From contig ML992513.1 of NCBI GenBank assembly GCA_010093995.1, positions 369,203 to 433,202 on the forward strand: a stretch of 64,000 nucleotides of DNA, given 5' to 3'. This document shows, one piece after another, positions 1 to 64,000 of this stretch. The notes beneath the pieces were generated by a model. The model worked only from the letters and a program-made list of their open reading frames with translations, ran no database searches and had not been told where the DNA came from. This DNA comes from Elsinoe ampelina. Its lineage: Eukaryota. Made by a program: the position numbers and the translations under genes. The stretch's first letter is position 1, and every line of letters begins with the position of its first letter.

Positions 1-1635
1 ATCAGCAGAGGTCGATGATACGGGATATACGACCTACCAGCTCGATCTCTGTTGAGCTTGAAACGACCGCCTGTTGCACTCTTCATCAAGCCGGTTGAGT
101 TCTCCAACTTCTTTGTTCTGGACTTGGCCGTTCGCAGAGCATTGTCGTCTCCTCTCCTCTTCCCTTGCTTGACCGTATCGGCAATCGACTTCTTCATTCG
201 ATCAGTCTTCTTCTCTTGAGCATCCTTCATGCGAGTCAAGTATTTGATACGAGACCGCGTATCCGTCTCATAGTCGGTAATGTTGCCTGGAAAGTACGAG
301 AGTACCTTGTCCCGCAGTATGATGATCTCTTCACATGTTGCATCTACAAAGTCACGATCATGGGAGACTATGACGATAGTCTTGTCCCCCAAACTCTGTA
401 GCGATTCAATGTGTTTCTGCAGCCAGACAATACCAAGCAGATCGAGAAAGTTGGTAGGCTCGTCAAGGATCAGAAGGTCTGCAGTCTGCAGCAGGGCGGT
501 CGCTAGCATACATCGCATATGCCAGCCGCCTGACAGCTTGTTGACCGGCTTCTGCATCATGATCTCGTCAAAGCCGAGACCTTTAAGCGTTTTACGTGCT
601 TGTGCTTCCCTCTCGCCGGTAGTGATCTGGAGACACGATCAGATCAAATTGCAAGACTTCGGCGCTCGTACGTACTACCGCAAGCTTGTCTTGGATATCA
701 GCGATCAACTTCGTAGCTTGTTGTATCTCACTGTCTGCTTCAGTGATTGCCTCAATCGTATCCCCGATGTCAAGTCTGTACGTCTCAGTCTGTGTTATAC
801 TCGATCTCCTCGCAACAAGACAGTCTACCTCTCTAGCAACTGCACAGCTTTCGCTTCAGCAGCTAGCAGCTCCTTCTTCGCCTGAGCACCTCGACCACCA
901 CTGCGTAGCTCTGCTTCCCGTCTGTACTTGGCCAGATCTATCTCGAACTTGACTTGTTGATATCGCCGATAACGTCGGACCTGCTCGAGTGTATCCAGTG
1001 CCTCTGATGCTTCTGTAGATCCTTGCAGTACTTTGTAGTCAGTCCCGACACATTGATTGATGGTAAGAAGATGGCATACACAGTAAATCTTGCAAGAGCT
1101 GCAATCGATATGGATCATTCTGAGCCACATGCTCGAGCACAGGCAGACTCTGCAGCTCCTCGACCTGGCTGCTAGAGTCTACCACGTCCTGGTCTGTCTG
1201 CTGTAGACAAGCTATCCGAAGCCTCTCCGGCATGCCAGGGATAGCCTGCTCGTTGATAGCCCGGAGCAAAGCTTGGATACAACGTCAGCCAGAGCTCGTT
1301 TCAGCATTGTGATCGCAGGCATACTTGACTTTCCTGCTCCATTCCGTCCGATGAGACCATAGCAAGTTGATTGCTTGAGCTTCAAGTCTGCATGAGATAA
1401 GATCTCCAGAGAAGTCGACTTTGATTTCGACGACTTCCGCGCAGAGGTGCTCAGACTGTCATGGTCGACGGGTGACACTACTGCTAGGTCTATATCTTTG
1501 ACATGGATCTTCAGACGTCAGCTTTGATACGAGAGTAGATGAGTCGTGGATCACGTCTGATAGGCTCGCATCTTCGTTGATGTGGAAGCGCGTCTCTTGG
1601 CTGGTGGCCACTAGCCTGGGTCGGGAGGAGACCAT
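1..1635 (-). CDS. ABC-F family (soluble) ABC ATPase, multi-exon, 3' part runs off the window
   Basis: Manual splicing from ATG 1635 (MVSSRPRLVATSQETRFH) gives Walker A GLIGRNGAGKST (split by a GTATGC..CTGAC..AAG intron), signature LSGGW, Walker B LLILDEPTNFLDL and H-loop IVIVSHDRDF; no TM segments in the visible part. Confidence 0.85.
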
Positions 1636-2136
1636 CTGGTCGATTGATCAGGTTGCGGAACTTTGTGGATCATCCCTGGACAGTCGGGGGATTCTATAGT
1701 AGCTTGGAGATGTTACGAGGCGGAGAGGGGCTACGACTGCGGTGTCTGGAACGAGGACAAGTTTTTGTGACTCATGGAGAGCTTGAGGAGCTTGGTGGCG
1801 GAGCAGTCAAGCGCCCATCTTCAACCGAGTGTCAATTACGCCAATACGAAATCATGAAAGTCGATTATCGCACCCTATCAGACCCCCAATCACTGCAAGT
1901 CAGAAAAGTTGGATATCGAGTGTGCCTGTGTGGCTGCATTTCAAATGCTATCTGATATCTATCCATAATACTACGCCAGAGTATTAGACCGTGTCCATGC
2001 CGCTCAACACAAGTAAAACTAGTGATCAATAATGGCTGTATATCCACAAGTAAATCGAAGAGTAGATGTTGGTATATGCACGCTCAAAACGCCGACTCAA
2101 AATGGGTAAAAGTGCAATCATGAAGCAGTCGACCAT

Positions 2137-4962
2137 CTACGCGCTGCCAACTTTTGTGCCGTTCTTGACGACAATCTGTCCAGTATTGAGGTTCGCACTG
2201 TAGCCGTTCTGTAATGTAATATTGGTACTGGCGATACCAGGTGCCGATCCGCCACTGAACCACTTCTGCAGGCTCGATTGTGCAGCAATGGCTTCGTTGA
2301 GCTGGCCTGAATCCTGGAGTACGAACAGGACTGCTACGCGAGCAAAGTCCAGCTCGAGGGGAGATGTGTTGTTAGGACTGTTGCTCGGAGAGGATCCCGG
2401 TGGCCCGCCAATAGCAAAGACTATGCCATTGCTAGTTGCAGCAGCTTGTGAGGATGCAACAGTGGTAGTGACTTGACGTTGCTTCAATGTCTTGGTAGGC
2501 TTAAAGTCTTCCTCTTCGCCCAGATAAATCTCTGCAATGTCGGCCGCTGTGTCGAAATACTCTTTGTCGAGATTGATTGAGCGACGCTCGCTAAGACCAC
2601 CGAAGGTGACCAATGCATTCTCTGAAGCGCAAGACAGATTCGTCGCGGCAAAGAGGGACAGAACTTGTGCACCATCGAGGGGAATACTGAAATTGGCGCG
2701 TGCGTTATTGAACAGGCGTGGGAGAGAGCTGCCGACAGTCGCGTTGGATGCACCTTGTACATCGAGTCCGGTGCATGACGCACCGACCTCGGTTGTGCAT
2801 GATGAGCCAGTGAAGCCATTCACACACACGCACCGACAAGCTCCGTCGTTGCCGACGATGTTGACCCCCCCATTCGAGCAAGTCAGACTCTGCCTGCAAG
2901 AATCAAGAGACTGAGCATCGCTCTGGTTCTGTCGCGGAATGACGATGAGAACGACGGGGACGATGACCGCTGCCGCGACCAGCAAGATTAACAGAAGTAG
3001 CAAGAGCAAGAAAGCCCAGACTGGCATTCCACATACTCGCTTCTTGGGACGGGGTTGGCTTTGTCCCTTGCCATTGTCGCTGAAGGATGGTAGAGTGCTG
3101 TGTCTGAGGTTGGAGGGCCAAGCAAATCTTCCAGAACCTTGTGATCGTGGTGTACCGACTGCTGGTGGAGGAAAAGCAGAGATCATGTCGGTGAGTGAAC
3201 CATTAGAACGTCGATTTTGATTGCCTCTGGTCCCCTTCTCGTCACTAATCATCCAATCGAAGCCGAGCCGGCTGGCCGTCTTGCCCCTGTCTAGATTCGA
3301 GGCAAGTTTCGTCGCTCGACGGATCAGATCAGGTAAGCTGGTCAAGCTACCGCGTTGCTCTGCTTCTCGCACTGCATCAACATTGAGTCGTGGGGGTCGT
3401 CGTGTCCCCACTCGCTGCGACAGTTGAGATGGCTGGTTCAGATGACTCGTCTTGTCATCGACATGTGGCAGAGCGCCACCCTTCTCAAGCCTGTTGAGAA
3501 TCGACTCTACTCTAGGGTCTTCCGAGTTGTTTGTTGGCTGACGGGGAATACGATCGGGCATCGGCTCATATAGGTATTCCTTATTCTTGTATCTTGCGAA
3601 TTCTGACTTGTCGGATTCCGAAGAAGAAGGCCGGTCAAAGAACGAAGTCTCGGACATGCCAAGGGGACCGCTACTGCCTGTCCGGCCAGACTGGGCACCT
3701 TTTGATTGATCAGACATCTGGCTCTTGTTCAGAGTGTTGCTCGAGTCGACTGGTTCAAGGGGCGGTCTCTGCATTGGCGGAAGGGATTGCATGCCATCTT
3801 CATCGAAGCTATCGTCGGAATAAGTACTCTCACGTCCAGGGGCATTTCTCATGTTTTCGCCAGATTTGATCGTGGTGAGAGTCGGCTTCGAGCGCTTTCC
3901 CAAGCTCGCCTGTCTCACAAGTGCTGGCGGCGAATCGCGCTCCCGAGGTAAGGCAACTCGTGGAGGTTGCATGATCTCGGGTTCATCATACTCGGATGCG
4001 TACGAATCGGCATTTGGTCGTCCAAAACGGGGAGTGCCAGAGTCGTTGAGGTAGTAATCAGGCACACCGATAGGAATAGCATTGCTCGATGCATAGGACC
4101 CTCTCGAGTCGTCGCCAGGTCGAAGGCTACTCCCTCTGAGGCTGCTGTCTCTGTCCGACTCTTCCACGATTGGTGTCACCTGCGACAGATGAGTTGGTTG
4201 CGAGTAGTATGAAGATGGTCCCCGTCTCGACGAAGGTGGCGGGCCTAGCGGTGCTCGCTCTCGTGGTGACTTGGGCGGGTAAGCTTGCTGCTGTTGCATC
4301 TGCATTTGCTGCATCTGCTGCTGCTGTTGTTGCTGTTGCTGCTGTCGGATCTGCTGGTGATTGGCGGGTAGTGGTGGCAGAGCGGATGGTAATGGGGGCG
4401 GCGCGTCTGGAACAGAGTACGAAGATGAGGTGGAGGCCATGGATGCGCCAGTAATAGGACGCGTGGAGTTCGGTGAAGGATAGCTAGAAGGCGAGTCGTA
4501 TCCATTGTCGCTCCATACACCAGGGCCAGAGTAGACAGAGCTGGCCGTGGGTGGTGCATTAGCATACTGGGGAATCGGGTGGTTGTCGTATTCGTTCCTG
4601 TTGCTTGCAGGCTTTGGCTGTCCCAGGACGGCGGTACCAGTCGGTCGAGGTGGTCTCTGAGGAGGCATGGCTCGGGGGTAAGCATTCTGGGACGGCGCAG
4701 GTGAACCATCTTGTCCACCCAAGGGCCACTGCTGTTGTCCCTGAGGGGGTCGCATGGGACCTCTGCTGAAGTTGTTTGGACCGTTCTTGCGTAACACACC
4801 AGGATTATTCTGCGGTGTCCTCTGCTGTTGCGAGGTTGGCCCTTGCCTATTCATGTTCTGCCGAGGTCCGCCATATTCATCAGGGCTCGAAGTACCTCCA
4901 GAAGGCGGTGGCGGGAACCGAGGTATGCCATAGGGCACACCTTGGCCGTGGTAATTGCTCAT
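2137..4962 (-). CDS. 941-aa predicted single-pass membrane protein: Pro/Ser/Gln-rich N-terminus, TM helix, EGF-like Cys module
   Basis: Long uninterrupted ORF; hydrophobic stretch WAFLLLLLLLILLVAAAVIVPVVLIVI followed by C..CSNGG..CRCVCVNGFTGSSC (EGF-like C-x-C-x2-G-F-x-G-x2-C). Confidence 0.85.
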   Translation of the reverse strand: MSNYHGQGVPYGIPRFPPPPSGGTSSPDEYGGPRQNMNRQGPTSQQQRTPQNNPGVLRKNGPNNFSRGPMRPPQGQQQWPLGGQDGSPAPSQNAYPRAMPPQRPPRPTGTAVLGQPKPASNRNEYDNHPIPQYANAPPTASSVYSGPGVWSDNGYDSPSSYPSPNSTRPITGASMASTSSSYSVPDAPPPLPSALPPLPANHQQIRQQQQQQQQQQMQQMQMQQQQAYPPKSPRERAPLGPPPSSRRGPSSYYSQPTHLSQVTPIVEESDRDSSLRGSSLRPGDDSRGSYASSNAIPIGVPDYYLNDSGTPRFGRPNADSYASEYDEPEIMQPPRVALPRERDSPPALVRQASLGKRSKPTLTTIKSGENMRNAPGRESTYSDDSFDEDGMQSLPPMQRPPLEPVDSSNTLNKSQMSDQSKGAQSGRTGSSGPLGMSETSFFDRPSSSESDKSEFARYKNKEYLYEPMPDRIPRQPTNNSEDPRVESILNRLEKGGALPHVDDKTSHLNQPSQLSQRVGTRRPPRLNVDAVREAEQRGSLTSLPDLIRRATKLASNLDRGKTASRLGFDWMISDEKGTRGNQNRRSNGSLTDMISAFPPPAVGTPRSQGSGRFAWPSNLRHSTLPSFSDNGKGQSQPRPKKRVCGMPVWAFLLLLLLLILLVAAAVIVPVVLIVIPRQNQSDAQSLDSCRQSLTCSNGGVNIVGNDGACRCVCVNGFTGSSCTTEVGASCTGLDVQGASNATVGSSLPRLFNNARANFSIPLDGAQVLSLFAATNLSCASENALVTFGGLSERRSINLDKEYFDTAADIAEIYLGEEEDFKPTKTLKQRQVTTTVASSQAAATSNGIVFAIGGPPGSSPSNSPNNTSPLELDFARVAVLFVLQDSGQLNEAIAAQSSLQKWFSGGSAPGIASTNITLQNGYSANLNTGQIVVKNGTKVGSA
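4287..4345 (-). repeat. CAG/CAA microsatellite encoding polyQ
   Basis: tgc/tgt repeats on the + strand; translation QQQQQQQQQQMQQMQMQQQQ. Confidence 0.9.
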
Positions 4963-6792
4963 GAGAGGAGAGCGACGTGTCTTGACATGGAAGTCAGTCC
5001 ACTAGTAATTCGGTGTTCTTCGGCGGTTGTGAGTGTTCCCGATCGCCCAGCTCTTACTATTCGTGATGCTCCAAAAATGTTCGGTTTGACCGTTGCAGAT
5101 GCGGGGAGGTGGTTTGCCGTTGTGGTGCTATTTTTGCTGCGGAAGATAAGAATATTTGGGTTGAAGGAAGAGGGTCACGGATTGTGGGTGGTATGAATGG
5201 ATGTCTGTGGTCTCTAGATGGGCCTGTATCGTGGTCAGCACGTGGTCGAGCACGTTGAAGCCTTGAGCATTCTGCAACAGTGGCTTCGCAAGGCGGAGCG
5301 TGAAGAGAAAGGAAAGGCTCACTGGACAGGGCTGCGACTTACAATGGCAAGGCGCGGCGGTGCTGTTTTCGAACACGGTAAGGCGAAGAATGTTGCTCAA
5401 TGTCGATCCTGCGACCAGGGCCAGATAAACGAAGGGCTGGACTGGGAAGAAAGAATGCCGTAAGAGAGTGGACGACCAGTATCCGGGAAAGCAATGGTAG
5501 CACTGGCAATGATGCCTCGAGATGTCGTTGTGACCACCGCAAACAATCGTACAGAAAGAAGAGATTGGTGTTTGGTCGGAGATGGCAGAGAAGTCAGCCT
5601 CGCACGGCGTGATGCTTGCTCGCAGGCCCCGGGCTCTGGGAGAGGGCCTGCCTCTTTTTGACGGTCCAAGAACCCAAGGAACTGCACGGCGACTGCTGGA
5701 ACCCGCAAAACCTTGCCCGTGAGATTGACTGTGATGGCGCAGACGGGGCCAATGGCAGTCGAGCAGCAATTATTGCCAGACAGGCGAAGCCAGCCGCCGT
5801 CGGCAGGGCGCCATGTGTCTCTGGCGGTCTGTCGAGGGCAGAGACGTCTGGTTCTGGGAGAGACGAGAAGTGGCACCAACAGGGCGCCCACAGGGTGCTC
5901 AGATGCATCGTCCAGGAGAGGTGTAGTCTGGGCCTGAACGGGCATGGCCTGCCCACCATGAAACACCCGCCCAAGTGCCACACCCACTCGTTTTCTGTCA
6001 CTGACTCTGACTTCCACCTCGTTCATCTCTTCAAGTGGAGCTCCCGTATCGCTCGTGCCATCTTGGTGATGCTTTTGATTGCGTCTGCCACTTTGTGCGC
6101 AGTGCTGACGCCCATGACGGCCATGACGAGGAATTGTACTTCTGCACGGCCATGAGGTCTGCATACCGCCCATCCATCTCGACCATGGCCATCATATCCT
6201 TTCGAAACATCATCCATCGTCCTGCTAATTCGACTTTGAGATTTGTTTATAGTGGTCAACCATTGATGCATGAAGAGGGCATTTCCGCCCTCAATTTACC
6301 AGTACCACGATTCACATGACTGCTCTTCCTTCCGCGGCTGGCCGGCATACGATTTCCGCGCGTGGCGCCCATGCCTGTTCGGGGATCATCTCGATATATG
6401 AAGTGCTCCATCTTGACGACCGGCATCGAGGTGCAGTCCTGGGCATCGTGCGGCGCTCTCGTGGGTCTTCGCACTGGATGTCGTTCAGGTCAGCAAGGCA
6501 GGACAGAGCCGTTTCGCTCGTTCGGTAGTAATATTCTCTGCAAGCATGATTCTGTATCAGCTCTGTTGAGGCTTTACGTGAAAGATCTAGCAATCGAGGT
6601 AGGTACGGTCGCGGACTGACAAGACGTTCCTGCTTTTTCTGTTTGGCTTTGGATTCGCTGTTGTCTAAGGATAATGGACTCCATTCAGTGCCTCCAGCAG
6701 ATACCCGTCATCTCACATCATCTCATTGCGTGCATCCTCTGCCCGCATCTCAGCGGCATTGGTTAAACCATCAATGCGAAGCATCGCCCAAG

Positions 6793-7890
6793 ATGTATCC
6801 AGATCCTCATATCTACATGAATAGCCCATCAAGCCCGACGTCACAATCATCTTATCCAGCACTACCAAAAGAAAGCCCTGGCTCAATATCATTCCCACAC
6901 AGACCTGCATCGCTTCAAGCCGGACATTCTCATTCCGACTCGTCAATAGATCGATGTGAAGCGAACACATCTAAACGCCGGACTCGCCTGGCGACACTGA
7001 TATCAACTCCACCAAGAAGGAGTCACTCTACTCTCAGTCGCGAGATCTTCTCGGGCTCAAGTTCAAACGTCGGCAGCCCTCCGCCAGCTTCATTCCTTCC
7101 ATCCGACGACCAAGGCATTAAAGGCAGAAATTCAAAGGAGATTGGTAGGAGTGCCTCGCATGTGTGGTCCCGGGGCCGATCCACCATCCCAGCCAAGCCC
7201 GCGCTCTCGACCAGCACGTCAAGTTCCTCGGAGTGGACAGATGATGAGCATTTTCTCACCGTGCGTCCGGCAAGCAAGGAAGACGACAGCACTGTCAAGC
7301 AACGCCGACACCGCCGGAGATTCGGAAAGATCTCGGAACCAAGAAAATCGGCTCCCAGCACAACCAATACAATCATCCCCGGGCTGGGACGTGGCGACGT
7401 GGACCTAGAAGGGCTTTGTCCAAGTGCGCGATCCCCAGCAGTCAGACCCAGCCGCTTTACACCTGCAAGCTTCTCGCGGATCCTTAGTACCTCATCAGCA
7501 AGCGAAGTGAATGGTCCAAAGCAGCCACTCCAGCCAACAACGAGCGATGCTGTCTGCAATGTGAAGAAAACCAGGATCGCTTTAGGGAAAGCCAATGCCA
7601 ACAGCGATCAGACCCCGGAGAATGAAGAGAACAACGCACCGTCTGAGTACAGGACGACACCACCAAGATCCACGAGCATCGGAGACCAGCTGACGCCCTT
7701 GAGCCCCAATGTTGAGCTACATCGCGGATCTACCAGGCACCGCTTTCGTTCTCAGCTCGCTATCGAGGACGATAATCGGTTCAAGGACCTGGCTCCTGGT
7801 TCTGACGCTGACGACTCGAGCGATTCCGAGAGCAATGAGATATCAACGTTGGCCATTCCCTCTCCTGCCGTAACGTCGAATTATTTTTGA
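6793..7890 (+). CDS. Hypothetical Ser/Pro/Arg-rich, probably disordered protein (5' end uncertain)
   Basis: Open frame over 1.2 kb with first ATG at 6793; low complexity, no recognisable domain. Confidence 0.55.
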   Translation: MYPDPHIYMNSPSSPTSQSSYPALPKESPGSISFPHRPASLQAGHSHSDSSIDRCEANTSKRRTRLATLISTPPRRSHSTLSREIFSGSSSNVGSPPPASFLPSDDQGIKGRNSKEIGRSASHVWSRGRSTIPAKPALSTSTSSSSEWTDDEHFLTVRPASKEDDSTVKQRRHRRRFGKISEPRKSAPSTTNTIIPGLGRGDVDLEGLCPSARSPAVRPSRFTPASFSRILSTSSASEVNGPKQPLQPTTSDAVCNVKKTRIALGKANANSDQTPENEENNAPSEYRTTPPRSTSIGDQLTPLSPNVELHRGSTRHRFRSQLAIEDDNRFKDLAPGSDADDSSDSESNEISTLAIPSPAVTSNYF

Positions 7891-8054
7891 GGCTGCGTGG
7901 TAATCAACGACTGGGTAGTGGCGGTTGTGGCGGCAATTGCTCTCTTGGTCCTGTATGGCTTCTATTCTTGGGTATCAAGCAGCACTTCTATCCCCAGTAG
8001 TCGATCGAATGCATTCAAAACCACATTTCCATGTGCCCTTTCCCTCGTCCCCCA

Positions 8055-9097
8055 TCACCGACTCATCACCTCCCTAATCTCCCCCTCCGCCCACCCAAGC
8101 ACATACAACACATCCACCAAACTCCCCCCATTAATCCTCGCGGGCGCCCTCTCCTGCACCTTCGGCTTCGCACAAAACGCCACGCCCAACCCGGCCTCCC
8201 CCATCATAAGCAAATCATTACTCCCATCCCCCACAGCCAACATGCCCTCCCTCCCCACCCCCTTTCCCTTCGCAATCTCAAGCATCAACTCCCTCTTCCT
8301 CTCCCCATCCACCACCCTCGTCCCCTCCTTGACCCTCCCCGTCAGCCGCCCCGCGCCATCCTCCTCAAGCTCATTCGCAAAAGCAAAATCCATGCCCAAC
8401 TCCCACTTGACCCAGGCCGCGAGATTGATGAACCCGCCCGACAGCACAGCCGTGACCCACCCATCACTCCGCAGGCACCTGACCACCTCCCTCGCGCCGG
8501 GGGAAAAAGTAATCACCTCCTCGCGCAGGTGTCGCCAGATACCGGGCTCCACGCCGCGAAGCAGCGCGACGCGCGCGAGCAGTGAGGACGTGAAGTCGGT
8601 GTAGGGCGGCTCGCCTCGCATTGCGGCTTCGGTGATGGCGGACACGGAGGCGTAGAGGTCGAGGGAGCGCGCGAGTTCGTCGATGACTTCTTGTTGGATG
8701 AGGGTGGAGTCCATGTCGAAGACTGCGAGGCGGGGGGGAGGCGCGGGGGAGGAGGAGGGAGGGGGACNNNNNNNNNNNNNNNNNGGGGGGTGAGTGGGGT
8801 GAGGACTGCTTCTAGTGAGAGGGAGGGGAGGAGTGGGGAGAGGGAGTGGAGGGAGGAGGTGCAGAGGGTTTGGGATGGGGAGGTGGGGACGGGGAGGTGG
8901 TGTTGTTGGACGCGGTGGAGGGGGGAGGTGGGGGAGGAGGGGGAGTCGAGGAAGAGGGAAGAGGAGGGCGTGACGGAGGAGAGGGGGATGTGTTGTGTGA
9001 GGGCGTCGAGGATGGTGGGTAGGTGGGACGACCAGGTTGATGGTGGGAGGGGGCCGGTGGTGGAGAAGAGAGTGAGGATGATGGTGTTGTTCGCCAT
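8055..9097 (-). CDS. SER2: Phosphoserine phosphatase (HAD family, SerB/Ser2)
   Basis: HAD motifs FDMDSTLIQQEVIDELA, LSGGF and AVGDGSNDLLM; the N-terminus (MANNTIIL, ATG 9097) lies in another frame across the N gap at 8768-8784, most likely a gap-length artefact. Confidence 0.9.
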
Positions 9098-9579
9098 GAT
9101 TGGAGTGGAAGTGCCTGAAGGCACGAGGTGGATGCACTGCTGGAAATATTGTTTGCGGAAGATAGCAATGGTCAATGAGTCCCCGAGACTTTTTTCTAGG
9201 GGTGCCGACGATGTCGGAGATGGATGGTGGGGGCCAATCAGAGGTTGGATTCGCCGCACAACATGCATGCATCAAGGACACTCTCGAAAAGGACTAAGAA
9301 TATGTTGGAGACGCAGTGAATCCGTCGTCGGCGCGGAATGAGAGAGTCAATAACAAAAGAACTTTGGATTCATGTCATAGTCTATGGATCGGGGGTATCT
9401 TGTTGTCCGTCCAAAAGGCATCCTTGCCATCCAAGAGATTGCCAGAAAGCAACCGCTTCATATCCTTGTACTCCTTCTTGTGTCATCATATCATTTCGCA
9501 TCTACCAGGCTGGGTGGTCTATTCGCTTGCTGTTGCTGAATATCGCTATGCACTTGGGACGCGCAGATCAAAAAATTGA

Positions 9580-11005
9580 TCACATCCTGAGCTGGCCAAA
9601 CGGGGCTCCAAAGTTGCAGCTAGTCTTTTTCTTGAGTCTGATGCCTCCATTATCTTGAAAGTCGTCTTCTTGAGCTTGCGATGATTCTGACGCTGGTGGA
9701 GGAGACATCTCTGCGGCAGATGCCTCACCTTGCGACAACGATGGGGTGTCCTTTGTAGGGTCCCCGGTCTGGGGAGGCACGATGCTACTCACCGTTTAGT
9801 ATAGCTCAACGAAGGATTGATATTGGAACTTACGTCAAATCGGACTCGTCCACTTCACTTTCATCGTCCCTGTTGAACCTTGCACTCAAGACCAGCGGTT
9901 GGCTCTCATCAGGGTGTTCCTCAATATACTGCAGTCGAGCAGTCAAGGCATCCATGGTAACGTTTTCGCTACTTGGCTTGCTAGGCAGCTCCGGTAACCG
10001 CAATGGCCCGGACAAGCAGATATCCTCCTCGTCATCGGAAGTCATAGATTTGTTCCTGGCTGTGTTCCGACGAGTCGGTGTAGCTTCCAAAGCCTCGACC
10101 AGCAGGGAGCCCCTGTTGGTCGAATCGGACGATTGCGGTCGACTGGGTATCCTCAAAGGAGTGTGACCAGCGTCTCTGCGGTATTCAGGAGGAGGTGGTG
10201 ACAGAACCTGCCTAGTCGCCGGTGGAGAAGGTGGCTGCTCGTCATCGAGATCTGCCTGGACTATAACAAGGATTAGACGGGATCATCAGGCATGTTCAAG
10301 AAGCTCACCTTCGAGCTCATCCACAAGCGAATCGATAACCGACTTGGGCTGAATGTCGATAAACTTTGGAGCGGCATCCCGCTTGATGAACGAGACCTTG
10401 CGCTCCTCTCGAGGACTCGCTTCATGTTCGGCTATACTTGGAAGACGGGAAGAGCTTGTATTGGAGGCGCGATGGGAGGCCGGTAGTGGATTGCTTGTCG
10501 TAGCCTTGTCGTTGGGAAAAGGTGAGATAACGGGACTCCTCGCGGGACTGTTCATGTATGAGTTCCTGTCACGTCGGCTTCCTTGACTCTCGTCCGTGAG
10601 AGAATCCGGCGGAGAATTGACGGACCTGTGACCCTTGGGACTCTTCAATAGTCCCTCTAGCGAAGCGATCCTCTTGTATAGCCTCTCCCTTTCCATTTCC
10701 CAGCATTCCCGCTCCACCACAAAAGCCTGGTGTTGCAAGCGCAGTGCTTCCATTTGTTTTCGGACCTGACTCTGGAGGTCCTGCTCCATTGGGCTCGTCA
10801 CCTCGTAGGGGTCAAGCTTACTAGTGGCCGAGGAATTGTTGAGGTAGTCGGGTGCGCTGAGGCGGAATTGGGAAGGATATGTCGGCTGTGAAGGTGCTAC
10901 CAGACTGTCATTGGACGTCATCTGAAAGGCTAGCGGAGGTGATTTTTGCGGTTTCGGCATGGCTATAGGAGACTCGTTCTCGAAAGACATGAACCGGTTG
11001 GCCAT
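9580..11005 (-). CDS. Multi-exon hypothetical protein with N-terminal coiled coil
   Basis: Consecutive minus-strand ORFs separated by GT..AG introns; coiled-coil segment QHQAFVVERECWEMERERLYKRIASLE; C-terminus LKKKTSCNFGAPFGQLRM. Confidence 0.7.
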
Positions 11006-11469
11006 GGCATCAGCGCCTGTAAGGCAGACTGATGGCAAGACTATAGTCAGGAGTGAGGTGAGAGAGGTCGGGTGTGACGCGAGCGATAGAAAAGCAAGCA
11101 AGTCTGCATAAACGAAAGTAATGCAGGGAGGTTGTCCAGGGCCGCTGTTCTCTTTGGGATCGTCCTTTCGTGCCTGAACCCTGTGGACCAATGATGACGC
11201 AGCCCCGGTCCCCCGGGAGGTGCGCTCCGGTCTGTCCCTGGCGCCGTCTTCGGGCTCCTGTTTTTTTCGTGTGATTGGCGTGGGTACGATTCAGGTCGGG
11301 TTGCGCTAGAAGCCGCGGGGAGTGATTCGCTGACACGTGAAAACTTTGCACCGGCAATAATCGAGTACACTGTTATATATGTTTTGGCCAGAGTGAGTCT
11401 GAGCCACCGAATCATCTTTGGCCATTAGAGCGTGTCATTTCATGAGCCAGCAAATCGGATTGCGAGCCC

Positions 11470-11750
11470 ACTTTAGCCAAACAATATAGAACAAACCTGT
11501 AGGAATGCTAACCCTTAATCACTACTATCACGCCGTGTTGCTATGTTAGCTGTTTAGAATACTATCCAAATATCTTAATGCCTTCTTGTAGTAAACAACT
11601 ATATGTCACTCAACCTACATCTTAGCTAATTAGCATTTAAATAAAGCCCAACAGTATTGCAATTTAAACCGACACTGTACTGAACCTATGGTTGCTTCCT
11701 TAGCACTATGAAGTCGTCTAACGTGAAAGGTAAGGTTCTACACCGAGAGG
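11470..11750. repeat. Short AT-rich, TpA-enriched segment (lightly RIP-mutated repeat relic)
   Basis: Abrupt drop in GC and excess of TA/CTA/TAG relative to both flanks. Confidence 0.45.
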
Positions 11751-11767
11751 TCCATGTTGATATTCAG

Positions 11768-12418
11768 CTACGCGTCTTGAACCCTTTTGTGGGCTCCATT
11801 GTCATACTTGACACACTTCTTGATACAAATCACTTTCACCGCACCTGCTTCCCCTGTGGAGAATCGCCAGGCGGTATCGTCCGGCGATACCCTATCGACA
11901 CATGTGCCAGGTGGCTGCTTTACCCTCTGCGTCCGAAGCATTTTTTCCTGGGGCACAGTGTTTTCGTATCCTATTGTGTCGTGATCCGGCAGATGCGTCA
12001 AGGAGATGAGAGCAAAGCCCGCCGTCAAATTGCGCGCTTGGACATTCTGCCGCAGCTCGTCCAGGAATGGGCCATCCCGAAGAAGCGTAAGGGGTCGCAT
12101 TGAACTATCCGAGTACTCGAAGGACTGAAACTGATTCTTCGAGTCGATCATGAAACTGTATGGCCAAAGTCGATCTACCGACGAACGCATGACCGGTCGA
12201 CACAGGTCGACGTCTGCATCGAGACGGCTGTGGCACATAACCTGCTGTTCGCGAAGGTTAAAGTGCCGATGAAGCAAGCCTACGGAGAACAAGTCCTGCA
12301 TGCCATGCTTGGTGATGACAGAGCCCAGGCCAAGAACATCGTCAAATGTAAAGCTGACATCGTCTCCGAGCGGGCTGATTGAATTGTAATCCGAGCTAGT
12401 GATGGTTGATAATTCCAT
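11768..12418 (-). CDS. Hypothetical 216-aa protein (GLLHRHF motif, C-terminal C-x3-C-x7-H); island gene 1
   Basis: Intronless ATG-started ORF with globular composition. Confidence 0.7.
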   Translation of the reverse strand: MELSTITSSDYNSISPLGDDVSFTFDDVLGLGSVITKHGMQDLFSVGLLHRHFNLREQQVMCHSRLDADVDLCRPVMRSSVDRLWPYSFMIDSKNQFQSFEYSDSSMRPLTLLRDGPFLDELRQNVQARNLTAGFALISLTHLPDHDTIGYENTVPQEKMLRTQRVKQPPGTCVDRVSPDDTAWRFSTGEAGAVKVICIKKCVKYDNGAHKRVQDA

Positions 12419-12590
12419 GCTGGCGACGATTGACGAGACCAGGCTGATGAGGAGGGTGGTGTCATGGAAGGCTGTTGTAGTGAATGTCCCACCAAGATAT
12501 TTTATTCCTTGGCACGCTAGCAGACTGACGCGGGGATCTTGCGACTACCTGTTCAGGCCGCTTTCCCTCACCATCGTCCACAACCGCGTA

Positions 12591-13143
12591 ATGACCATCC
12601 CTCAGGAGGACCGCGAGAGCGGCCGAATGGACTCTTCACTGATTGAGGAAGCGCGGGCACAACTCTCAACAGCGTCTCCGGCCAAAGTATACCAAAACCA
12701 CCAACAGACCAGGTTTCTCTTCTATGGATTACAAGACGACGGAGAATTTGCCCGGCGCATTGCTGAAGAATGGGTACACGTGTGTACATGATCTGGCCGC
12801 GATCAAAAGCCACCTACTAATCAGAGGAATCAAGAATCCAGACAACGTCCAAAGAGTCTACTCCTATTTCGACAGGAAAGTGCCTCAATATGACGACCTC
12901 CTACATACGTTCATGGCGATAAGATTCTCTGATATACAGTATCCATACGACTTGAAAACCGGCATACAAGGCGAACAAAGTCTACTTGTCTTCATCCCAC
13001 TGGAGAAGTGGAGTCCCCGCAACGGATTTTGGCTCGACAAAGAGTTGGACCCAGGGCAAGACATTGCGATCGATGGCACAGAGCCAATAACACTGCCCGG
13101 AACGGGTGATTGCCTGGTAATAATGGTTCAACTACACATCTAA
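12591..13143 (+). CDS. Hypothetical two-exon protein (~160 aa); island gene 2
   Basis: ORFs 12399-12791 and 12643-13143 can be joined by a GTACAC..CTAAT..AG intron at ~12774-12834; the exact acceptor is ambiguous. Confidence 0.55.
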
Positions 13144-14818
13144 CTGTCCTCGTTCGAGATACTATACGTCTCGAATCCCGGGTGAATGGGATTCCAGGCC
13201 GGCGGTCCTGCCGCTGCTGCCGATACCGTCAGGCCATATTGTTGCCAATCAATTCCGTCCATGTCAAAGATAGTGTTGTCCAGCCTTGCGCAACGATCCA
13301 TGTTTGGAAGTCCGCCGACCGGTCCAGGAGCGGACATGTTCAGCTCCTGCGCGTTGGACGACGGCCATTCCAATACGTGTCCAATCTCTTGGATGGGGGC
13401 TCCGCCCGAAGGGCATGATGTCTGCTGTAAGTCCCCCGTGAGCTGATCTGCAATGTCTCTGATCTCAGCATCATGAGCCCCCAGCATTGATGTCATTTGC
13501 ATCTCCCTCAGGACCGTTTCATACCTTGTGGCTGATTAGGTTTCGCGCCAGATTTATTCTAGATTGCCGACTTACGGTAGACAAGTCATGTGTGCAAGTA
13601 TCAAGAACGGGTCCGTCAGTCCTGAAGGCTTTGCAAATTGTTCTTCCTGCATGATCTTTCCGGCACGCGAAGCAAGCTTCCCTATTTCCGGCAATGGCAG
13701 GTCCGCAATATAATAACAGAGGGATGGGTCTTCTATCCTTGGTCAGCATACTTCAAAGACATGAATCCGCACCTGACTTACGCGCGAGGACATTAGAGAT
13801 GAGGAACGCTCTCTTACCAATCGCCTGGTAGCTGTCCTGGATCACGCGATTCACAAATCTTGCAATCGAGCGCCATCTCGATCGCTTCTGCTTGGTGATG
13901 CTGGCCTCGACCTTCGCTCGTGGATCCATAGTGATAATGCATCCGAAAAGATATCGAGGGTACCAAGCCACTGCGAACGCATTCTGCTCAGCGACATTCC
14001 AGAGCCTCTGCGCGACCCGGGAAAGTTGATCATCGGAAGCAACCACTCCACACACTTCCGATATCGCAGATGGAGAGATGAAGACTTCTGTGTTGTCCGG
14101 TAGACCAATCAGAGACTTCGCCGCCCTTCTGAAGCGCCCTTCCACTTCTCTGGTATCTCTCATTCTGACATGCATGGTTCTCAGAACTGGTTTCGAGCTG
14201 TTTGATGTCGTGGCACTGGGGATGATGCTGACTCCTGGCGGACTTGGCATCAAACGCGGCTGGTCATTCTGCATTGTTGCGGAGAAGTCTTTCAGATGGC
14301 ATTTGAGCTGAACACAGAGATCAGTTGCTCTCATGGCTGCGGACCTGCAGCGGGAGCCGATACCGATGGTATCATCGATGTAGGAGCTGTGAAATGTCAA
14401 GGACGGTCCACCAGGAAACGCCCACAATACACTACCTAGAATTGTCTCCTACTTCCCAAAGGCCCGATTGCCGCAGTTTTGATGAGAGTTCGTTGCCACG
14501 ATTCTTGACCTGCGGCCAGAGTTTGCCATGGTCGGCGCCGTTACAGCAGCGCCTCCACAGGCACCGGAAGCGAAAGTAAGTCTGACCATCATCTTCGGGC
14601 ACTTGGAAAGGCGTGACTGTGATCTGAACGCAAGCATAATGGCTTTGTTTGCCTCCAAGTACAAAGTAAATGTGATTTGGATGCTCTGTTGACAAGAAGT
14701 CCGGAGCGCCGAAACGCTTCTCGGTTTCGATCGTCCAGCGATGAGACATTCCCACGAACATGTTGTATGGGAACGAGACAGAAAGGAATGGGAAGCAAAC
14801 CGGCAAGGGACATGGCAT
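13140..14818 (-). CDS. Hypothetical four-exon protein; island gene 3 (start uncertain)
   Basis: Three introns (GTAGTG..TTGAC..CAG, GTAAGT..CTGAC..TAG, GTAAGT..CTAAT..AAG) join four open segments in phase: ..GDNSS/SYIDD..NVLAQ/DPSLC..TCLP/YETVLREMQM.. Confidence 0.7.
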
Positions 14819-15374
14819 CCATTTGTGCGGCGCTTGTGTTCAGGTGGTCAGAGTAGTACAATGCCAAGAAGGTCCCGCCCCCGGGACGTCGATTTCCTCT
14901 TTCAGTTAGGCAGCGCATGGGCACGGCGCGCCTGCAAACAGCTTCCATGACAGCACTGCGAAGCCGACTTCATCATGCAGCAACCATGTCTTGTCTTGCT
15001 CACGGCCTCCAATCGAAGGCCGGCTGCTTCGTTGATCAGCGCATTCCAGCCATGCGTCCCTTGCAAGAGAGTACGCTGCGTTGATGGCACCACGCGCGAG
15101 CAATGTTGAGAGGACGACGAGATCGTCAGAGGCGTCGTCTATCTTCAGGACGTGTCTGTCTAATCGATTCCCTGGATCGAAAAGCGCGGAAACGCAGCGA
15201 CTATCATTGGCCAACAACACATCCTCTGCGGATACAAGGCGCTCATGGCGGGTCGAATAGCTTGCAGGCGGTTCAAACATTCGGCATGACTGGATGCCAT
15301 GTAGGCAGGGGCCATCTTTCCTCGCATTGCCGCTTCATCGCTTGTTCATTCAAGTCGAGCATCAAATAAGGTCG

Positions 15375-16935
15375 ATGTCCACCTCAAAACATCTGGAAGC
15401 AGGTCAAACACTTGGCTTTACTCTTCTGTTCTTCACTGGTCAGTCTAAGAAGATGAACGGTGACCCCTGCTTCCTCCTTTTATCAAAATTCAAAGCTGCT
15501 TTGCAGAACCTCTCAACAACACCCGTACTCGCCGAGGAATCGCTGGCCGTAGATGAGTCGTGCTGGCGGAATGATGTCGCCACCAAAGACTCGTCTTTCT
15601 TTGGTCTTTGGCGAAATGCACTTGCTACGACCGTCTTGTTCACCGAATACCAGAGATGGACCGACCTGGTGTGGGCCTTCCGCCGTCCCGTAGAACAATG
15701 GGTTCCTGAAGGCGTGGTCACAAGGCCTTTGCTGCAGCATTTCCTGAGCATGCACGGCCTGGTCGATGCGAGGGAGCTGTACGGCCAATTGAGAATGCTG
15801 GAAATCTACACCAAGTATACTATTTGGAATCATCAATACGACATGAAGCTCTTCATGTGTCTGCTGGTGCTCTGCAGACCGGTGAGAATCACTATCGAAC
15901 ATATGGAGTCATTGCTCAAGCTTCTGGTCGAGGATACCCCATGGATCGACAGACTACGACAATCCGACAAAGCAACAAAATGGTTTGAGGTGTCCTTCGA
16001 AAATTATCGTGGTTTGTGCCTCGAGCAAGAGCTTCGTACCGGGCTGACAAGTACGTAGGTCGAATGCTGCGCTCCTTCACAATTGTCCCACCTCATCTTG
16101 AGCGGCGCGAGCTTCAAAATCTCGAGGCTAAAGATCGGCTGCGCTTCTTCCACGACTACCTCCCTGAAGCCTTGAGGCCTTGGCTGTATCTCTTATCGGC
16201 ATTCCCCAACTCAGGAGCGCCAGCTCTTGTGTTCGAGCTTGCACACACTGCACAATATAACTGGTGGGCTGATAACCGATGTCGTGAAGGGACCAAAGAA
16301 AATCTTCCGAGAACATCAGTATTGAGGCATGGCGAGGATCCGAAATCTTGCATACAAGACCTCGAACCGGTGGTGGATAGCTCCTTCGACGGGTCCGTCC
16401 GGTGGTACTGGATGCGTCAATCTGACCGCCAGTTGGTATGGACGATCTCCAAGCAGTCGCATGAAGATTGGATCCTGATTGCCAGAGCTCTGATCCTTCG
16501 TATCTTTCCCAAGATCTCATCTTGGTACTCGAGGTGCGAAAATCATGGACGTTGACCAGGTTGCGCAGTACTGATACATGGTGCAGCTATTCAAGAGTTC
16601 AGCAAGCCAAGATACTCTTCCCAGTGCTTCAAAGTCTTCTACACAGGAGTGGGTCCGTCATGGACGACGACCTACGCTGCTGTTTAGTGGATGCTCTAAT
16701 CTCGTACACTTGCAGCACGGCTCCAAAATTCAGAATCGATCGGCTTCGATACATCGAAACCATCGCAGCCCACAAAAAATGCGTGATAAAAAGCCGCACA
16801 TCCGACACCGTGACCGAAATGTTGCAGATAAGCATTCATATAAGCTATTCCAAGGCGGACCTCAATCCTGCGCTGGTTGTGTCAAGCGCAAGACAGAGCT
16901 CCGTGTCGTCGCCATGCATCTTCTGTTACTGCTAG
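15375..16935 (+). CDS. Hypothetical three-exon helical protein (~490 aa), possibly 3'-truncated; island gene 4
   Basis: Introns ~16012-16058 (GTTTGT..CTGAC..TAG) and ~16534-16586 (GTGCGA..CTGAT..CAG) join three ORFs in phase; the stop lies inside the start of the next gene. Confidence 0.65.
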
Positions 16936-18828
16936 GATTGGTCTGCATCTTTGGCTTACCGGATGGATGCATAGCAAGCCTCATCATTCCTCGTCAGGGT
17001 CCGCCAGCCACAAACTCGACTACACCGCTCGAGGTGATTCAGGTCAATCCACCTGTTCGGTTCCTCGACGAAGCCGGAACCGCCGCAGCGCTCACCTGCC
17101 AGAGTACTCTGGTAGTGTATTCGTTCCAGAACTCGTACGGACAGCCGTATGTCGGACCATACACTCCGCCAAGTTGCAATTTCAACAAAGTGACTTGGAA
17201 CTTGACCGTCACCTCTCGAGGTCGACAATTCGACAGACTAGGCACTGTCTCGCTTGGTCCCATCGAAGTCTTCAGGACTAGTACTGCTGAGCCGACTGCT
17301 AACGGCATATTCTGGACATACATCAAGGATGTCTCGCCCTTCCTCAGTCTATTCAAGGAGCCACAAACGATCATCTTCGACCTCGGCAATATCATCAACG
17401 ACATCTATACCGGACCGTTCAATGTGACATTGACTGCCGACTACTACAATGTCAACGAGGAGGGAAGCGAACCAGCCGCTGACCTTATCCTGCCAATTTC
17501 CAAGGGCTCGTCGAATACATCAAGTGTCTTCAACTTTCCCCCTGACAATGCCACAAGCTTGATCACCCTTCCATCTAATGTCACCAAAGCAGTGGTGTCA
17601 ATCGCAGCGACTGGTCAGTCCCGCGAAGAAGTATGTGACTCAAAATATCCTACCACAACATCCCCTAATCTGATCACAGTTCTGGTGGTCCAACCTCCTC
17701 GAGCAAGACGTCAACGCCTTTCCTTCGGCTGGCACTCTCCCCGGCCTCTCCCCCTTCCGCGAAGTCCAGCTTTTCATCGATGGCACTCTCGCCGGCGTCG
17801 TCTGGCCCTTCCCCATCATCTTCACCGGCGGCATCGTTCCCGGCTTCTGGCGTCCTATCGTCGGTATCGACGCCTACGATCTCCGCGAAGACGAGATCGA
17901 CGTCAGTCCCTTCCTCCCTCTCCTCACTGACTCTCGACCCCACAACTTAACCCTCGTCGTCTCCGGCCTCATTCCTACCACCAACGGCACCATCCTCTCC
18001 GAACGCGTCAACTCCTACTGGGTCCTCTCCGCCAAACTCTTCCTCTGGCAATCTCCCTCACCCATTCCCTCCACCGCACCCAGCATCTCCGCCCCCGAGC
18101 CCTCCATCTCCGCCTCCTCATCCCTCACCACCCTCCCCGCATCCAACGATACCCTCCTCTCCTACTCCCTCTCCCTCTCCCGCTCCCTCCGCATCACAAC
18201 CCCCACAACCTCCTGGTCCCAATCCCTCTCCTTCACCTACTCAGGCACCTACTCCCAAGGAGGCAACGCACAAGTCTCCACCCTCCTCATCACCGGCACC
18301 GACGTTTCCTCGTCAGGCTACTCCCGCGACATCTCATACCCCCTCAACGTGACATCGCTGTACATCCCCCTCCCCGACGGCTTCGGTCTCAACGCCTCCT
18401 TGACCCGCGGCCAGACAATCCGTCGCAAAGGCGGCGTCTTCCCCACCGGCCTCGAGGCCTTTGCGGGGACGAAAGGGGAGGCGGCGCTGCTGCAGACGGA
18501 GCAGGAGGGAGTGGCGGATTACGTGAGTGATTCCACCACGGCGACGAGTAGGAGTACAGGGGACACGAGGCAGAGATTACGGTTCGCGGTTGTGGGGGAT
18601 GGAGACGAGGGGGGCCAGGGGAGGGAGTTGTACTACAGGGATGTGGAGGGGAGGAACGGGACGATTGTGGAGGATGAGGTCAGGGATGTCGGGATGGACG
18701 ATGGGGTAGGGGAGAGGAGAGGGGGGAGAGGAGGGGGTGGGAAGGGGGGGTATGTGGAGTATGCGCCGAGGAGGAAGGGGGTGCAGGCGAGGTTTGGGAG
18801 GACGGTGGTGGGCCCGCCTGGTGCTTAG
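16914..18828 (+). CDS. Peptide-N4-(N-acetyl-beta-glucosaminyl)asparagine amidase A (PNGase A family), secreted
   Basis: Signal peptide MHLLLLLGLVCIFGL; motifs GRQFDRL, FRTSTAEP, EEFWWSN (after intron 17631-17679), PFREVQLFIDG and WPFPIIFTGGIVPGFWRPIVGIDAYDL. Confidence 0.92.
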
Positions 18829-18894
18829 TAGTAACCTTAATGCCTGGATGGGACAGTCGGAAGGAAGGGTGGGATAGTGTATGCAGACCACACT

Positions 18895-20692
18895 CTACGG
18901 CATCTGTACATAATTCGCTGGGAAACTGCCGCTTTGCCCTCGCAAGCTCCCAAGCCACCAGTCATCTGTGCTTTCGCTCTTCTTGAGCACTTTGATTTGA
19001 TCGCCTTCTTTGAATGAGAGATCGCCGTCGCCTTGTCCGGGAAAGTCGTAGAGGGCGGTGACGATCAGGTCTTGGTTGGCTGTTGTGCGGCGCTTGACGG
19101 GTGGGGGAGGGGGTTTCTTCTTCTTTGCTGCGATGGAGGAGGCGATGGAGTTGACGGATGAGCTGGATGGGGTGCGGCCGTTGTCGAAGTAGTCTTGCTG
19201 TGTGGGCGAGAGACCTGGTCGTTGGTTTTCGCTTGGTGTGGCGAGAGGTGTGAGGTAGGCTGATTGTGCGGAGGTGGAGCTGCGGCGGCTACTGCTGCTC
19301 GATGGTCCGCCTTCGGGGATGGATGCGGACATGCCGGGGAGTGGTGTCCCTGCTTGTACGCGAGCGATTGATGCCGACGATGGTGTTCTGGGTTTGCTCG
19401 AAAGAGGGATTGGACCTGGACCTGCTGGCCGAGGTGGCTTCGCTGGTGGGAGCTCTTCATCTTCGGGAACAGATTGTTGACTGCGCAGGGACGATGTTGA
19501 TGCTATTCGACCCGTGTTAGAGTACAGCAACCCTGGAGAGGCACCAGGTCGAGGTGGTCGAGGTGGTGGCGCTTCATCCTCTTCATCCTGCTGAGTCGAA
19601 GTTGCACTCGAACGTCGAATGGTAGGAGTGGGGACGGCATTTTGACTGGTCTTCCTGTTTGTGATGCCACCGACTTTGCCCCTAATACCCAGCCCAGTGA
19701 CTGTACTGGGTTTCTCTTCGATTCTCATTGGTTGGTGAATCGCCTTGCCAGTGGACAGCAGCTTCAGTCCGCTTTCGACCTCATGTCGTAAGCCAGTAAA
19801 CTCACGATCCCATGCAGCAACTACCTCTTCCATCGGCGGTGCAGGTGATGGGAATTGAAACTGCTGACAGTAGTCATGAAGCACAGTGTATAGTTGGCCC
19901 ACAAGAGCGTGCTGAAGCATGATTTGAACGTTCATCAGGAGCGGCACCAGAGCTTGAATGGCGTCAATTACTGCGGGAAACGTCTTCTTGATTGTTTCGT
20001 CGCAGCCATGATATAGCTATGAAGGTCAGCAAATTGATTCTACAGATGTGAATCCTGACCGACCATTTCAGCTTGTGCGAGATCTGCCTCGGATCTTGCC
20101 ATATTGGCGTCTGCTTTGGCAGTCGTGACACCTTTTTGCCTCATGGAATCCACACGAGTGTGGTATCGCTCGTAGTCCAGCTTGTAGTTCTCTCGCTTCT
20201 TGAGAGTCTTCTTGAGAGGGGCGATCGATTGCTTAGCGTCCATGGCGGGTTGGAGCAGTTTTGCTTGGATCCAAGTAGTCTCTTGTTGCAAGTCTTTCTC
20301 TAGGTCCGCGTATGTCGACTTGAGCTGAAGCGCCTTGTCCAGCATTGCGGGATCAGATTCGGCATTGTACTTCGATTCCGGGTCATGAACGGGTCTGTAA
20401 AGCGTCTCCAATTGCTGAGCCACGCCCTGGGTAATGTTAGCCTGCTTGATATCGATCCCGTTTGACAATCGTACCAGCTGATGAGTAAGGATGGCATTCC
20501 AACCGTTCTGAAATGACCTCACAGCATCCATGAACTATCATGTATAAGTCTCGACCAGCGGAGTGACGTTCGATATCTTACACTGTCCAGCAATTGATCC
20601 GCAATCTGGAATTCGCCGAGGACGGTGGCGACATCTGCCTCATCCTCCGACCGCTTCATCAATTTCCCCGCCTGTCGTTGAAGTCGCTGCAT
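18895..20692 (-). CDS. BAR domain + proline-rich linker + SH3 domain protein (amphiphysin/Rvs167-like)
   Basis: Four exons; BAR-like KKTLKKRENYKLDYERY; C-terminal SH3 ALYDFPGQGDGDLSFKEGDQI..WWLG..GSFPANYV. Confidence 0.88.
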
Positions 20693-21102
20693 ACTGGATG
20701 GCTTGTTGGTACCTGAAGGATACGCTAACGTCAATGGCTCAAGGACTGAATGATCTTGTCTGGGAATGAGGATCTTCCGCCGCCAGGCTCACCAGATAAA
20801 GGAACAATACAGAGGGCATGGGCAGGGAACAAGTGTTGAGTACGGAATCTATGAAATAAAGTTGGATGGACAATTCGGGGCCGGTTTTGCGGAGAGGCGG
20901 CATGATGCTGTCGTCAGCCGCAGAGTCCTTTGATCTACCCTACCAGTTTTTGCGATTCAATGGACGAAAGGAACAGAAATCCCTAAGATAAGCTCACTAG
21001 CTGCGAAAATTCACCCCTATCGTGGTATGCAGTATATGTGCAAGTATCCTTAGGAAGCATTCTCATGCGTGCTTGATTGAAAGTCACGTGTCTCGCGTCA
21101 TC

Positions 21103-21360
21103 TGTCAACCTCGGCAAGAGCTGTGGTGCCAAGAAGGACCCTGATTCAGTGTACCTAAGGTTGAACTAAGCACTCATCAACGGTTACACCAATTCATGAT
21201 CAATTTAGACGGTTATTGTCTTATTCTGTTGAAGCTTAGGAGTTCTGTCAATTTAGTTATCTCTTAGTTTATCAGGTTAAGTATTTATATAGGGAGAATC
21301 CACCTAATTTTAGTGGATTAGGCAGTAATTAATCTCTTTCTCTCCCTACACAAGTCAACA
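21103..21360 (+). repeat. 5' LTR of the copia element (258 bp)
   Basis: Last ~95 bp match 25742-25835 with five CA>TA/TG>TA differences. Confidence 0.9.
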
Positions 21361-24300
21361 GTTATAAGCCCGGTATAACTACCCCTACACAAGCATATTA
21401 TTTAGTGGCTTCTCTACTCGATTTATTAGTTCATTCTCTATTATCTCGCTTTTTAAGCACTAGAATCTGTTAAGTACTGCCTTATCTACTACTATAGGAT
21501 TTAGGTGTTAATAAAGAGATAAACAACTATAGATACTAACACACTAACAGCTAGAACACCTATTATTCTTGCTACATTAGCTGAATAGGCTAGCTAGCTA
21601 TATATTATTAAGACTAGAGCTTTAAACACTAAGATCTAGTATATTATTAATCTCTAGGAGATAGTTAAGCTAGAAGGGCTCCCTAAGCCTTAGAGGCTAG
21701 ATGTATTAGATTCTAACTTCTTAGCACTCTTCTAGATCTATAAGGAGGAGCAAGCTTAGTATAACAAACAGCACAAGGCCTTAGCAGATCTAGCTAGCCT
21801 TATTTAGTCATTAATTGCACTATAAGTTCTTATAGTTATCTAACTAGAGGGAGATCCCTATCTATAGGCTATCCTTAGAGCATTAAAGAACAGATTTGCA
21901 CCATCTAATACTATAATCTAGCTTAAGGTTAAAGCTCTCTAGAGGAGATAACTCTCTAGTCTATTATTATAGAACATAGACTATTAGCTTTAGCAATAGA
22001 AAGAGGTTATAGACAAGGCTAGGAATTATAACCTACTAGAAGCTTAAGGCTTAAGGCTATAGAGAGACTTCTTACTCTCTATCTTAAGAACTAAACTAGC
22101 ATTTACTAACAAATATCTTATTAATTTAAATTTACTAACCCTACTAACTATGCTTAAGTTAATTACTAAGTTTAGATAGTTTTACAAACTTTATAAGCTA
22201 TATAGCACTATAAAGGCTAGTAAGGGAGTAATAGTATTCCCTATAGCTACTAAGGACTCTATAAAAGAGCCTAGTCCTACTAGGGAGCCTAGATATGTAT
22301 ACTAGAAGCGGCATAAGTAGAGCAAGTGCTATTACTTAAATAAGTATCTAAGGCTAGAAGGATAGTTACTAAACTAATAAACCCTTAAGGAGGTTAAGTA
22401 AAGGCTTAATAATAAGGCCTTAAGGGAGAAGATTAAAGCTATCCTTACTAAGGAAGCTTACCTTTATAAGGGGTTATCCCTACTAGTACTAATTAACATA
22501 GCTATAACTATTAAATTACACTTAGCATTAATCTTAGCTACTAGCAACATCTTAAGTTTATAGATTCTAGATTCTAGAGCAACTAATTACATCTATAATT
22601 ACACTATAAAGGACAGATATAAGGTTACTAGACTTGTAGAACCTTATAAGCAAATGTTCTATAGTAACACCTTACTTACTATTAAGAGTTAAAGATCGAT
22701 CACTATTATAGCGATCTATAGGGGAAAGCTAGTAACTATCTAACTTACATAGGTGGCTTATATACTATTAATAATAACTAATCTAGTTAGCCTTAGGAGA
22801 TTCCTAAAAGGTAGAGTCCACTAGAACACTTAAACTATAGAGATTAATTACAAAGGGAGGGTACTCTTCTTAGTAACTCTAAAACACAATTAATATATAG
22901 TAGAGAATAACTCTAAAGCTCCTTATACTATTACTACAGCTATAGGAGGCACTAGAGATCCTTATCTATTAGCATTTACCTTAGTTATAATAAGGACTAA
23001 TTAATCCTAGTATGAAGTTATAGGCTATCTAAGTATAGAGTCTATTAATTACCTCTTAACTGCTATAGTTAGTAGTGAACTAACCTTAACTAAGTCTAAC
23101 TTGTATTAACTAATTTATCTTAGGTTACTATATTAGACTTGTAAGCTATCAAATGCTTAGAAGCTTATCTTAAGGAGCTCTAACACTAAGATTATTATAA
23201 CTAAGCCCTTTAAAAGGATCACCTTTAATATTATTATTAATAGGTTTACTAGCTATAATAAGGCAAGGTATATAAGCTATTTTGCCTATAGGGCTACTAA
23301 CTATTACCTTGTAAGCAGTTATACTTATAGATATAAGATTAATAAAATCTGTATTAAGATAATTACTTACATTAAAAGTAATCTTAGCTTTAAGGTCAGA
23401 TTTGTTAGGAGTAACAATNNNNNNNNNNNNNNNNNNNNNNNNNNNNNNNNNNNNNNNNNNNNNNNNNNNNNNNNNNNNNNNNNNNNNNNNNNNNNNNNNN
23501 NNNNNNNNNNNNNNNNNNNNNNNNNNNNNNNNNNNNNNNNNNNNNNNNNNNNNNNNNNNNNNNNNNNNNNNNNNNNNNNNNNNNNNNNNNNNNNNNNNNN
23601 NNNNNNNNNNNNNNNNNNNNNNNNNNNNNNNNNNNNNNNNNNNNNNNNNNNNNNNNNNNNNNNNNNNNNNNNNNNNNNNNNNNNNNNNNNNNNNNNNNNN
23701 NNNNNNNNNNNNNNNNNNNNNNNNNNNNNNNNNNNNNNNNNNNNNNNNNNNNNNNNNNNNNNNNNNNNNNNNNNNNNNNNNNNNNNNNNNNNNNNNNNNN
23801 NNNNNNNNNNNNNNNNNNNNNNNNNNNNNNNNNNNNNNNNNNNNNNNNNNNNNNNNNNNNNNNNNNNNNNNNNNNNNNNNNNNNNNNNNNNNNNNNNNNN
23901 NNNNNNNNNNNNNNNNNNNNNNNNNNNNNNNNNNNNNNNNNNNNNNNNNNNNNNNNNNNNNNNNNNNNNNNNNNNNNNNNNNNNNNNNNNNNNNNNNNNN
24001 NNNNNNNNNNNNNNNNNNNNNNNNNNNNNNNNNNNNNNNNNNNNNNNNNNNNNNNNNNNNNNNNNNNNNNNNNNNNNNNNNNNNNNNNNNNNNNNNNNNN
24101 NNNNNNNNNNNNNNNNNNNNNNNNNNNNNNNNNNNNNNNNNNNNNNNNNNNNNNNNNNNNNNNNNNNNNNNNNNNNNNNNNNNNNNNNNNNNNNNNNNNN
24201 NNNNNNNNNNNNNNNNNNNNNNNNNNNNNNNNNNNNNNNNNNNNNNNNNACTATCCTACCTAGATTTAAGCTTATACTAGAGGTGCTTATAAAGGACTGT

Positions 24301-25741
24301 CCTAGTATAGCATTATCTAATGTAATCCTCCTACTAAAGAAGGCACTCTATAGCCTTAAATAAGTACTAGCTCTCTAGTATACAGAATTTACTACCACAC
24401 TAAAGAATCTTAGATTTACTTAGGCCCCTAAGGCTCTATACCTCTAGCTAACCCCTAAGGTAATAATCTTCTTCTTTGTGGATAATATTACTATTATGTA
24501 CCTTAAGAAGTACAAGGGCAAGGCTAATGCCATTATTATAGCTCTATATGCTAAGTATAAGATAAAGATGCTTAGAGATCTAAGCTAGTTCCTTACTATT
24601 TAAGTTATAAGGGATAGGTCTATAAGGAAGCTATAGCTTAGCTAAGCCTAGTACTTATAACAGATGTATAGTAAGTTTATTATAGAACTAATAAGGCTAG
24701 TATTAACACCTCTACTAGTTAAAATGCTCTAGCCCTCTAAAGGCTAAGTATTACTATAGGAGATCTACCTATACTAGTAGAAGGTAGGATCTATCAACTT
24801 TGTAGCAGTTATTACTAGGCCTAATATTGCCTTTACTACTTCTAGATTGTTAGAGCATCTAATAAATCCTTTACTAACACACTAAAGGCTAGCGAATAGA
24901 GTAATCTAGTATCTCTATAAGACTAGAGATCTAGCCCTTACCTTTGATAGCTTAATACTACTACTAATCTTCTAAGGGAACTACACTCTAAACTATATAG
25001 ATTAGTAGCCTATCTAATAAATAGAACTCCACTTAAGAAGCTTAACTAGAAGACTCTCTTTAAGCTAGTTTATAGATGCCCTCCATTAATCTCCTATCTT
25101 AGGCTAATTAGTTATAAGGCCTATATACTAGATTATTATATTATAAGTAGTAATAAGCTTATACTAAGAGCACACATTAGTTATCTAGTTAGATATAACT
25201 CAACTAACATATTTAGGATCTTTATACTAGCCTTAAAGAAGGTTATTAGAACAAGGAATNNNNNNNNNNNNNNNNNNNNNNNNNNNNNNNNNNNNNNNNN
25301 NNNNNNNNNNNNNNNNNNNNNNNNNNNNNNNNNNNNNNNNNNNNNNNNNNNNNNNNNNNNNNNNNNNNNNNNNNNNNNNNNNNNNNNNNNNNNNNNNNNN
25401 NNNNNNNNNNNNNNNNNNNNNNNNNNNNNNNNNNNNNNNNNNNNNNNNNNNNNNNNNNNNNNNNNNNNNNNNNNNNNNNNNNNNNNNNNNNNNNNNNNNN
25501 NNNNNNNNNNNNNNNNNNNNNNNNNNNNNNNNNNNNNNNNNNNNNNNNNNNNNNNNNNNNNNNNNNNNNNNNNNNNNNNNNNNNNNNNNNNNNNNNNNNN
25601 NNNNNNNNNNNNNNNNNNNNNNNNNNNNNNNNNNNNNNNNNNNNNNNNNNNNNNNNNNNNNNNNNNNNNNNNNNNNNNNNNNNNNNNNNNNNNNNNNNNN
25701 NNNNNNNNNNNNNNNNNNNNNNNNNNNNNNNNNNNNNNNNN

Positions 25742-25835
25742 GTTTATCAGGTTGAGTATTTATATAGGGAGAATCCACCTAATTTTGGTGGATCAGGCAG
25801 TAATCAATCTCTTTCTCTCCCCACACAAGTCAACA
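25742..25835 (+). repeat. 3' LTR of the copia element (visible part after the gap)
   Basis: Direct repeat of ~21267-21360, ending GTCAACA plus TSD. Confidence 0.9.
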
Positions 25836-26009
25836 TCATCCTCGCGCGAATTTCGGAATTGGCTGCGCGCTGATCGATCGACTTCGACTTCTTTTCCCAA
25901 AAGCTGCCTGACACGACGCGACGACCAACAACTACAAGTATGTAAACGAGCTGGGAGCCGACATGCAGACACTACGGCTACGCACCGTCCATCCAAACAG
26001 TCTGCGGCA

Positions 26010-27842
26010 ATGACATCAACTGCTGCACGGGCAAGTTTGTCAACGCAAATACCGCAGACACAAAATACAGCTCCGGTCAAAGAGTTCCGATGCCTATACA
26101 CGCGAGACCTGCGCCGCAAGGCCAAGCGCTGGCAGGATGGTATCCTGCGATATCACACCTTCAATCGGCGCGTCATGGTGTACGATACGTTGAGAAGCTT
26201 CATCGGAGACACGTTCAATCCAGGAGGCGCAGAGCTGCAAGAGGGGGACGAGTTGGACCTGGAGAAGGACTTCATCATGGTCGAAGTTGGAGAGCCTATG
26301 GGTACCACACAGACAGACCTGACAGAGTTGTTGGAGAAACGACACAAACATAAAGAGACGAGCGTGAACAATACACCAGCTAGGGCAAGAGTCTCGCAAG
26401 AATCAACGAATGCGCCCTATCAGAAGCATCGTTCGTTGACAGCTCTGCTGGGTACTCCAAAGGGACCTCTAGGCAAAGCGGTCTTGCCCACACTATCTCC
26501 ATTTGAAGAGCGTCAGAAGCGCAAGGCACACATCGATCATGGTTCTTCGAAGCGGCAAAAGCAGAGTACTGCACCTTCCATACTGGCTCGTCCTCCTCCT
26601 CACGCCGCTTCATCACCAGGTTCTAGTCCGATCAGAAGAGCGACTGCGCCGCCATCGAAGCCTCGCCAGACATGTTATGCGTCGAAGCCGCCGGTAGTGA
26701 TTGATATTTCTTCGGATACTATTGGTAAAGACGATAGTTTCCCGCCAAGTTCGCCGCCTGTTAGGTCAAACACCCTCGACGACACGGGCCCACAACGCCT
26801 AAGCGACCCAGCTGCGCCGCCCGTAGCCCCTCAGAAGGCAACGGCATACCCTCGAGAAGAACGTCCAGAGATGGTTGAGGATGAGGCACCAAAGAGGATG
26901 CCACTGAAAGTTATCAGCAATGCTCCTCGCAAGATGCTATTGTGTCAACAACAAACGGCAAAGCGACCCGACAACAAAGTCAACGATAGGACTCCCAAGG
27001 ATACAGCTCCTGCTCGACTTGAGTGTGACTCCGCGCCGGTGTCAAAGTCACCAGACGAGCCAGTCCTGGCTCCTCATCAGCAGCGTTTGAAAGAACGACT
27101 CGCCAGAATTGGACAGAAGAAGCACGTTCAACCCATCCTCGGTTCACAGCCTGACGAGGACGCCGACGTTACTGCGCAGCCTCGACCTTCCGTGCGACCA
27201 GCAAATCCTACATCTGTTGTGCCTGCGGTCGCTTCCGGCATTCCAATCGTGACTGAAGCGATCCCCAATTCGAGAAATGCGCGGCCTGACAACACCACAA
27301 TCGAGGAGAATGCATCTCTACCTCACGTCGCAGTAACATCGAAAGCTGTCTCCAGCAAGGAAACACATCGACCACGCGATTCATCAATCGTGGGTCGAGG
27401 GACTTCTGAACCGCTTGTGCAGAAAGAGCGTCCTCGAGAAGTCACCAGTGCCCACGTTTCCACCGCTCAAGTCGACCGAGTTCAGGTCAACAAACTTGCT
27501 AGGATCAATGAGGTCATTGCCGCAGGGACAGATCCGAAACTTTCAATTCCGGCCAAAGAGCTTCCCAAGGTGGCTGCCGCTCAACCCCCGACGACAGGCA
27601 GATCGCTTAGTAGATCAGAGTCTGATCCGCTCGCGAAGCCCTTCAAGCCCCCTGGTCGACCCGCTGCGAGAGCGATTTCCAAATCGACAACCACCAACAA
27701 GCCTGGCGAGCAGCCGGTACAGACAGGCAAACCTCTAGACTCAGGTCCATGGTCAAGGGAAGCCATGGATTTGTTCGACTGGTGGCCACCAGACAGGGAT
27801 AAGCAGGGAAACAAAATCACCGCAGCCACGACCAAAGCATAA
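26010..27842 (+). CDS. DUF2439 (ZGRF1/Mte1-like N-terminal domain) protein, putative DNA-repair factor
   Basis: N-terminal EFRCLYTRDLRRKAKRWQDGILRYHTFNRRVMVYD followed by a long disordered tail; ATG 26010. Confidence 0.8.
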   Translation: MTSTAARASLSTQIPQTQNTAPVKEFRCLYTRDLRRKAKRWQDGILRYHTFNRRVMVYDTLRSFIGDTFNPGGAELQEGDELDLEKDFIMVEVGEPMGTTQTDLTELLEKRHKHKETSVNNTPARARVSQESTNAPYQKHRSLTALLGTPKGPLGKAVLPTLSPFEERQKRKAHIDHGSSKRQKQSTAPSILARPPPHAASSPGSSPIRRATAPPSKPRQTCYASKPPVVIDISSDTIGKDDSFPPSSPPVRSNTLDDTGPQRLSDPAAPPVAPQKATAYPREERPEMVEDEAPKRMPLKVISNAPRKMLLCQQQTAKRPDNKVNDRTPKDTAPARLECDSAPVSKSPDEPVLAPHQQRLKERLARIGQKKHVQPILGSQPDEDADVTAQPRPSVRPANPTSVVPAVASGIPIVTEAIPNSRNARPDNTTIEENASLPHVAVTSKAVSSKETHRPRDSSIVGRGTSEPLVQKERPREVTSAHVSTAQVDRVQVNKLARINEVIAAGTDPKLSIPAKELPKVAAAQPPTTGRSLSRSESDPLAKPFKPPGRPAARAISKSTTTNKPGEQPVQTGKPLDSGPWSREAMDLFDWWPPDRDKQGNKITAATTKA

Positions 27843-28048
27843 AGATACCCGCATAGGCACGAAAGTATGGATACCCAGAATCAGCGATAGACAGGACGAA
27901 TCACGAAGCATAGCATATGTACAAATCCATTCACACCGTCAATATTGGTATTAATCCTGATCATGAAACCCCACCAATCCGACGCCAGGCCAGACCAACC
28001 GTGAATTCCTCGGCCAATCCCCATCACACCGCCGTCATCCTTGCCGAC

Positions 28049-29701
28049 CTACCACCCACTCTGACTCCTCGTCCTCCCCTTTCCCTTGGCCTGACCCTTT
28101 TCCGCCCCCTCAAACTCCCCATCCACATACCTTCCAAAATACAGCACCGCCTCCAATACCTCCCTGCCTGTCGGCACGATATGCTCTTTGGGCAACAAAA
28201 ACCCATACGCGCCCCTATCCCGCAATTTAATCTGGTACGCGTACCGAATGCCCACTTCATGGTAGAACCAATCCAGGGCGCTACCGCCCGCGCTCTCGAA
28301 GCGGACGCCGAGGTCTTTCTTGCCTGCGGCGTCCGTGCCGAACGCGACGTTGCCCTCGCAGGCTTGTTTGTTGATGTAGCTGTGTCCGCTTTGGATGCGG
28401 ATGGCTTTGCTCAGCCCCATGGCTAGTTCCTCGAGGTTTTCGAGTGACGGGGGGTACGCGTCGCATGAGTAGCTGTATGGATAGAGGATTTGCTGGCTGT
28501 ACGAGTGCAGGTCCAGGAGACCGACGAACTCGACGTTGTTGCTCTCCGTCTCGTTGCGTACCCAGTCGCGGAGGGCTTTGGCCTCGACGCCTTCGAGCGG
28601 GGCCTCGCCTGCGTAGGACTCGCTGCAGGGGTTGCCTGCTGTGGAGGAGTCCCACTGGAAAGGGAAGGAGCGGTCGAGGTCGACGCCGAAGCAGAAGCGG
28701 AGAGGGGTTTGTTGGCGGTTCTTGCGCCAGAGACGGTCAGATTCCCACGAAAAGACGTAGCCGTCGGGGTTGATGGTTGGGATGAAGATCCAGTCAAAGT
28801 CCTCGAGGAGTTGGGTGATTTCGGGGGTCTTGCCATATTCGGTGATGAGGGAGTAGGCGATATAGGTCACTGTGCTGGTGGAGATCCATTCGCGGGCGTG
28901 GATACCACCGGTGATGAGGACAGTTTTGCGCTTCTTCTTGGGTGTGTCGTCATTGGTAGGGTGGACGCCGACGCGGAGGGCGGGTATGTCTCGGCCTTCG
29001 TAGGTGAGGCCGATGTTGACAAGGCGCACGTGGGTGGTGAAGAGGGAGGAGAGGAGGCGCATCCAGGGTGTGATGACGGAGAGTGGTTGGTAGTCGGTGA
29101 AAAAGATGTTGTTGTCTGCGGCGGAGCGTGGTGGAGAGTTGGGCTGAAGTGCGGGCGTGAAGATACCGTGGGATGAGGGTGAGAGAGGGGTGGCCTTGCG
29201 CGGGGAGGGGTAGCTATCGTAGATGGCCTGTTGGAGCTCTTTCTCTTGGAGCAGTGCTGTGTGGGAGTGCTGCATCGACTTCGGTAATTGCTTCAGGACG
29301 TGGGGTAGTGTGTCCTTTGCCATGCGAATGTCTACCCATTCTGAAGTGTGATCCCATACATCCAAGTACATATAGTTGGCAACCTCGGCCAGCTTCCTAG
29401 CTTCTTCTGCAGTTGTGATGTTGAATCGCAAGACCAAATCCAAACCATGCCGCGACTTTGTAGAAAGTGGTGGCTCATCCCAGCTCACGCCAACCCGACC
29501 TGATGTGCTCTTGACCTCGTCGTGGATGCCCCACACCTTCTTGATAACATTATCGGAGAATATTCGCCAGGGTGATCTCGAATGTGACGGTTGTGAGAGA
29601 AGTGGATGTTGCTCATAGTTGCCTTGGAAGCTCGGTATGGCTTGTACAAACGATGTGAGCGCCAGCGTAGTAATGACAACTTGGAGAGTGGGTGATCGCA
29701 T
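28049..29701 (-). CDS. ECM14: M14 zinc carboxypeptidase-like protein Ecm14
   Basis: Signal peptide, propeptide, HAREWIS, NPDGY, WRKNRQ, DLHSYSQ; YQIKLRD has Lys at the catalytic Glu position, as in Ecm14. Confidence 0.9.
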   Translation of the reverse strand: MRSPTLQVVITTLALTSFVQAIPSFQGNYEQHPLLSQPSHSRSPWRIFSDNVIKKVWGIHDEVKSTSGRVGVSWDEPPLSTKSRHGLDLVLRFNITTAEEARKLAEVANYMYLDVWDHTSEWVDIRMAKDTLPHVLKQLPKSMQHSHTALLQEKELQQAIYDSYPSPRKATPLSPSSHGIFTPALQPNSPPRSAADNNIFFTDYQPLSVITPWMRLLSSLFTTHVRLVNIGLTYEGRDIPALRVGVHPTNDDTPKKKRKTVLITGGIHAREWISTSTVTYIAYSLITEYGKTPEITQLLEDFDWIFIPTINPDGYVFSWESDRLWRKNRQQTPLRFCFGVDLDRSFPFQWDSSTAGNPCSESYAGEAPLEGVEAKALRDWVRNETESNNVEFVGLLDLHSYSQQILYPYSYSCDAYPPSLENLEELAMGLSKAIRIQSGHSYINKQACEGNVAFGTDAAGKKDLGVRFESAGGSALDWFYHEVGIRYAYQIKLRDRGAYGFLLPKEHIVPTGREVLEAVLYFGRYVDGEFEGAEKGQAKGKGRTRSQSGW

Positions 29702-30396
29702 CTTGACGTCTAGCCTGCCGGCTTGCAGGTTTCTGACAGCTACGAGACTGCTCGAGCAGATTGGATGTGATGAAGTGGCACTGTCAGCGATTGCACATTG
29801 GCGTACCGCCGTCCGAGGAGACTCCGATCGCAGTGAGAGAGATGATGCCTGGTCGCGTGCCTGGAAGTTGGAACTGACGTTCTGTGCCTTGCAGGAAGCG
29901 ACAAAAGCAAATCGTAGTGAGATCCAAGCGGCTGAGTAGCTCTTACTTGTTCCAGTTTAGCCTGACGGGACGGGGCGCAAAGGAAGAACCGTGTGGTGGA
30001 ACTCTCGGAGTCTTGGTTCTGGGATTGAAGAAGAGAAGGGTCCACGTTCCGTTCTTGGGCAGGTCGGCAAGTGCTCGTCAGCTTTCCTACACGTGCCATT
30101 CCTCCCCTGCCTCCTCTACCATTCGCCAGATTCCTCATCAATCGGATTATCGTCACTCGTTTCCGATATCCCGACAGCTTCACGATAGACCACGCCCTCA
30201 TCGATTGCTCGCAGGCCCAGCGTCGACCCAAGGACGGACATCCCCGGACAACCATTTCAACGGCACGAAACATTTCAAGGCCCGCCTTACGCAGTTCGCT
30301 CCATCCATGAGCGTGGCCAAAAGCCTACACGACCACATATGTAACGCGTTTGGAATCCATCACTACATATGAAAAGCCGTCACAGCTTACGCGGCA

Positions 30397-33300
30397 ATGC
30401 CCCTGCTCCCGAAGCGCCGCAGCACACTGGACCTCCTGACATCAGAACTCCGCGCAAATCGCGTTGAGCGAGACAATGCTTTCCGATCAGACACTCCAAC
30501 TGAGCGAGTACCTTCGGTGTCTCTTCCGCGACCAAAAAGCGCCCATGACCTCCATGCAGGCCCACCTGCTTTTGGAGGGCTGGCGGATTCCCCTCCTATG
30601 CCAGGCAACAAAACACCAAGACGATTCAGCATGCGATTGTCACGCCACTTCTCAGACAGTCAATTGTCGGCACGTGTAAGAGCTCAAGCTGCGGAAGAGG
30701 AAAGGCCACCCGTCCCAGCACTACCATTGCAGCCACCCGCTCCGCTAATACATCCTACTCCTCCGACAATCATGACCACATCTCCGACCGTTGACCTCAA
30801 TCAGGACCTACCGAAGAAGAAGTCACGCGGGAACATCTTCAAGAGACAGAAATCACAAGTAGGCTCCGTCAAATCCGAAGCTTCTGAGAAGGCACTATCG
30901 CCTATGAAGGAGAAGAGCCGGTTTCAATGGGGCAGAAAATCACAAGACTTGCTACGCAGTCCAAACAGACTGTCTGTAGCATCAGGGGAGGATCTTCAAC
31001 CGAGTCGATCAGAAAGTCCAACATTGTCGCCTCCACAACAGCTCAAAGGCCGCAAATCTGCAGATCTGAAGCGAAAGTCGATATTCGGTCTTCCAAGCAA
31101 GAAGCAAAAACATCTTTTTCCTCTACCCGTCAAGATCGAGCCGCCCCCTCAATATCCAGATACGGCGCCTGCCACGCCACGTGAATCGACAAGCAACCTG
31201 TCTCACAGATCGGGTGGCTCACCTGTGCAAAAGCACAGTCCCGTGAAGCGGCAAGCAGATTTGACACCTGCAGACAGCCAGACACTCCACCCTTCAGCGA
31301 GTCAGGCCGCACTGGCGCGTGCAAATGTGACATTTGCGCCACCTGGATATCCACTAATCCGGAATGACTCCAACAGATCTATCCCATCCACACATTCGTC
31401 ACCGAACATGGGTCCACCACGGAAACTGGGATTTCGAGATCGAGCTTCGACGAACAGCACATTTGGCCGACCATCGGAAGATATTACCCCTCCAACTCCA
31501 CCCACGCTGAGTGGCAGCACAAGAAATTCGACCTCGACCGGTGGACGAGCCAGTCTCGGAGGCTTCTTGACCTTGGGAAGATTCCGTGGTGCTGATTCCA
31601 ACGGGTCCAGACATGACTCGCCTGGTGCTGGCTCAAAGCAGAACTCGATGACAATCAGTCGCGATACAATAGCTCTGCCAGAGCGAATAGAAGGTGAAAC
31701 GGCTGCCAAATATCTCGAACGACTACAGAGTCTGGCTTCCCGCAATGTCATTGCTGCAATGCTCTCAAAATCGACGGACAGCTTCTTCCAAAACGTGCTC
31801 AGAAGTTATACTAGACGATTTGCGTTCTTCGGAGAGCCGATCGATATGTCTTTACGAAAGTTCTTACTCGAAGCCGAGCTTCCCAAGGAGACGCAACAGG
31901 TCGACCGCGTGATGCAGGCATTCGCTGATCGGTATCACGAATGTAATCCAGGCATTTTCTTATCACCAGATGAGGCATATGTCATTGCATTCTCTCTCAT
32001 GATGCTGCATACAGATGCTTTCAATCGCAACAACAAATACAAGATGCAGAAAAATGACTATATCAAGAACACCAGGGGCCAGCATGTTTCCGAAGATGTG
32101 CTTGCTTGTTTCTACGACAACATTTGCTACACCCCTTTTATCCATTTCGACGAGGACGATTTCGATGCCGGCAGCGACCGACTATCATCATTCAAGTCGA
32201 AAAAGGCCAAATTAAAGGGTGCCATGCCAGACCCAACGAAAAAGTCGAGCGGGCCTGTCGATCCTTATTCGCTAATCATAGATAACAAGTTGGATGTGCT
32301 ACGGCCTTCGATCAAGGACTCTATCGTTCTGGAAGATCCATACAGCTACCTGGGGACAGCAAAGATGCTCGAGCCGATCAAGATGCAGAAGAAGTTTCAT
32401 TATGGAGGGATACTACAGATCATCTCAGCACGGTCACGACCCGCTGCATTTGAGAACCAAGCATCTCGAGACAATCCTGATGAATCGAAACCTGGTGTGG
32501 TCGATCTGCAAGTGACGAAAGTCGGTATTCTGTGGCGCAAATCAGCGAAACGGAAAAAGGCACGATCTCCCTGGCAGGAATGGGGTGCGATCTTGACTGG
32601 ATCACAACTGTACTTCTTCAAGAATATATCCTGGATTAAGAATCTCATGCAACAGTTCAACGCACACCAGAAGCACATGGTACCGCCTTCGCCGGTCGTG
32701 TTCAAGCCACCTCTCGAAGAGTTCAAGCCGGATTCTTTGATCAAGACGGACGACGCGGTCGCCCTGATCGACGCATCGTACAATCGTCACAAAAATGCAT
32801 TCACCCTGGTCCGACATGGTGGCGAGGAGGAGATCTTCCTAGCCGATAGTGAGACAGAGCTCAACGACTGGCTCGCTCTGGTCAACTATGCTGCAGCGTT
32901 CAGGTCCGCTGGTGTACGCATTCGAGGATTTGTCGGCACGAATCCCATAGAGTCGCAGCCTTCTGGGCTGAAACGGACGCCTACGAACAGGACCATTCGA
33001 CCTGGAGAGGTGGGTCATCAACGAAGTAATAGCACCACTCCGCACTTGGCCAAGCAGATCATGGCTGCTCGTAGGAGACAGATGATCGCTAAAATTGCCG
33101 AAGCGGAGATCAAGATCACAGATACAGACAAACAGCTAGATGACATGCTACGGAACGCCCGTCACCTGCTCGTTCTCGCCCCGATTCAACCACGATCGAG
33201 AGAAGTCATCATTCACTCGGCCGCACGCATTGATGCTCAAATCAAGTGGACGAGGAGAGAAATTTGGAGGACAAAGTGTTACAAGGACATTTTGTACAGC

Positions 33301-34704
33301 GACGCCCTTGAGGATACTGAAGATATCAAGGACGAGGCGTCGAGAATGCGGCCCATATCGCTGTTTCCACCTGCAGACGAACCCATTGAAGTGGTGCCTG
33401 CTTTGCTCCCGACAGATGTGGATTCTGATGAATCAGAACCAGCATCACCGGTTGTGTCTACTCGACCACAGACCATGTCTTCTGGCATCAACATGCCTGA
33501 TGAAGACGTCTTTCGAACGCCTCCAGAATCTGCTCGGCAAGGTGAGGGCTGGTCGTGGAAGCTCCCACCTCTTGAGCTCAATTCAACTCTTGCCTCTGAT
33601 CCACCGCCTGTGGAACGACATCCTTCAGTGTCTTCGGCCGTGCCATCTACCACATCAGCTCGTCGTCCTTCTGTGACGCAAATCAGCTCCACTTCGTCCG
33701 CTGCCGACCTTACTCGTCTAAGCTCCGCAACACATACCGACCGACCTGTCTCACAACTCAATTCCACAACTTCCTCAAACCCGATCACTCCTGCATCCTC
33801 TCACAAGCGCGAGACACTCACGACCAGCTTGACGGCGACAACAGTATCCTCACATCGCAGACTTTCCGACGCCGCAGTACATCCCACACCTGATTCTGCA
33901 GGAACCCGCACACGCTCGCATCGAAAATCGCTTCATCGCACACTCCGCGACGGCTTCCACGAGCCCGGCAGTATTCATCGCCACCGCAAGGGCAAAGAGT
34001 CTGCATCGACTGTCAAGTCAGACGTCACGCATGGTGAAACGGAAGACGTGCCAGAAGGCACACCAGGTCTCGAGCGGGGCGAAGGTCGATTCATCCTCCA
34101 CGGCAAGCAAGCAAGCGTCATCACATTCGGCGAAGGCTGGGAAGGTGCAATCCGCATGCCCACCGTCAAAAGGGACGAAGGCAGGAACCACAACCCCGAC
34201 GACGTCAGCCCAGACGCCCAAGGCAACATGCGCAGCGCAGAGAACACCATCCGCGAAGCTTCCCTCCAACCATCCGATGAAACCAACGAGCAAACCACAA
34301 ATGGCCTACACGAGCAAGGCGCCAATTCCCCGAACCCACCCCAAGACCCCCGCAGCCGAGCCGAAAGCCTCACCGCCGACGCCCAAGCCGCCGCCGCTTT
34401 CGTCGACGGCCTCAAACCCAAAGCAAGCTCGAGCAGCCTCGCTAGCGGTCGCACAGGCAGCTTCTTCGACGCGAGGGAGCGGAAGTCAAACGACGACCTA
34501 AGTCGGTTCGACGGTACGCCTGATCGGCGGAGTAGAGTGAGTATGCTGGACGAGAAGGGGGATTTGAAGGAAGAGGTGGAGCGTGATAAGAACGGAATGC
34601 ACAGGGATAAGTTGAGTACGGGGGAGTTGAGGAGGTTGAGTACCGGTGAGGGATTGGGGGTTATGGAGGGGAGGCAGAGGCTTGGAGAGGTTGGGGCTGG
34701 GTAG
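30397..34704 (+). CDS. Sec7-domain + PH-domain ARF guanine-nucleotide exchange factor (Syt1/Sec74-like)
   Basis: 1435-aa ORF; Sec7 motifs LRKFLLEAELPKETQQVDR and AFSLMMLHTDAFN; PH-like KVGILWRK..WQEWGAILTGSQLYFFK..ELNDWLALVN. Confidence 0.92.
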   Translation: MPLLPKRRSTLDLLTSELRANRVERDNAFRSDTPTERVPSVSLPRPKSAHDLHAGPPAFGGLADSPPMPGNKTPRRFSMRLSRHFSDSQLSARVRAQAAEEERPPVPALPLQPPAPLIHPTPPTIMTTSPTVDLNQDLPKKKSRGNIFKRQKSQVGSVKSEASEKALSPMKEKSRFQWGRKSQDLLRSPNRLSVASGEDLQPSRSESPTLSPPQQLKGRKSADLKRKSIFGLPSKKQKHLFPLPVKIEPPPQYPDTAPATPRESTSNLSHRSGGSPVQKHSPVKRQADLTPADSQTLHPSASQAALARANVTFAPPGYPLIRNDSNRSIPSTHSSPNMGPPRKLGFRDRASTNSTFGRPSEDITPPTPPTLSGSTRNSTSTGGRASLGGFLTLGRFRGADSNGSRHDSPGAGSKQNSMTISRDTIALPERIEGETAAKYLERLQSLASRNVIAAMLSKSTDSFFQNVLRSYTRRFAFFGEPIDMSLRKFLLEAELPKETQQVDRVMQAFADRYHECNPGIFLSPDEAYVIAFSLMMLHTDAFNRNNKYKMQKNDYIKNTRGQHVSEDVLACFYDNICYTPFIHFDEDDFDAGSDRLSSFKSKKAKLKGAMPDPTKKSSGPVDPYSLIIDNKLDVLRPSIKDSIVLEDPYSYLGTAKMLEPIKMQKKFHYGGILQIISARSRPAAFENQASRDNPDESKPGVVDLQVTKVGILWRKSAKRKKARSPWQEWGAILTGSQLYFFKNISWIKNLMQQFNAHQKHMVPPSPVVFKPPLEEFKPDSLIKTDDAVALIDASYNRHKNAFTLVRHGGEEEIFLADSETELNDWLALVNYAAAFRSAGVRIRGFVGTNPIESQPSGLKRTPTNRTIRPGEVGHQRSNSTTPHLAKQIMAARRRQMIAKIAEAEIKITDTDKQLDDMLRNARHLLVLAPIQPRSREVIIHSAARIDAQIKWTRREIWRTKCYKDILYSDALEDTEDIKDEASRMRPISLFPPADEPIEVVPALLPTDVDSDESEPASPVVSTRPQTMSSGINMPDEDVFRTPPESARQGEGWSWKLPPLELNSTLASDPPPVERHPSVSSAVPSTTSARRPSVTQISSTSSAADLTRLSSATHTDRPVSQLNSTTSSNPITPASSHKRETLTTSLTATTVSSHRRLSDAAVHPTPDSAGTRTRSHRKSLHRTLRDGFHEPGSIHRHRKGKESASTVKSDVTHGETEDVPEGTPGLERGEGRFILHGKQASVITFGEGWEGAIRMPTVKRDEGRNHNPDDVSPDAQGNMRSAENTIREASLQPSDETNEQTTNGLHEQGANSPNPPQDPRSRAESLTADAQAAAAFVDGLKPKASSSSLASGRTGSFFDARERKSNDDLSRFDGTPDRRSRVSMLDEKGDLKEEVERDKNGMHRDKLSTGELRRLSTGEGLGVMEGRQRLGEVGAG

Positions 34705-35271
34705 ATTGGAGGGAGAAAAGATGGGCTGTGGTGGGAAAGGGGGTTTCTTTTTGTGGATAGAAGACAGAGGCGTCGGGGATAAAAAGTCTGGAATTGGGAT
34801 GGAGGAGGGAAGGGGCGTATTGGAGGGTTGGGATTATGATATCTCATGATAGCGTAGGATCTTCATGCATGACCTGAGGGTATCTTCTTTGCTACTCTTC
34901 TAGCGTACATCTCCGATATCGATCTCCGGCATTTCCCACGTGGGTCCATCGCAATGAGATTCTGCTTGGATGTCTTCCGTGGCTGGTAGATCTGGCTGGG
35001 GAGGTGCGTGTCCTTGACGTCGACCTCGCGTGATCTGCGCAACCCTCTCGCAGCGAGATTTCATCCTGGTCCTGACGGCTGGTAATTGCAGGAGACGCTT
35101 CTCCATGGACCTCTATTATGCGGACGCGAGTTTCCTCAGAATCCCTGCTTCAGCTCGCCATGCACCGCAGGCATGCCCCTACCATACTCTCCCCATTCCT
35201 ACTACCAGCCCCTCGTCCTTGCAGTATCCCATCTTCATAGCCTCGACCTCGATCCCGTAACGCAAACCCCC

Positions 35272-35607
35272 TCAAGCATAACCCCCCTGCCTCCCCCCCT
35301 TCTTCTGATAAAACAAATCCGTCCTACTGCTCCCGAGATTAATAATCTTGGGACACCCATCCCTATCCTTCTCCAACCTCGTACACTCGAAGCAGTAAAA
35401 CGCATCGCTGATCCCTTCCCCGCCGCAGACGACGCATTTGTTCTGGTAGTTGCCGAAGGCGCACTCGTCGCAGATGCGCACGAGGGTCGTGGGGCGCACG
35501 TACGAGTCGCACACGGGGCATTTGCCGTCGCATTTTTCGCAGAGGCGCCCGATGGAGATGCCGGATGTTTTGCGGCACATTACTAGGTCCGGGTGGTGGC
35601 GGGACAT
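35272..35607 (-). CDS. RDS3: SF3b splicing factor Rds3/PHF5A/Ini1
   Basis: [48 protein letters not shown] 35607, 111 aa. Confidence 0.97.
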
Positions 35608-35972
35608 TGTGGGTTGTTCTTGGGGAGGCGAGAGGGAGGGGGTTGAGAGGGTGGTGCGGTGGGATTCGTGGAGGTGTTTGAGGTTGGGCCTTGAGGAGCG
35701 CGACGAGGTACAGGAGCGGAAGAGGACGAGGTCGAGTGTTGGTGACGAGCTGGAGTTTGTGGAGTTGTGGATTGCTGAGATGCTTAGATATGCGTCTCTG
35801 TTGCTCGGTCTGAGAAAGTTCACGGAAAGCGGCAGAAACTGCTGATTCAGCGTTGAGAGCTCGCAAACACCGAGGGCGGTCACGCTAATTCCGCAGCAGC
35901 TACGATCGTGGCAAGGACGAGAGCAACTTATCATTTTTCTGACATTGTTTGAATCTGTACATGTATAGACGA

Positions 35973-37326
35973 CTATCCTCTACTCGGCCTGTAGTCTGCC
36001 GGAGCTTCCAATACAACCTCGTCCATCTTCTCGTTCTGGACCATTTTGGCCTTTCCAATGACCAGCTGCATCGCCATGTAATTACAAACACAGCTGATGC
36101 CCATTTCTTCCCCTCTCTTTATTATGTATCCGTTAATGTAGCGGATCTCAGTAGGCTTCCCTGCCCGCACGTCTGCAAGAGTACTGCTGATGTTCTCCCG
36201 TGTCTTGTTGGCGATACTGACGACCAGCGTCTCCAGTCTGTCCGCGCTGAATCTTGTGGCCACATTTGGCAGACCCTGCAGCTCGGGTAGTGATCGGAGC
36301 ACAAGGCTAATCTCGGCGAGAAGAAGCCTTTGCACTTTGGTGAGAGCGAAGCTAAAGTTCACCGCTCCGTTCCTGGCGTCTAGCATGACCGTCATGGTAT
36401 TGACGACTGCGTTCTGCGCCAGCTTCTCGAGTTTCTGCTGGAGAAACTCCACTCGCGGTACGCCTATTGCCCCGAGGATTGGACAACGGGTGAGAGTCCG
36501 CAGGAGATACCTGGAGGTCGGAGAGTACTCCACTGGAGTGCTGACGTCTGCTTCGGCATGCCGTGTCCGCGGAAGTGTCGAAAGGGCGATGGTACCTCTC
36601 CCAGCATGTACAGCATAGAATGCTTGACTTCCTGGCGGACTGTTGGCGCCGTGGGAGACAATGCCTAGCATGTAGTTCGGCCTGGTTTCCGGATCTGGGA
36701 ACACGTGCTCGTTCAATTCGTCAATGACACCCATGCCGTTCTGCAACAGACAGATTGTGGTGGTCGGAAGGATGCGATGCTTCAGAGATAGCATAGCCGA
36801 GACTGTCAAATGGATTTTGACTGTCACAATAAGATTGTGGATGGGTTCGTCTGATTCCTCGGGTGCACGTCGTGGTTCGACTTGGTCTTCCTGGATACCT
36901 CTACCCCTGCCCTGCTGTTTCTTCAGCTCGGCCGCTGCTTCATGAGGCAATAGGCCATCTGGGTTGTTGAAGATGAAGTCTGTATCATTGGTCTGGATGC
37001 CAAAGAAGCGCTTCGGTGGCAAGGCGAGCTCCATGTCGAATCCCTTCTGAGACGTCTCGCGTTCTCCTTCCCGGATCGTGACATCCTTTTTGCTACGCTC
37101 CCACTCCTTGAGCAGACCCCATCGGTGCGAAATCAGCGTGACTGGGGGTGGATTGCGAAGGCCTCTCAACGAATGCGCCACGAGCTTTCCTATAGCCCCA
37201 AGGCCGATAATGTGTATCCTTTCTGGCGCATATTGATGACCCCGCGTCTCAGCATCTGAAGCATAACCTGGCGACGACTGTGGTGAAATAGGAGTCGATG
37301 TGTCCGATGTTTGAGAAGCCCTGCGC
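35973..37326 (-). CDS. 2-dehydropantoate 2-reductase (ketopantoate reductase, ApbA/PanE family); first exon not resolved
   Basis: Rossmann [14 protein letters not shown] upstream of the listed [51 protein letters not shown] acceptor near 37327. Confidence 0.88.
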
Positions 37327-37814
37327 TAAGGTCAGTATCACAGTGTTTTTTTCTGGCATGGATTGACAAACGCAGTCGGTCTGGCACCACTCATTGTCTC
37401 CCTACTCCCAGTCCACCAAGAAATGGACCTCTTCTCGAGCAATTGACTGGCCGCCCGGCCCTCGAATAGACTACCGCAGCTCCATGCGCCTGTGGCCCGC
37501 AGTATCCGATGCGGCAGCTGCTTGCCGAGTATGAGAGACAGCTTGAATGTGGTTCAGCACCATAAGGTGTGAGAAAGTCAGACGGCGCAGGCGCTATGAG
37601 CGATTGACAAAAGATATGTTTGTGGACAAGGGAGATCTGGTTGGAAGAGAAAGCATGTCGTCACAAAACCAGATCTCTTGGCGTGAGCTGCTGCAGATCT
37701 CCAATGCATGTGCAAACCTTATTCTTTACTTCACCTGGAATCACATGTGAAGTCGGCAGTATCACATGCAGTATTGAACCAGTCGAGGTTGACATTGCCA
37801 TCACTGTAGCCGAT

Positions 37815-38750
37815 ATGTCACTCTTCAAAGCGTCGACTCCGGTCAGTGTGCTATCGAAGAAGCTCCTCTCGCTCCCACCCGGCATCCGCTATCAAGCCTT
37901 TTCCGTCCTCAATCGTCCGCCACCCAACTACCCCGGCCATGTCCCACTCACCTTCCTCGAGCGAACCGGCCTCGCCGTCGGGTCCGCCATCGCCTCGATG
38001 GTCGACCACTACAGACACGGTACACTTCCCCCTCTCATCCTCCCCTATTCCCCACGCCACCACGAACCCACCCCCTAACACCCACCAGACATGATAGCCG
38101 CCCTCGGCGAAGCCACCGCGCAACCCTTTTTCATCACCCGCCTACGCAAAGCCATGCTCTCCGACCCCACCGGCCGACGCATCCTCCGGGACAAACCCCG
38201 CCTGACCTCCACCACCCTCAACCTGCCCCACCTCCGCACCCTCCCCGCCGGCACCCTCGGCCACGCCTACGTGACCTGGCTCGACCGCGAAGGCGTCTCC
38301 CCCGACACGCGCGACGCGGTCCGCTACATCGACGACCCCGAGGAAGCCTACGTCATGCAGCGCTACAGGGAAGCGCACGATTTCTTCCACGCGCTGACGG
38401 GGCTGCCCATCATCGCCGAGGGGGAGATCGCGCTCAAGGCGTTCGAGTTTGCGAACACGGTGTTGCCGATGACGGGGTTGAGTTTGGCTGCTGTGGCGAG
38501 GCTGAAGGCCGAGGAGAGGAGGAGGTTTTGGGAGGTGTATGGGCCTTGGGCGGTGAGGAATGGGTTGGGGGCTGAGGAGGTGATTAATGTTTATTGGGAG
38601 GAGGAGATGGAGACGCAGGTGGAGGTGTTGAGGGGGAGGTTGGGGGTGGAGCAGCCGCCGGATTTGAGGGAGTGGAGGAGGAGGGTGAGGAGGGAGAAGC
38701 AGAGGAAGGCGGATGATGGGAGGGTCAAGCTGGAAGCGCAGACGATGTAG
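37815..38750 (+). CDS. COQ4: Ubiquinone biosynthesis protein Coq4
   Basis: Two exons (intron 38020-38088); [20 protein letters not shown] and the HDxxH motif [30 protein letters not shown]. Confidence 0.96.
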
Positions 38751-39769
38751 ATGTAGTGTGGCATGCGAGATGCGAGGAGGTGAAAGGACGTGGCATGTGT
38801 CTGACGGACGCAGGATGTGGTAGGTGTCTTTCAGACGGTAAGTGATCCTCTCTTGCCCATGTCCGTGCACCTGTTGTGTCAAGGTATATATTATTTCGTG
38901 CCTGTCTGGTGTTTCACGGGCGAGATAGGGGGGAAATAGTAGACGGATCGCACTTGTGTAGTTCGCCGAAGAGCCCTTCGTTCCAACAAAGGTGACCATC
39001 ACTTGTGGTGTGATCCGGAGTTCGAGTCTCGTCCGTAATTCATTTTTGCGCTTTTTGGCCGTCTCTTTGGTCTCAGATTGGCAAGGGGGAGGTGACATAT
39101 GGAAGCATGTGCTCGCATGTGATGCTTGGCGGTGGCGGAACTATCTCTTCACTCGCAGAAGTTTGCGTCCCTTTTCCGCAATTTGAAATGCGTGGCGTGT
39201 TATAATAGCATGAGAAGTTGATTCAGAGAACTGGTAGTTTCAGACATAGCTAATAACTACCAGATCTCTGACATCGTGATTCGAGGCTCACAGCTTCTTG
39301 TTGACGGACTTGTAGGTGCAGCAAGTCGGGACTTATCTGAGATAGTGTTGCGGAGGACTCTGAGTTATTGCGAACGGAGAGGTCAGCTATACTTCTTCCG
39401 CTCTGCGATCCGTTAGGGGCGATGCTGGTGGCAGCATAGGTCATGATCCGTTGTCATTGAGGTGGAGAGCAGTGTCGAAGAGTACATTCAACACGGCTGT
39501 TTCGGATTTCAGTGATATTTGGACAGTCTATGATACAGGTCTCCGCATTCGCAACACAACCTTGGAATCTGCTGGGTATCAGTGGTGTACAGCTGTTTCG
39601 TGTTCCATCCGGCCACCCCAGGCTTGGCGGAACGCTGAACGACATGTCGTTACCAAAATTGGCTAGCCAGAGGTCGAGATTAGTTATTTGCCATATAGTT
39701 ATTAGTATAGCTAAAATTAGTCGGTTTTTGAAGCTCAAAAAAGGTGTAATAGTTGTCTAGTTACTTCTA

Positions 39770-40740
39770 TGTGCTACTATACCTCCTTATATCGATAAGG
39801 CTAAGCTAGCTAACCTTATTATAATTTGTCCTTCTTACTAATAGCTATAGCAACTACGCTATCTACTACAAGCTATATATCTCTCGCGCGACTATTTGTA
39901 ATATTTAACTCTCTCTTAAATTCTTTAGAGAGTCTTATCTTTCTTTTTTAATATATATCTAGTATACTTAGTATTTTATCTCCTTCCTTAAAGCTTAGCT
40001 CTTTATATATCTTACCGATATACTAATAGCTTATCTCGATAAGTTATAAGATTAGCTATTTAAAGAGTATAGTAAGAGGTTTAGATTAACTACTATTTAG
40101 AAGGCTATTAAGTAGTAGAAGTAGTCTTAAAAGGTTACTTAGAAGAAGGCTATAGAAAGAGATAAAGTTTTATATATAGTATAGTTATAAAGGTGTAAAA
40201 GCTAGCTAGCTAATATAATTATTTACTTAGATAAATCTAGTTATAATAAGTGTACTAGCTAGAGGTATTATAGCTAGTTACTAAAAGGTGTTAAATATAA
40301 GAATAGTTAGCTAAAGACTTATACTAAAAGGTAAAGTATACTTCTAGCTATTATAACTAGAGGATACCTCGAAGACACGCTTATCTACTATAGCTCGATT
40401 ATAGGCCTTATCTTCTAAGATTAGCTAGAGTATACTATACTACTATAACTCGAGCCTAGTATAATTATAGTAATAGATAATATATTAATCTACTACGTAG
40501 AAGAGGTATAAAGAATAGTTAAAGAGTATAGATTATACCTTAAGTACTTACCTCCTTATTCGCTAGATTTTAATTCTATTAAGGAGAGCTTCTTAGTACT
40601 AAAAGCGTAAGTAAAGAAGTATTATAACTTAGTCTCTAGCTATTAATCTTTTAGTAAATTCTTAGCTTATAGAGTTAGTTAGTATAGTAAAAAAGACACT
40701 TGTAATTAGTTTTAGCACTATAGATATAATATAGAGTAAA
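39770..40740 (+). pseudogene. RIP-inactivated DD34E transposase of element A
   Basis: De-RIP YLDES (~40222), IMDN..IH (~40472) and YLPPYSPDFNxIE (~40545), with 34 codons between D2 and E. Confidence 0.85.
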
Positions 40741-42222
40741 TAGAGCAAATAGTATAAAGATAGAGATAAGATTAAGCCTATAAAAAAAAGTACTAAGTCT
40801 TTATTAAAAACTCTATACTACTAGTACTATATACCTATACTACTCCGCTAGCTTATATAAGCTAGATTACGCCTTCTAGTTCGGTAGCTAAACTAAATTA
40901 TACTAACTTATACACTAAGATAGAGCACTATCTAGCTTAGCTACTAAGATAGACTATTTTAATATTAGTATAAGAGTAGCAAATTAGGCCTATCTCGGCG
41001 GCTAAGCTAGATAGCCTATAGCGTTATTAAGTTAAACTCTTTAGCTTTATCTTCTTCTACTTCTTCTTCTCTTAAAGGTTAGAACTCTAAGGGTTTCTAC
41101 TACTTCTTAAACCTTAAGATCTCCCTCTTAATTCTTACTAGTAACTTCTTCTTTAACCTCTATAACTTAGTCTACCTCTTCTCTAATACCTTATAAATAC
41201 TATTAACGTTAAATTTAGCATCTCTAAGGTAGAGAAAGACTTATTTTAACGCTATATACTTACTCTAAAAGGCTAGCTTCTACTTAAGATACTTAAAGAA
41301 GTTAAATAACACCTTAGTAGTGTTAAATTATAAGTACATTAGTAAAGATAGAGAAGTAGCTACTATACTAGTATAAGGCTAAGAAGGAGATAGTATACTC
41401 TATGTATTTATATTATACACCTATACTATTACTAGTAAAGTTAATAGTACTCTACTACTACTACTAAGTAGAGAGAGGTAAGGCTACTTCTTCTTAGTAA
41501 TAGTCCTATTAGTCTTTAATTTACTTAATTTAAGTACTAGAGAGCTATAATTAGAAGAGTCTAATATAGTATACTTACTAGCTTAAGTAGTAGCTATCTA
41601 TATAAGCTAGATTAGACTATCGATTAGATAGTGCTCTTTATATCTATTAACTTAGTAAAGACACTTATAGTTAGAGCACTAATTACTAACGCACTACTAG
41701 TGCTTAAATAATAGCTCTTTATTACTTATTATAGACGACAAATTTAACTACTAGCTTATAGTTATACTCCGCTAACTACTCTAGCTTATATTAAGCTCTT
41801 TAACCTTATCTCTTAGCATAAAGGTAGACATAGTAGATATTGTTTCTAGCTATAAAGAAAGGCTAACTAGTATAGTAAGCCTCGGCCTTATACTTTATAA
41901 GGCTAGTAAAGGCTAAGGAGGTGCTTATAAAGTTACTAATAGAGTTATTAGCTACTCTAGCTTTAAGAAGGTATACTATAAATCTATATTAAGCTTATTA
42001 TAGCCTTCTTCTAACTAGCGCTCTAGATCTAGCACTAGCCTATTAATATTTAATTACTTGTCTACTATAAGCTTATAGCTCTAGTTCTTCTTTAATTTCG
42101 TATATAAGGCTACTAAGCTTATATTCTTTAGCTTTAGAAAGTACTCTACTATCTCTTTAGCCTTAAGCTTAGTCTATAAGAGTAATTAACTATATAACAA
42201 TTTAGCTAGCTCTCTATATATC

Positions 42223-45200
42223 TATTATGAACTGTCTAAATATAGTCTACGCTAGTAGTCTAAGCTAAGCTAAGAACGAGGTAGTTCTACTTCTATAGTA
42301 GTATAGTACTAAGGTAAGAGTTAGAGAAGGTATATCTTATAGATAATAAAGTACAATTAGATAGTATTATAAAGGCTAGCCTTAGTAATACTAGTGTTTG
42401 CTATCTAGACAAGGTTAACTATAGTACTTATATAAGGTAAGGACTATTCCTATATATATATGTTCTTTACTATATGCTCTATATACTCTATATGCTCTAT
42501 AGCGAGAGTTAGGAGTAATATAGAGTATACGTCTACTAGTAACCTACGCGCTCTATAGTTTTAGAGGTAGAGCTACTAGAGAAGATAGAGAACTAGGTAA
42601 ATGTCGGGCTAGGTTACGTAATAACCTTAGTAGTTTAATTAGTCCTAATGTCTCTATACTGTAGCTGTCCTACTAGTTTATAACATTACTCTTCTTCTTT
42701 AATTAAGTTATTCTAATAAGTAAGTATTCTTCCTTGTCTTTATACGCTATATACTAAATATGCCTCCTAGTTATTAAAGGTATAGTAAATCTAGTACCTC
42801 CGTATAAAAGAATCTCTCGGAGTTTATTAAGCTATTTAGAACTAATATGCCGTAGGCTTATTCTTGTTATAAATCGAAGGGGCTAAACTATAAGGTCTAT
42901 GTTTAGTTAGGTATCTATAGCTAGTATGTCGTAAGTAACTACTTAGGTTATAATATTTAAGTAACAAAATTAAAATAGTAGCGTCTCTAGTCTAAGTATA
43001 TTCGTTTACGAAAGGAATTAGTTATAGCTAAGACTACTAGAAGAGGAGCTAAAGAAGCTTATAAAAAGGCAAAAGAGGCTTATTAAAGAGCTATAGATAA
43101 TAAGCTTCGCCTACGCGAAGAGATATAAAAGTTAAAGAATAAGGCAGAGGAAGTAATCTCTTTAGAGGAGATCTATATTCGAGTCCTAGAGTAGGAGGAA
43201 ATACTATTATTAGTGGATCCCGTCCTACTATAGGACTAGTAATTATTTATGCCTAACTCCGACTAGAGTTCTCTATTTAGCAACAATTAAGGCACTTCTA
43301 TTAGCTAAGTAATCTTCCTTAGGTATTCTCGTTTTTGTTTAGTATTAGAAGTACTAGGTCCGTCTAGTTAGTTTACTTAGGATAGGTTCTTGATCTAGTA
43401 ACCTAGGATTACTTACGAGGTAAGGTGCTCCTCTAGTTCCTATATTACTTCGCTATACTAATGTCCCTTCTAGTAAATAAGATAGTAGCGTTTTCCTTTT
43501 ATAAGTTTATAACGTAAAATCCTTTTAATCTTATACTATAGCTCCTATGTTTCTTTATCTAGTTTAATAGGTCTAGGTATAGCGTTCTATAGTGCTCTCT
43601 CTAGTAGTAATATATAGAAGACTAGATAGATCCTTATATATCTTAGTAGTTCTAGTTTATATACGTTCTTGTTTTTCTTTTCTAGGATTTTAAAAGGTCC
43701 TAGTTTAGTATAGTTAAGTTTCTTACTTAGTCTTTTAGTCTTAATGTTCTTACTAAGGAGATAAACCTTCTCTCTCTCCTTTAGAATTAGTCCTATAATT
43801 CTCTTCCAGTTAGTAAACTCTACTATTCTTTATAATATAAATACTATATTATAGTATAGCTAGTCGTGTAGTTTCTTAATGTTAGCTACTAGTATATTAG
43901 CATCCTTAGATATTAGCTTAATTCCGAGTATATCGTAGTATAGATCTAGGTATATTCTATAGTTTACGTAAAATAGTAAAATTCTATTTACTAACTTTCT
44001 ATTATTAATAGCAAGCTCTACAAGTAGTAATAGTATTACTTATAAGTCTTACTTATAGTTTAGGTAGCATTGTAGGTACTACTCTAGTACTTAATTTGCC
44101 TATTTAGTTTGTCTGTCCGTTTATAGATAAAAGGAAGTTAATAGCTTATATTTAACTCCTAGTAGGTCTATAAATAATTACTAGAATTATAACGTAAATA
44201 GCTTATCCCTGTTAGTTATTAGGTCTCTTAGTACTCTATGTTATAAAACAATTATTTAGAGAAAGGTAAAGGCTATATCCTCGGTAGTTACTATTATCTT
44301 ATATAGTATAAAGTAGTAATACTTTGTAAATCTATCTACTAGGACTAGAATACTATTGTACTTTACACCTATAAGAGGTTCTTCTAATAGCAGTAGAGGT
44401 CCTATAAAGTCTATCGTAACTAATTACTATAGTTTATCTAGTAGTAGTAAGAGTTATAATAGGCTATATAGCTTATATCGTAAGTGCTTAGACTTATAGC
44501 ATGTATTATATATAGTAATATACGTCTTAACGTCGTTTTAGAGTCCTTTCTATAGGTAGTTTTATATAATAAGTTTAATAGTCTTATTAATCCCGCTATG
44601 TCCCGCTATTAAGTTATTATAGTATATTTAAATAACTTCTTTCTTCTATTCTTACGTAAGCTCCTAGGTAAGGCTATATAACTACTTTACCTTCGGGTAC
44701 TTATAGACTAAAGTGCTATCTTACTACTTTAGTATAGAGGCCTCTATTATTGTTATATTCTTTAAGTAGTCTAGTTATTAGCTAAGAGCGTCTACTCTAC
44801 TATTCTCTAATCCCTTAATATAGTAGATCTAAAAGTTATAGCTTATAAGTGTTTCTAACTATTAAACCTATTATCTATTAAGAACCTTAGTTATTGTCTA
44901 ATATAATAGGTTCTTATAGTCGGTGTAGACTTATATAGGTAAGGTTATTCCTTCTAGGTATACTCTCTACTTATAGAATGCCTCTATAATTATAAGTAAC
45001 TCCTTATTATATATGTCGTAGTTAAGTTTAAGTCTAGTTATTTTTTATAAGTAGTATATAATTAGGTAGCGTTATTCTTCTACGTCCTTCTATGCTAGGT
45101 ATACTTCTATTATAAAGTCCAAGGCATTTATTTCTAGTAGTACTTATTAGTCTAGGTCGAAGAGTACTAGGATAGGTACTATTATAAGTCTAAGCTTTAG

Positions 45201-48200
45201 CTCCTTAAAGGCTTACCTATATCTCTTGTTAAAGACAAAGCTAGTTTTCTTTTTTATAAGGTTAGATATTAGCGTAGCTACTTTAGAGAACCTCTTAATA
45301 AACTTATAGTAGTAGTTAAAGAACTCTAGTAGCGCTTAAACCTCCTTAACTGTTGTAGGTTCCGGCTAGTTATTTACTAACTCGATCTTCTTTAGATTAG
45401 GTCCGATACTATTAGTAGATATAATATAGCCTAGAAATTATATCTTATACTTATAGAACTTATACTTAGAGAGTTTTACTAGTAGGTCTTTCTCTTTTAG
45501 TTTCTATAGCACTTTACGAATATGTCTTATATATTTGTTATATGTCTTTAAGAAGATAATAATATTATCTAAATATACTAAGATAAAGTTATTAAGGTAT
45601 TCTCGTAGAGTGTTATTAATTAACTCTTAGAAGGTTATAGGAGTGTTAGTTAACCTAAAGGGCATAACGAGGTACTTATATAGACTCTATTATGTCCTAA
45701 AAGCTGTTTTCTACTTCTTGCTCTCCTTTATTTATACTTAATAATAGACATCTCTAATGTTAATTACAGTAAACTATTTAGCTCTAAGAAGTTAGTCTTA
45801 AAGTTTGTTAATCCTTAGTAGAGGATAGCAATTCTTCCTAGTAAGTATATTAAGTTTCTAGTAATTAATATATATTTATAATGTCCTATCCTTTTTTAGT
45901 ATAAAAAGCACTCCGTGTGTAATAGGTAATTTTAATAGTTATATAAATTCTTTAAGTAAGTACTTATCGATATAGTTCTTAAGGACATTCTTCTCTTATT
46001 TCGATAGTAGTATAAGACCTTAATAGTATATTAGGGATTTACCTTCTTCGAAAGGTATTTTGTAATTCTATAGTTTATATTAAGGTAAGGCTATAATACC
46101 TTCTCTTTCTTTAAATAAATCCTTAAAGTCTTTATATTCCGGTAGAAGTGCTTAATTACTTACGCTAGCGATAGCTCTAACTATTAGTTATACCTATACT
46201 ATTCTTATAGTTAGTATCTACGGAGCTAATTATGCTCCCTACGTTCTATAATTACACTTAGGGAATTTAAGTGTTTCTTTAATTTAGTCTACGTCTAGAT
46301 TATATTATTAAAGCTAGTCTATACTAAGTACTATATCGTACTACATGTCTACTATATCGATTAATCGTTTTTCTATATATGTTCTAATTTTAATTATAAC
46401 GTTTTATAGTTCCTAAGTAACTTTCCTATTCTTCCCTATAGAGGTTCTATCTACTATAGTAAGTAGGTAAGGTAACTCCTTCTAATGTTAATAAGGTTTA
46501 AGCTAATTAGCAATTGTTATAGAGATATAGCTATAGTTAGCTCCCGAATCTATTATTGCTCTTACCTTATTTCCTTATATCTAGACTTCTAGTATAAAGT
46601 AATTTAACATGTAGATCTTTATTATATTAAGGCTTTAGCTAGTGTTATTATCTTACCTTCTTAGGCGACAACTAGCTAGTTTTTTGTCATTATAGCGCCT
46701 TAGATAAGTAGTTAATCCCTTCCCGCATGTATCTATTATTAGTACTATATCTACTAGGTAAGTTATGTTTTGTCGCTATTTAATATAGCAAGGTAAACTT
46801 CTAGCGCCTAAGTCCCTTAGTAACTATAAAGTCTAATAATTCTCTACTAATTACACCGAGTAGTATTATACACCTATATTAGTATAACTATCCTCTCTAG
46901 ATAGGGCTAGGTGTTTATGTTAAAGACAAACGTAGGTTAAGTAGATTTATCTTATCGTGTTCTATTCTAGTAGTAGGTGTATATTATTATATAGTTTCTC
47001 TATATCCCTATAAGGTATGTCTTAAGTTGTCTACCTAGTAGTAGTACGTTATTATTGTTATTGTCGGATAAGTCTTTATCTATATTGTTATATTATAGTC
47101 TTTTAGTGTATTCTTCGTTATATTTCTCTTCGTCGCTACTACCCCTAGTATAGTTATAGTTAGTAAGGCTATACTAAGTATATTCTTGTACTTAGCTATA
47201 GAGAATAGTACTACCTATTTCGATTACCGAGAAGTCTATAGTGTATTTAAGACTAATAGTCTCTTCTCTAAGTACATTGTATAAGTAGATAGTATAGTAC
47301 TATTTATAATTTAGATTTGTACATTTCTAGAGTAATATATAATATACCTTTCCTTATAGTTTACTATAAGAGCTAAAGGTAAGGCTACTATGTTGTTATA
47401 TAACACTTGCATCCTAATACTTTGTTTTAATAATTATATATTAGTAATTGTCGCTAACTACCTTCTAAGGTTAGTCGATATTACTACTAATTATAGAGAG
47501 CTCTTCTAGGTTAGGTTTCTAGTCTAGCTATTTCGTTAGTTGCCTATGCTTAGATAGCTTATATAGGAACTAACTAGATCTTTACTTGTCTAATAAGTAA
47601 ATATAATAAGAGTTATTATAATATACTATCTATAATAGCGTCGCGTATTAGCTTTGTTATTTACTATCGGTCGTAGAGATATTAAGTATAATATCTAGAG
47701 AGGATTCTATTACCTCTTAAGTCGTTATAGACTCCTTCTATGTTTCCTTATCTATGCTAAAGGTTGTTAGGTCTTCTATAGTAGTGTTAGCCTTTTTTTC
47801 TACTAGCTCGGCAACTATTATATATAATTTATTAGCTAGTGCCCCTTATTAGTAGTCCCTAGCCTAATACCTAGGTCTTTTATACTTAAAATATAAATTG
47901 TCTCGTCTATACTTCTCTCTCTCTTTTCTACTAAGGAACTTTCCTCTATAGCTGTAGCCTTATACCTATAAGGGGCAACCTTCGCGTATAGTATTAAGTT
48001 CTATAGAGTCTCTATAGTTTCGGGAGAAATATATATATCTAGTATTTACCTTATATCCTCTATAACATTCTATATGTCGTTTATAAAGTTGGTTATTAAT
48101 AGCAATTGTAGTATCTACTAGTTCTTAGAGGTTATTAGGCAGCTCGAGTATTATTTAGTCTTTGACTAAGTTACTTAGTCCTTAGTAGAATACTAAATAT

Positions 48201-49243
48201 TTAGTACTATTATCCTAGTCTAGGTGTATTACGAGTTATTAGAACTAGGAATAGTACTAGGCTATAGACCTACGTTGTTATAGTTATTAGATCTTCGTTA
48301 TAGTAATATACTTCTTGTTAGATATATTAAAGACTTGCTTAATCTTTGCCTAAAAGATGTTAAAGCTCTTAAAGATAGCCTTTGTATCTAGGCTTAGTTA
48401 TCTATCTAGGTAGCTACTTATATAAGGCTTAAACTACCTAAAGGTAGCGCCTTTTAGGTGTATCTCGGCATAGAGGACCTTTACTACGTCGTTAATGTAC
48501 TTGTCTCTCTCTAGAGCGAAGAAGGCTTTAAGTTAAACAAGGAAGTGCCTTAAGTAAGCGTAGTCCCTATAGAAGAGTTCTACCTCTAACTTAGGCTTAC
48601 TTCGTCTTTCCTCTATACTAAGAGATCTTCTATGTTTACTCGAGGTTAAACTAGTAGTAGATATGTTGTTAATAGTAAGCTTTTCTAGCTTACTAGCGAT
48701 CGAAGATACTAATAGTAACTTAGAGCGAGAGTTACTTATTAACCTCGTAGCGTGCTATACTATAGTAAGAGTAGTTAAAATGTTATAAACTGTCTAAATA
48801 TAGTCTATGCTAGTAGTCTAAGCTAAGCTAAGAATAAGGTAGTTTTACTTCTATAGTAGTATAGTACTAAGGTAAGAGTTAGAGAAGATATATCTTATAG
48901 ATAATAAAGTACAATTAGATAGTATTATAAAGGCTAGCCTTAGTAATACTAGTGTTCGCTATCTAGACGAGGTTAACTATAGTACTTATATAAGGTAAAG
49001 ACTATTTCTATATATATATATTCTTTACTATATACTCTATATACTTTATATACTCTATAGCGAGAGTCGGGAGCAATATAGAGTACACGTCTACTAGTAA
49101 CCTATACGCTCTATAGTTTTAGAGGTAGAGCTACTAGAGAAGATAGAGAACTAGGTAAACGTTAAGCTAGGTCACGTAATAACCTTAGTAGTTTAATTAG
49201 TCCTAACGTCTCTATACTCTAGCTGTCCTACTAGTTCGTAATA
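42223..49243 (-). mobile_element. RIP-degraded Ty3/gypsy LTR retrotransposon 1, nested in element A
   Basis: 463-bp LTRs at 42223-42685 and 48781-49243 (consensus TGTTATGAAC..GTTCGTAACA); TSD ATATC/ATACC; RT VYLD(D)III near 45570; PR-RT-RH-IN order on the minus strand. Confidence 0.92.
42760..43300 (+). pseudogene. Antisense accessory ORF of gypsy 1 with Zn2Cys6-like spacing and coiled coil (RIP-mutated)
   Basis: ATG 42760; six in-frame TAT codons (TGT>TAT) spaced x2-x6-x8-x2-x7 at 42859-42951; E/K/R-rich helix follows. Confidence 0.65.
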
Positions 49244-50139
49244 ATACCTTTCTATTATAGTACTTACTCTTACTAACTATAATGCCTAATCTTACCTCTA
49301 CCTTACGCTACTTAATATCTATTGCTAAAGGTACTACCTCTATCTCTACCTACGCCGAGGCTAGAGTAATCTCCTCTACCTCTACTAACTAGTATACTCT
49401 TAACTTACTTAGTATTAGAGAAGTAGTTATATACTAGCTAGAGTATATAGCGTCGTAGTTAAGTAATTACATAGCTTAACTAGTAAGATCTAGAAGGCTA
49501 TTTAGATTGTAAGATATACAAGAATAGTTAATAGTAGTAGCTATAGATAACACTTATAAGTAGTTAGGGTTAATAAAGAGATATAAATAGCCTCTTAAAG
49601 AAGAAGAAGAAGAAGGTAATAGCGTTATTAGCCTTCTTATACTAAGTCGAAGAGTTATACTAGAGCGCCCTTATAGTAGCTAAGAGGTTTTAAAGCAATT
49701 ATCGTTACTATATACTATAAGTGACACCTTTATATAAAGGCTTAAATTAGTAAATATAGAGGTAATTAACTAATTATAGTACGTAGCTCTTTAGCTTTAT
49801 ATACAATTTATAGCGATAATAAGTGTATTTACGCTATATTAATCTATAACTCTTACTACTTCTCTACTAGCTAATTTTTGGTAGTGTAGTTACAAATCTA
49901 GTTACTAAGCCTAGAGTAGCCAGATAGAACACGAAATAGCTATATAGTTAAATTCGCTTTAAACGAGCTACCCCCGGGCTTAGTAATAGTTTATACCGAC
50001 CTTATGTTACTAGAATTTAGTAGCTAGAAGTCTAGATAGAATACTGTCGAATTAAAGCTAAATTAAAGCTTAAAAAAGATATAACAATAGCTATACTACT
50101 TAAATTAAGGTGTCACTATTATAGTTAACTATCGAATTG

Positions 50140-53100
50140 CTCTAATTAAGCTAGTAGAGGTACAATTCTTACTTACTAAGAGGTATATTGATCGCGGCGT
50201 ATATAGCACTACTAAGGTTACTAGAGCTACTATTCGTTAGATTCGTCTATCTCTCGAGTTCTTTAGTACTCCTTATCTACTAGTCGATACTTACGCCTTA
50301 TAGCCTTACGCTCTCTTATAATAGAAGAAAGATATAAGCCTTATCTAGCTAAGCTCTTTTAGTACTAATCTCGTAAAGGACGTAATAGTCTACCTTAACG
50401 ATATTTCTACTACCTATATTAACGAAATCTAAGACTTCTTACTAGAGATTTATAACTACTAGGTGTCGATAAGTACTATCTAGAGGACAATTTACCGCCG
50501 GCGGTAGAGTTAGAAGGTAGCTAAGAAGGTAGCAGCGGAGAGAGATATAGTACTAAGGAAGAACTAGAGCTATTAGTATAAGCTATAGCTAGTAGAGTAC
50601 ATTATCTACATCGACGAGTCGGCTTATAATAAACAGACAGCGTAGAGGAGATATAGCTAGTTACTAGTAGGTAAAGAGTATATAGATATCTAGCTAAAGT
50701 AGTATAGTAAGAGGTAGAGCGTTTTACTAGCTATATCTATTAATAGCTATCTTCCTAGTACCTTAATCTACTATAGATCGATTACTAGTAATATCTTTAT
50801 TAGCTAGCTAAGAGATATAATATTACTAGAGTTACTAGCTAGCATAATCTTAGTAATAGATAATGCATTAATCTACTAGTATAACGAGGTAAAAGTAATT
50901 ATAACTAGTAAAACAAGAGGTTAATTACGTCTATTCGTTAAGATATTAAGACTTAGAAGAAGAAGAAGAAAAGCTAGTATACAAAGCACGTATAATATTA
51001 AGGGCGGAGTAGCCGGAAGCCCGGGCTATAATACTAAGATTATATAACTAATCTAAACTAGATCCTAACTAAATCTAGTTCGTATCTATCTTATATTACT
51101 ACTTTCTCTCTTAAGCGTATTTACTCTTAAATACTATTATATATTATTTATTAATCTATTTCGGCCTTAGCTTATCTAATAAGAGTCTAGATAGTTACGT
51201 AGCATATCGGCTACTCCTTTAAGATTGTTAATTAGCTACTAGGTAAGATTCTCTAGATAGCCTTTCTAGCTTATATAAGTAACTAGCTTTCCTTATAGTA
51301 AGTATATATTAATTATATTATTTACCTTATACTTCTCTTTACTATCGACCTCTATTAGAGGTAGTTCTTTAAAGGCTTAGCCTAGTAAGGGATTGTTCGG
51401 GTGTTTAGTAAGTAGATTAGCGTAAAACACTAAATAAATCCTTTATAAAGAGGCTAGTAAATTAAGCTTATATACTAGTAGTAATTGTTTCTTAAGGATC
51501 TTATAGAGACTAACATACTTTAGTAGTAGCTTTAGATTGCCTTATAGCTAGAGGTTCTTCGTCGATAGCTAAACTAAATCGCTAGCCTCGAACTCTATTA
51601 GCTAGTAGTACTTATTAGCTTATTCTACTATCTATAACTATATAATAGTAAGGTTAGCCTTAGTAATAGCTAGTGCCTCTTTTAGTTGCTTAGTAAGTGC
51701 GCAGATGTCGACCTTATTTAGCTTAGCTCTTATTAATAGTGTATTAGAAGGGGGCTAGAAGCTTAGCCTTAGCTTATACTCTCTAGTAACCTTAAATAGC
51801 AATAACTTAGTACTCTCTAATAGGTTAATATTAGCGGAGAATTCTACGACTAGTAGAACAAGTGTCTAATTACTAAAGCGTATAGCGTATAAATAGATAA
51901 CTTACTTAAACTTACAATTTATAACCTCTAATTAGCTATCTATTTATAGATGCCCTATAGTAGACAGTTTAGTAGTAATCTTTAAGATTTAGTAGAGCCT
52001 CTTCTATACGTCGCTAACGAACTAAGGGCCGCGATCCGAGGTAATACTATCTAGTAGACTATATAGTTTCTATACGTAGAAGAATAATAGCTTAGTAGTC
52101 TTAAACGCTAAAGTACTACCTTCTCCGGAGAAGTATAGAATTAAGTACTATTCCTTAGATAGGTAGTCGACGATATAGAGTACTACGTTATAACTATCTA
52201 CTAAGGGTAGACTAGTAACAAAGTCTATAGTAATGTATTGCTATAGTCTTACCGGAATAGGCAATAGAGAGAGGAGACTAGCTAGTAGGCTATAGTAAGC
52301 CTTTAACTATTTATAGTTATAGTAGTTAATAATAAACCTCTTTATATTACTATTGTATCTAGGAATATAGAAGGTAGTTTTAATTATAGTAGACGTCTTA
52401 GTAGCTCCCCTATATACGTAGTCTTTTAATGTATAAACCTCTTAGATAACTTTTATAGCTATAGAGAAAGGCACGATTAATCGGCTATCGGCCTATAGTA
52501 TCCCCTTCTCGATTATAACATTAGTCGACAGTAGCTATTTCCTCTTTAGGAAGGCCTCTATTATATAGTAGATACCGCGAACTGTTTCGAAGTTAGAGTC
52601 TTATAAGTTAGCTTTAGCTACTTTATTAAATAATAGTAAAGTTTACTCTCCTAAGGTCGAAATAGGTACTATATAGGTGCCTAGCTCGCGAGCTAAAATA
52701 GGCAGCGAACTAGTTCCTAAACTAGGTCCTAGTTTAGAAGCCGAACTAGATAGTAGTATAGGTAGTAAACTAGACAACGAACCGGTTCTTAGTTTAGCTT
52801 AAGTTACGAATCTAGTTTAGATACGGCCTAGATTTAGTTCGTTAATAATATACTAATTAAGCACTTTATGTAGTAATAGCGTCTAGCGTAAGTTAGGGTT
52901 CTCCTTTAAGCGTAGTATATCTCTATTCCTCCTTATAAGGGCGTTAGCTTTACTATTAGCTATACTAGGCCTATATATAATTTTAAAGTTAAACTACGCA
53001 AGGTAGAGGGCCTAGCGTGCTTAGCGGCGTAATAGCTTCTAAGTCTTTATAAAGTGCATTAAGGATTAGTAGTTAGTAAGGACGTAGATAGCCTTATCGG

Positions 53101-56100
53101 ATTAAGTACTTATAAGCTTAGAGGCCTACTCTTCGAAGGCTTAGATAATAGCTAGTAGCTCCTTATTATAGATAGCATAGTTATACTTAGCTTTGTTTAT
53201 AGACTTGCTAAAAAAGGTAATAGGCTAGAGAATGTTAGACTTGTTGTATTATAATAGAATTCCTATAGTAGTAGTATTAGAAGCGTTAGTCTCGAGAACT
53301 ATCTACTTTAAGTAATCGAAATACGTAAGAATAGGCGCACTTATAATAGTGTACTTTATATAGTTAAAAGCAGTAGTATATTTATTGTTCTATAGCGTAG
53401 CATTCTTCTTAAGTAGGTCGTTTAATAGCTTAGCGATAGTACTAAATCCCTTAATAAAGTAGCAATAGTAGCTATAGAAACTAATAAAGCTTCTTACCTA
53501 AGTAGTATTACTAGGAGCTAGCTATTTCTAGGCTTGTATAGCTTCTATCTTCTTTAGATCTATTTTAACTCTATCTTAGCTAACAATAATACTAAGATAC
53601 TTTACCTCCGTTAGGTAGAACTTACTCTTCTTAATGTCGGCGTTTAGGCCTAATTCGTAGAGCCTCTAAAGCACTAGCTTAATATACTTAGTGTGCTCTT
53701 AGTAGAAGCCGTTCGTATAGATAAGAATATTATCTAGATAGATTAATATAAAGCGCTCTAGTATATTAACGAAGTTATAATTTATAAACCTCTACTAGAC
53801 TATAAAGGCATTAGTAAGGCCGAATAGTATTACTAGCTACTTAAAGTTACCTATACGTATAGAGAATATAGTAAGATCTTTACTATTAACGGAGTAATAG
53901 AGACAGTAGAAGGCTTAATAGATATTAATCTTACTAAACTATTTAGCCTTACTTACGCGCGTAAGTGTTTCTTTAATAAGGAGTAGAGGATAGATGTCTT
54001 ACTTAGTTACCTTATTAAGGCTATAGTAGTTAATATAGAGACGAAGTTCTCTATCTAGCTTATAAATAAAGAGAATAGGTAAGAAATAGCTAGTAGAACT
54101 TAGTGTAATAAAGCCTTTATTAAGATATTCTTAGATGAATTATTCTACTATATTAAGTTCTTCTAGTAATAGGTAGCGTAAAGGCTCTATATATAGTAGC
54201 TTAGTACTATCTTTAAGTATAATACAGTTATTAAAATCCGGCCGATGCTAAGAGAGTATATTAGATTATTCTTTAGAGAAGATATTAGTAAACTTCTATA
54301 ACTCCTCTAGGAGAACTACTATAGGATTTAGTTCTAGCTTAGAGGCTATCTAGTAGTAGTCTTTAATATTCTTTACCGAGATTATAAACACCTCGTTCTC
54401 TTAGTATTTAGCTACTAATATAAAGGCAGCTACGCCGATAAAGGCGATAGTTAGCTCTTCTTATTTAGCATTACTTACGTAGGTAGGTACGTAGAAGAAC
54501 TTATATATTAACTAAGTACTATAGGAGATTAGCTTAAACTCTCCTTAATTTAGCTTAAAGTTTAACTTAAGAGCTAGTAGCTAATATAGTCTAGTTTGTC
54601 CTAACTTAGTAGCCGAGCTAGAATCTAGTTAGCGAGCTAAACTAGAACCGAACTAGTTCTAAACTAGAATAGGGATTTTGCCGAGCTAGATTCCTAGATC
54701 TAAGCTAGGCTTAGATCTAGATCCTAGCCTTTTAATTAGCTATAGTAGCTCCTACTTAATAATAACTAGTAAAAACTCTTCTTTGTACGTGACTTAGCTA
54801 TGCTTATAGTCGATAGTAGCCCTATTAGCCTTAAGCTAGCTAAGGCTAAGGATAATGTTAAATTAGCTAATATCTATAATACGAAAGGTAGTAAGGTTAT
54901 TTAGCTTACTAGAAACGGTAGTAGTAAGGGGAACGCTATATATAACTTGCTCTATTAGAACACTATTATAGGCTTAAAGCTAAATAGGGCTAGCTAGTGC
55001 TACGGGGCAGCTAAAGCTCTTTAGCTTATTAAGAATGTTATAATTAACTACGGCGCTAATAAGCGCGCTAGTGTCGATAAAGGCTTAAAGTGTAATAGTA
55101 TAAGAGTAGTTATAAGAGTTATAAATAGTAATAGGAGTTATAATAGCGGGGATATAGTAGCTAATAACGCTATTTAGTAACTATATACCTCTAGATCTAT
55201 CTTAAATTACTCTTATTTCGCTAGAGAATAGGACTTGTCCTCCGGCTACTTATTTCTCTAGCTAGAGTAGCTAGTAGACTTATAGTCTATTTCGGGGTTA
55301 AACTAAGGCTAAACTAGATCTAGTTCGTAGGCCGAACTAGTATTAACCTAGTTACTTAATTTAGCTAAGCGATCCTAAAGCTACTATATCTCCTTTACGG
55401 CGCTAATATATATAGAGTATATAGTAGCGTAAGTAGCCTTCTCTAAGGCGCTAGCTATACACTTAGTAGAGATATGTCTAGGCTTACTACATGCGTAATA
55501 GGTAAGTACTAGAGCTAGATAGAAAGGCTATAGAGTACCTCCGGTAATAGAGTAGAAGGTAGGTAGAGCTATAGGTATAGAGGTAAAATAAGGTACATAA
55601 GTAGGTATAGTAGCGGCGTAGCTTATAGCTAGCATAGAACACAAAGCCTAAGTGCGCTTAGTAATAAGGTTGTTCTATTAGATATTATAGTTAGTAGCGT
55701 AGGCCTTAGTAATAAAAGTAGTAAGGTTATTAGTGTCGTAGTTAACTAGAGCATTGCGTAGCTTATTAGATATCTTCTAATAGATCTAGTATAGCTACTT
55801 CTCTTTAGCAATCTTAGCGTAAAGGGCGTACTTATTAAACTCACTAATAAAGGAGTTAAATATGCTATTACGCTAGAAGAGGTTAGCGAACTAAGTACGT
55901 ATAGTAGCTCTATAGTTAGGATCCTTAAAGCGCTAGGCTAGGAGAGTAAGGACCTCTTCGACGCTAATAACGTTATTACTAGCTAAGTCTATAATAAGGG
56001 TATAAGCTTCTCTAGAGAGGCGTAAGTATAGATAGGCAAACTAGGTATCTCTTATAGAGAAATAATCTACGTTAGTATATATCTTATTCCTTATCTAGTA

Positions 56101-57390
56101 CTTAAAGACCTTAAACTACTCTAGTATACCTATGCTAAAGACGGTAGGGTCTAGTATCTTTTCTAATAAGATAGAGCTATATATAGAAAGAGCTAGTATA
56201 CTACGCTCTATTTCGTTTTTTAGTTAGTTTACCTTAGCCTTAAGCTCTTAGATTTTGTCTAGGTAGTAAGTAGCTTAGGTAGTAACGCTATTAGTATAGA
56301 ACTAAGATACGTCTAGTTTAGATTAGAGGTTACCGAGCTAGGCCTAAGTAGTATCTAACTCGTAGTAATAGTAGAGAGTATTAGTATAAGCGCCTTTTAC
56401 CTATGTAGTTTACTTATTATAGAAGAACTTAATATAGTTAAATATATCTCTTAGTGCCTATATACTATACTCTTCCTATAGCTTCTTAAGGAGTATAGCG
56501 TTAGAGAGAGTAAAAAGATTATAGTAGAGAGAGTAGATAGAAGCGTCGTTATTATCGGGGATAGATTAAAGTAGCTTACTTTAGTAGCGCTCTTCGTTGC
56601 TATAGTTAGATCGAGCTATACTTAGCGTAGTTAGTTATAAATAAAATAGTATAAAACGTTAATACGTAATAAAGGGAATATTAAAATTTTTAGCCGGTAG
56701 TCTACTTCCTTTAAGAGTCGTCTATAACTTAACTTATTACCTTCTTCTTATATCTTTAAGGTTTATAGTATTAACCTATATAGTAGTAGCGAGGATCTAT
56801 TATAGTATACGCGGGAACTATAGTTATAATAGCTTCTTCTTTAATTCTTTAATTCTTTATAAGTAGTAGTTATTAGTAGTTATATAAGTAGTAGAATAAC
56901 TAGATAATTTAATAGCTCTATTACTTAGTTGTAGTTGTTACGAAGTCTCGATATAGCAATTACAACTAGCAAAATAAGAGGTTAATTACGTCTATTTGTT
57001 AAAATATTAAGACTTAGAAGAAGAAGAAGAAAAGCTAGTATATAAAGCATATATAATATCGAGAGTAAAGCGGCTAGAAGCCTAGGCTACAATACTAAGA
57101 TTATATAACTAATCTAAACTAGATCCTAACTAAATCTAGTTCGTATCTATCTCGTATTAAAAAGAGCTAGTATAAGAGTATAGAAGTTACCTTAAATACC
57201 TACTACTATATTTACTAGATTTTAATCTAATCGAGTAGTCGTTTATAGTGTTAAAAGCGTAGGTAAAGTAATACTATAATCTTGTTAATAGCTATAACAA
57301 TTACATCGATTTCTTAGAGCTAGTAGTAATAGCATATAGTAGATAGTATACTAAGATACACTTTAAGAGCTACAGATATAGTATAAAGTT
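50140..57390 (+). pseudogene. RIP-inactivated DD34E transposase of element B, split by gypsy 2 (ends approximate)
   Basis: IYIDESA (~50604), VMDNA.IH (~50853) and YLPPYSPDFNPIE (~57197); removing the gypsy restores EVKELV and the 34-residue D-E spacing. Confidence 0.85.
50896..57159 (-). mobile_element. RIP-degraded Ty3/gypsy LTR retrotransposon 2, nested in the transposase of element B
   Basis: 203-bp LTRs at 50896-51098 and 56957-57159; TSD AAAAG; RT IYLD(D)ILI near 53735; integrase SITSDRGPQFV near 52030. Confidence 0.92.
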
Positions 57391-57449
57391 ATAGGAGATT
57401 TATATTAGCTTATAAGAGATTACTTATGTTAAACAATTTAATACTAAGA

Positions 57450-60400
57450 AATAGTAAAAACTCTTTATAGCTATACTTCTCTCTCTATACTACCTCTATA
57501 CCTCTCTAAGTTAAATTAATTAATCTATCTCGGCAGCTAAACTAGATTAATGCCTAATTCGCTAGCTAGTAGAGACAATCTACCTATCTTAGCTAGCGAA
57601 ATAGCTATTTTACTAAGCTATAAGACAGGTAGCTTATCTATTTTAGCTACTAAGATAGGCACTAATATTACCTATATTAATCTACCCTAGCTCTTTTAAC
57701 TATCTTAGCGTAGTACTAGCGCTTAAAGAGGCTTATCTAGTGTTAAATCTAGTAAAGGAGGCCTTTATTAAAGGCCTAGTTATTTCTCTATCTATCTACG
57801 TAAATGTCTCTTAATCTATTAAGATTATAATTCTCCTTTTTTAGCTTAAATTCGACCTGAGATAATAGCTTAATATTGCCTCTAAAGCTTCTCTTACTCT
57901 TTAGCTAATTAAAAAATTTAGTTAATACCTTATAGAGATTAGTCTTAAAGATAATAGGTAAGGATCTTAGTTTAGTAGAAGAAGGCATAGAGCATATATA
58001 AGAGTTTAGAGCGATTATATTAGTAATATTAATATAGTTAATAGAGGTTGTTAAAGGCGCTAGTAGTGCTAGCGGCGCTAGTAGTACTAGCGGTGCTAGT
58101 GCTAGTATTAGTATTAGAGGTGTTAGAGAAGTACTTAAAGAGATACTTCTTATACTACATAGCTTACTCTAATTAAGCGACAGAGCAAGGCCTAGAGGAG
58201 ATTACTTAAGTAAGGCTCTACTGTTACGAATAGTACTAAACTAAGTAAGCTTATCTATTATAGAGACTCGTTAGTGCTTACTAGTAACAGTGCGCTAGTA
58301 AAGGCCTTAATAGTTAGTATAGCTACGATCACTATAACTCTATAAGCTCTCTAAGTCCGGCTCCTTATTGCTATTTACGCCTTTAAGCGCACCTTGTACG
58401 TCACGAAAATCCTAAGGCTAGAACGGCTGGAACGGCTGGCGAGCGCTAGCCTCGCTAGCGAGCGCTGGCGGCGCTAGTAATAACGTTCTCCGCGGGATAC
58501 GAGCTACCCCCAGGAAGCAAGCCCCCCTTTAGAAGCTAGAAAGCGGTGAGATAGGGCCGAAGATACCCCGACAAGCTAGTTTTAGTGAGAGATGTACATC
58601 TTGGCATACCTTATAGCTTCTTAATCGATCGAGCTTGTTGTTGACCCCTTTAATCTATATCGTTAGTATAGAGGCTCTTAAGGCTAAGGCTTAGAGTTAG
58701 TGTTTTTAGCTTATAATTAAGACCTTAGAAAGCGCTAAAGAACCTATTTTACAGTGTAGAATTGCTTCCTTATGTCCTTTAGCTACATAGCACTATTTAC
58801 TAACTCTAGCTATCTCTAACCTCTTACTATAGAGAACTTATCTCGGCTTAACTAGCTTAACTAGCTTAACTGTTTAAGTGCTTAATAATAATCTCTTTCT
58901 TCTCTACTACCTTCTCTATTACTTATATAGTAGTGTTAGCCTTATCTACCTTAACGCTATTAACCTCTAGTGTGTATTAATAACCTCTTATAGCCTCTTA
59001 CTCTTTCTTAGCTATATAGAGGCGTTAGATAGTAGCTTAGTAATCCTTTACGGAGTGTTAGTATTAAGCTTAAAGAGTTTACTAGTTAGCTATAGAGGTA
59101 GATTAACAAAGTTACTTAGCTAATTTAACTCTCCTTTTATAAGTCTTATTATACTTTTTATCTATATTAACTACCTTCTTATTAATAGCTAACTACTTAC
59201 TAACCTTTTTAGTACTAAGTACTACTTCTCTAGAGAGGTAGCCTCTCTTCTACTTCTTCTATAAAGTCTTCTTCTTAGCACGCTAAGTGACCTTATAGAG
59301 TTAATTCTTAAGCAAGATAGCCCTCTACTCCTCTACCTCCTTACCCTTATAAGCTTAGATAAAGGCCTTATAAAGTTGTTAAATTACACTCTATTAGTAG
59401 CTAATAACTCGCTACTAAGCATCGATACGTTACTTAGTAAGGTAATTAAGCTTCTAGTAGAACTACTAGTTGGTTTTAATAGGGGTATTACTAGTTAGTA
59501 AAGAGTTAAAGGATTAGTAAGGGGGTATTAAAGGCAGTAGAGAAGTAACTTCTTAAGGAGTTAAGAATTATAAGAATTATAAGAATTATAAGAATTGTAA
59601 GGATTGTAAGAATTATAAAGGCTATATAGATTAATATTAAATTTGTACAATTACAACCTCTAAATCGAGAGGCATTAATCTAGTTACTCTAAAGGCTATT
59701 ATTTGCTTAAGCTCTTTAAACACTTTATTACATATAGTAGTATAAGCCTTAAGGAAGTAGTACTTATTAATCTAATTAATCCTCTTATATATAATATTAT
59801 AGATTGCCTCTTAATAGTTGTACTTTAGTTATAAGAAAATTAAAATGTTAAGAGGCTAAAGAAAGTAAGAGGTATAAGGTAGTAGCTTAGCGAGGATAAT
59901 ATAGTACTTATAGGCTAGCTAGATAAATTCGGCTATAAGGTATAAGTAATAACTGTTAAGGATAAGTAATCTCTAGTAATATTTAAGATTCTTCTTCTTT
60001 ATAGCCTTACTATTATTATCTACTAGCTAGGTATAAGGATTAAAGTGCTCTTTTAACTAGTAGAGAGTAATCTTATCGTTTAACTAGCTAGTTAGTAAGG
60101 TAGTAATAGAGGCCTCTTTACATAAGAAGCGCGCTAGTAGTTAGATTAGCTCCTTAATCTAATTCTCTATTAGGGTCTCTTCTTTAAGAATAAAGAAAGA
60201 AGGTACTTAACAGCTAGCTATATTAACTATTTTAATTGTCGTAGCCTACTTACGCTAGCCTAGCTACCGTAAATAGGTTTAATACTAATCTTATATTCGT
60301 GCCTATATCTAATCTAACTCTATTACGCTAATATAGTAGCTAATTTCGTCTATATTATAAAGGTTATAACCCTTAACTTAGTACTTCTAATAGAGGCCTC

Positions 60401-61900
60401 TAATAAGGTTATACTAGTGCCTAATCTTGTTAAAGTTCTCTATCTCTTCTAAACGAACAATATCTATAGCTAGACGCTATGCTATACTAATTTCGTAGTG
60501 CCTTTATCGAAAGCGCTTATACTAGTGCGTACTAAGAGGCCTAAAGATAGTATTTAGTAGTAACTTTAAGGTTTGCGATAGAAGTAGATAAGTGTAATCT
60601 ATAAGCTAGCGACTACTAAGATTAAAGCCTCTACTAGCTAGAAACTCGATTAAGCTAATAAGGGCTTATTCTTAACTAGGTATAAGTCGTTACTAGTGTT
60701 AATATAACTCGAAGTATAATACTTACTTACCCTTTAGCTAGTGACTTAGAGTCTTACGTTTTACTAAGAGAAGCGTTTTATAAGCTAATAGATAGAAATT
60801 GTGCCTTTTAAGGCTTAATACTTATAGATAGCTATAATAATTTACTCTTTATAGTGGATTTTAGCAGTTGTTAGTATTACGAAGTAGTTTATATTAGGTA
60901 AGGAAGTATAAGATCGAGGGGTAGATTATAGAAGTTTTAATTACTCGATTAGGCAATAGAATCGGGGCAAATTTAGCACCTCCGATTAGCTTCTTCGGGC
61001 CGTTTATCTATTTTAAGAATATTAGCTAAGGTAGGCTCGCTTTCTAAGAGTAGCTTATATCTCTACGGAGAATATTAGCTAGGACATAGAGTAAGCTAGA
61101 AATGCTAGAAACGCTAGAAACGTAGCAATCGCTACCGTTTCTAAGCGTTTCTAGGCTTTAGGATTTTCGTAACGTAATTAGCTTATTACTAACCCTCGGC
61201 CTTATAAAGATTATAACTACGATAGTACTAACTTAACTAGAGGTATAGTCTACCTTACTAGAGCTAGTCTAAGGCTTAAAAACTATAAAGGCCTTAGTAG
61301 AGGTACTATTAAAGAGCTTAGAACTAGTATAGTTAAGGCTAGCTATACTACTTAAAGAGGTAGTATAGAGTTTATAGCAGCTATAGACTTTTTTACCTCG
61401 GCTATAAGGCTAACTCTAAGTAACTAGCGGCCTTCTTTAAGCTACTCTATAAGCTTATTAATTAGCCTTTATATCTTAGCTAGCTAGAAGAAGGCTAATT
61501 TCTATACGTTACTACGACTAAGGCCTTTATAGGTAGTAGAGCACTTAATAATAAGTAGCTTAAGTTAAGCTTAAGTAATAAAGCTAGTCTTCTCTAGTAA
61601 CTACTCCGAGATTAATAACTAGCTAATATTAATAGCCTCTTTAAACATATACTTATTATTAAATAGCGTCTTACTACTAAGCTTTACTACTAATTTTACC
61701 TCTACCTTATAACTATAATATAGAGTATCTAAGTTATCTAGATTACTCTCTAGTAACTCTAGTAACTATAATAACTCTAGCACTTATATAGCCTCCTCTT
61801 ATGTTATATTTACTTCTTTAACTAACTACCTTAGCTAGTCTCTTACTAGTGTTAATCTTATCTAGAAGTGTGTTAGTTATACTATAGCTTAGAAGGCATA
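57450..61900 (-). pseudogene. RIP-inactivated second ORF of element B, split by the pogo element (ends approximate)
   Basis: De-RIP LWSCSDRSCTNYQGLCWRTVTGKH at 58274-58345; blocks shared with the second ORF of element A. Confidence 0.6.
58399..61174 (-). mobile_element. RIP-degraded pogo/Fot1-like DNA transposon (2776 bp), nested in element B
   Basis: TIR CGTCACGAAAATCCTAA.. / ..TTAGGATTTTCGTAACG with TA flanks; DDE_1-type de-RIP motifs LILD..H (~59960) and LPPHTSHFLQPLDI (~59845-59890). Confidence 0.88.
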
Positions 61901-62414
61901 GCGTATAGCTTGCTTAGTAAGTCGCTTAAGAGCTTAGTTAGTATTTAGAACACTTAGATAAGCTACTACTAGAGGTACTTAAGGTACTAGAGTGTATAGT
62001 CTAATTATTAGTCCTTAGTAGAGGTGCTTCTTTACCTTATCTAGAGAGCTTAAGGAGAGGGTTAGTAACTATAACAATTACCTTACTAGTAGCGACAATA
62101 GTAGTAACAACGCTAGAAGGCTAGAGCCTATCTCTATTGCCTCCTACGCCGCTCTAGAGAGTCTCTTTATATAGCTAGTATAATAGCTAGTCTATATAGT
62201 AGTACGCTTACAAGCTATAACTACTAGCTTAATCTATACTAGTACTCTATTACACCTTATTTCAGCTTTAATTTTTACTTAATTTAGCGCTAATAACGAG
62301 CAATTACTATCTATATTATCTCTAGACTTTTAGCTACTAAATTTTAGTAATATAAGGTTAGTATAAAATACTACTAAGCCTAGAGGTAGCTTGTTTAAAG
62401 TAAATTTAACTATA

Positions 62415-64000
62415 AGTAGAGCTAGTGTAACTATTAGAGTAGAGTTAGCCCCTTTAGGTTTAGTACTATACTAGAGTTTAGGTTAGCCTCTAGCTAGCGT
62501 AGTACTACTAAGGGCTTAGTAGTACTAGCACTAGCTCTATACTATAGCTATAATAGTACTATACTAGCACTAGATATAGGTCGAGTCGTATATATTCTAG
62601 ACGTAGTATAGTACTAGGTTAGGTTAGTAGATAAGTAGTATAGTGCTATTAAGTCCTTAGTGTACTCTTACTAGTACTATACTAGAGTTACTATTCTTAT
62701 AGTAAATTCTTATAGTAACTACTATATCCTATAACTCTTATTACTTTTCCGCTCTAAATACTTAAAGTTATAGTAGGTAAAGGATACTAGAGAGAAGTAA
62801 AAGTTATTAATTATTAACCCTTATATATAATTACGACCTAATAGTAATTTATAGAAGATTAACCTAATTAACATTATCTATATAACTCTTATAAGCCTAT
62901 TTTACATACTTAGCTAGTAAGCCGTATACTACCTAGAACTAATACCTTATTATTTTATTATCTACTTTATCCGGAGAATATTTTATTCTTAGTAAGTTTA
63001 CTCTTATATAAATTATAACCCTTAACTAGTAAACTAGAGTACTAAAGCTATTAGACAGAGTCTAAGACTAGAATAATTAGTTCTAGGTAGTTTAGTCTTT
63101 CTACTAACTTATAGTATAGTTGCGAATTGCCTTAATGCTATTAGATTACTAGTTAATAGTAAGTATAAGGCTATCTAGAGCCTTAATTTCTGCCTAAAGG
63201 TTATTAATAAATTTATAGTAAGTAATATTAGCCTAACGAATAATAGAGGGGTAAGTAGTAGACATAGTAGTAGATTTGCTTAAATTCTAGCAACTATTAG
63301 TATAAGTTATACTATAGTAACGTAAAGGTATACTAGATAGTTATTTTAATATTTCTAAGGAGAGAAAGAAGTAACTTAGCTAATAATCTACTTATATCCC
63401 TTAGTATAACAATAGCTATTGTTTAATAATAGCTATTGTTAGTATTATTGTTTTTTTATAATAGATAATAGCTATTGTCTATATTATTGTTCTTATAATA
63501 GGTAATGCTAGATATATATACCTTTTAGTTACTATTTCTTCTTCTTTCTCTTAAACTTCTCTTTCTTGTTGTTTAATACTTCCTTCTATAATGCCTCCTT
63601 CTTACGCTTAACTCTACCTTAACCTAGTAGATTTAATTCTCTTTTAGCCTTGTAAGATAACTCCTAGTAACTACGCTAGGCTCTTATACCTATGTTAGTG
63701 TAAAGCCTATATCTACTATATAACTCTTATATATCTTAACTTTAATAACAACTACAAAATCTAAGCTAAATATATCTATAATAACTATAGAGGTTTAGTA
63801 CTTTGCTATAAAGCCTACTATACTTATAATACTCCTTATAACTTTATAGGTGTTTCTAATCTAATCTTTCTCTATAATCTAATAAATATTAGTATAATAT
63901 CTTATAGACTAATAACATCTTCGACCTAATTAATATATAGTATACTATTAATTGTCTTATTCTTAACAGAAGAGTAGATCTACTCTTACTCTTTACTATA
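62415..64000. mobile_element. Unclassified, heavily RIP-mutated repeat running off the window
   Basis: Extreme TpA excess; repeated TAGTACTATACTAG motifs near its left end; no family motif recognised. Confidence 0.6.

Follow-up and report, generated by a model that had tools for sequence, protein, structure and literature searches.

A conserved convergent coding region beside the DD34E transposase in RIP-degraded Tc1/IS630-type transposons of Elsinoe ampelina

Tc1/mariner elements are the standard example of a minimal transposon, consisting of one gene and two ends and needing no host factors, and they are used as gene-transfer tools because of this simplicity. In MuDR of maize, two convergently transcribed genes (mudrA and mudrB) lie between long inverted ends, and the second encodes an accessory protein. 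In PIF/Harbinger elements, which generate a 3-bp target duplication, the second protein binds DNA and works with the transposase. PIF/Harbinger elements move by cut-and-paste, and their canonical form is described as encoding two proteins (PMC13668399). Within the Tc1/mariner group itself, the account of the ciliate TBE and Tec families in PMC7325037 gives DD34E transposases and three ORFs inside the ends. Tec is described there with one ORF on the complement strand, ends of ~700 bp and a site-specific recombinase, and TBE with a zinc-finger (zinc-finger/kinase-type) protein and telomere-like tips. The starting point of the preliminary description of the locus studied here, that a transposase is the sole product of canonical Tc1/mariner elements, must be qualified for these three-ORF ciliate families (PMC7325037).

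The window analysed here is a 64,000-nt stretch of E. ampelina DNA (GCA_010093995.1, contig ML992513.1, positions 369,203 to 433,202, forward strand). Its AT-rich, RIP-degraded interval 39590-62412 contains two Tc1/IS630-type elements that sit end to end, with limits read from the sequence as 39590-49942 (element A) and 49945-62412 (element B). TA dinucleotides at 39588-89, 49943-44 and 62413-14 flank the elements, the middle one being common to both. The inverted ends are ~90-100 bp long and homologous to one another in a four-way alignment, the ends of A aligning with each other and with those of B. Inside the ends, both elements carry a plus-strand transposase and ~2 kb of further DNA. Without their nested insertions, A measures 3322-3327 bp and B 3424-3427 bp, close to the earlier figures of 3327 and 3421 bp. 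The features are listed in Table 1.

Table 1. Features of elements A and B and of the insertions nested within them (window positions)
Feature	Position	Strand	Remarks
A left terminal inverted repeat	39590..39680	+	starts CAGCTGTTTCGTG; TA 39588-89; four-way end alignment
A transposase relic	39783..40898	+	DDE_3, DD34E spacing; 372 codons, 37 of them stops
A ORF2 relic, C-terminal two thirds	41085..42220	-	Cys/His motif 41598-41699; SAM-like domain 41103-41315; one-frame alignment to B, profile match to P0003
Ty3-type LTR retrotransposon splitting A ORF2	about 42221..49246	-	LTRs 42225-42695, 48783-49253
A ORF2 relic, N-terminal part	49247..49850	-	alignable to B only to 49304; remainder low-stop, same phase
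A right terminal inverted repeat	49851..49942	-	end alignment, sequence reading
B left terminal inverted repeat	49945..50043	+	85% inverted match to 62414-62314, over 101 bp
B transposase relic, first part	50118..50893	+	alignment to A transposase
LTR retrotransposon splitting B transposase	50894..57159	-	LTRs 50894-51098, 56955-57159
B transposase relic, second part	57160..57547	+	alignment to A transposase
B ORF2 relic, C-terminal part	57692..58398	-	Cys/His motif 58241-58342; SAM-like domain 57719-57931
2.78-kb TIR element splitting B ORF2	58399..61174	.	TA duplication; unclassified
B ORF2 relic, N-terminal part	61177..62313	-	alignment to A extends to 61708
B right terminal inverted repeat	62314..62412	-	TA 62413-14; end alignment

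The Pfam family DDE_3 (PF13358) matched two stretches, A and B, the A transposase scoring 69.4 bits (E 3.8e-19, cut-off 28.6). The two transposases share 40% identity across 395 columns (E 2e-54). Between the second Asp and the Glu lie 34 residues, with no gaps from VxDN to NPIE in four aligned rows (A, the metagenome contig L001 considered below, and two intact relatives); the Glu position reads Lys in A. Their domain, Asp-Glu spacing, ends and flanking TA place A and B in the Tc1-like DD34E group of the IS630-Tc1-mariner superfamily, and both have the terminal inverted repeats and TA target-site duplication of that group. They depart from the canonical single-gene layout in having a second conserved coding region (ORF2), on the minus strand inside the ends of A and B and also present beside the L001 transposase.

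Nested insertions from outside the family interrupt both elements. The LTRs of the insertion in A are 93% alike, and RVT_1, RNase H and integrase domains lie on its minus strand; the LTR insertion in B has repeats 88% alike and RNase H domains, again on the minus strand. Both were counted as Ty3 retrotransposons. The element within B ORF2 has 22-nt ends that are 91% complementary, with TA on both sides as read at the junctions, and matched 0 Pfam families in six frames.

In a single minus-strand frame, A from 49304 to 41103 aligns with B from 61708 to 57719 across both insertion joints, the B frame on the 61177 side being continuous with 58396 when one TA is kept. The full-frame alignment covers 414 columns at 25% identity (39.3 bits, E 1e-6). 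The C-terminal half alone scored 34.3 bits, a value reached by 0 of 100 dinucleotide shuffles of B (mean 19.1, maximum 25.8 bits); control comparisons with five further RIPed regions of the window gave 19.2-21.2 bits. The four short shared blocks reported in the preliminary description were found at ~49286/~61690, 41631-41693/58274-58336, ~40937/~57643 and ~40881/~57530, and three block patterns searched each had two matches in the window, against 0.00-0.02 expected from 100 shuffles. The last block had been assigned to ORF2, and is placed here instead in a region where A and B continue to align in the frame of the transposase.

A profile built from the ORF2 relics of A and B, 266 positions long and free of transposase sequence, retrieved one protein at E <= 0.001 among 1,835,955,588, namely P0003 (E 2.1e-4; hhalign probability 93%). 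P0003 is encoded at nt 321-638 of L001, a 1,053-nt metagenome contig from an unrelated sample. The end of a convergent DD34E transposase (VMDNASMH...PPYSPDYNPIE) lies at 718-981 of this contig, 79 nt past the P0003 stop, and is 34% identical to the A transposase (E 2e-13). Because the P0003 contig carries this transposase end, the tail-to-tail two-gene layout is seen in three diverged copies. The preliminary description had proposed a search for intact homologues tail to tail with a DDE_3 transposase inside terminal inverted repeats; L001 has the tail-to-tail pairing, on a single contig and in a stop-bearing frame. The frame spans nt 3 to 638, begins RWPCVNTFYPNHGFSYWV...NHYPVPSEILRAW, carrying a W-x-C-x4-C...H-x10-W motif, and includes five stops, all TAG; only its last 105 codons are open. 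As a single sequence in tblastn, L001 ORF2 gave nothing against A or B at E <= 0.1. No intact full-length ORF2 was present among the three copies, all of which contain stops. The location inside the inverted repeats of A and B, the one frame across the joints and the convergent DD34E transposase on L001 bear out the earlier proposal that this extra coding region belongs to the family by inheritance and is not random filler, and ORF2 is, in our view, very probably a real, inherited gene of the family.

The Cys/His motif of ORF2 reads HXXCVSNXCSNYKCLYXVNRYKEH in raw A and LXSYSDRSYTNYXGLYXRTVTSKH in raw B. In L001, A and B, respectively, Cys1 is C, C and Y and Cys2 is Y, C and Y, Tyr variants that fit the RIP change TGY to TAY; one His follows the N and another precedes x10-W. 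A third Cys ('L-C-W') is unsupported because the position is Tyr in all three copies. The W-x-C-x4-C...H-x10-W motif proposed from A and B was recovered at the start of the L001 frame, without that Cys and with a 3-residue difference in the spacing to the last His. The label 'zinc-finger-like' holds only in part: it retains two Cys and two His positions, having lost one Cys, and has no Pfam match. WRKY/FLYWCH-like W-x-C zinc-finger types are a possible lead for this motif. The predicted fold of the 212-residue L001 reading had a pLDDT of 40.7, with residues 1-130 under 50 and unusable.

The SAM-like C-terminal bundle is the only ORF2 domain that could be characterized. There is moderate support for a resemblance of the C-terminal ~80 residues to a SAM-type five-helix domain, as judged from predicted structure. 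The first match in the ESM Atlas was a SAM-domain cluster (score 0.91, 186/256 features), and the AlphaFold model contained five helices (mean pLDDT 78.5). In a structure comparison, the best of 48,161 chains was the tankyrase-1 SAM domain (62/63 residues aligned, rmsd 2.7 Å) at Z 6.7, values of Z < 8 being common for helical models, and SAM domains made up roughly twenty of the best 50 matches listed. Foldseek returned no match to the domain model at E <= 0.001. In Pfam searches at E <= 10, P0003 matched neither SAM_1 nor SAM_2, giving only RecG_N (0.091, below cut-off); nor was SAM matched by the RIPed frames of A and B, which returned only Maelstrom (0.078, below cut-off).

RIP makes no transversions. 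Between A and B, transversions in the transposase affected 23% of first, 18% of second and 31% of third codon positions; the corresponding figures for ORF2 are 33%, 31% and 40%, from a protein-guided alignment that itself lowers differences at positions 1 and 2. By this measure, A and B are old lineages, not fresh duplicates. ORF2 could have begun as a captured host gene fragment and be a passenger that travels within the ends and contributes nothing to transposition: the SAM-like domain is a typical module of cellular proteins, no transposon-related family matched ORF2 in Pfam searches of the A/B frames and P0003, and ORF2 is more diverged than the transposase (25% versus 40% identity between A and B). 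However, three copies with no more than 34-40% transposase identity agree in position, strand and tail-to-tail spacing. Over the 18-31% transposase transversions that separate A from B, useless DNA should have disappeared or become scrambled, and it is the third codon positions of ORF2 that differ most. We consider such a passenger origin unlikely.

It is very unlikely, and already disfavoured, that the extra 2 kb is non-coding regulatory or spacer DNA whose frame and motif are by-products of DNA homology in RIP-biased sequence. The sequence is of low complexity with abundant stops in every frame, Pfam and word-index searches of the extra 2 kb found no match, and likeness at the DNA level is weak (RIP-tolerant local scores of 50, 44 and 38, against 30 for reversed B). 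Homology is nevertheless clearer at the protein level, the long alignment arises from the minus frame only, the 63-bp block (41631-41693/58274-58336) aligns with an indel of 3 bp, and L001 has 105 open codons with a compact helical domain in the predicted fold. RIP converts TGG to TAG and CAR to TAR, and as expected from this chemistry, the stops of A and B fall on Trp and Gln of L001 far above background: 6/19 stops in A and 8/14 in B, where these residues make up 11% of aligned columns. Of six aligned L001 Trp residues, four are stops in A and four in B.

In one phase of A, 44 and 53 of 623 codons (1.87 kb) are stops, whereas the remaining four frames have 84-94; the corresponding numbers in B, after correct joining, are 51 and 55 versus 81-106. 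This low-stop phase comprises the minus frame and its plus-strand partner (plus/minus 44/53 in A, 51/55 in B); the assignment of ORF2 to the minus strand rests on L001 and the A/B alignment, since stop counts cannot separate the two. A plus-strand ORF2, running in the transposase direction, is very unlikely: the partner frame has as few or fewer stops and yields one 30.4-bit match (A 42115-49416 versus B 61581-61853), but gives no long collinear alignment and encodes fewer charged residues (0.16 versus 0.22 in A, 0.16 versus 0.20 in B), and the L001 open frame and profile match run opposite to the transposase.

The family is repeated as a unit. Contigs on 39300-42330 numbered 578 from the source run and 111 from the run of another organism, the latter covering 28/30 bins from the left end of the element, the ORF2 part included. 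Contigs of other copies pass from 42220 directly into the 49247 sequence, and these loose contig ends show that copies without the LTR insertion exist.

Overall, we regard A and B as probably being RIP-killed copies, from diverged subfamilies, of a two-gene, cut-and-paste Tc1/IS630-type DNA transposon. The autonomous form would carry two convergent genes between inverted ends of ~90-100 bp. Gene 1, on the plus strand, encodes the DD34E DDE_3 transposase that recognizes the ends and inserts at TA, as its domain and spacing and the ends with their TA show. Gene 2, on the minus strand and tail to tail with gene 1, encoded a protein of at least ~395, perhaps ~590, residues with a conserved W-x-C-x4-C-x-N-H...H-x10-W stretch in its middle and a five-helix SAM-like domain at its C-terminus. 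More tentatively, this protein may be an element-encoded accessory factor, in which the SAM-like domain mediates self-association or docking, the Cys/His part binds DNA or the transposase, and the whole helps the transposition complex to assemble, reach the nucleus or find its target, by analogy with the product of the second gene in PIF/Harbinger or MuDR; this mechanism as stated is possible but doubtful. The roles in DNA or chromatin binding, targeting and anti-silencing suggested earlier are guesses.

A second gene retained through deep divergence in a fungal branch would show that Tc1/mariner elements can turn two-component, and ORF2 would be a candidate for a new accessory protein with a part in assembling the complex, entering the nucleus, choosing targets or evading silencing. 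We speculate, as a rather unlikely extension, that the family is an undescribed fungal Tc1-type lineage that needs a second protein combining a SAM-like oligomerization domain with a Cys/His DNA-binding module, which may shield the element from silencing or steer insertion, for example into AT-rich, RIPed or heterochromatic DNA such as that in which A and B lie end to end, and that it would be the first two-component Tc1/mariner lineage outside ciliates. No description of the two-gene family was found in print, Repbase and Dfam lying outside the search. For annotation, it matters that these elements have double the expected length and that ORF2 relics in RIPed, AT-rich fungal compartments might be taken for pseudogenes of the host or for unknown repeats.

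Among described systems, MuDR shares the two convergent genes between inverted ends, a likeness of layout; it differs in its Mutator superfamily transposase, 9-bp duplication and plant host. TBE and Tec share Tc1/mariner affinity, DD34E and extra ORFs inside the ends, and are set apart by their described features, with three ORFs against two in the A/B family (PMC7325037); the ends of A and B have no telomere-like tips. PIF/Harbinger is similarly a cut-and-paste element with two proteins (PMC13668399), but its transposase is of another superfamily, that of A and B being DDE_3, and a Pfam search of the A/B frames found no Myb/SANT-like match, the PIF/Harbinger partner type, in ORF2. The A/B family is most like the Tc1-like DD34E elements in its DDE_3 domain, 34 residues from second D to E, terminal inverted repeats and TA duplication, and differs from them in its length, about twice the usual, its second convergent gene and its rather long ends (~90-100 bp).

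From about 39.6 kb to the end of the window, G+C content falls from ~55% to ~30%, and TAA and TAG stops run throughout every reading frame. Such an AT-rich, stop-filled block is what a fungal genome shows after repeat-induced point mutation (RIP), a process that converts CpA to TpA and can act on either strand. Another AT-rich block lies at 21000-26000, where G+C drops to 0.11 within 23001-24000, and is flanked by gene-like regions of ~0.5 G+C.

The limits of two abutting elements, A and B, were derived from self-comparison of the window and alignment of four candidate ends. The reverse complement of the right end of A reads TAGCTATTTCGTG, the same word as its left end after two RIP-type changes, and the four-end alignment showed the ends of A and B to be related to each other. 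TA dinucleotides were found at 39588-89, 49943-44 and 62413-14. Between A and B stands only one TA (49943-44), which flanks both; one element entered exactly the TA target duplication of the other. Insertion at this common TA might point to a bias toward the family's own borders or toward RIPed DNA.

Both elements have been interrupted by later insertions. The retrotransposon in A has LTRs at 42225-42695 and 48783-49253 that are 93% alike; it differs from the retrotransposon in B, and both are RIPed. The TIR element nested in B showed no Pfam match across six frames, is less RIPed toward its left end (G+C 0.40 in 58001-59000) and includes, at 59562-59624, five tandem units of 9 bp. Minus nested insertions, A measures 3322-3327 bp and B 3424-3427 bp, in agreement with the 3327 and 3421 bp of the preliminary description. 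RIPed DNA carries on past the right end of B (62415-64000), a stretch in which no Pfam family was found in six frames and short palindromic matches occur at 62492-62536 and 63407-63441.

Features of elements A and B, and of the third copy on metagenome contig L001
Feature	Position	Strand	Details
Element A	39590-49942		starts CAGCTGTTTCGTG
Element B	49945-62412		ends 85% alike over 101 bp
DDE_3 transposase relic	left 1.3 kb of A and of B	+	PF13358, E 3.8e-19
Ty3-type LTR retrotransposon, nested in ORF2 of A	42221-49246	-	RVT_1, RNase H and integrase domains
Second Ty3-type LTR retrotransposon, nested in transposase of B	50894-57159	-	LTRs 88% alike
TIR element, nested in ORF2 of B	58399-61174		2.78 kb; 22-nt inverted ends 91% complementary, TA each side
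P0003 ORF	L001 321-638	opposite to transposase
Transposase end (...ILVMDNASMH...FLPPYSPDYNPIE...)	L001 718-981	opposite to P0003 ORF	79 nt past the stop of the P0003 ORF

The transposase relics of A and B share 40% identity over 395 columns (E 2e-54). In an alignment with the L001 copy and two intact relatives, the stretch from the second Asp (VxDN) to the Glu (NPIE) is ungapped, giving a spacing of 34. The DD34E spacing, the ends and the TA flanks together identify a Tc1-like DD34E element. Of 2533 candidates in a word-index protein search with the A transposase, 2 passed E <= 1e-5. At 40700-40898, the transposase-frame alignment of A and B continues for ~65 codons beyond the end of the L001 transposase; this region is either a longer C-terminal tail in A and B, or a conserved 3' region common to both convergent genes.

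Outside the transposase, A and B share little at the DNA level. RIP-tolerant local alignment scored 50, 44 and 38 at best, compared with 30 when B was reversed, and a global RIP-tolerant alignment was set aside as noise past the transposase. The short blocks that the preliminary description had reported as shared are real and improbable by chance, as judged by pattern searches; of the four that it placed in the second coding region (ORF2), the block at 40881/57530 does not belong there, as it still aligns in the transposase frame. In the extra region of both elements, one phase has the fewest stops along the whole length, a sign of an old reading frame on the minus strand or of its plus-strand partner. 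In the minus-strand frame, A 41741-41103 aligned with B 58387-57719 at 34.3 bits. Across 100 dinucleotide shuffles of B, the mean score was 19.1 and the highest 25.8, and five other RIPed window stretches used as controls scored 19.2-21.2 bits. This first alignment ended exactly at the nested TIR element of B. Once that element had been excised with one TA retained, realignment gave 414 columns in a single frame (A 49304-41103, B 61708-57719; 39.3 bits, E 1e-6), spanning both the LTR joint of A and the TIR-element joint of B. Contigs of other copies, in which 42220 joins directly to the sequence of 49247, confirmed the joint of A within a multiple of three bases. A six-frame profile scan of the window found no ORF2 copy besides those of A and B.

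A three-row MAFFT alignment (A5) was discarded because the motif of B was misplaced, and was replaced by a two-row alignment covering the C-terminal halves of ORF2 (A6). When 1.84 billion representative proteins were searched with A6 as a profile, a sole protein was recovered at E <= 0.001, the 104-residue P0003 (E 2.1e-4; 93% probability by hhalign), a singleton encoded on the 1,053-nt contig L001. The neighbouring transposase end has D-34-E spacing and is 34% identical to that of A (E 2e-13). Because A6 held no transposase sequence, the profile was blind to transposases, yet it found a gene tail to tail with one.

The ORF2 frame of L001 is readable over nt 3-638 apart from five TAG stops, and begins RWPCVNTFYPNHGFSYWV..NHYPVPSEILRAW, which aligns with HXXCVSNXCSNYKCLYXV..EHYLIDSLIXLIX in A and LXSYSDRSYTNYXGLYXR..KHXRVSIIDKLTX in B. 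Single-sequence tblastn of the L001 ORF2 against A or B gave no match at E <= 0.1, and the proposed link to A and B comes from the profile match, the motif and the adjacent transposase. L001 is lightly degraded (G+C 0.40-0.49), and a stop immediately upstream of 981 interrupts its transposase frame; the copy looks dead and mildly RIPed rather than active. A scan with the C-terminal alignment confirmed 0 of 601 pattern matches in prokaryote genome contigs and 0 of 597 in viral contigs.

The conserved core of ORF2 comprises ~395 codons (A 49304 to ~41090, nested element removed), and the low-stop phase reaches up to ~590 codons. No Pfam family names ORF2 in searches with four pieces of it and with P0003; a Maelstrom match, the sole match of the four pieces at E <= 10, was rejected as below cut-off (E 0.078). 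Searching the PDB by sequence gave three rows, none meaningful (best E 0.22). Word-index protein searches retained 0 of 6349 candidates for ORF2 of A at E <= 0.01, and 0 of 47 for P0003 against longer proteins; these blanks say little, because RIP-changed queries have few exact words in common.

Three lines converge on a predicted SAM-like five-helix bundle in the last ~80 residues of ORF2, which would be SAM-like rather than a SAM family member. In the ESM Atlas, a cluster of SAM domains came first for this region (score 0.91, with 186 of 256 features shared). AlphaFold modelling on an alignment of three rows gave a mean pLDDT of 78.5, with helices at 25-39, 46-61, 66-69, 74-79 and 84-103. 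The best row of a full structural scan was the SAM domain of tankyrase-1 (rmsd 2.7 Å, 62 of 63 residues) with Z 6.7, values of Z < 8 being common for helical models; SAM domains made up ~20 of the best 50 rows, with NusA helix-hairpin-helix modules close behind. Foldseek against the PDB listed 69 rows, none of them at E <= 0.001.

The zinc finger of the preliminary description is less secure. Two His positions are common to L001, A and B, and at the proposed third Cys each of these copies has Tyr. In the order L001, A, B, the other two candidate Cys positions read C, C, Y and Y, C, Y, which fits RIP of TGY to TAY. L001 departs by three residues from the spacing of A and B ahead of the last His, and the fold of the 212-residue L001 reading that includes the Cys/His part was unusable (pLDDT 40.7).

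Transversions separate the A and B transposases at 23%, 18% and 31% of codon positions 1, 2 and 3, and their ORF2s at 33%, 31% and 40%. As RIP yields transitions only, these values indicate that A and B are old subfamilies. The third position is the most changed in both genes; for ORF2, where the alignment was protein-guided, this gives weak support for constraint. Public contigs aligned to 39300-42330 gave 578 pieces from the source run and 111 from the run of a different organism, whose contigs cover 28 of 30 bins from the left end of the element on, ORF2 part included. Most differences were transitions, at 269 of 292 places for the other organism and 181 of 231 for the source run. From these counts and coverage, the family is multi-copy, and at least two organisms have it repeated as a complete unit that includes ORF2. 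Runs X5 and X6 of a third organism, with ~0.4 of the flank's words, gave no contigs on the element, which is not proof of absence.

All copies seen are dead. The family is a TA-inserting, TIR-bounded DD34E element in which a second, convergent gene has accompanied the transposase across deep divergence. Self-association or docking is the usual role of SAM-type domains, and a Cys/His stretch beside such a domain suggests nucleic-acid or partner binding; for these reasons, we propose that ORF2 may be an element-encoded accessory protein. Like the second proteins of PIF/Harbinger and MuDR, it would contribute to assembly, delivery or targeting of the transposition complex. We hold this role tentatively, as possible and somewhat short of probable.

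The explanation that competes best, though unlikely, is a passenger captured from the host and long kept. Non-coding filler would suit the weak DNA likeness. However, the stops of ORF2 fall on W or Q of L001 at 6 of 19 positions in A and 8 of 14 in B, with a W+Q background of 11% of aligned columns, and of the six aligned Trp of L001, four are stops in A and four are stops in B. RIP of TGG and CAR codons would produce this pattern, which non-coding likeness could hardly explain. Coding on the plus strand, from which stop density and the share of charged residues are unable alone to tell the minus frame, fares worst, as the open frame and the profile match in L001 run against the direction of the transposase.

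Among the matches listed in literature searches, there was no fungal Tc1/mariner element with a conserved second gene and no SAM-domain transposon protein; supplementary files of the papers may list fungal Tc1 elements with extra ORFs. The parts consulted of PMC4112212, PMC3441728, PMC9977792 and PMC5751038 make no mention of a second-gene fungal Tc1 element or a SAM-like protein. As a multi-copy family in sequenced genomes, this one may well be present, without a name, in repeat libraries. The statement of the preliminary description that canonical Tc1/mariner elements encode only a transposase was too strong; the ciliate TBE and Tec elements are multi-ORF Tc1/mariner families with three ORFs, according to the portion of PMC7325037 consulted. 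Elements A and B belong to the Tc1-like DD34E group on the strength of transposase, ends and target site, but their gene content departs from the single-gene layout of canonical Tc1-like elements.
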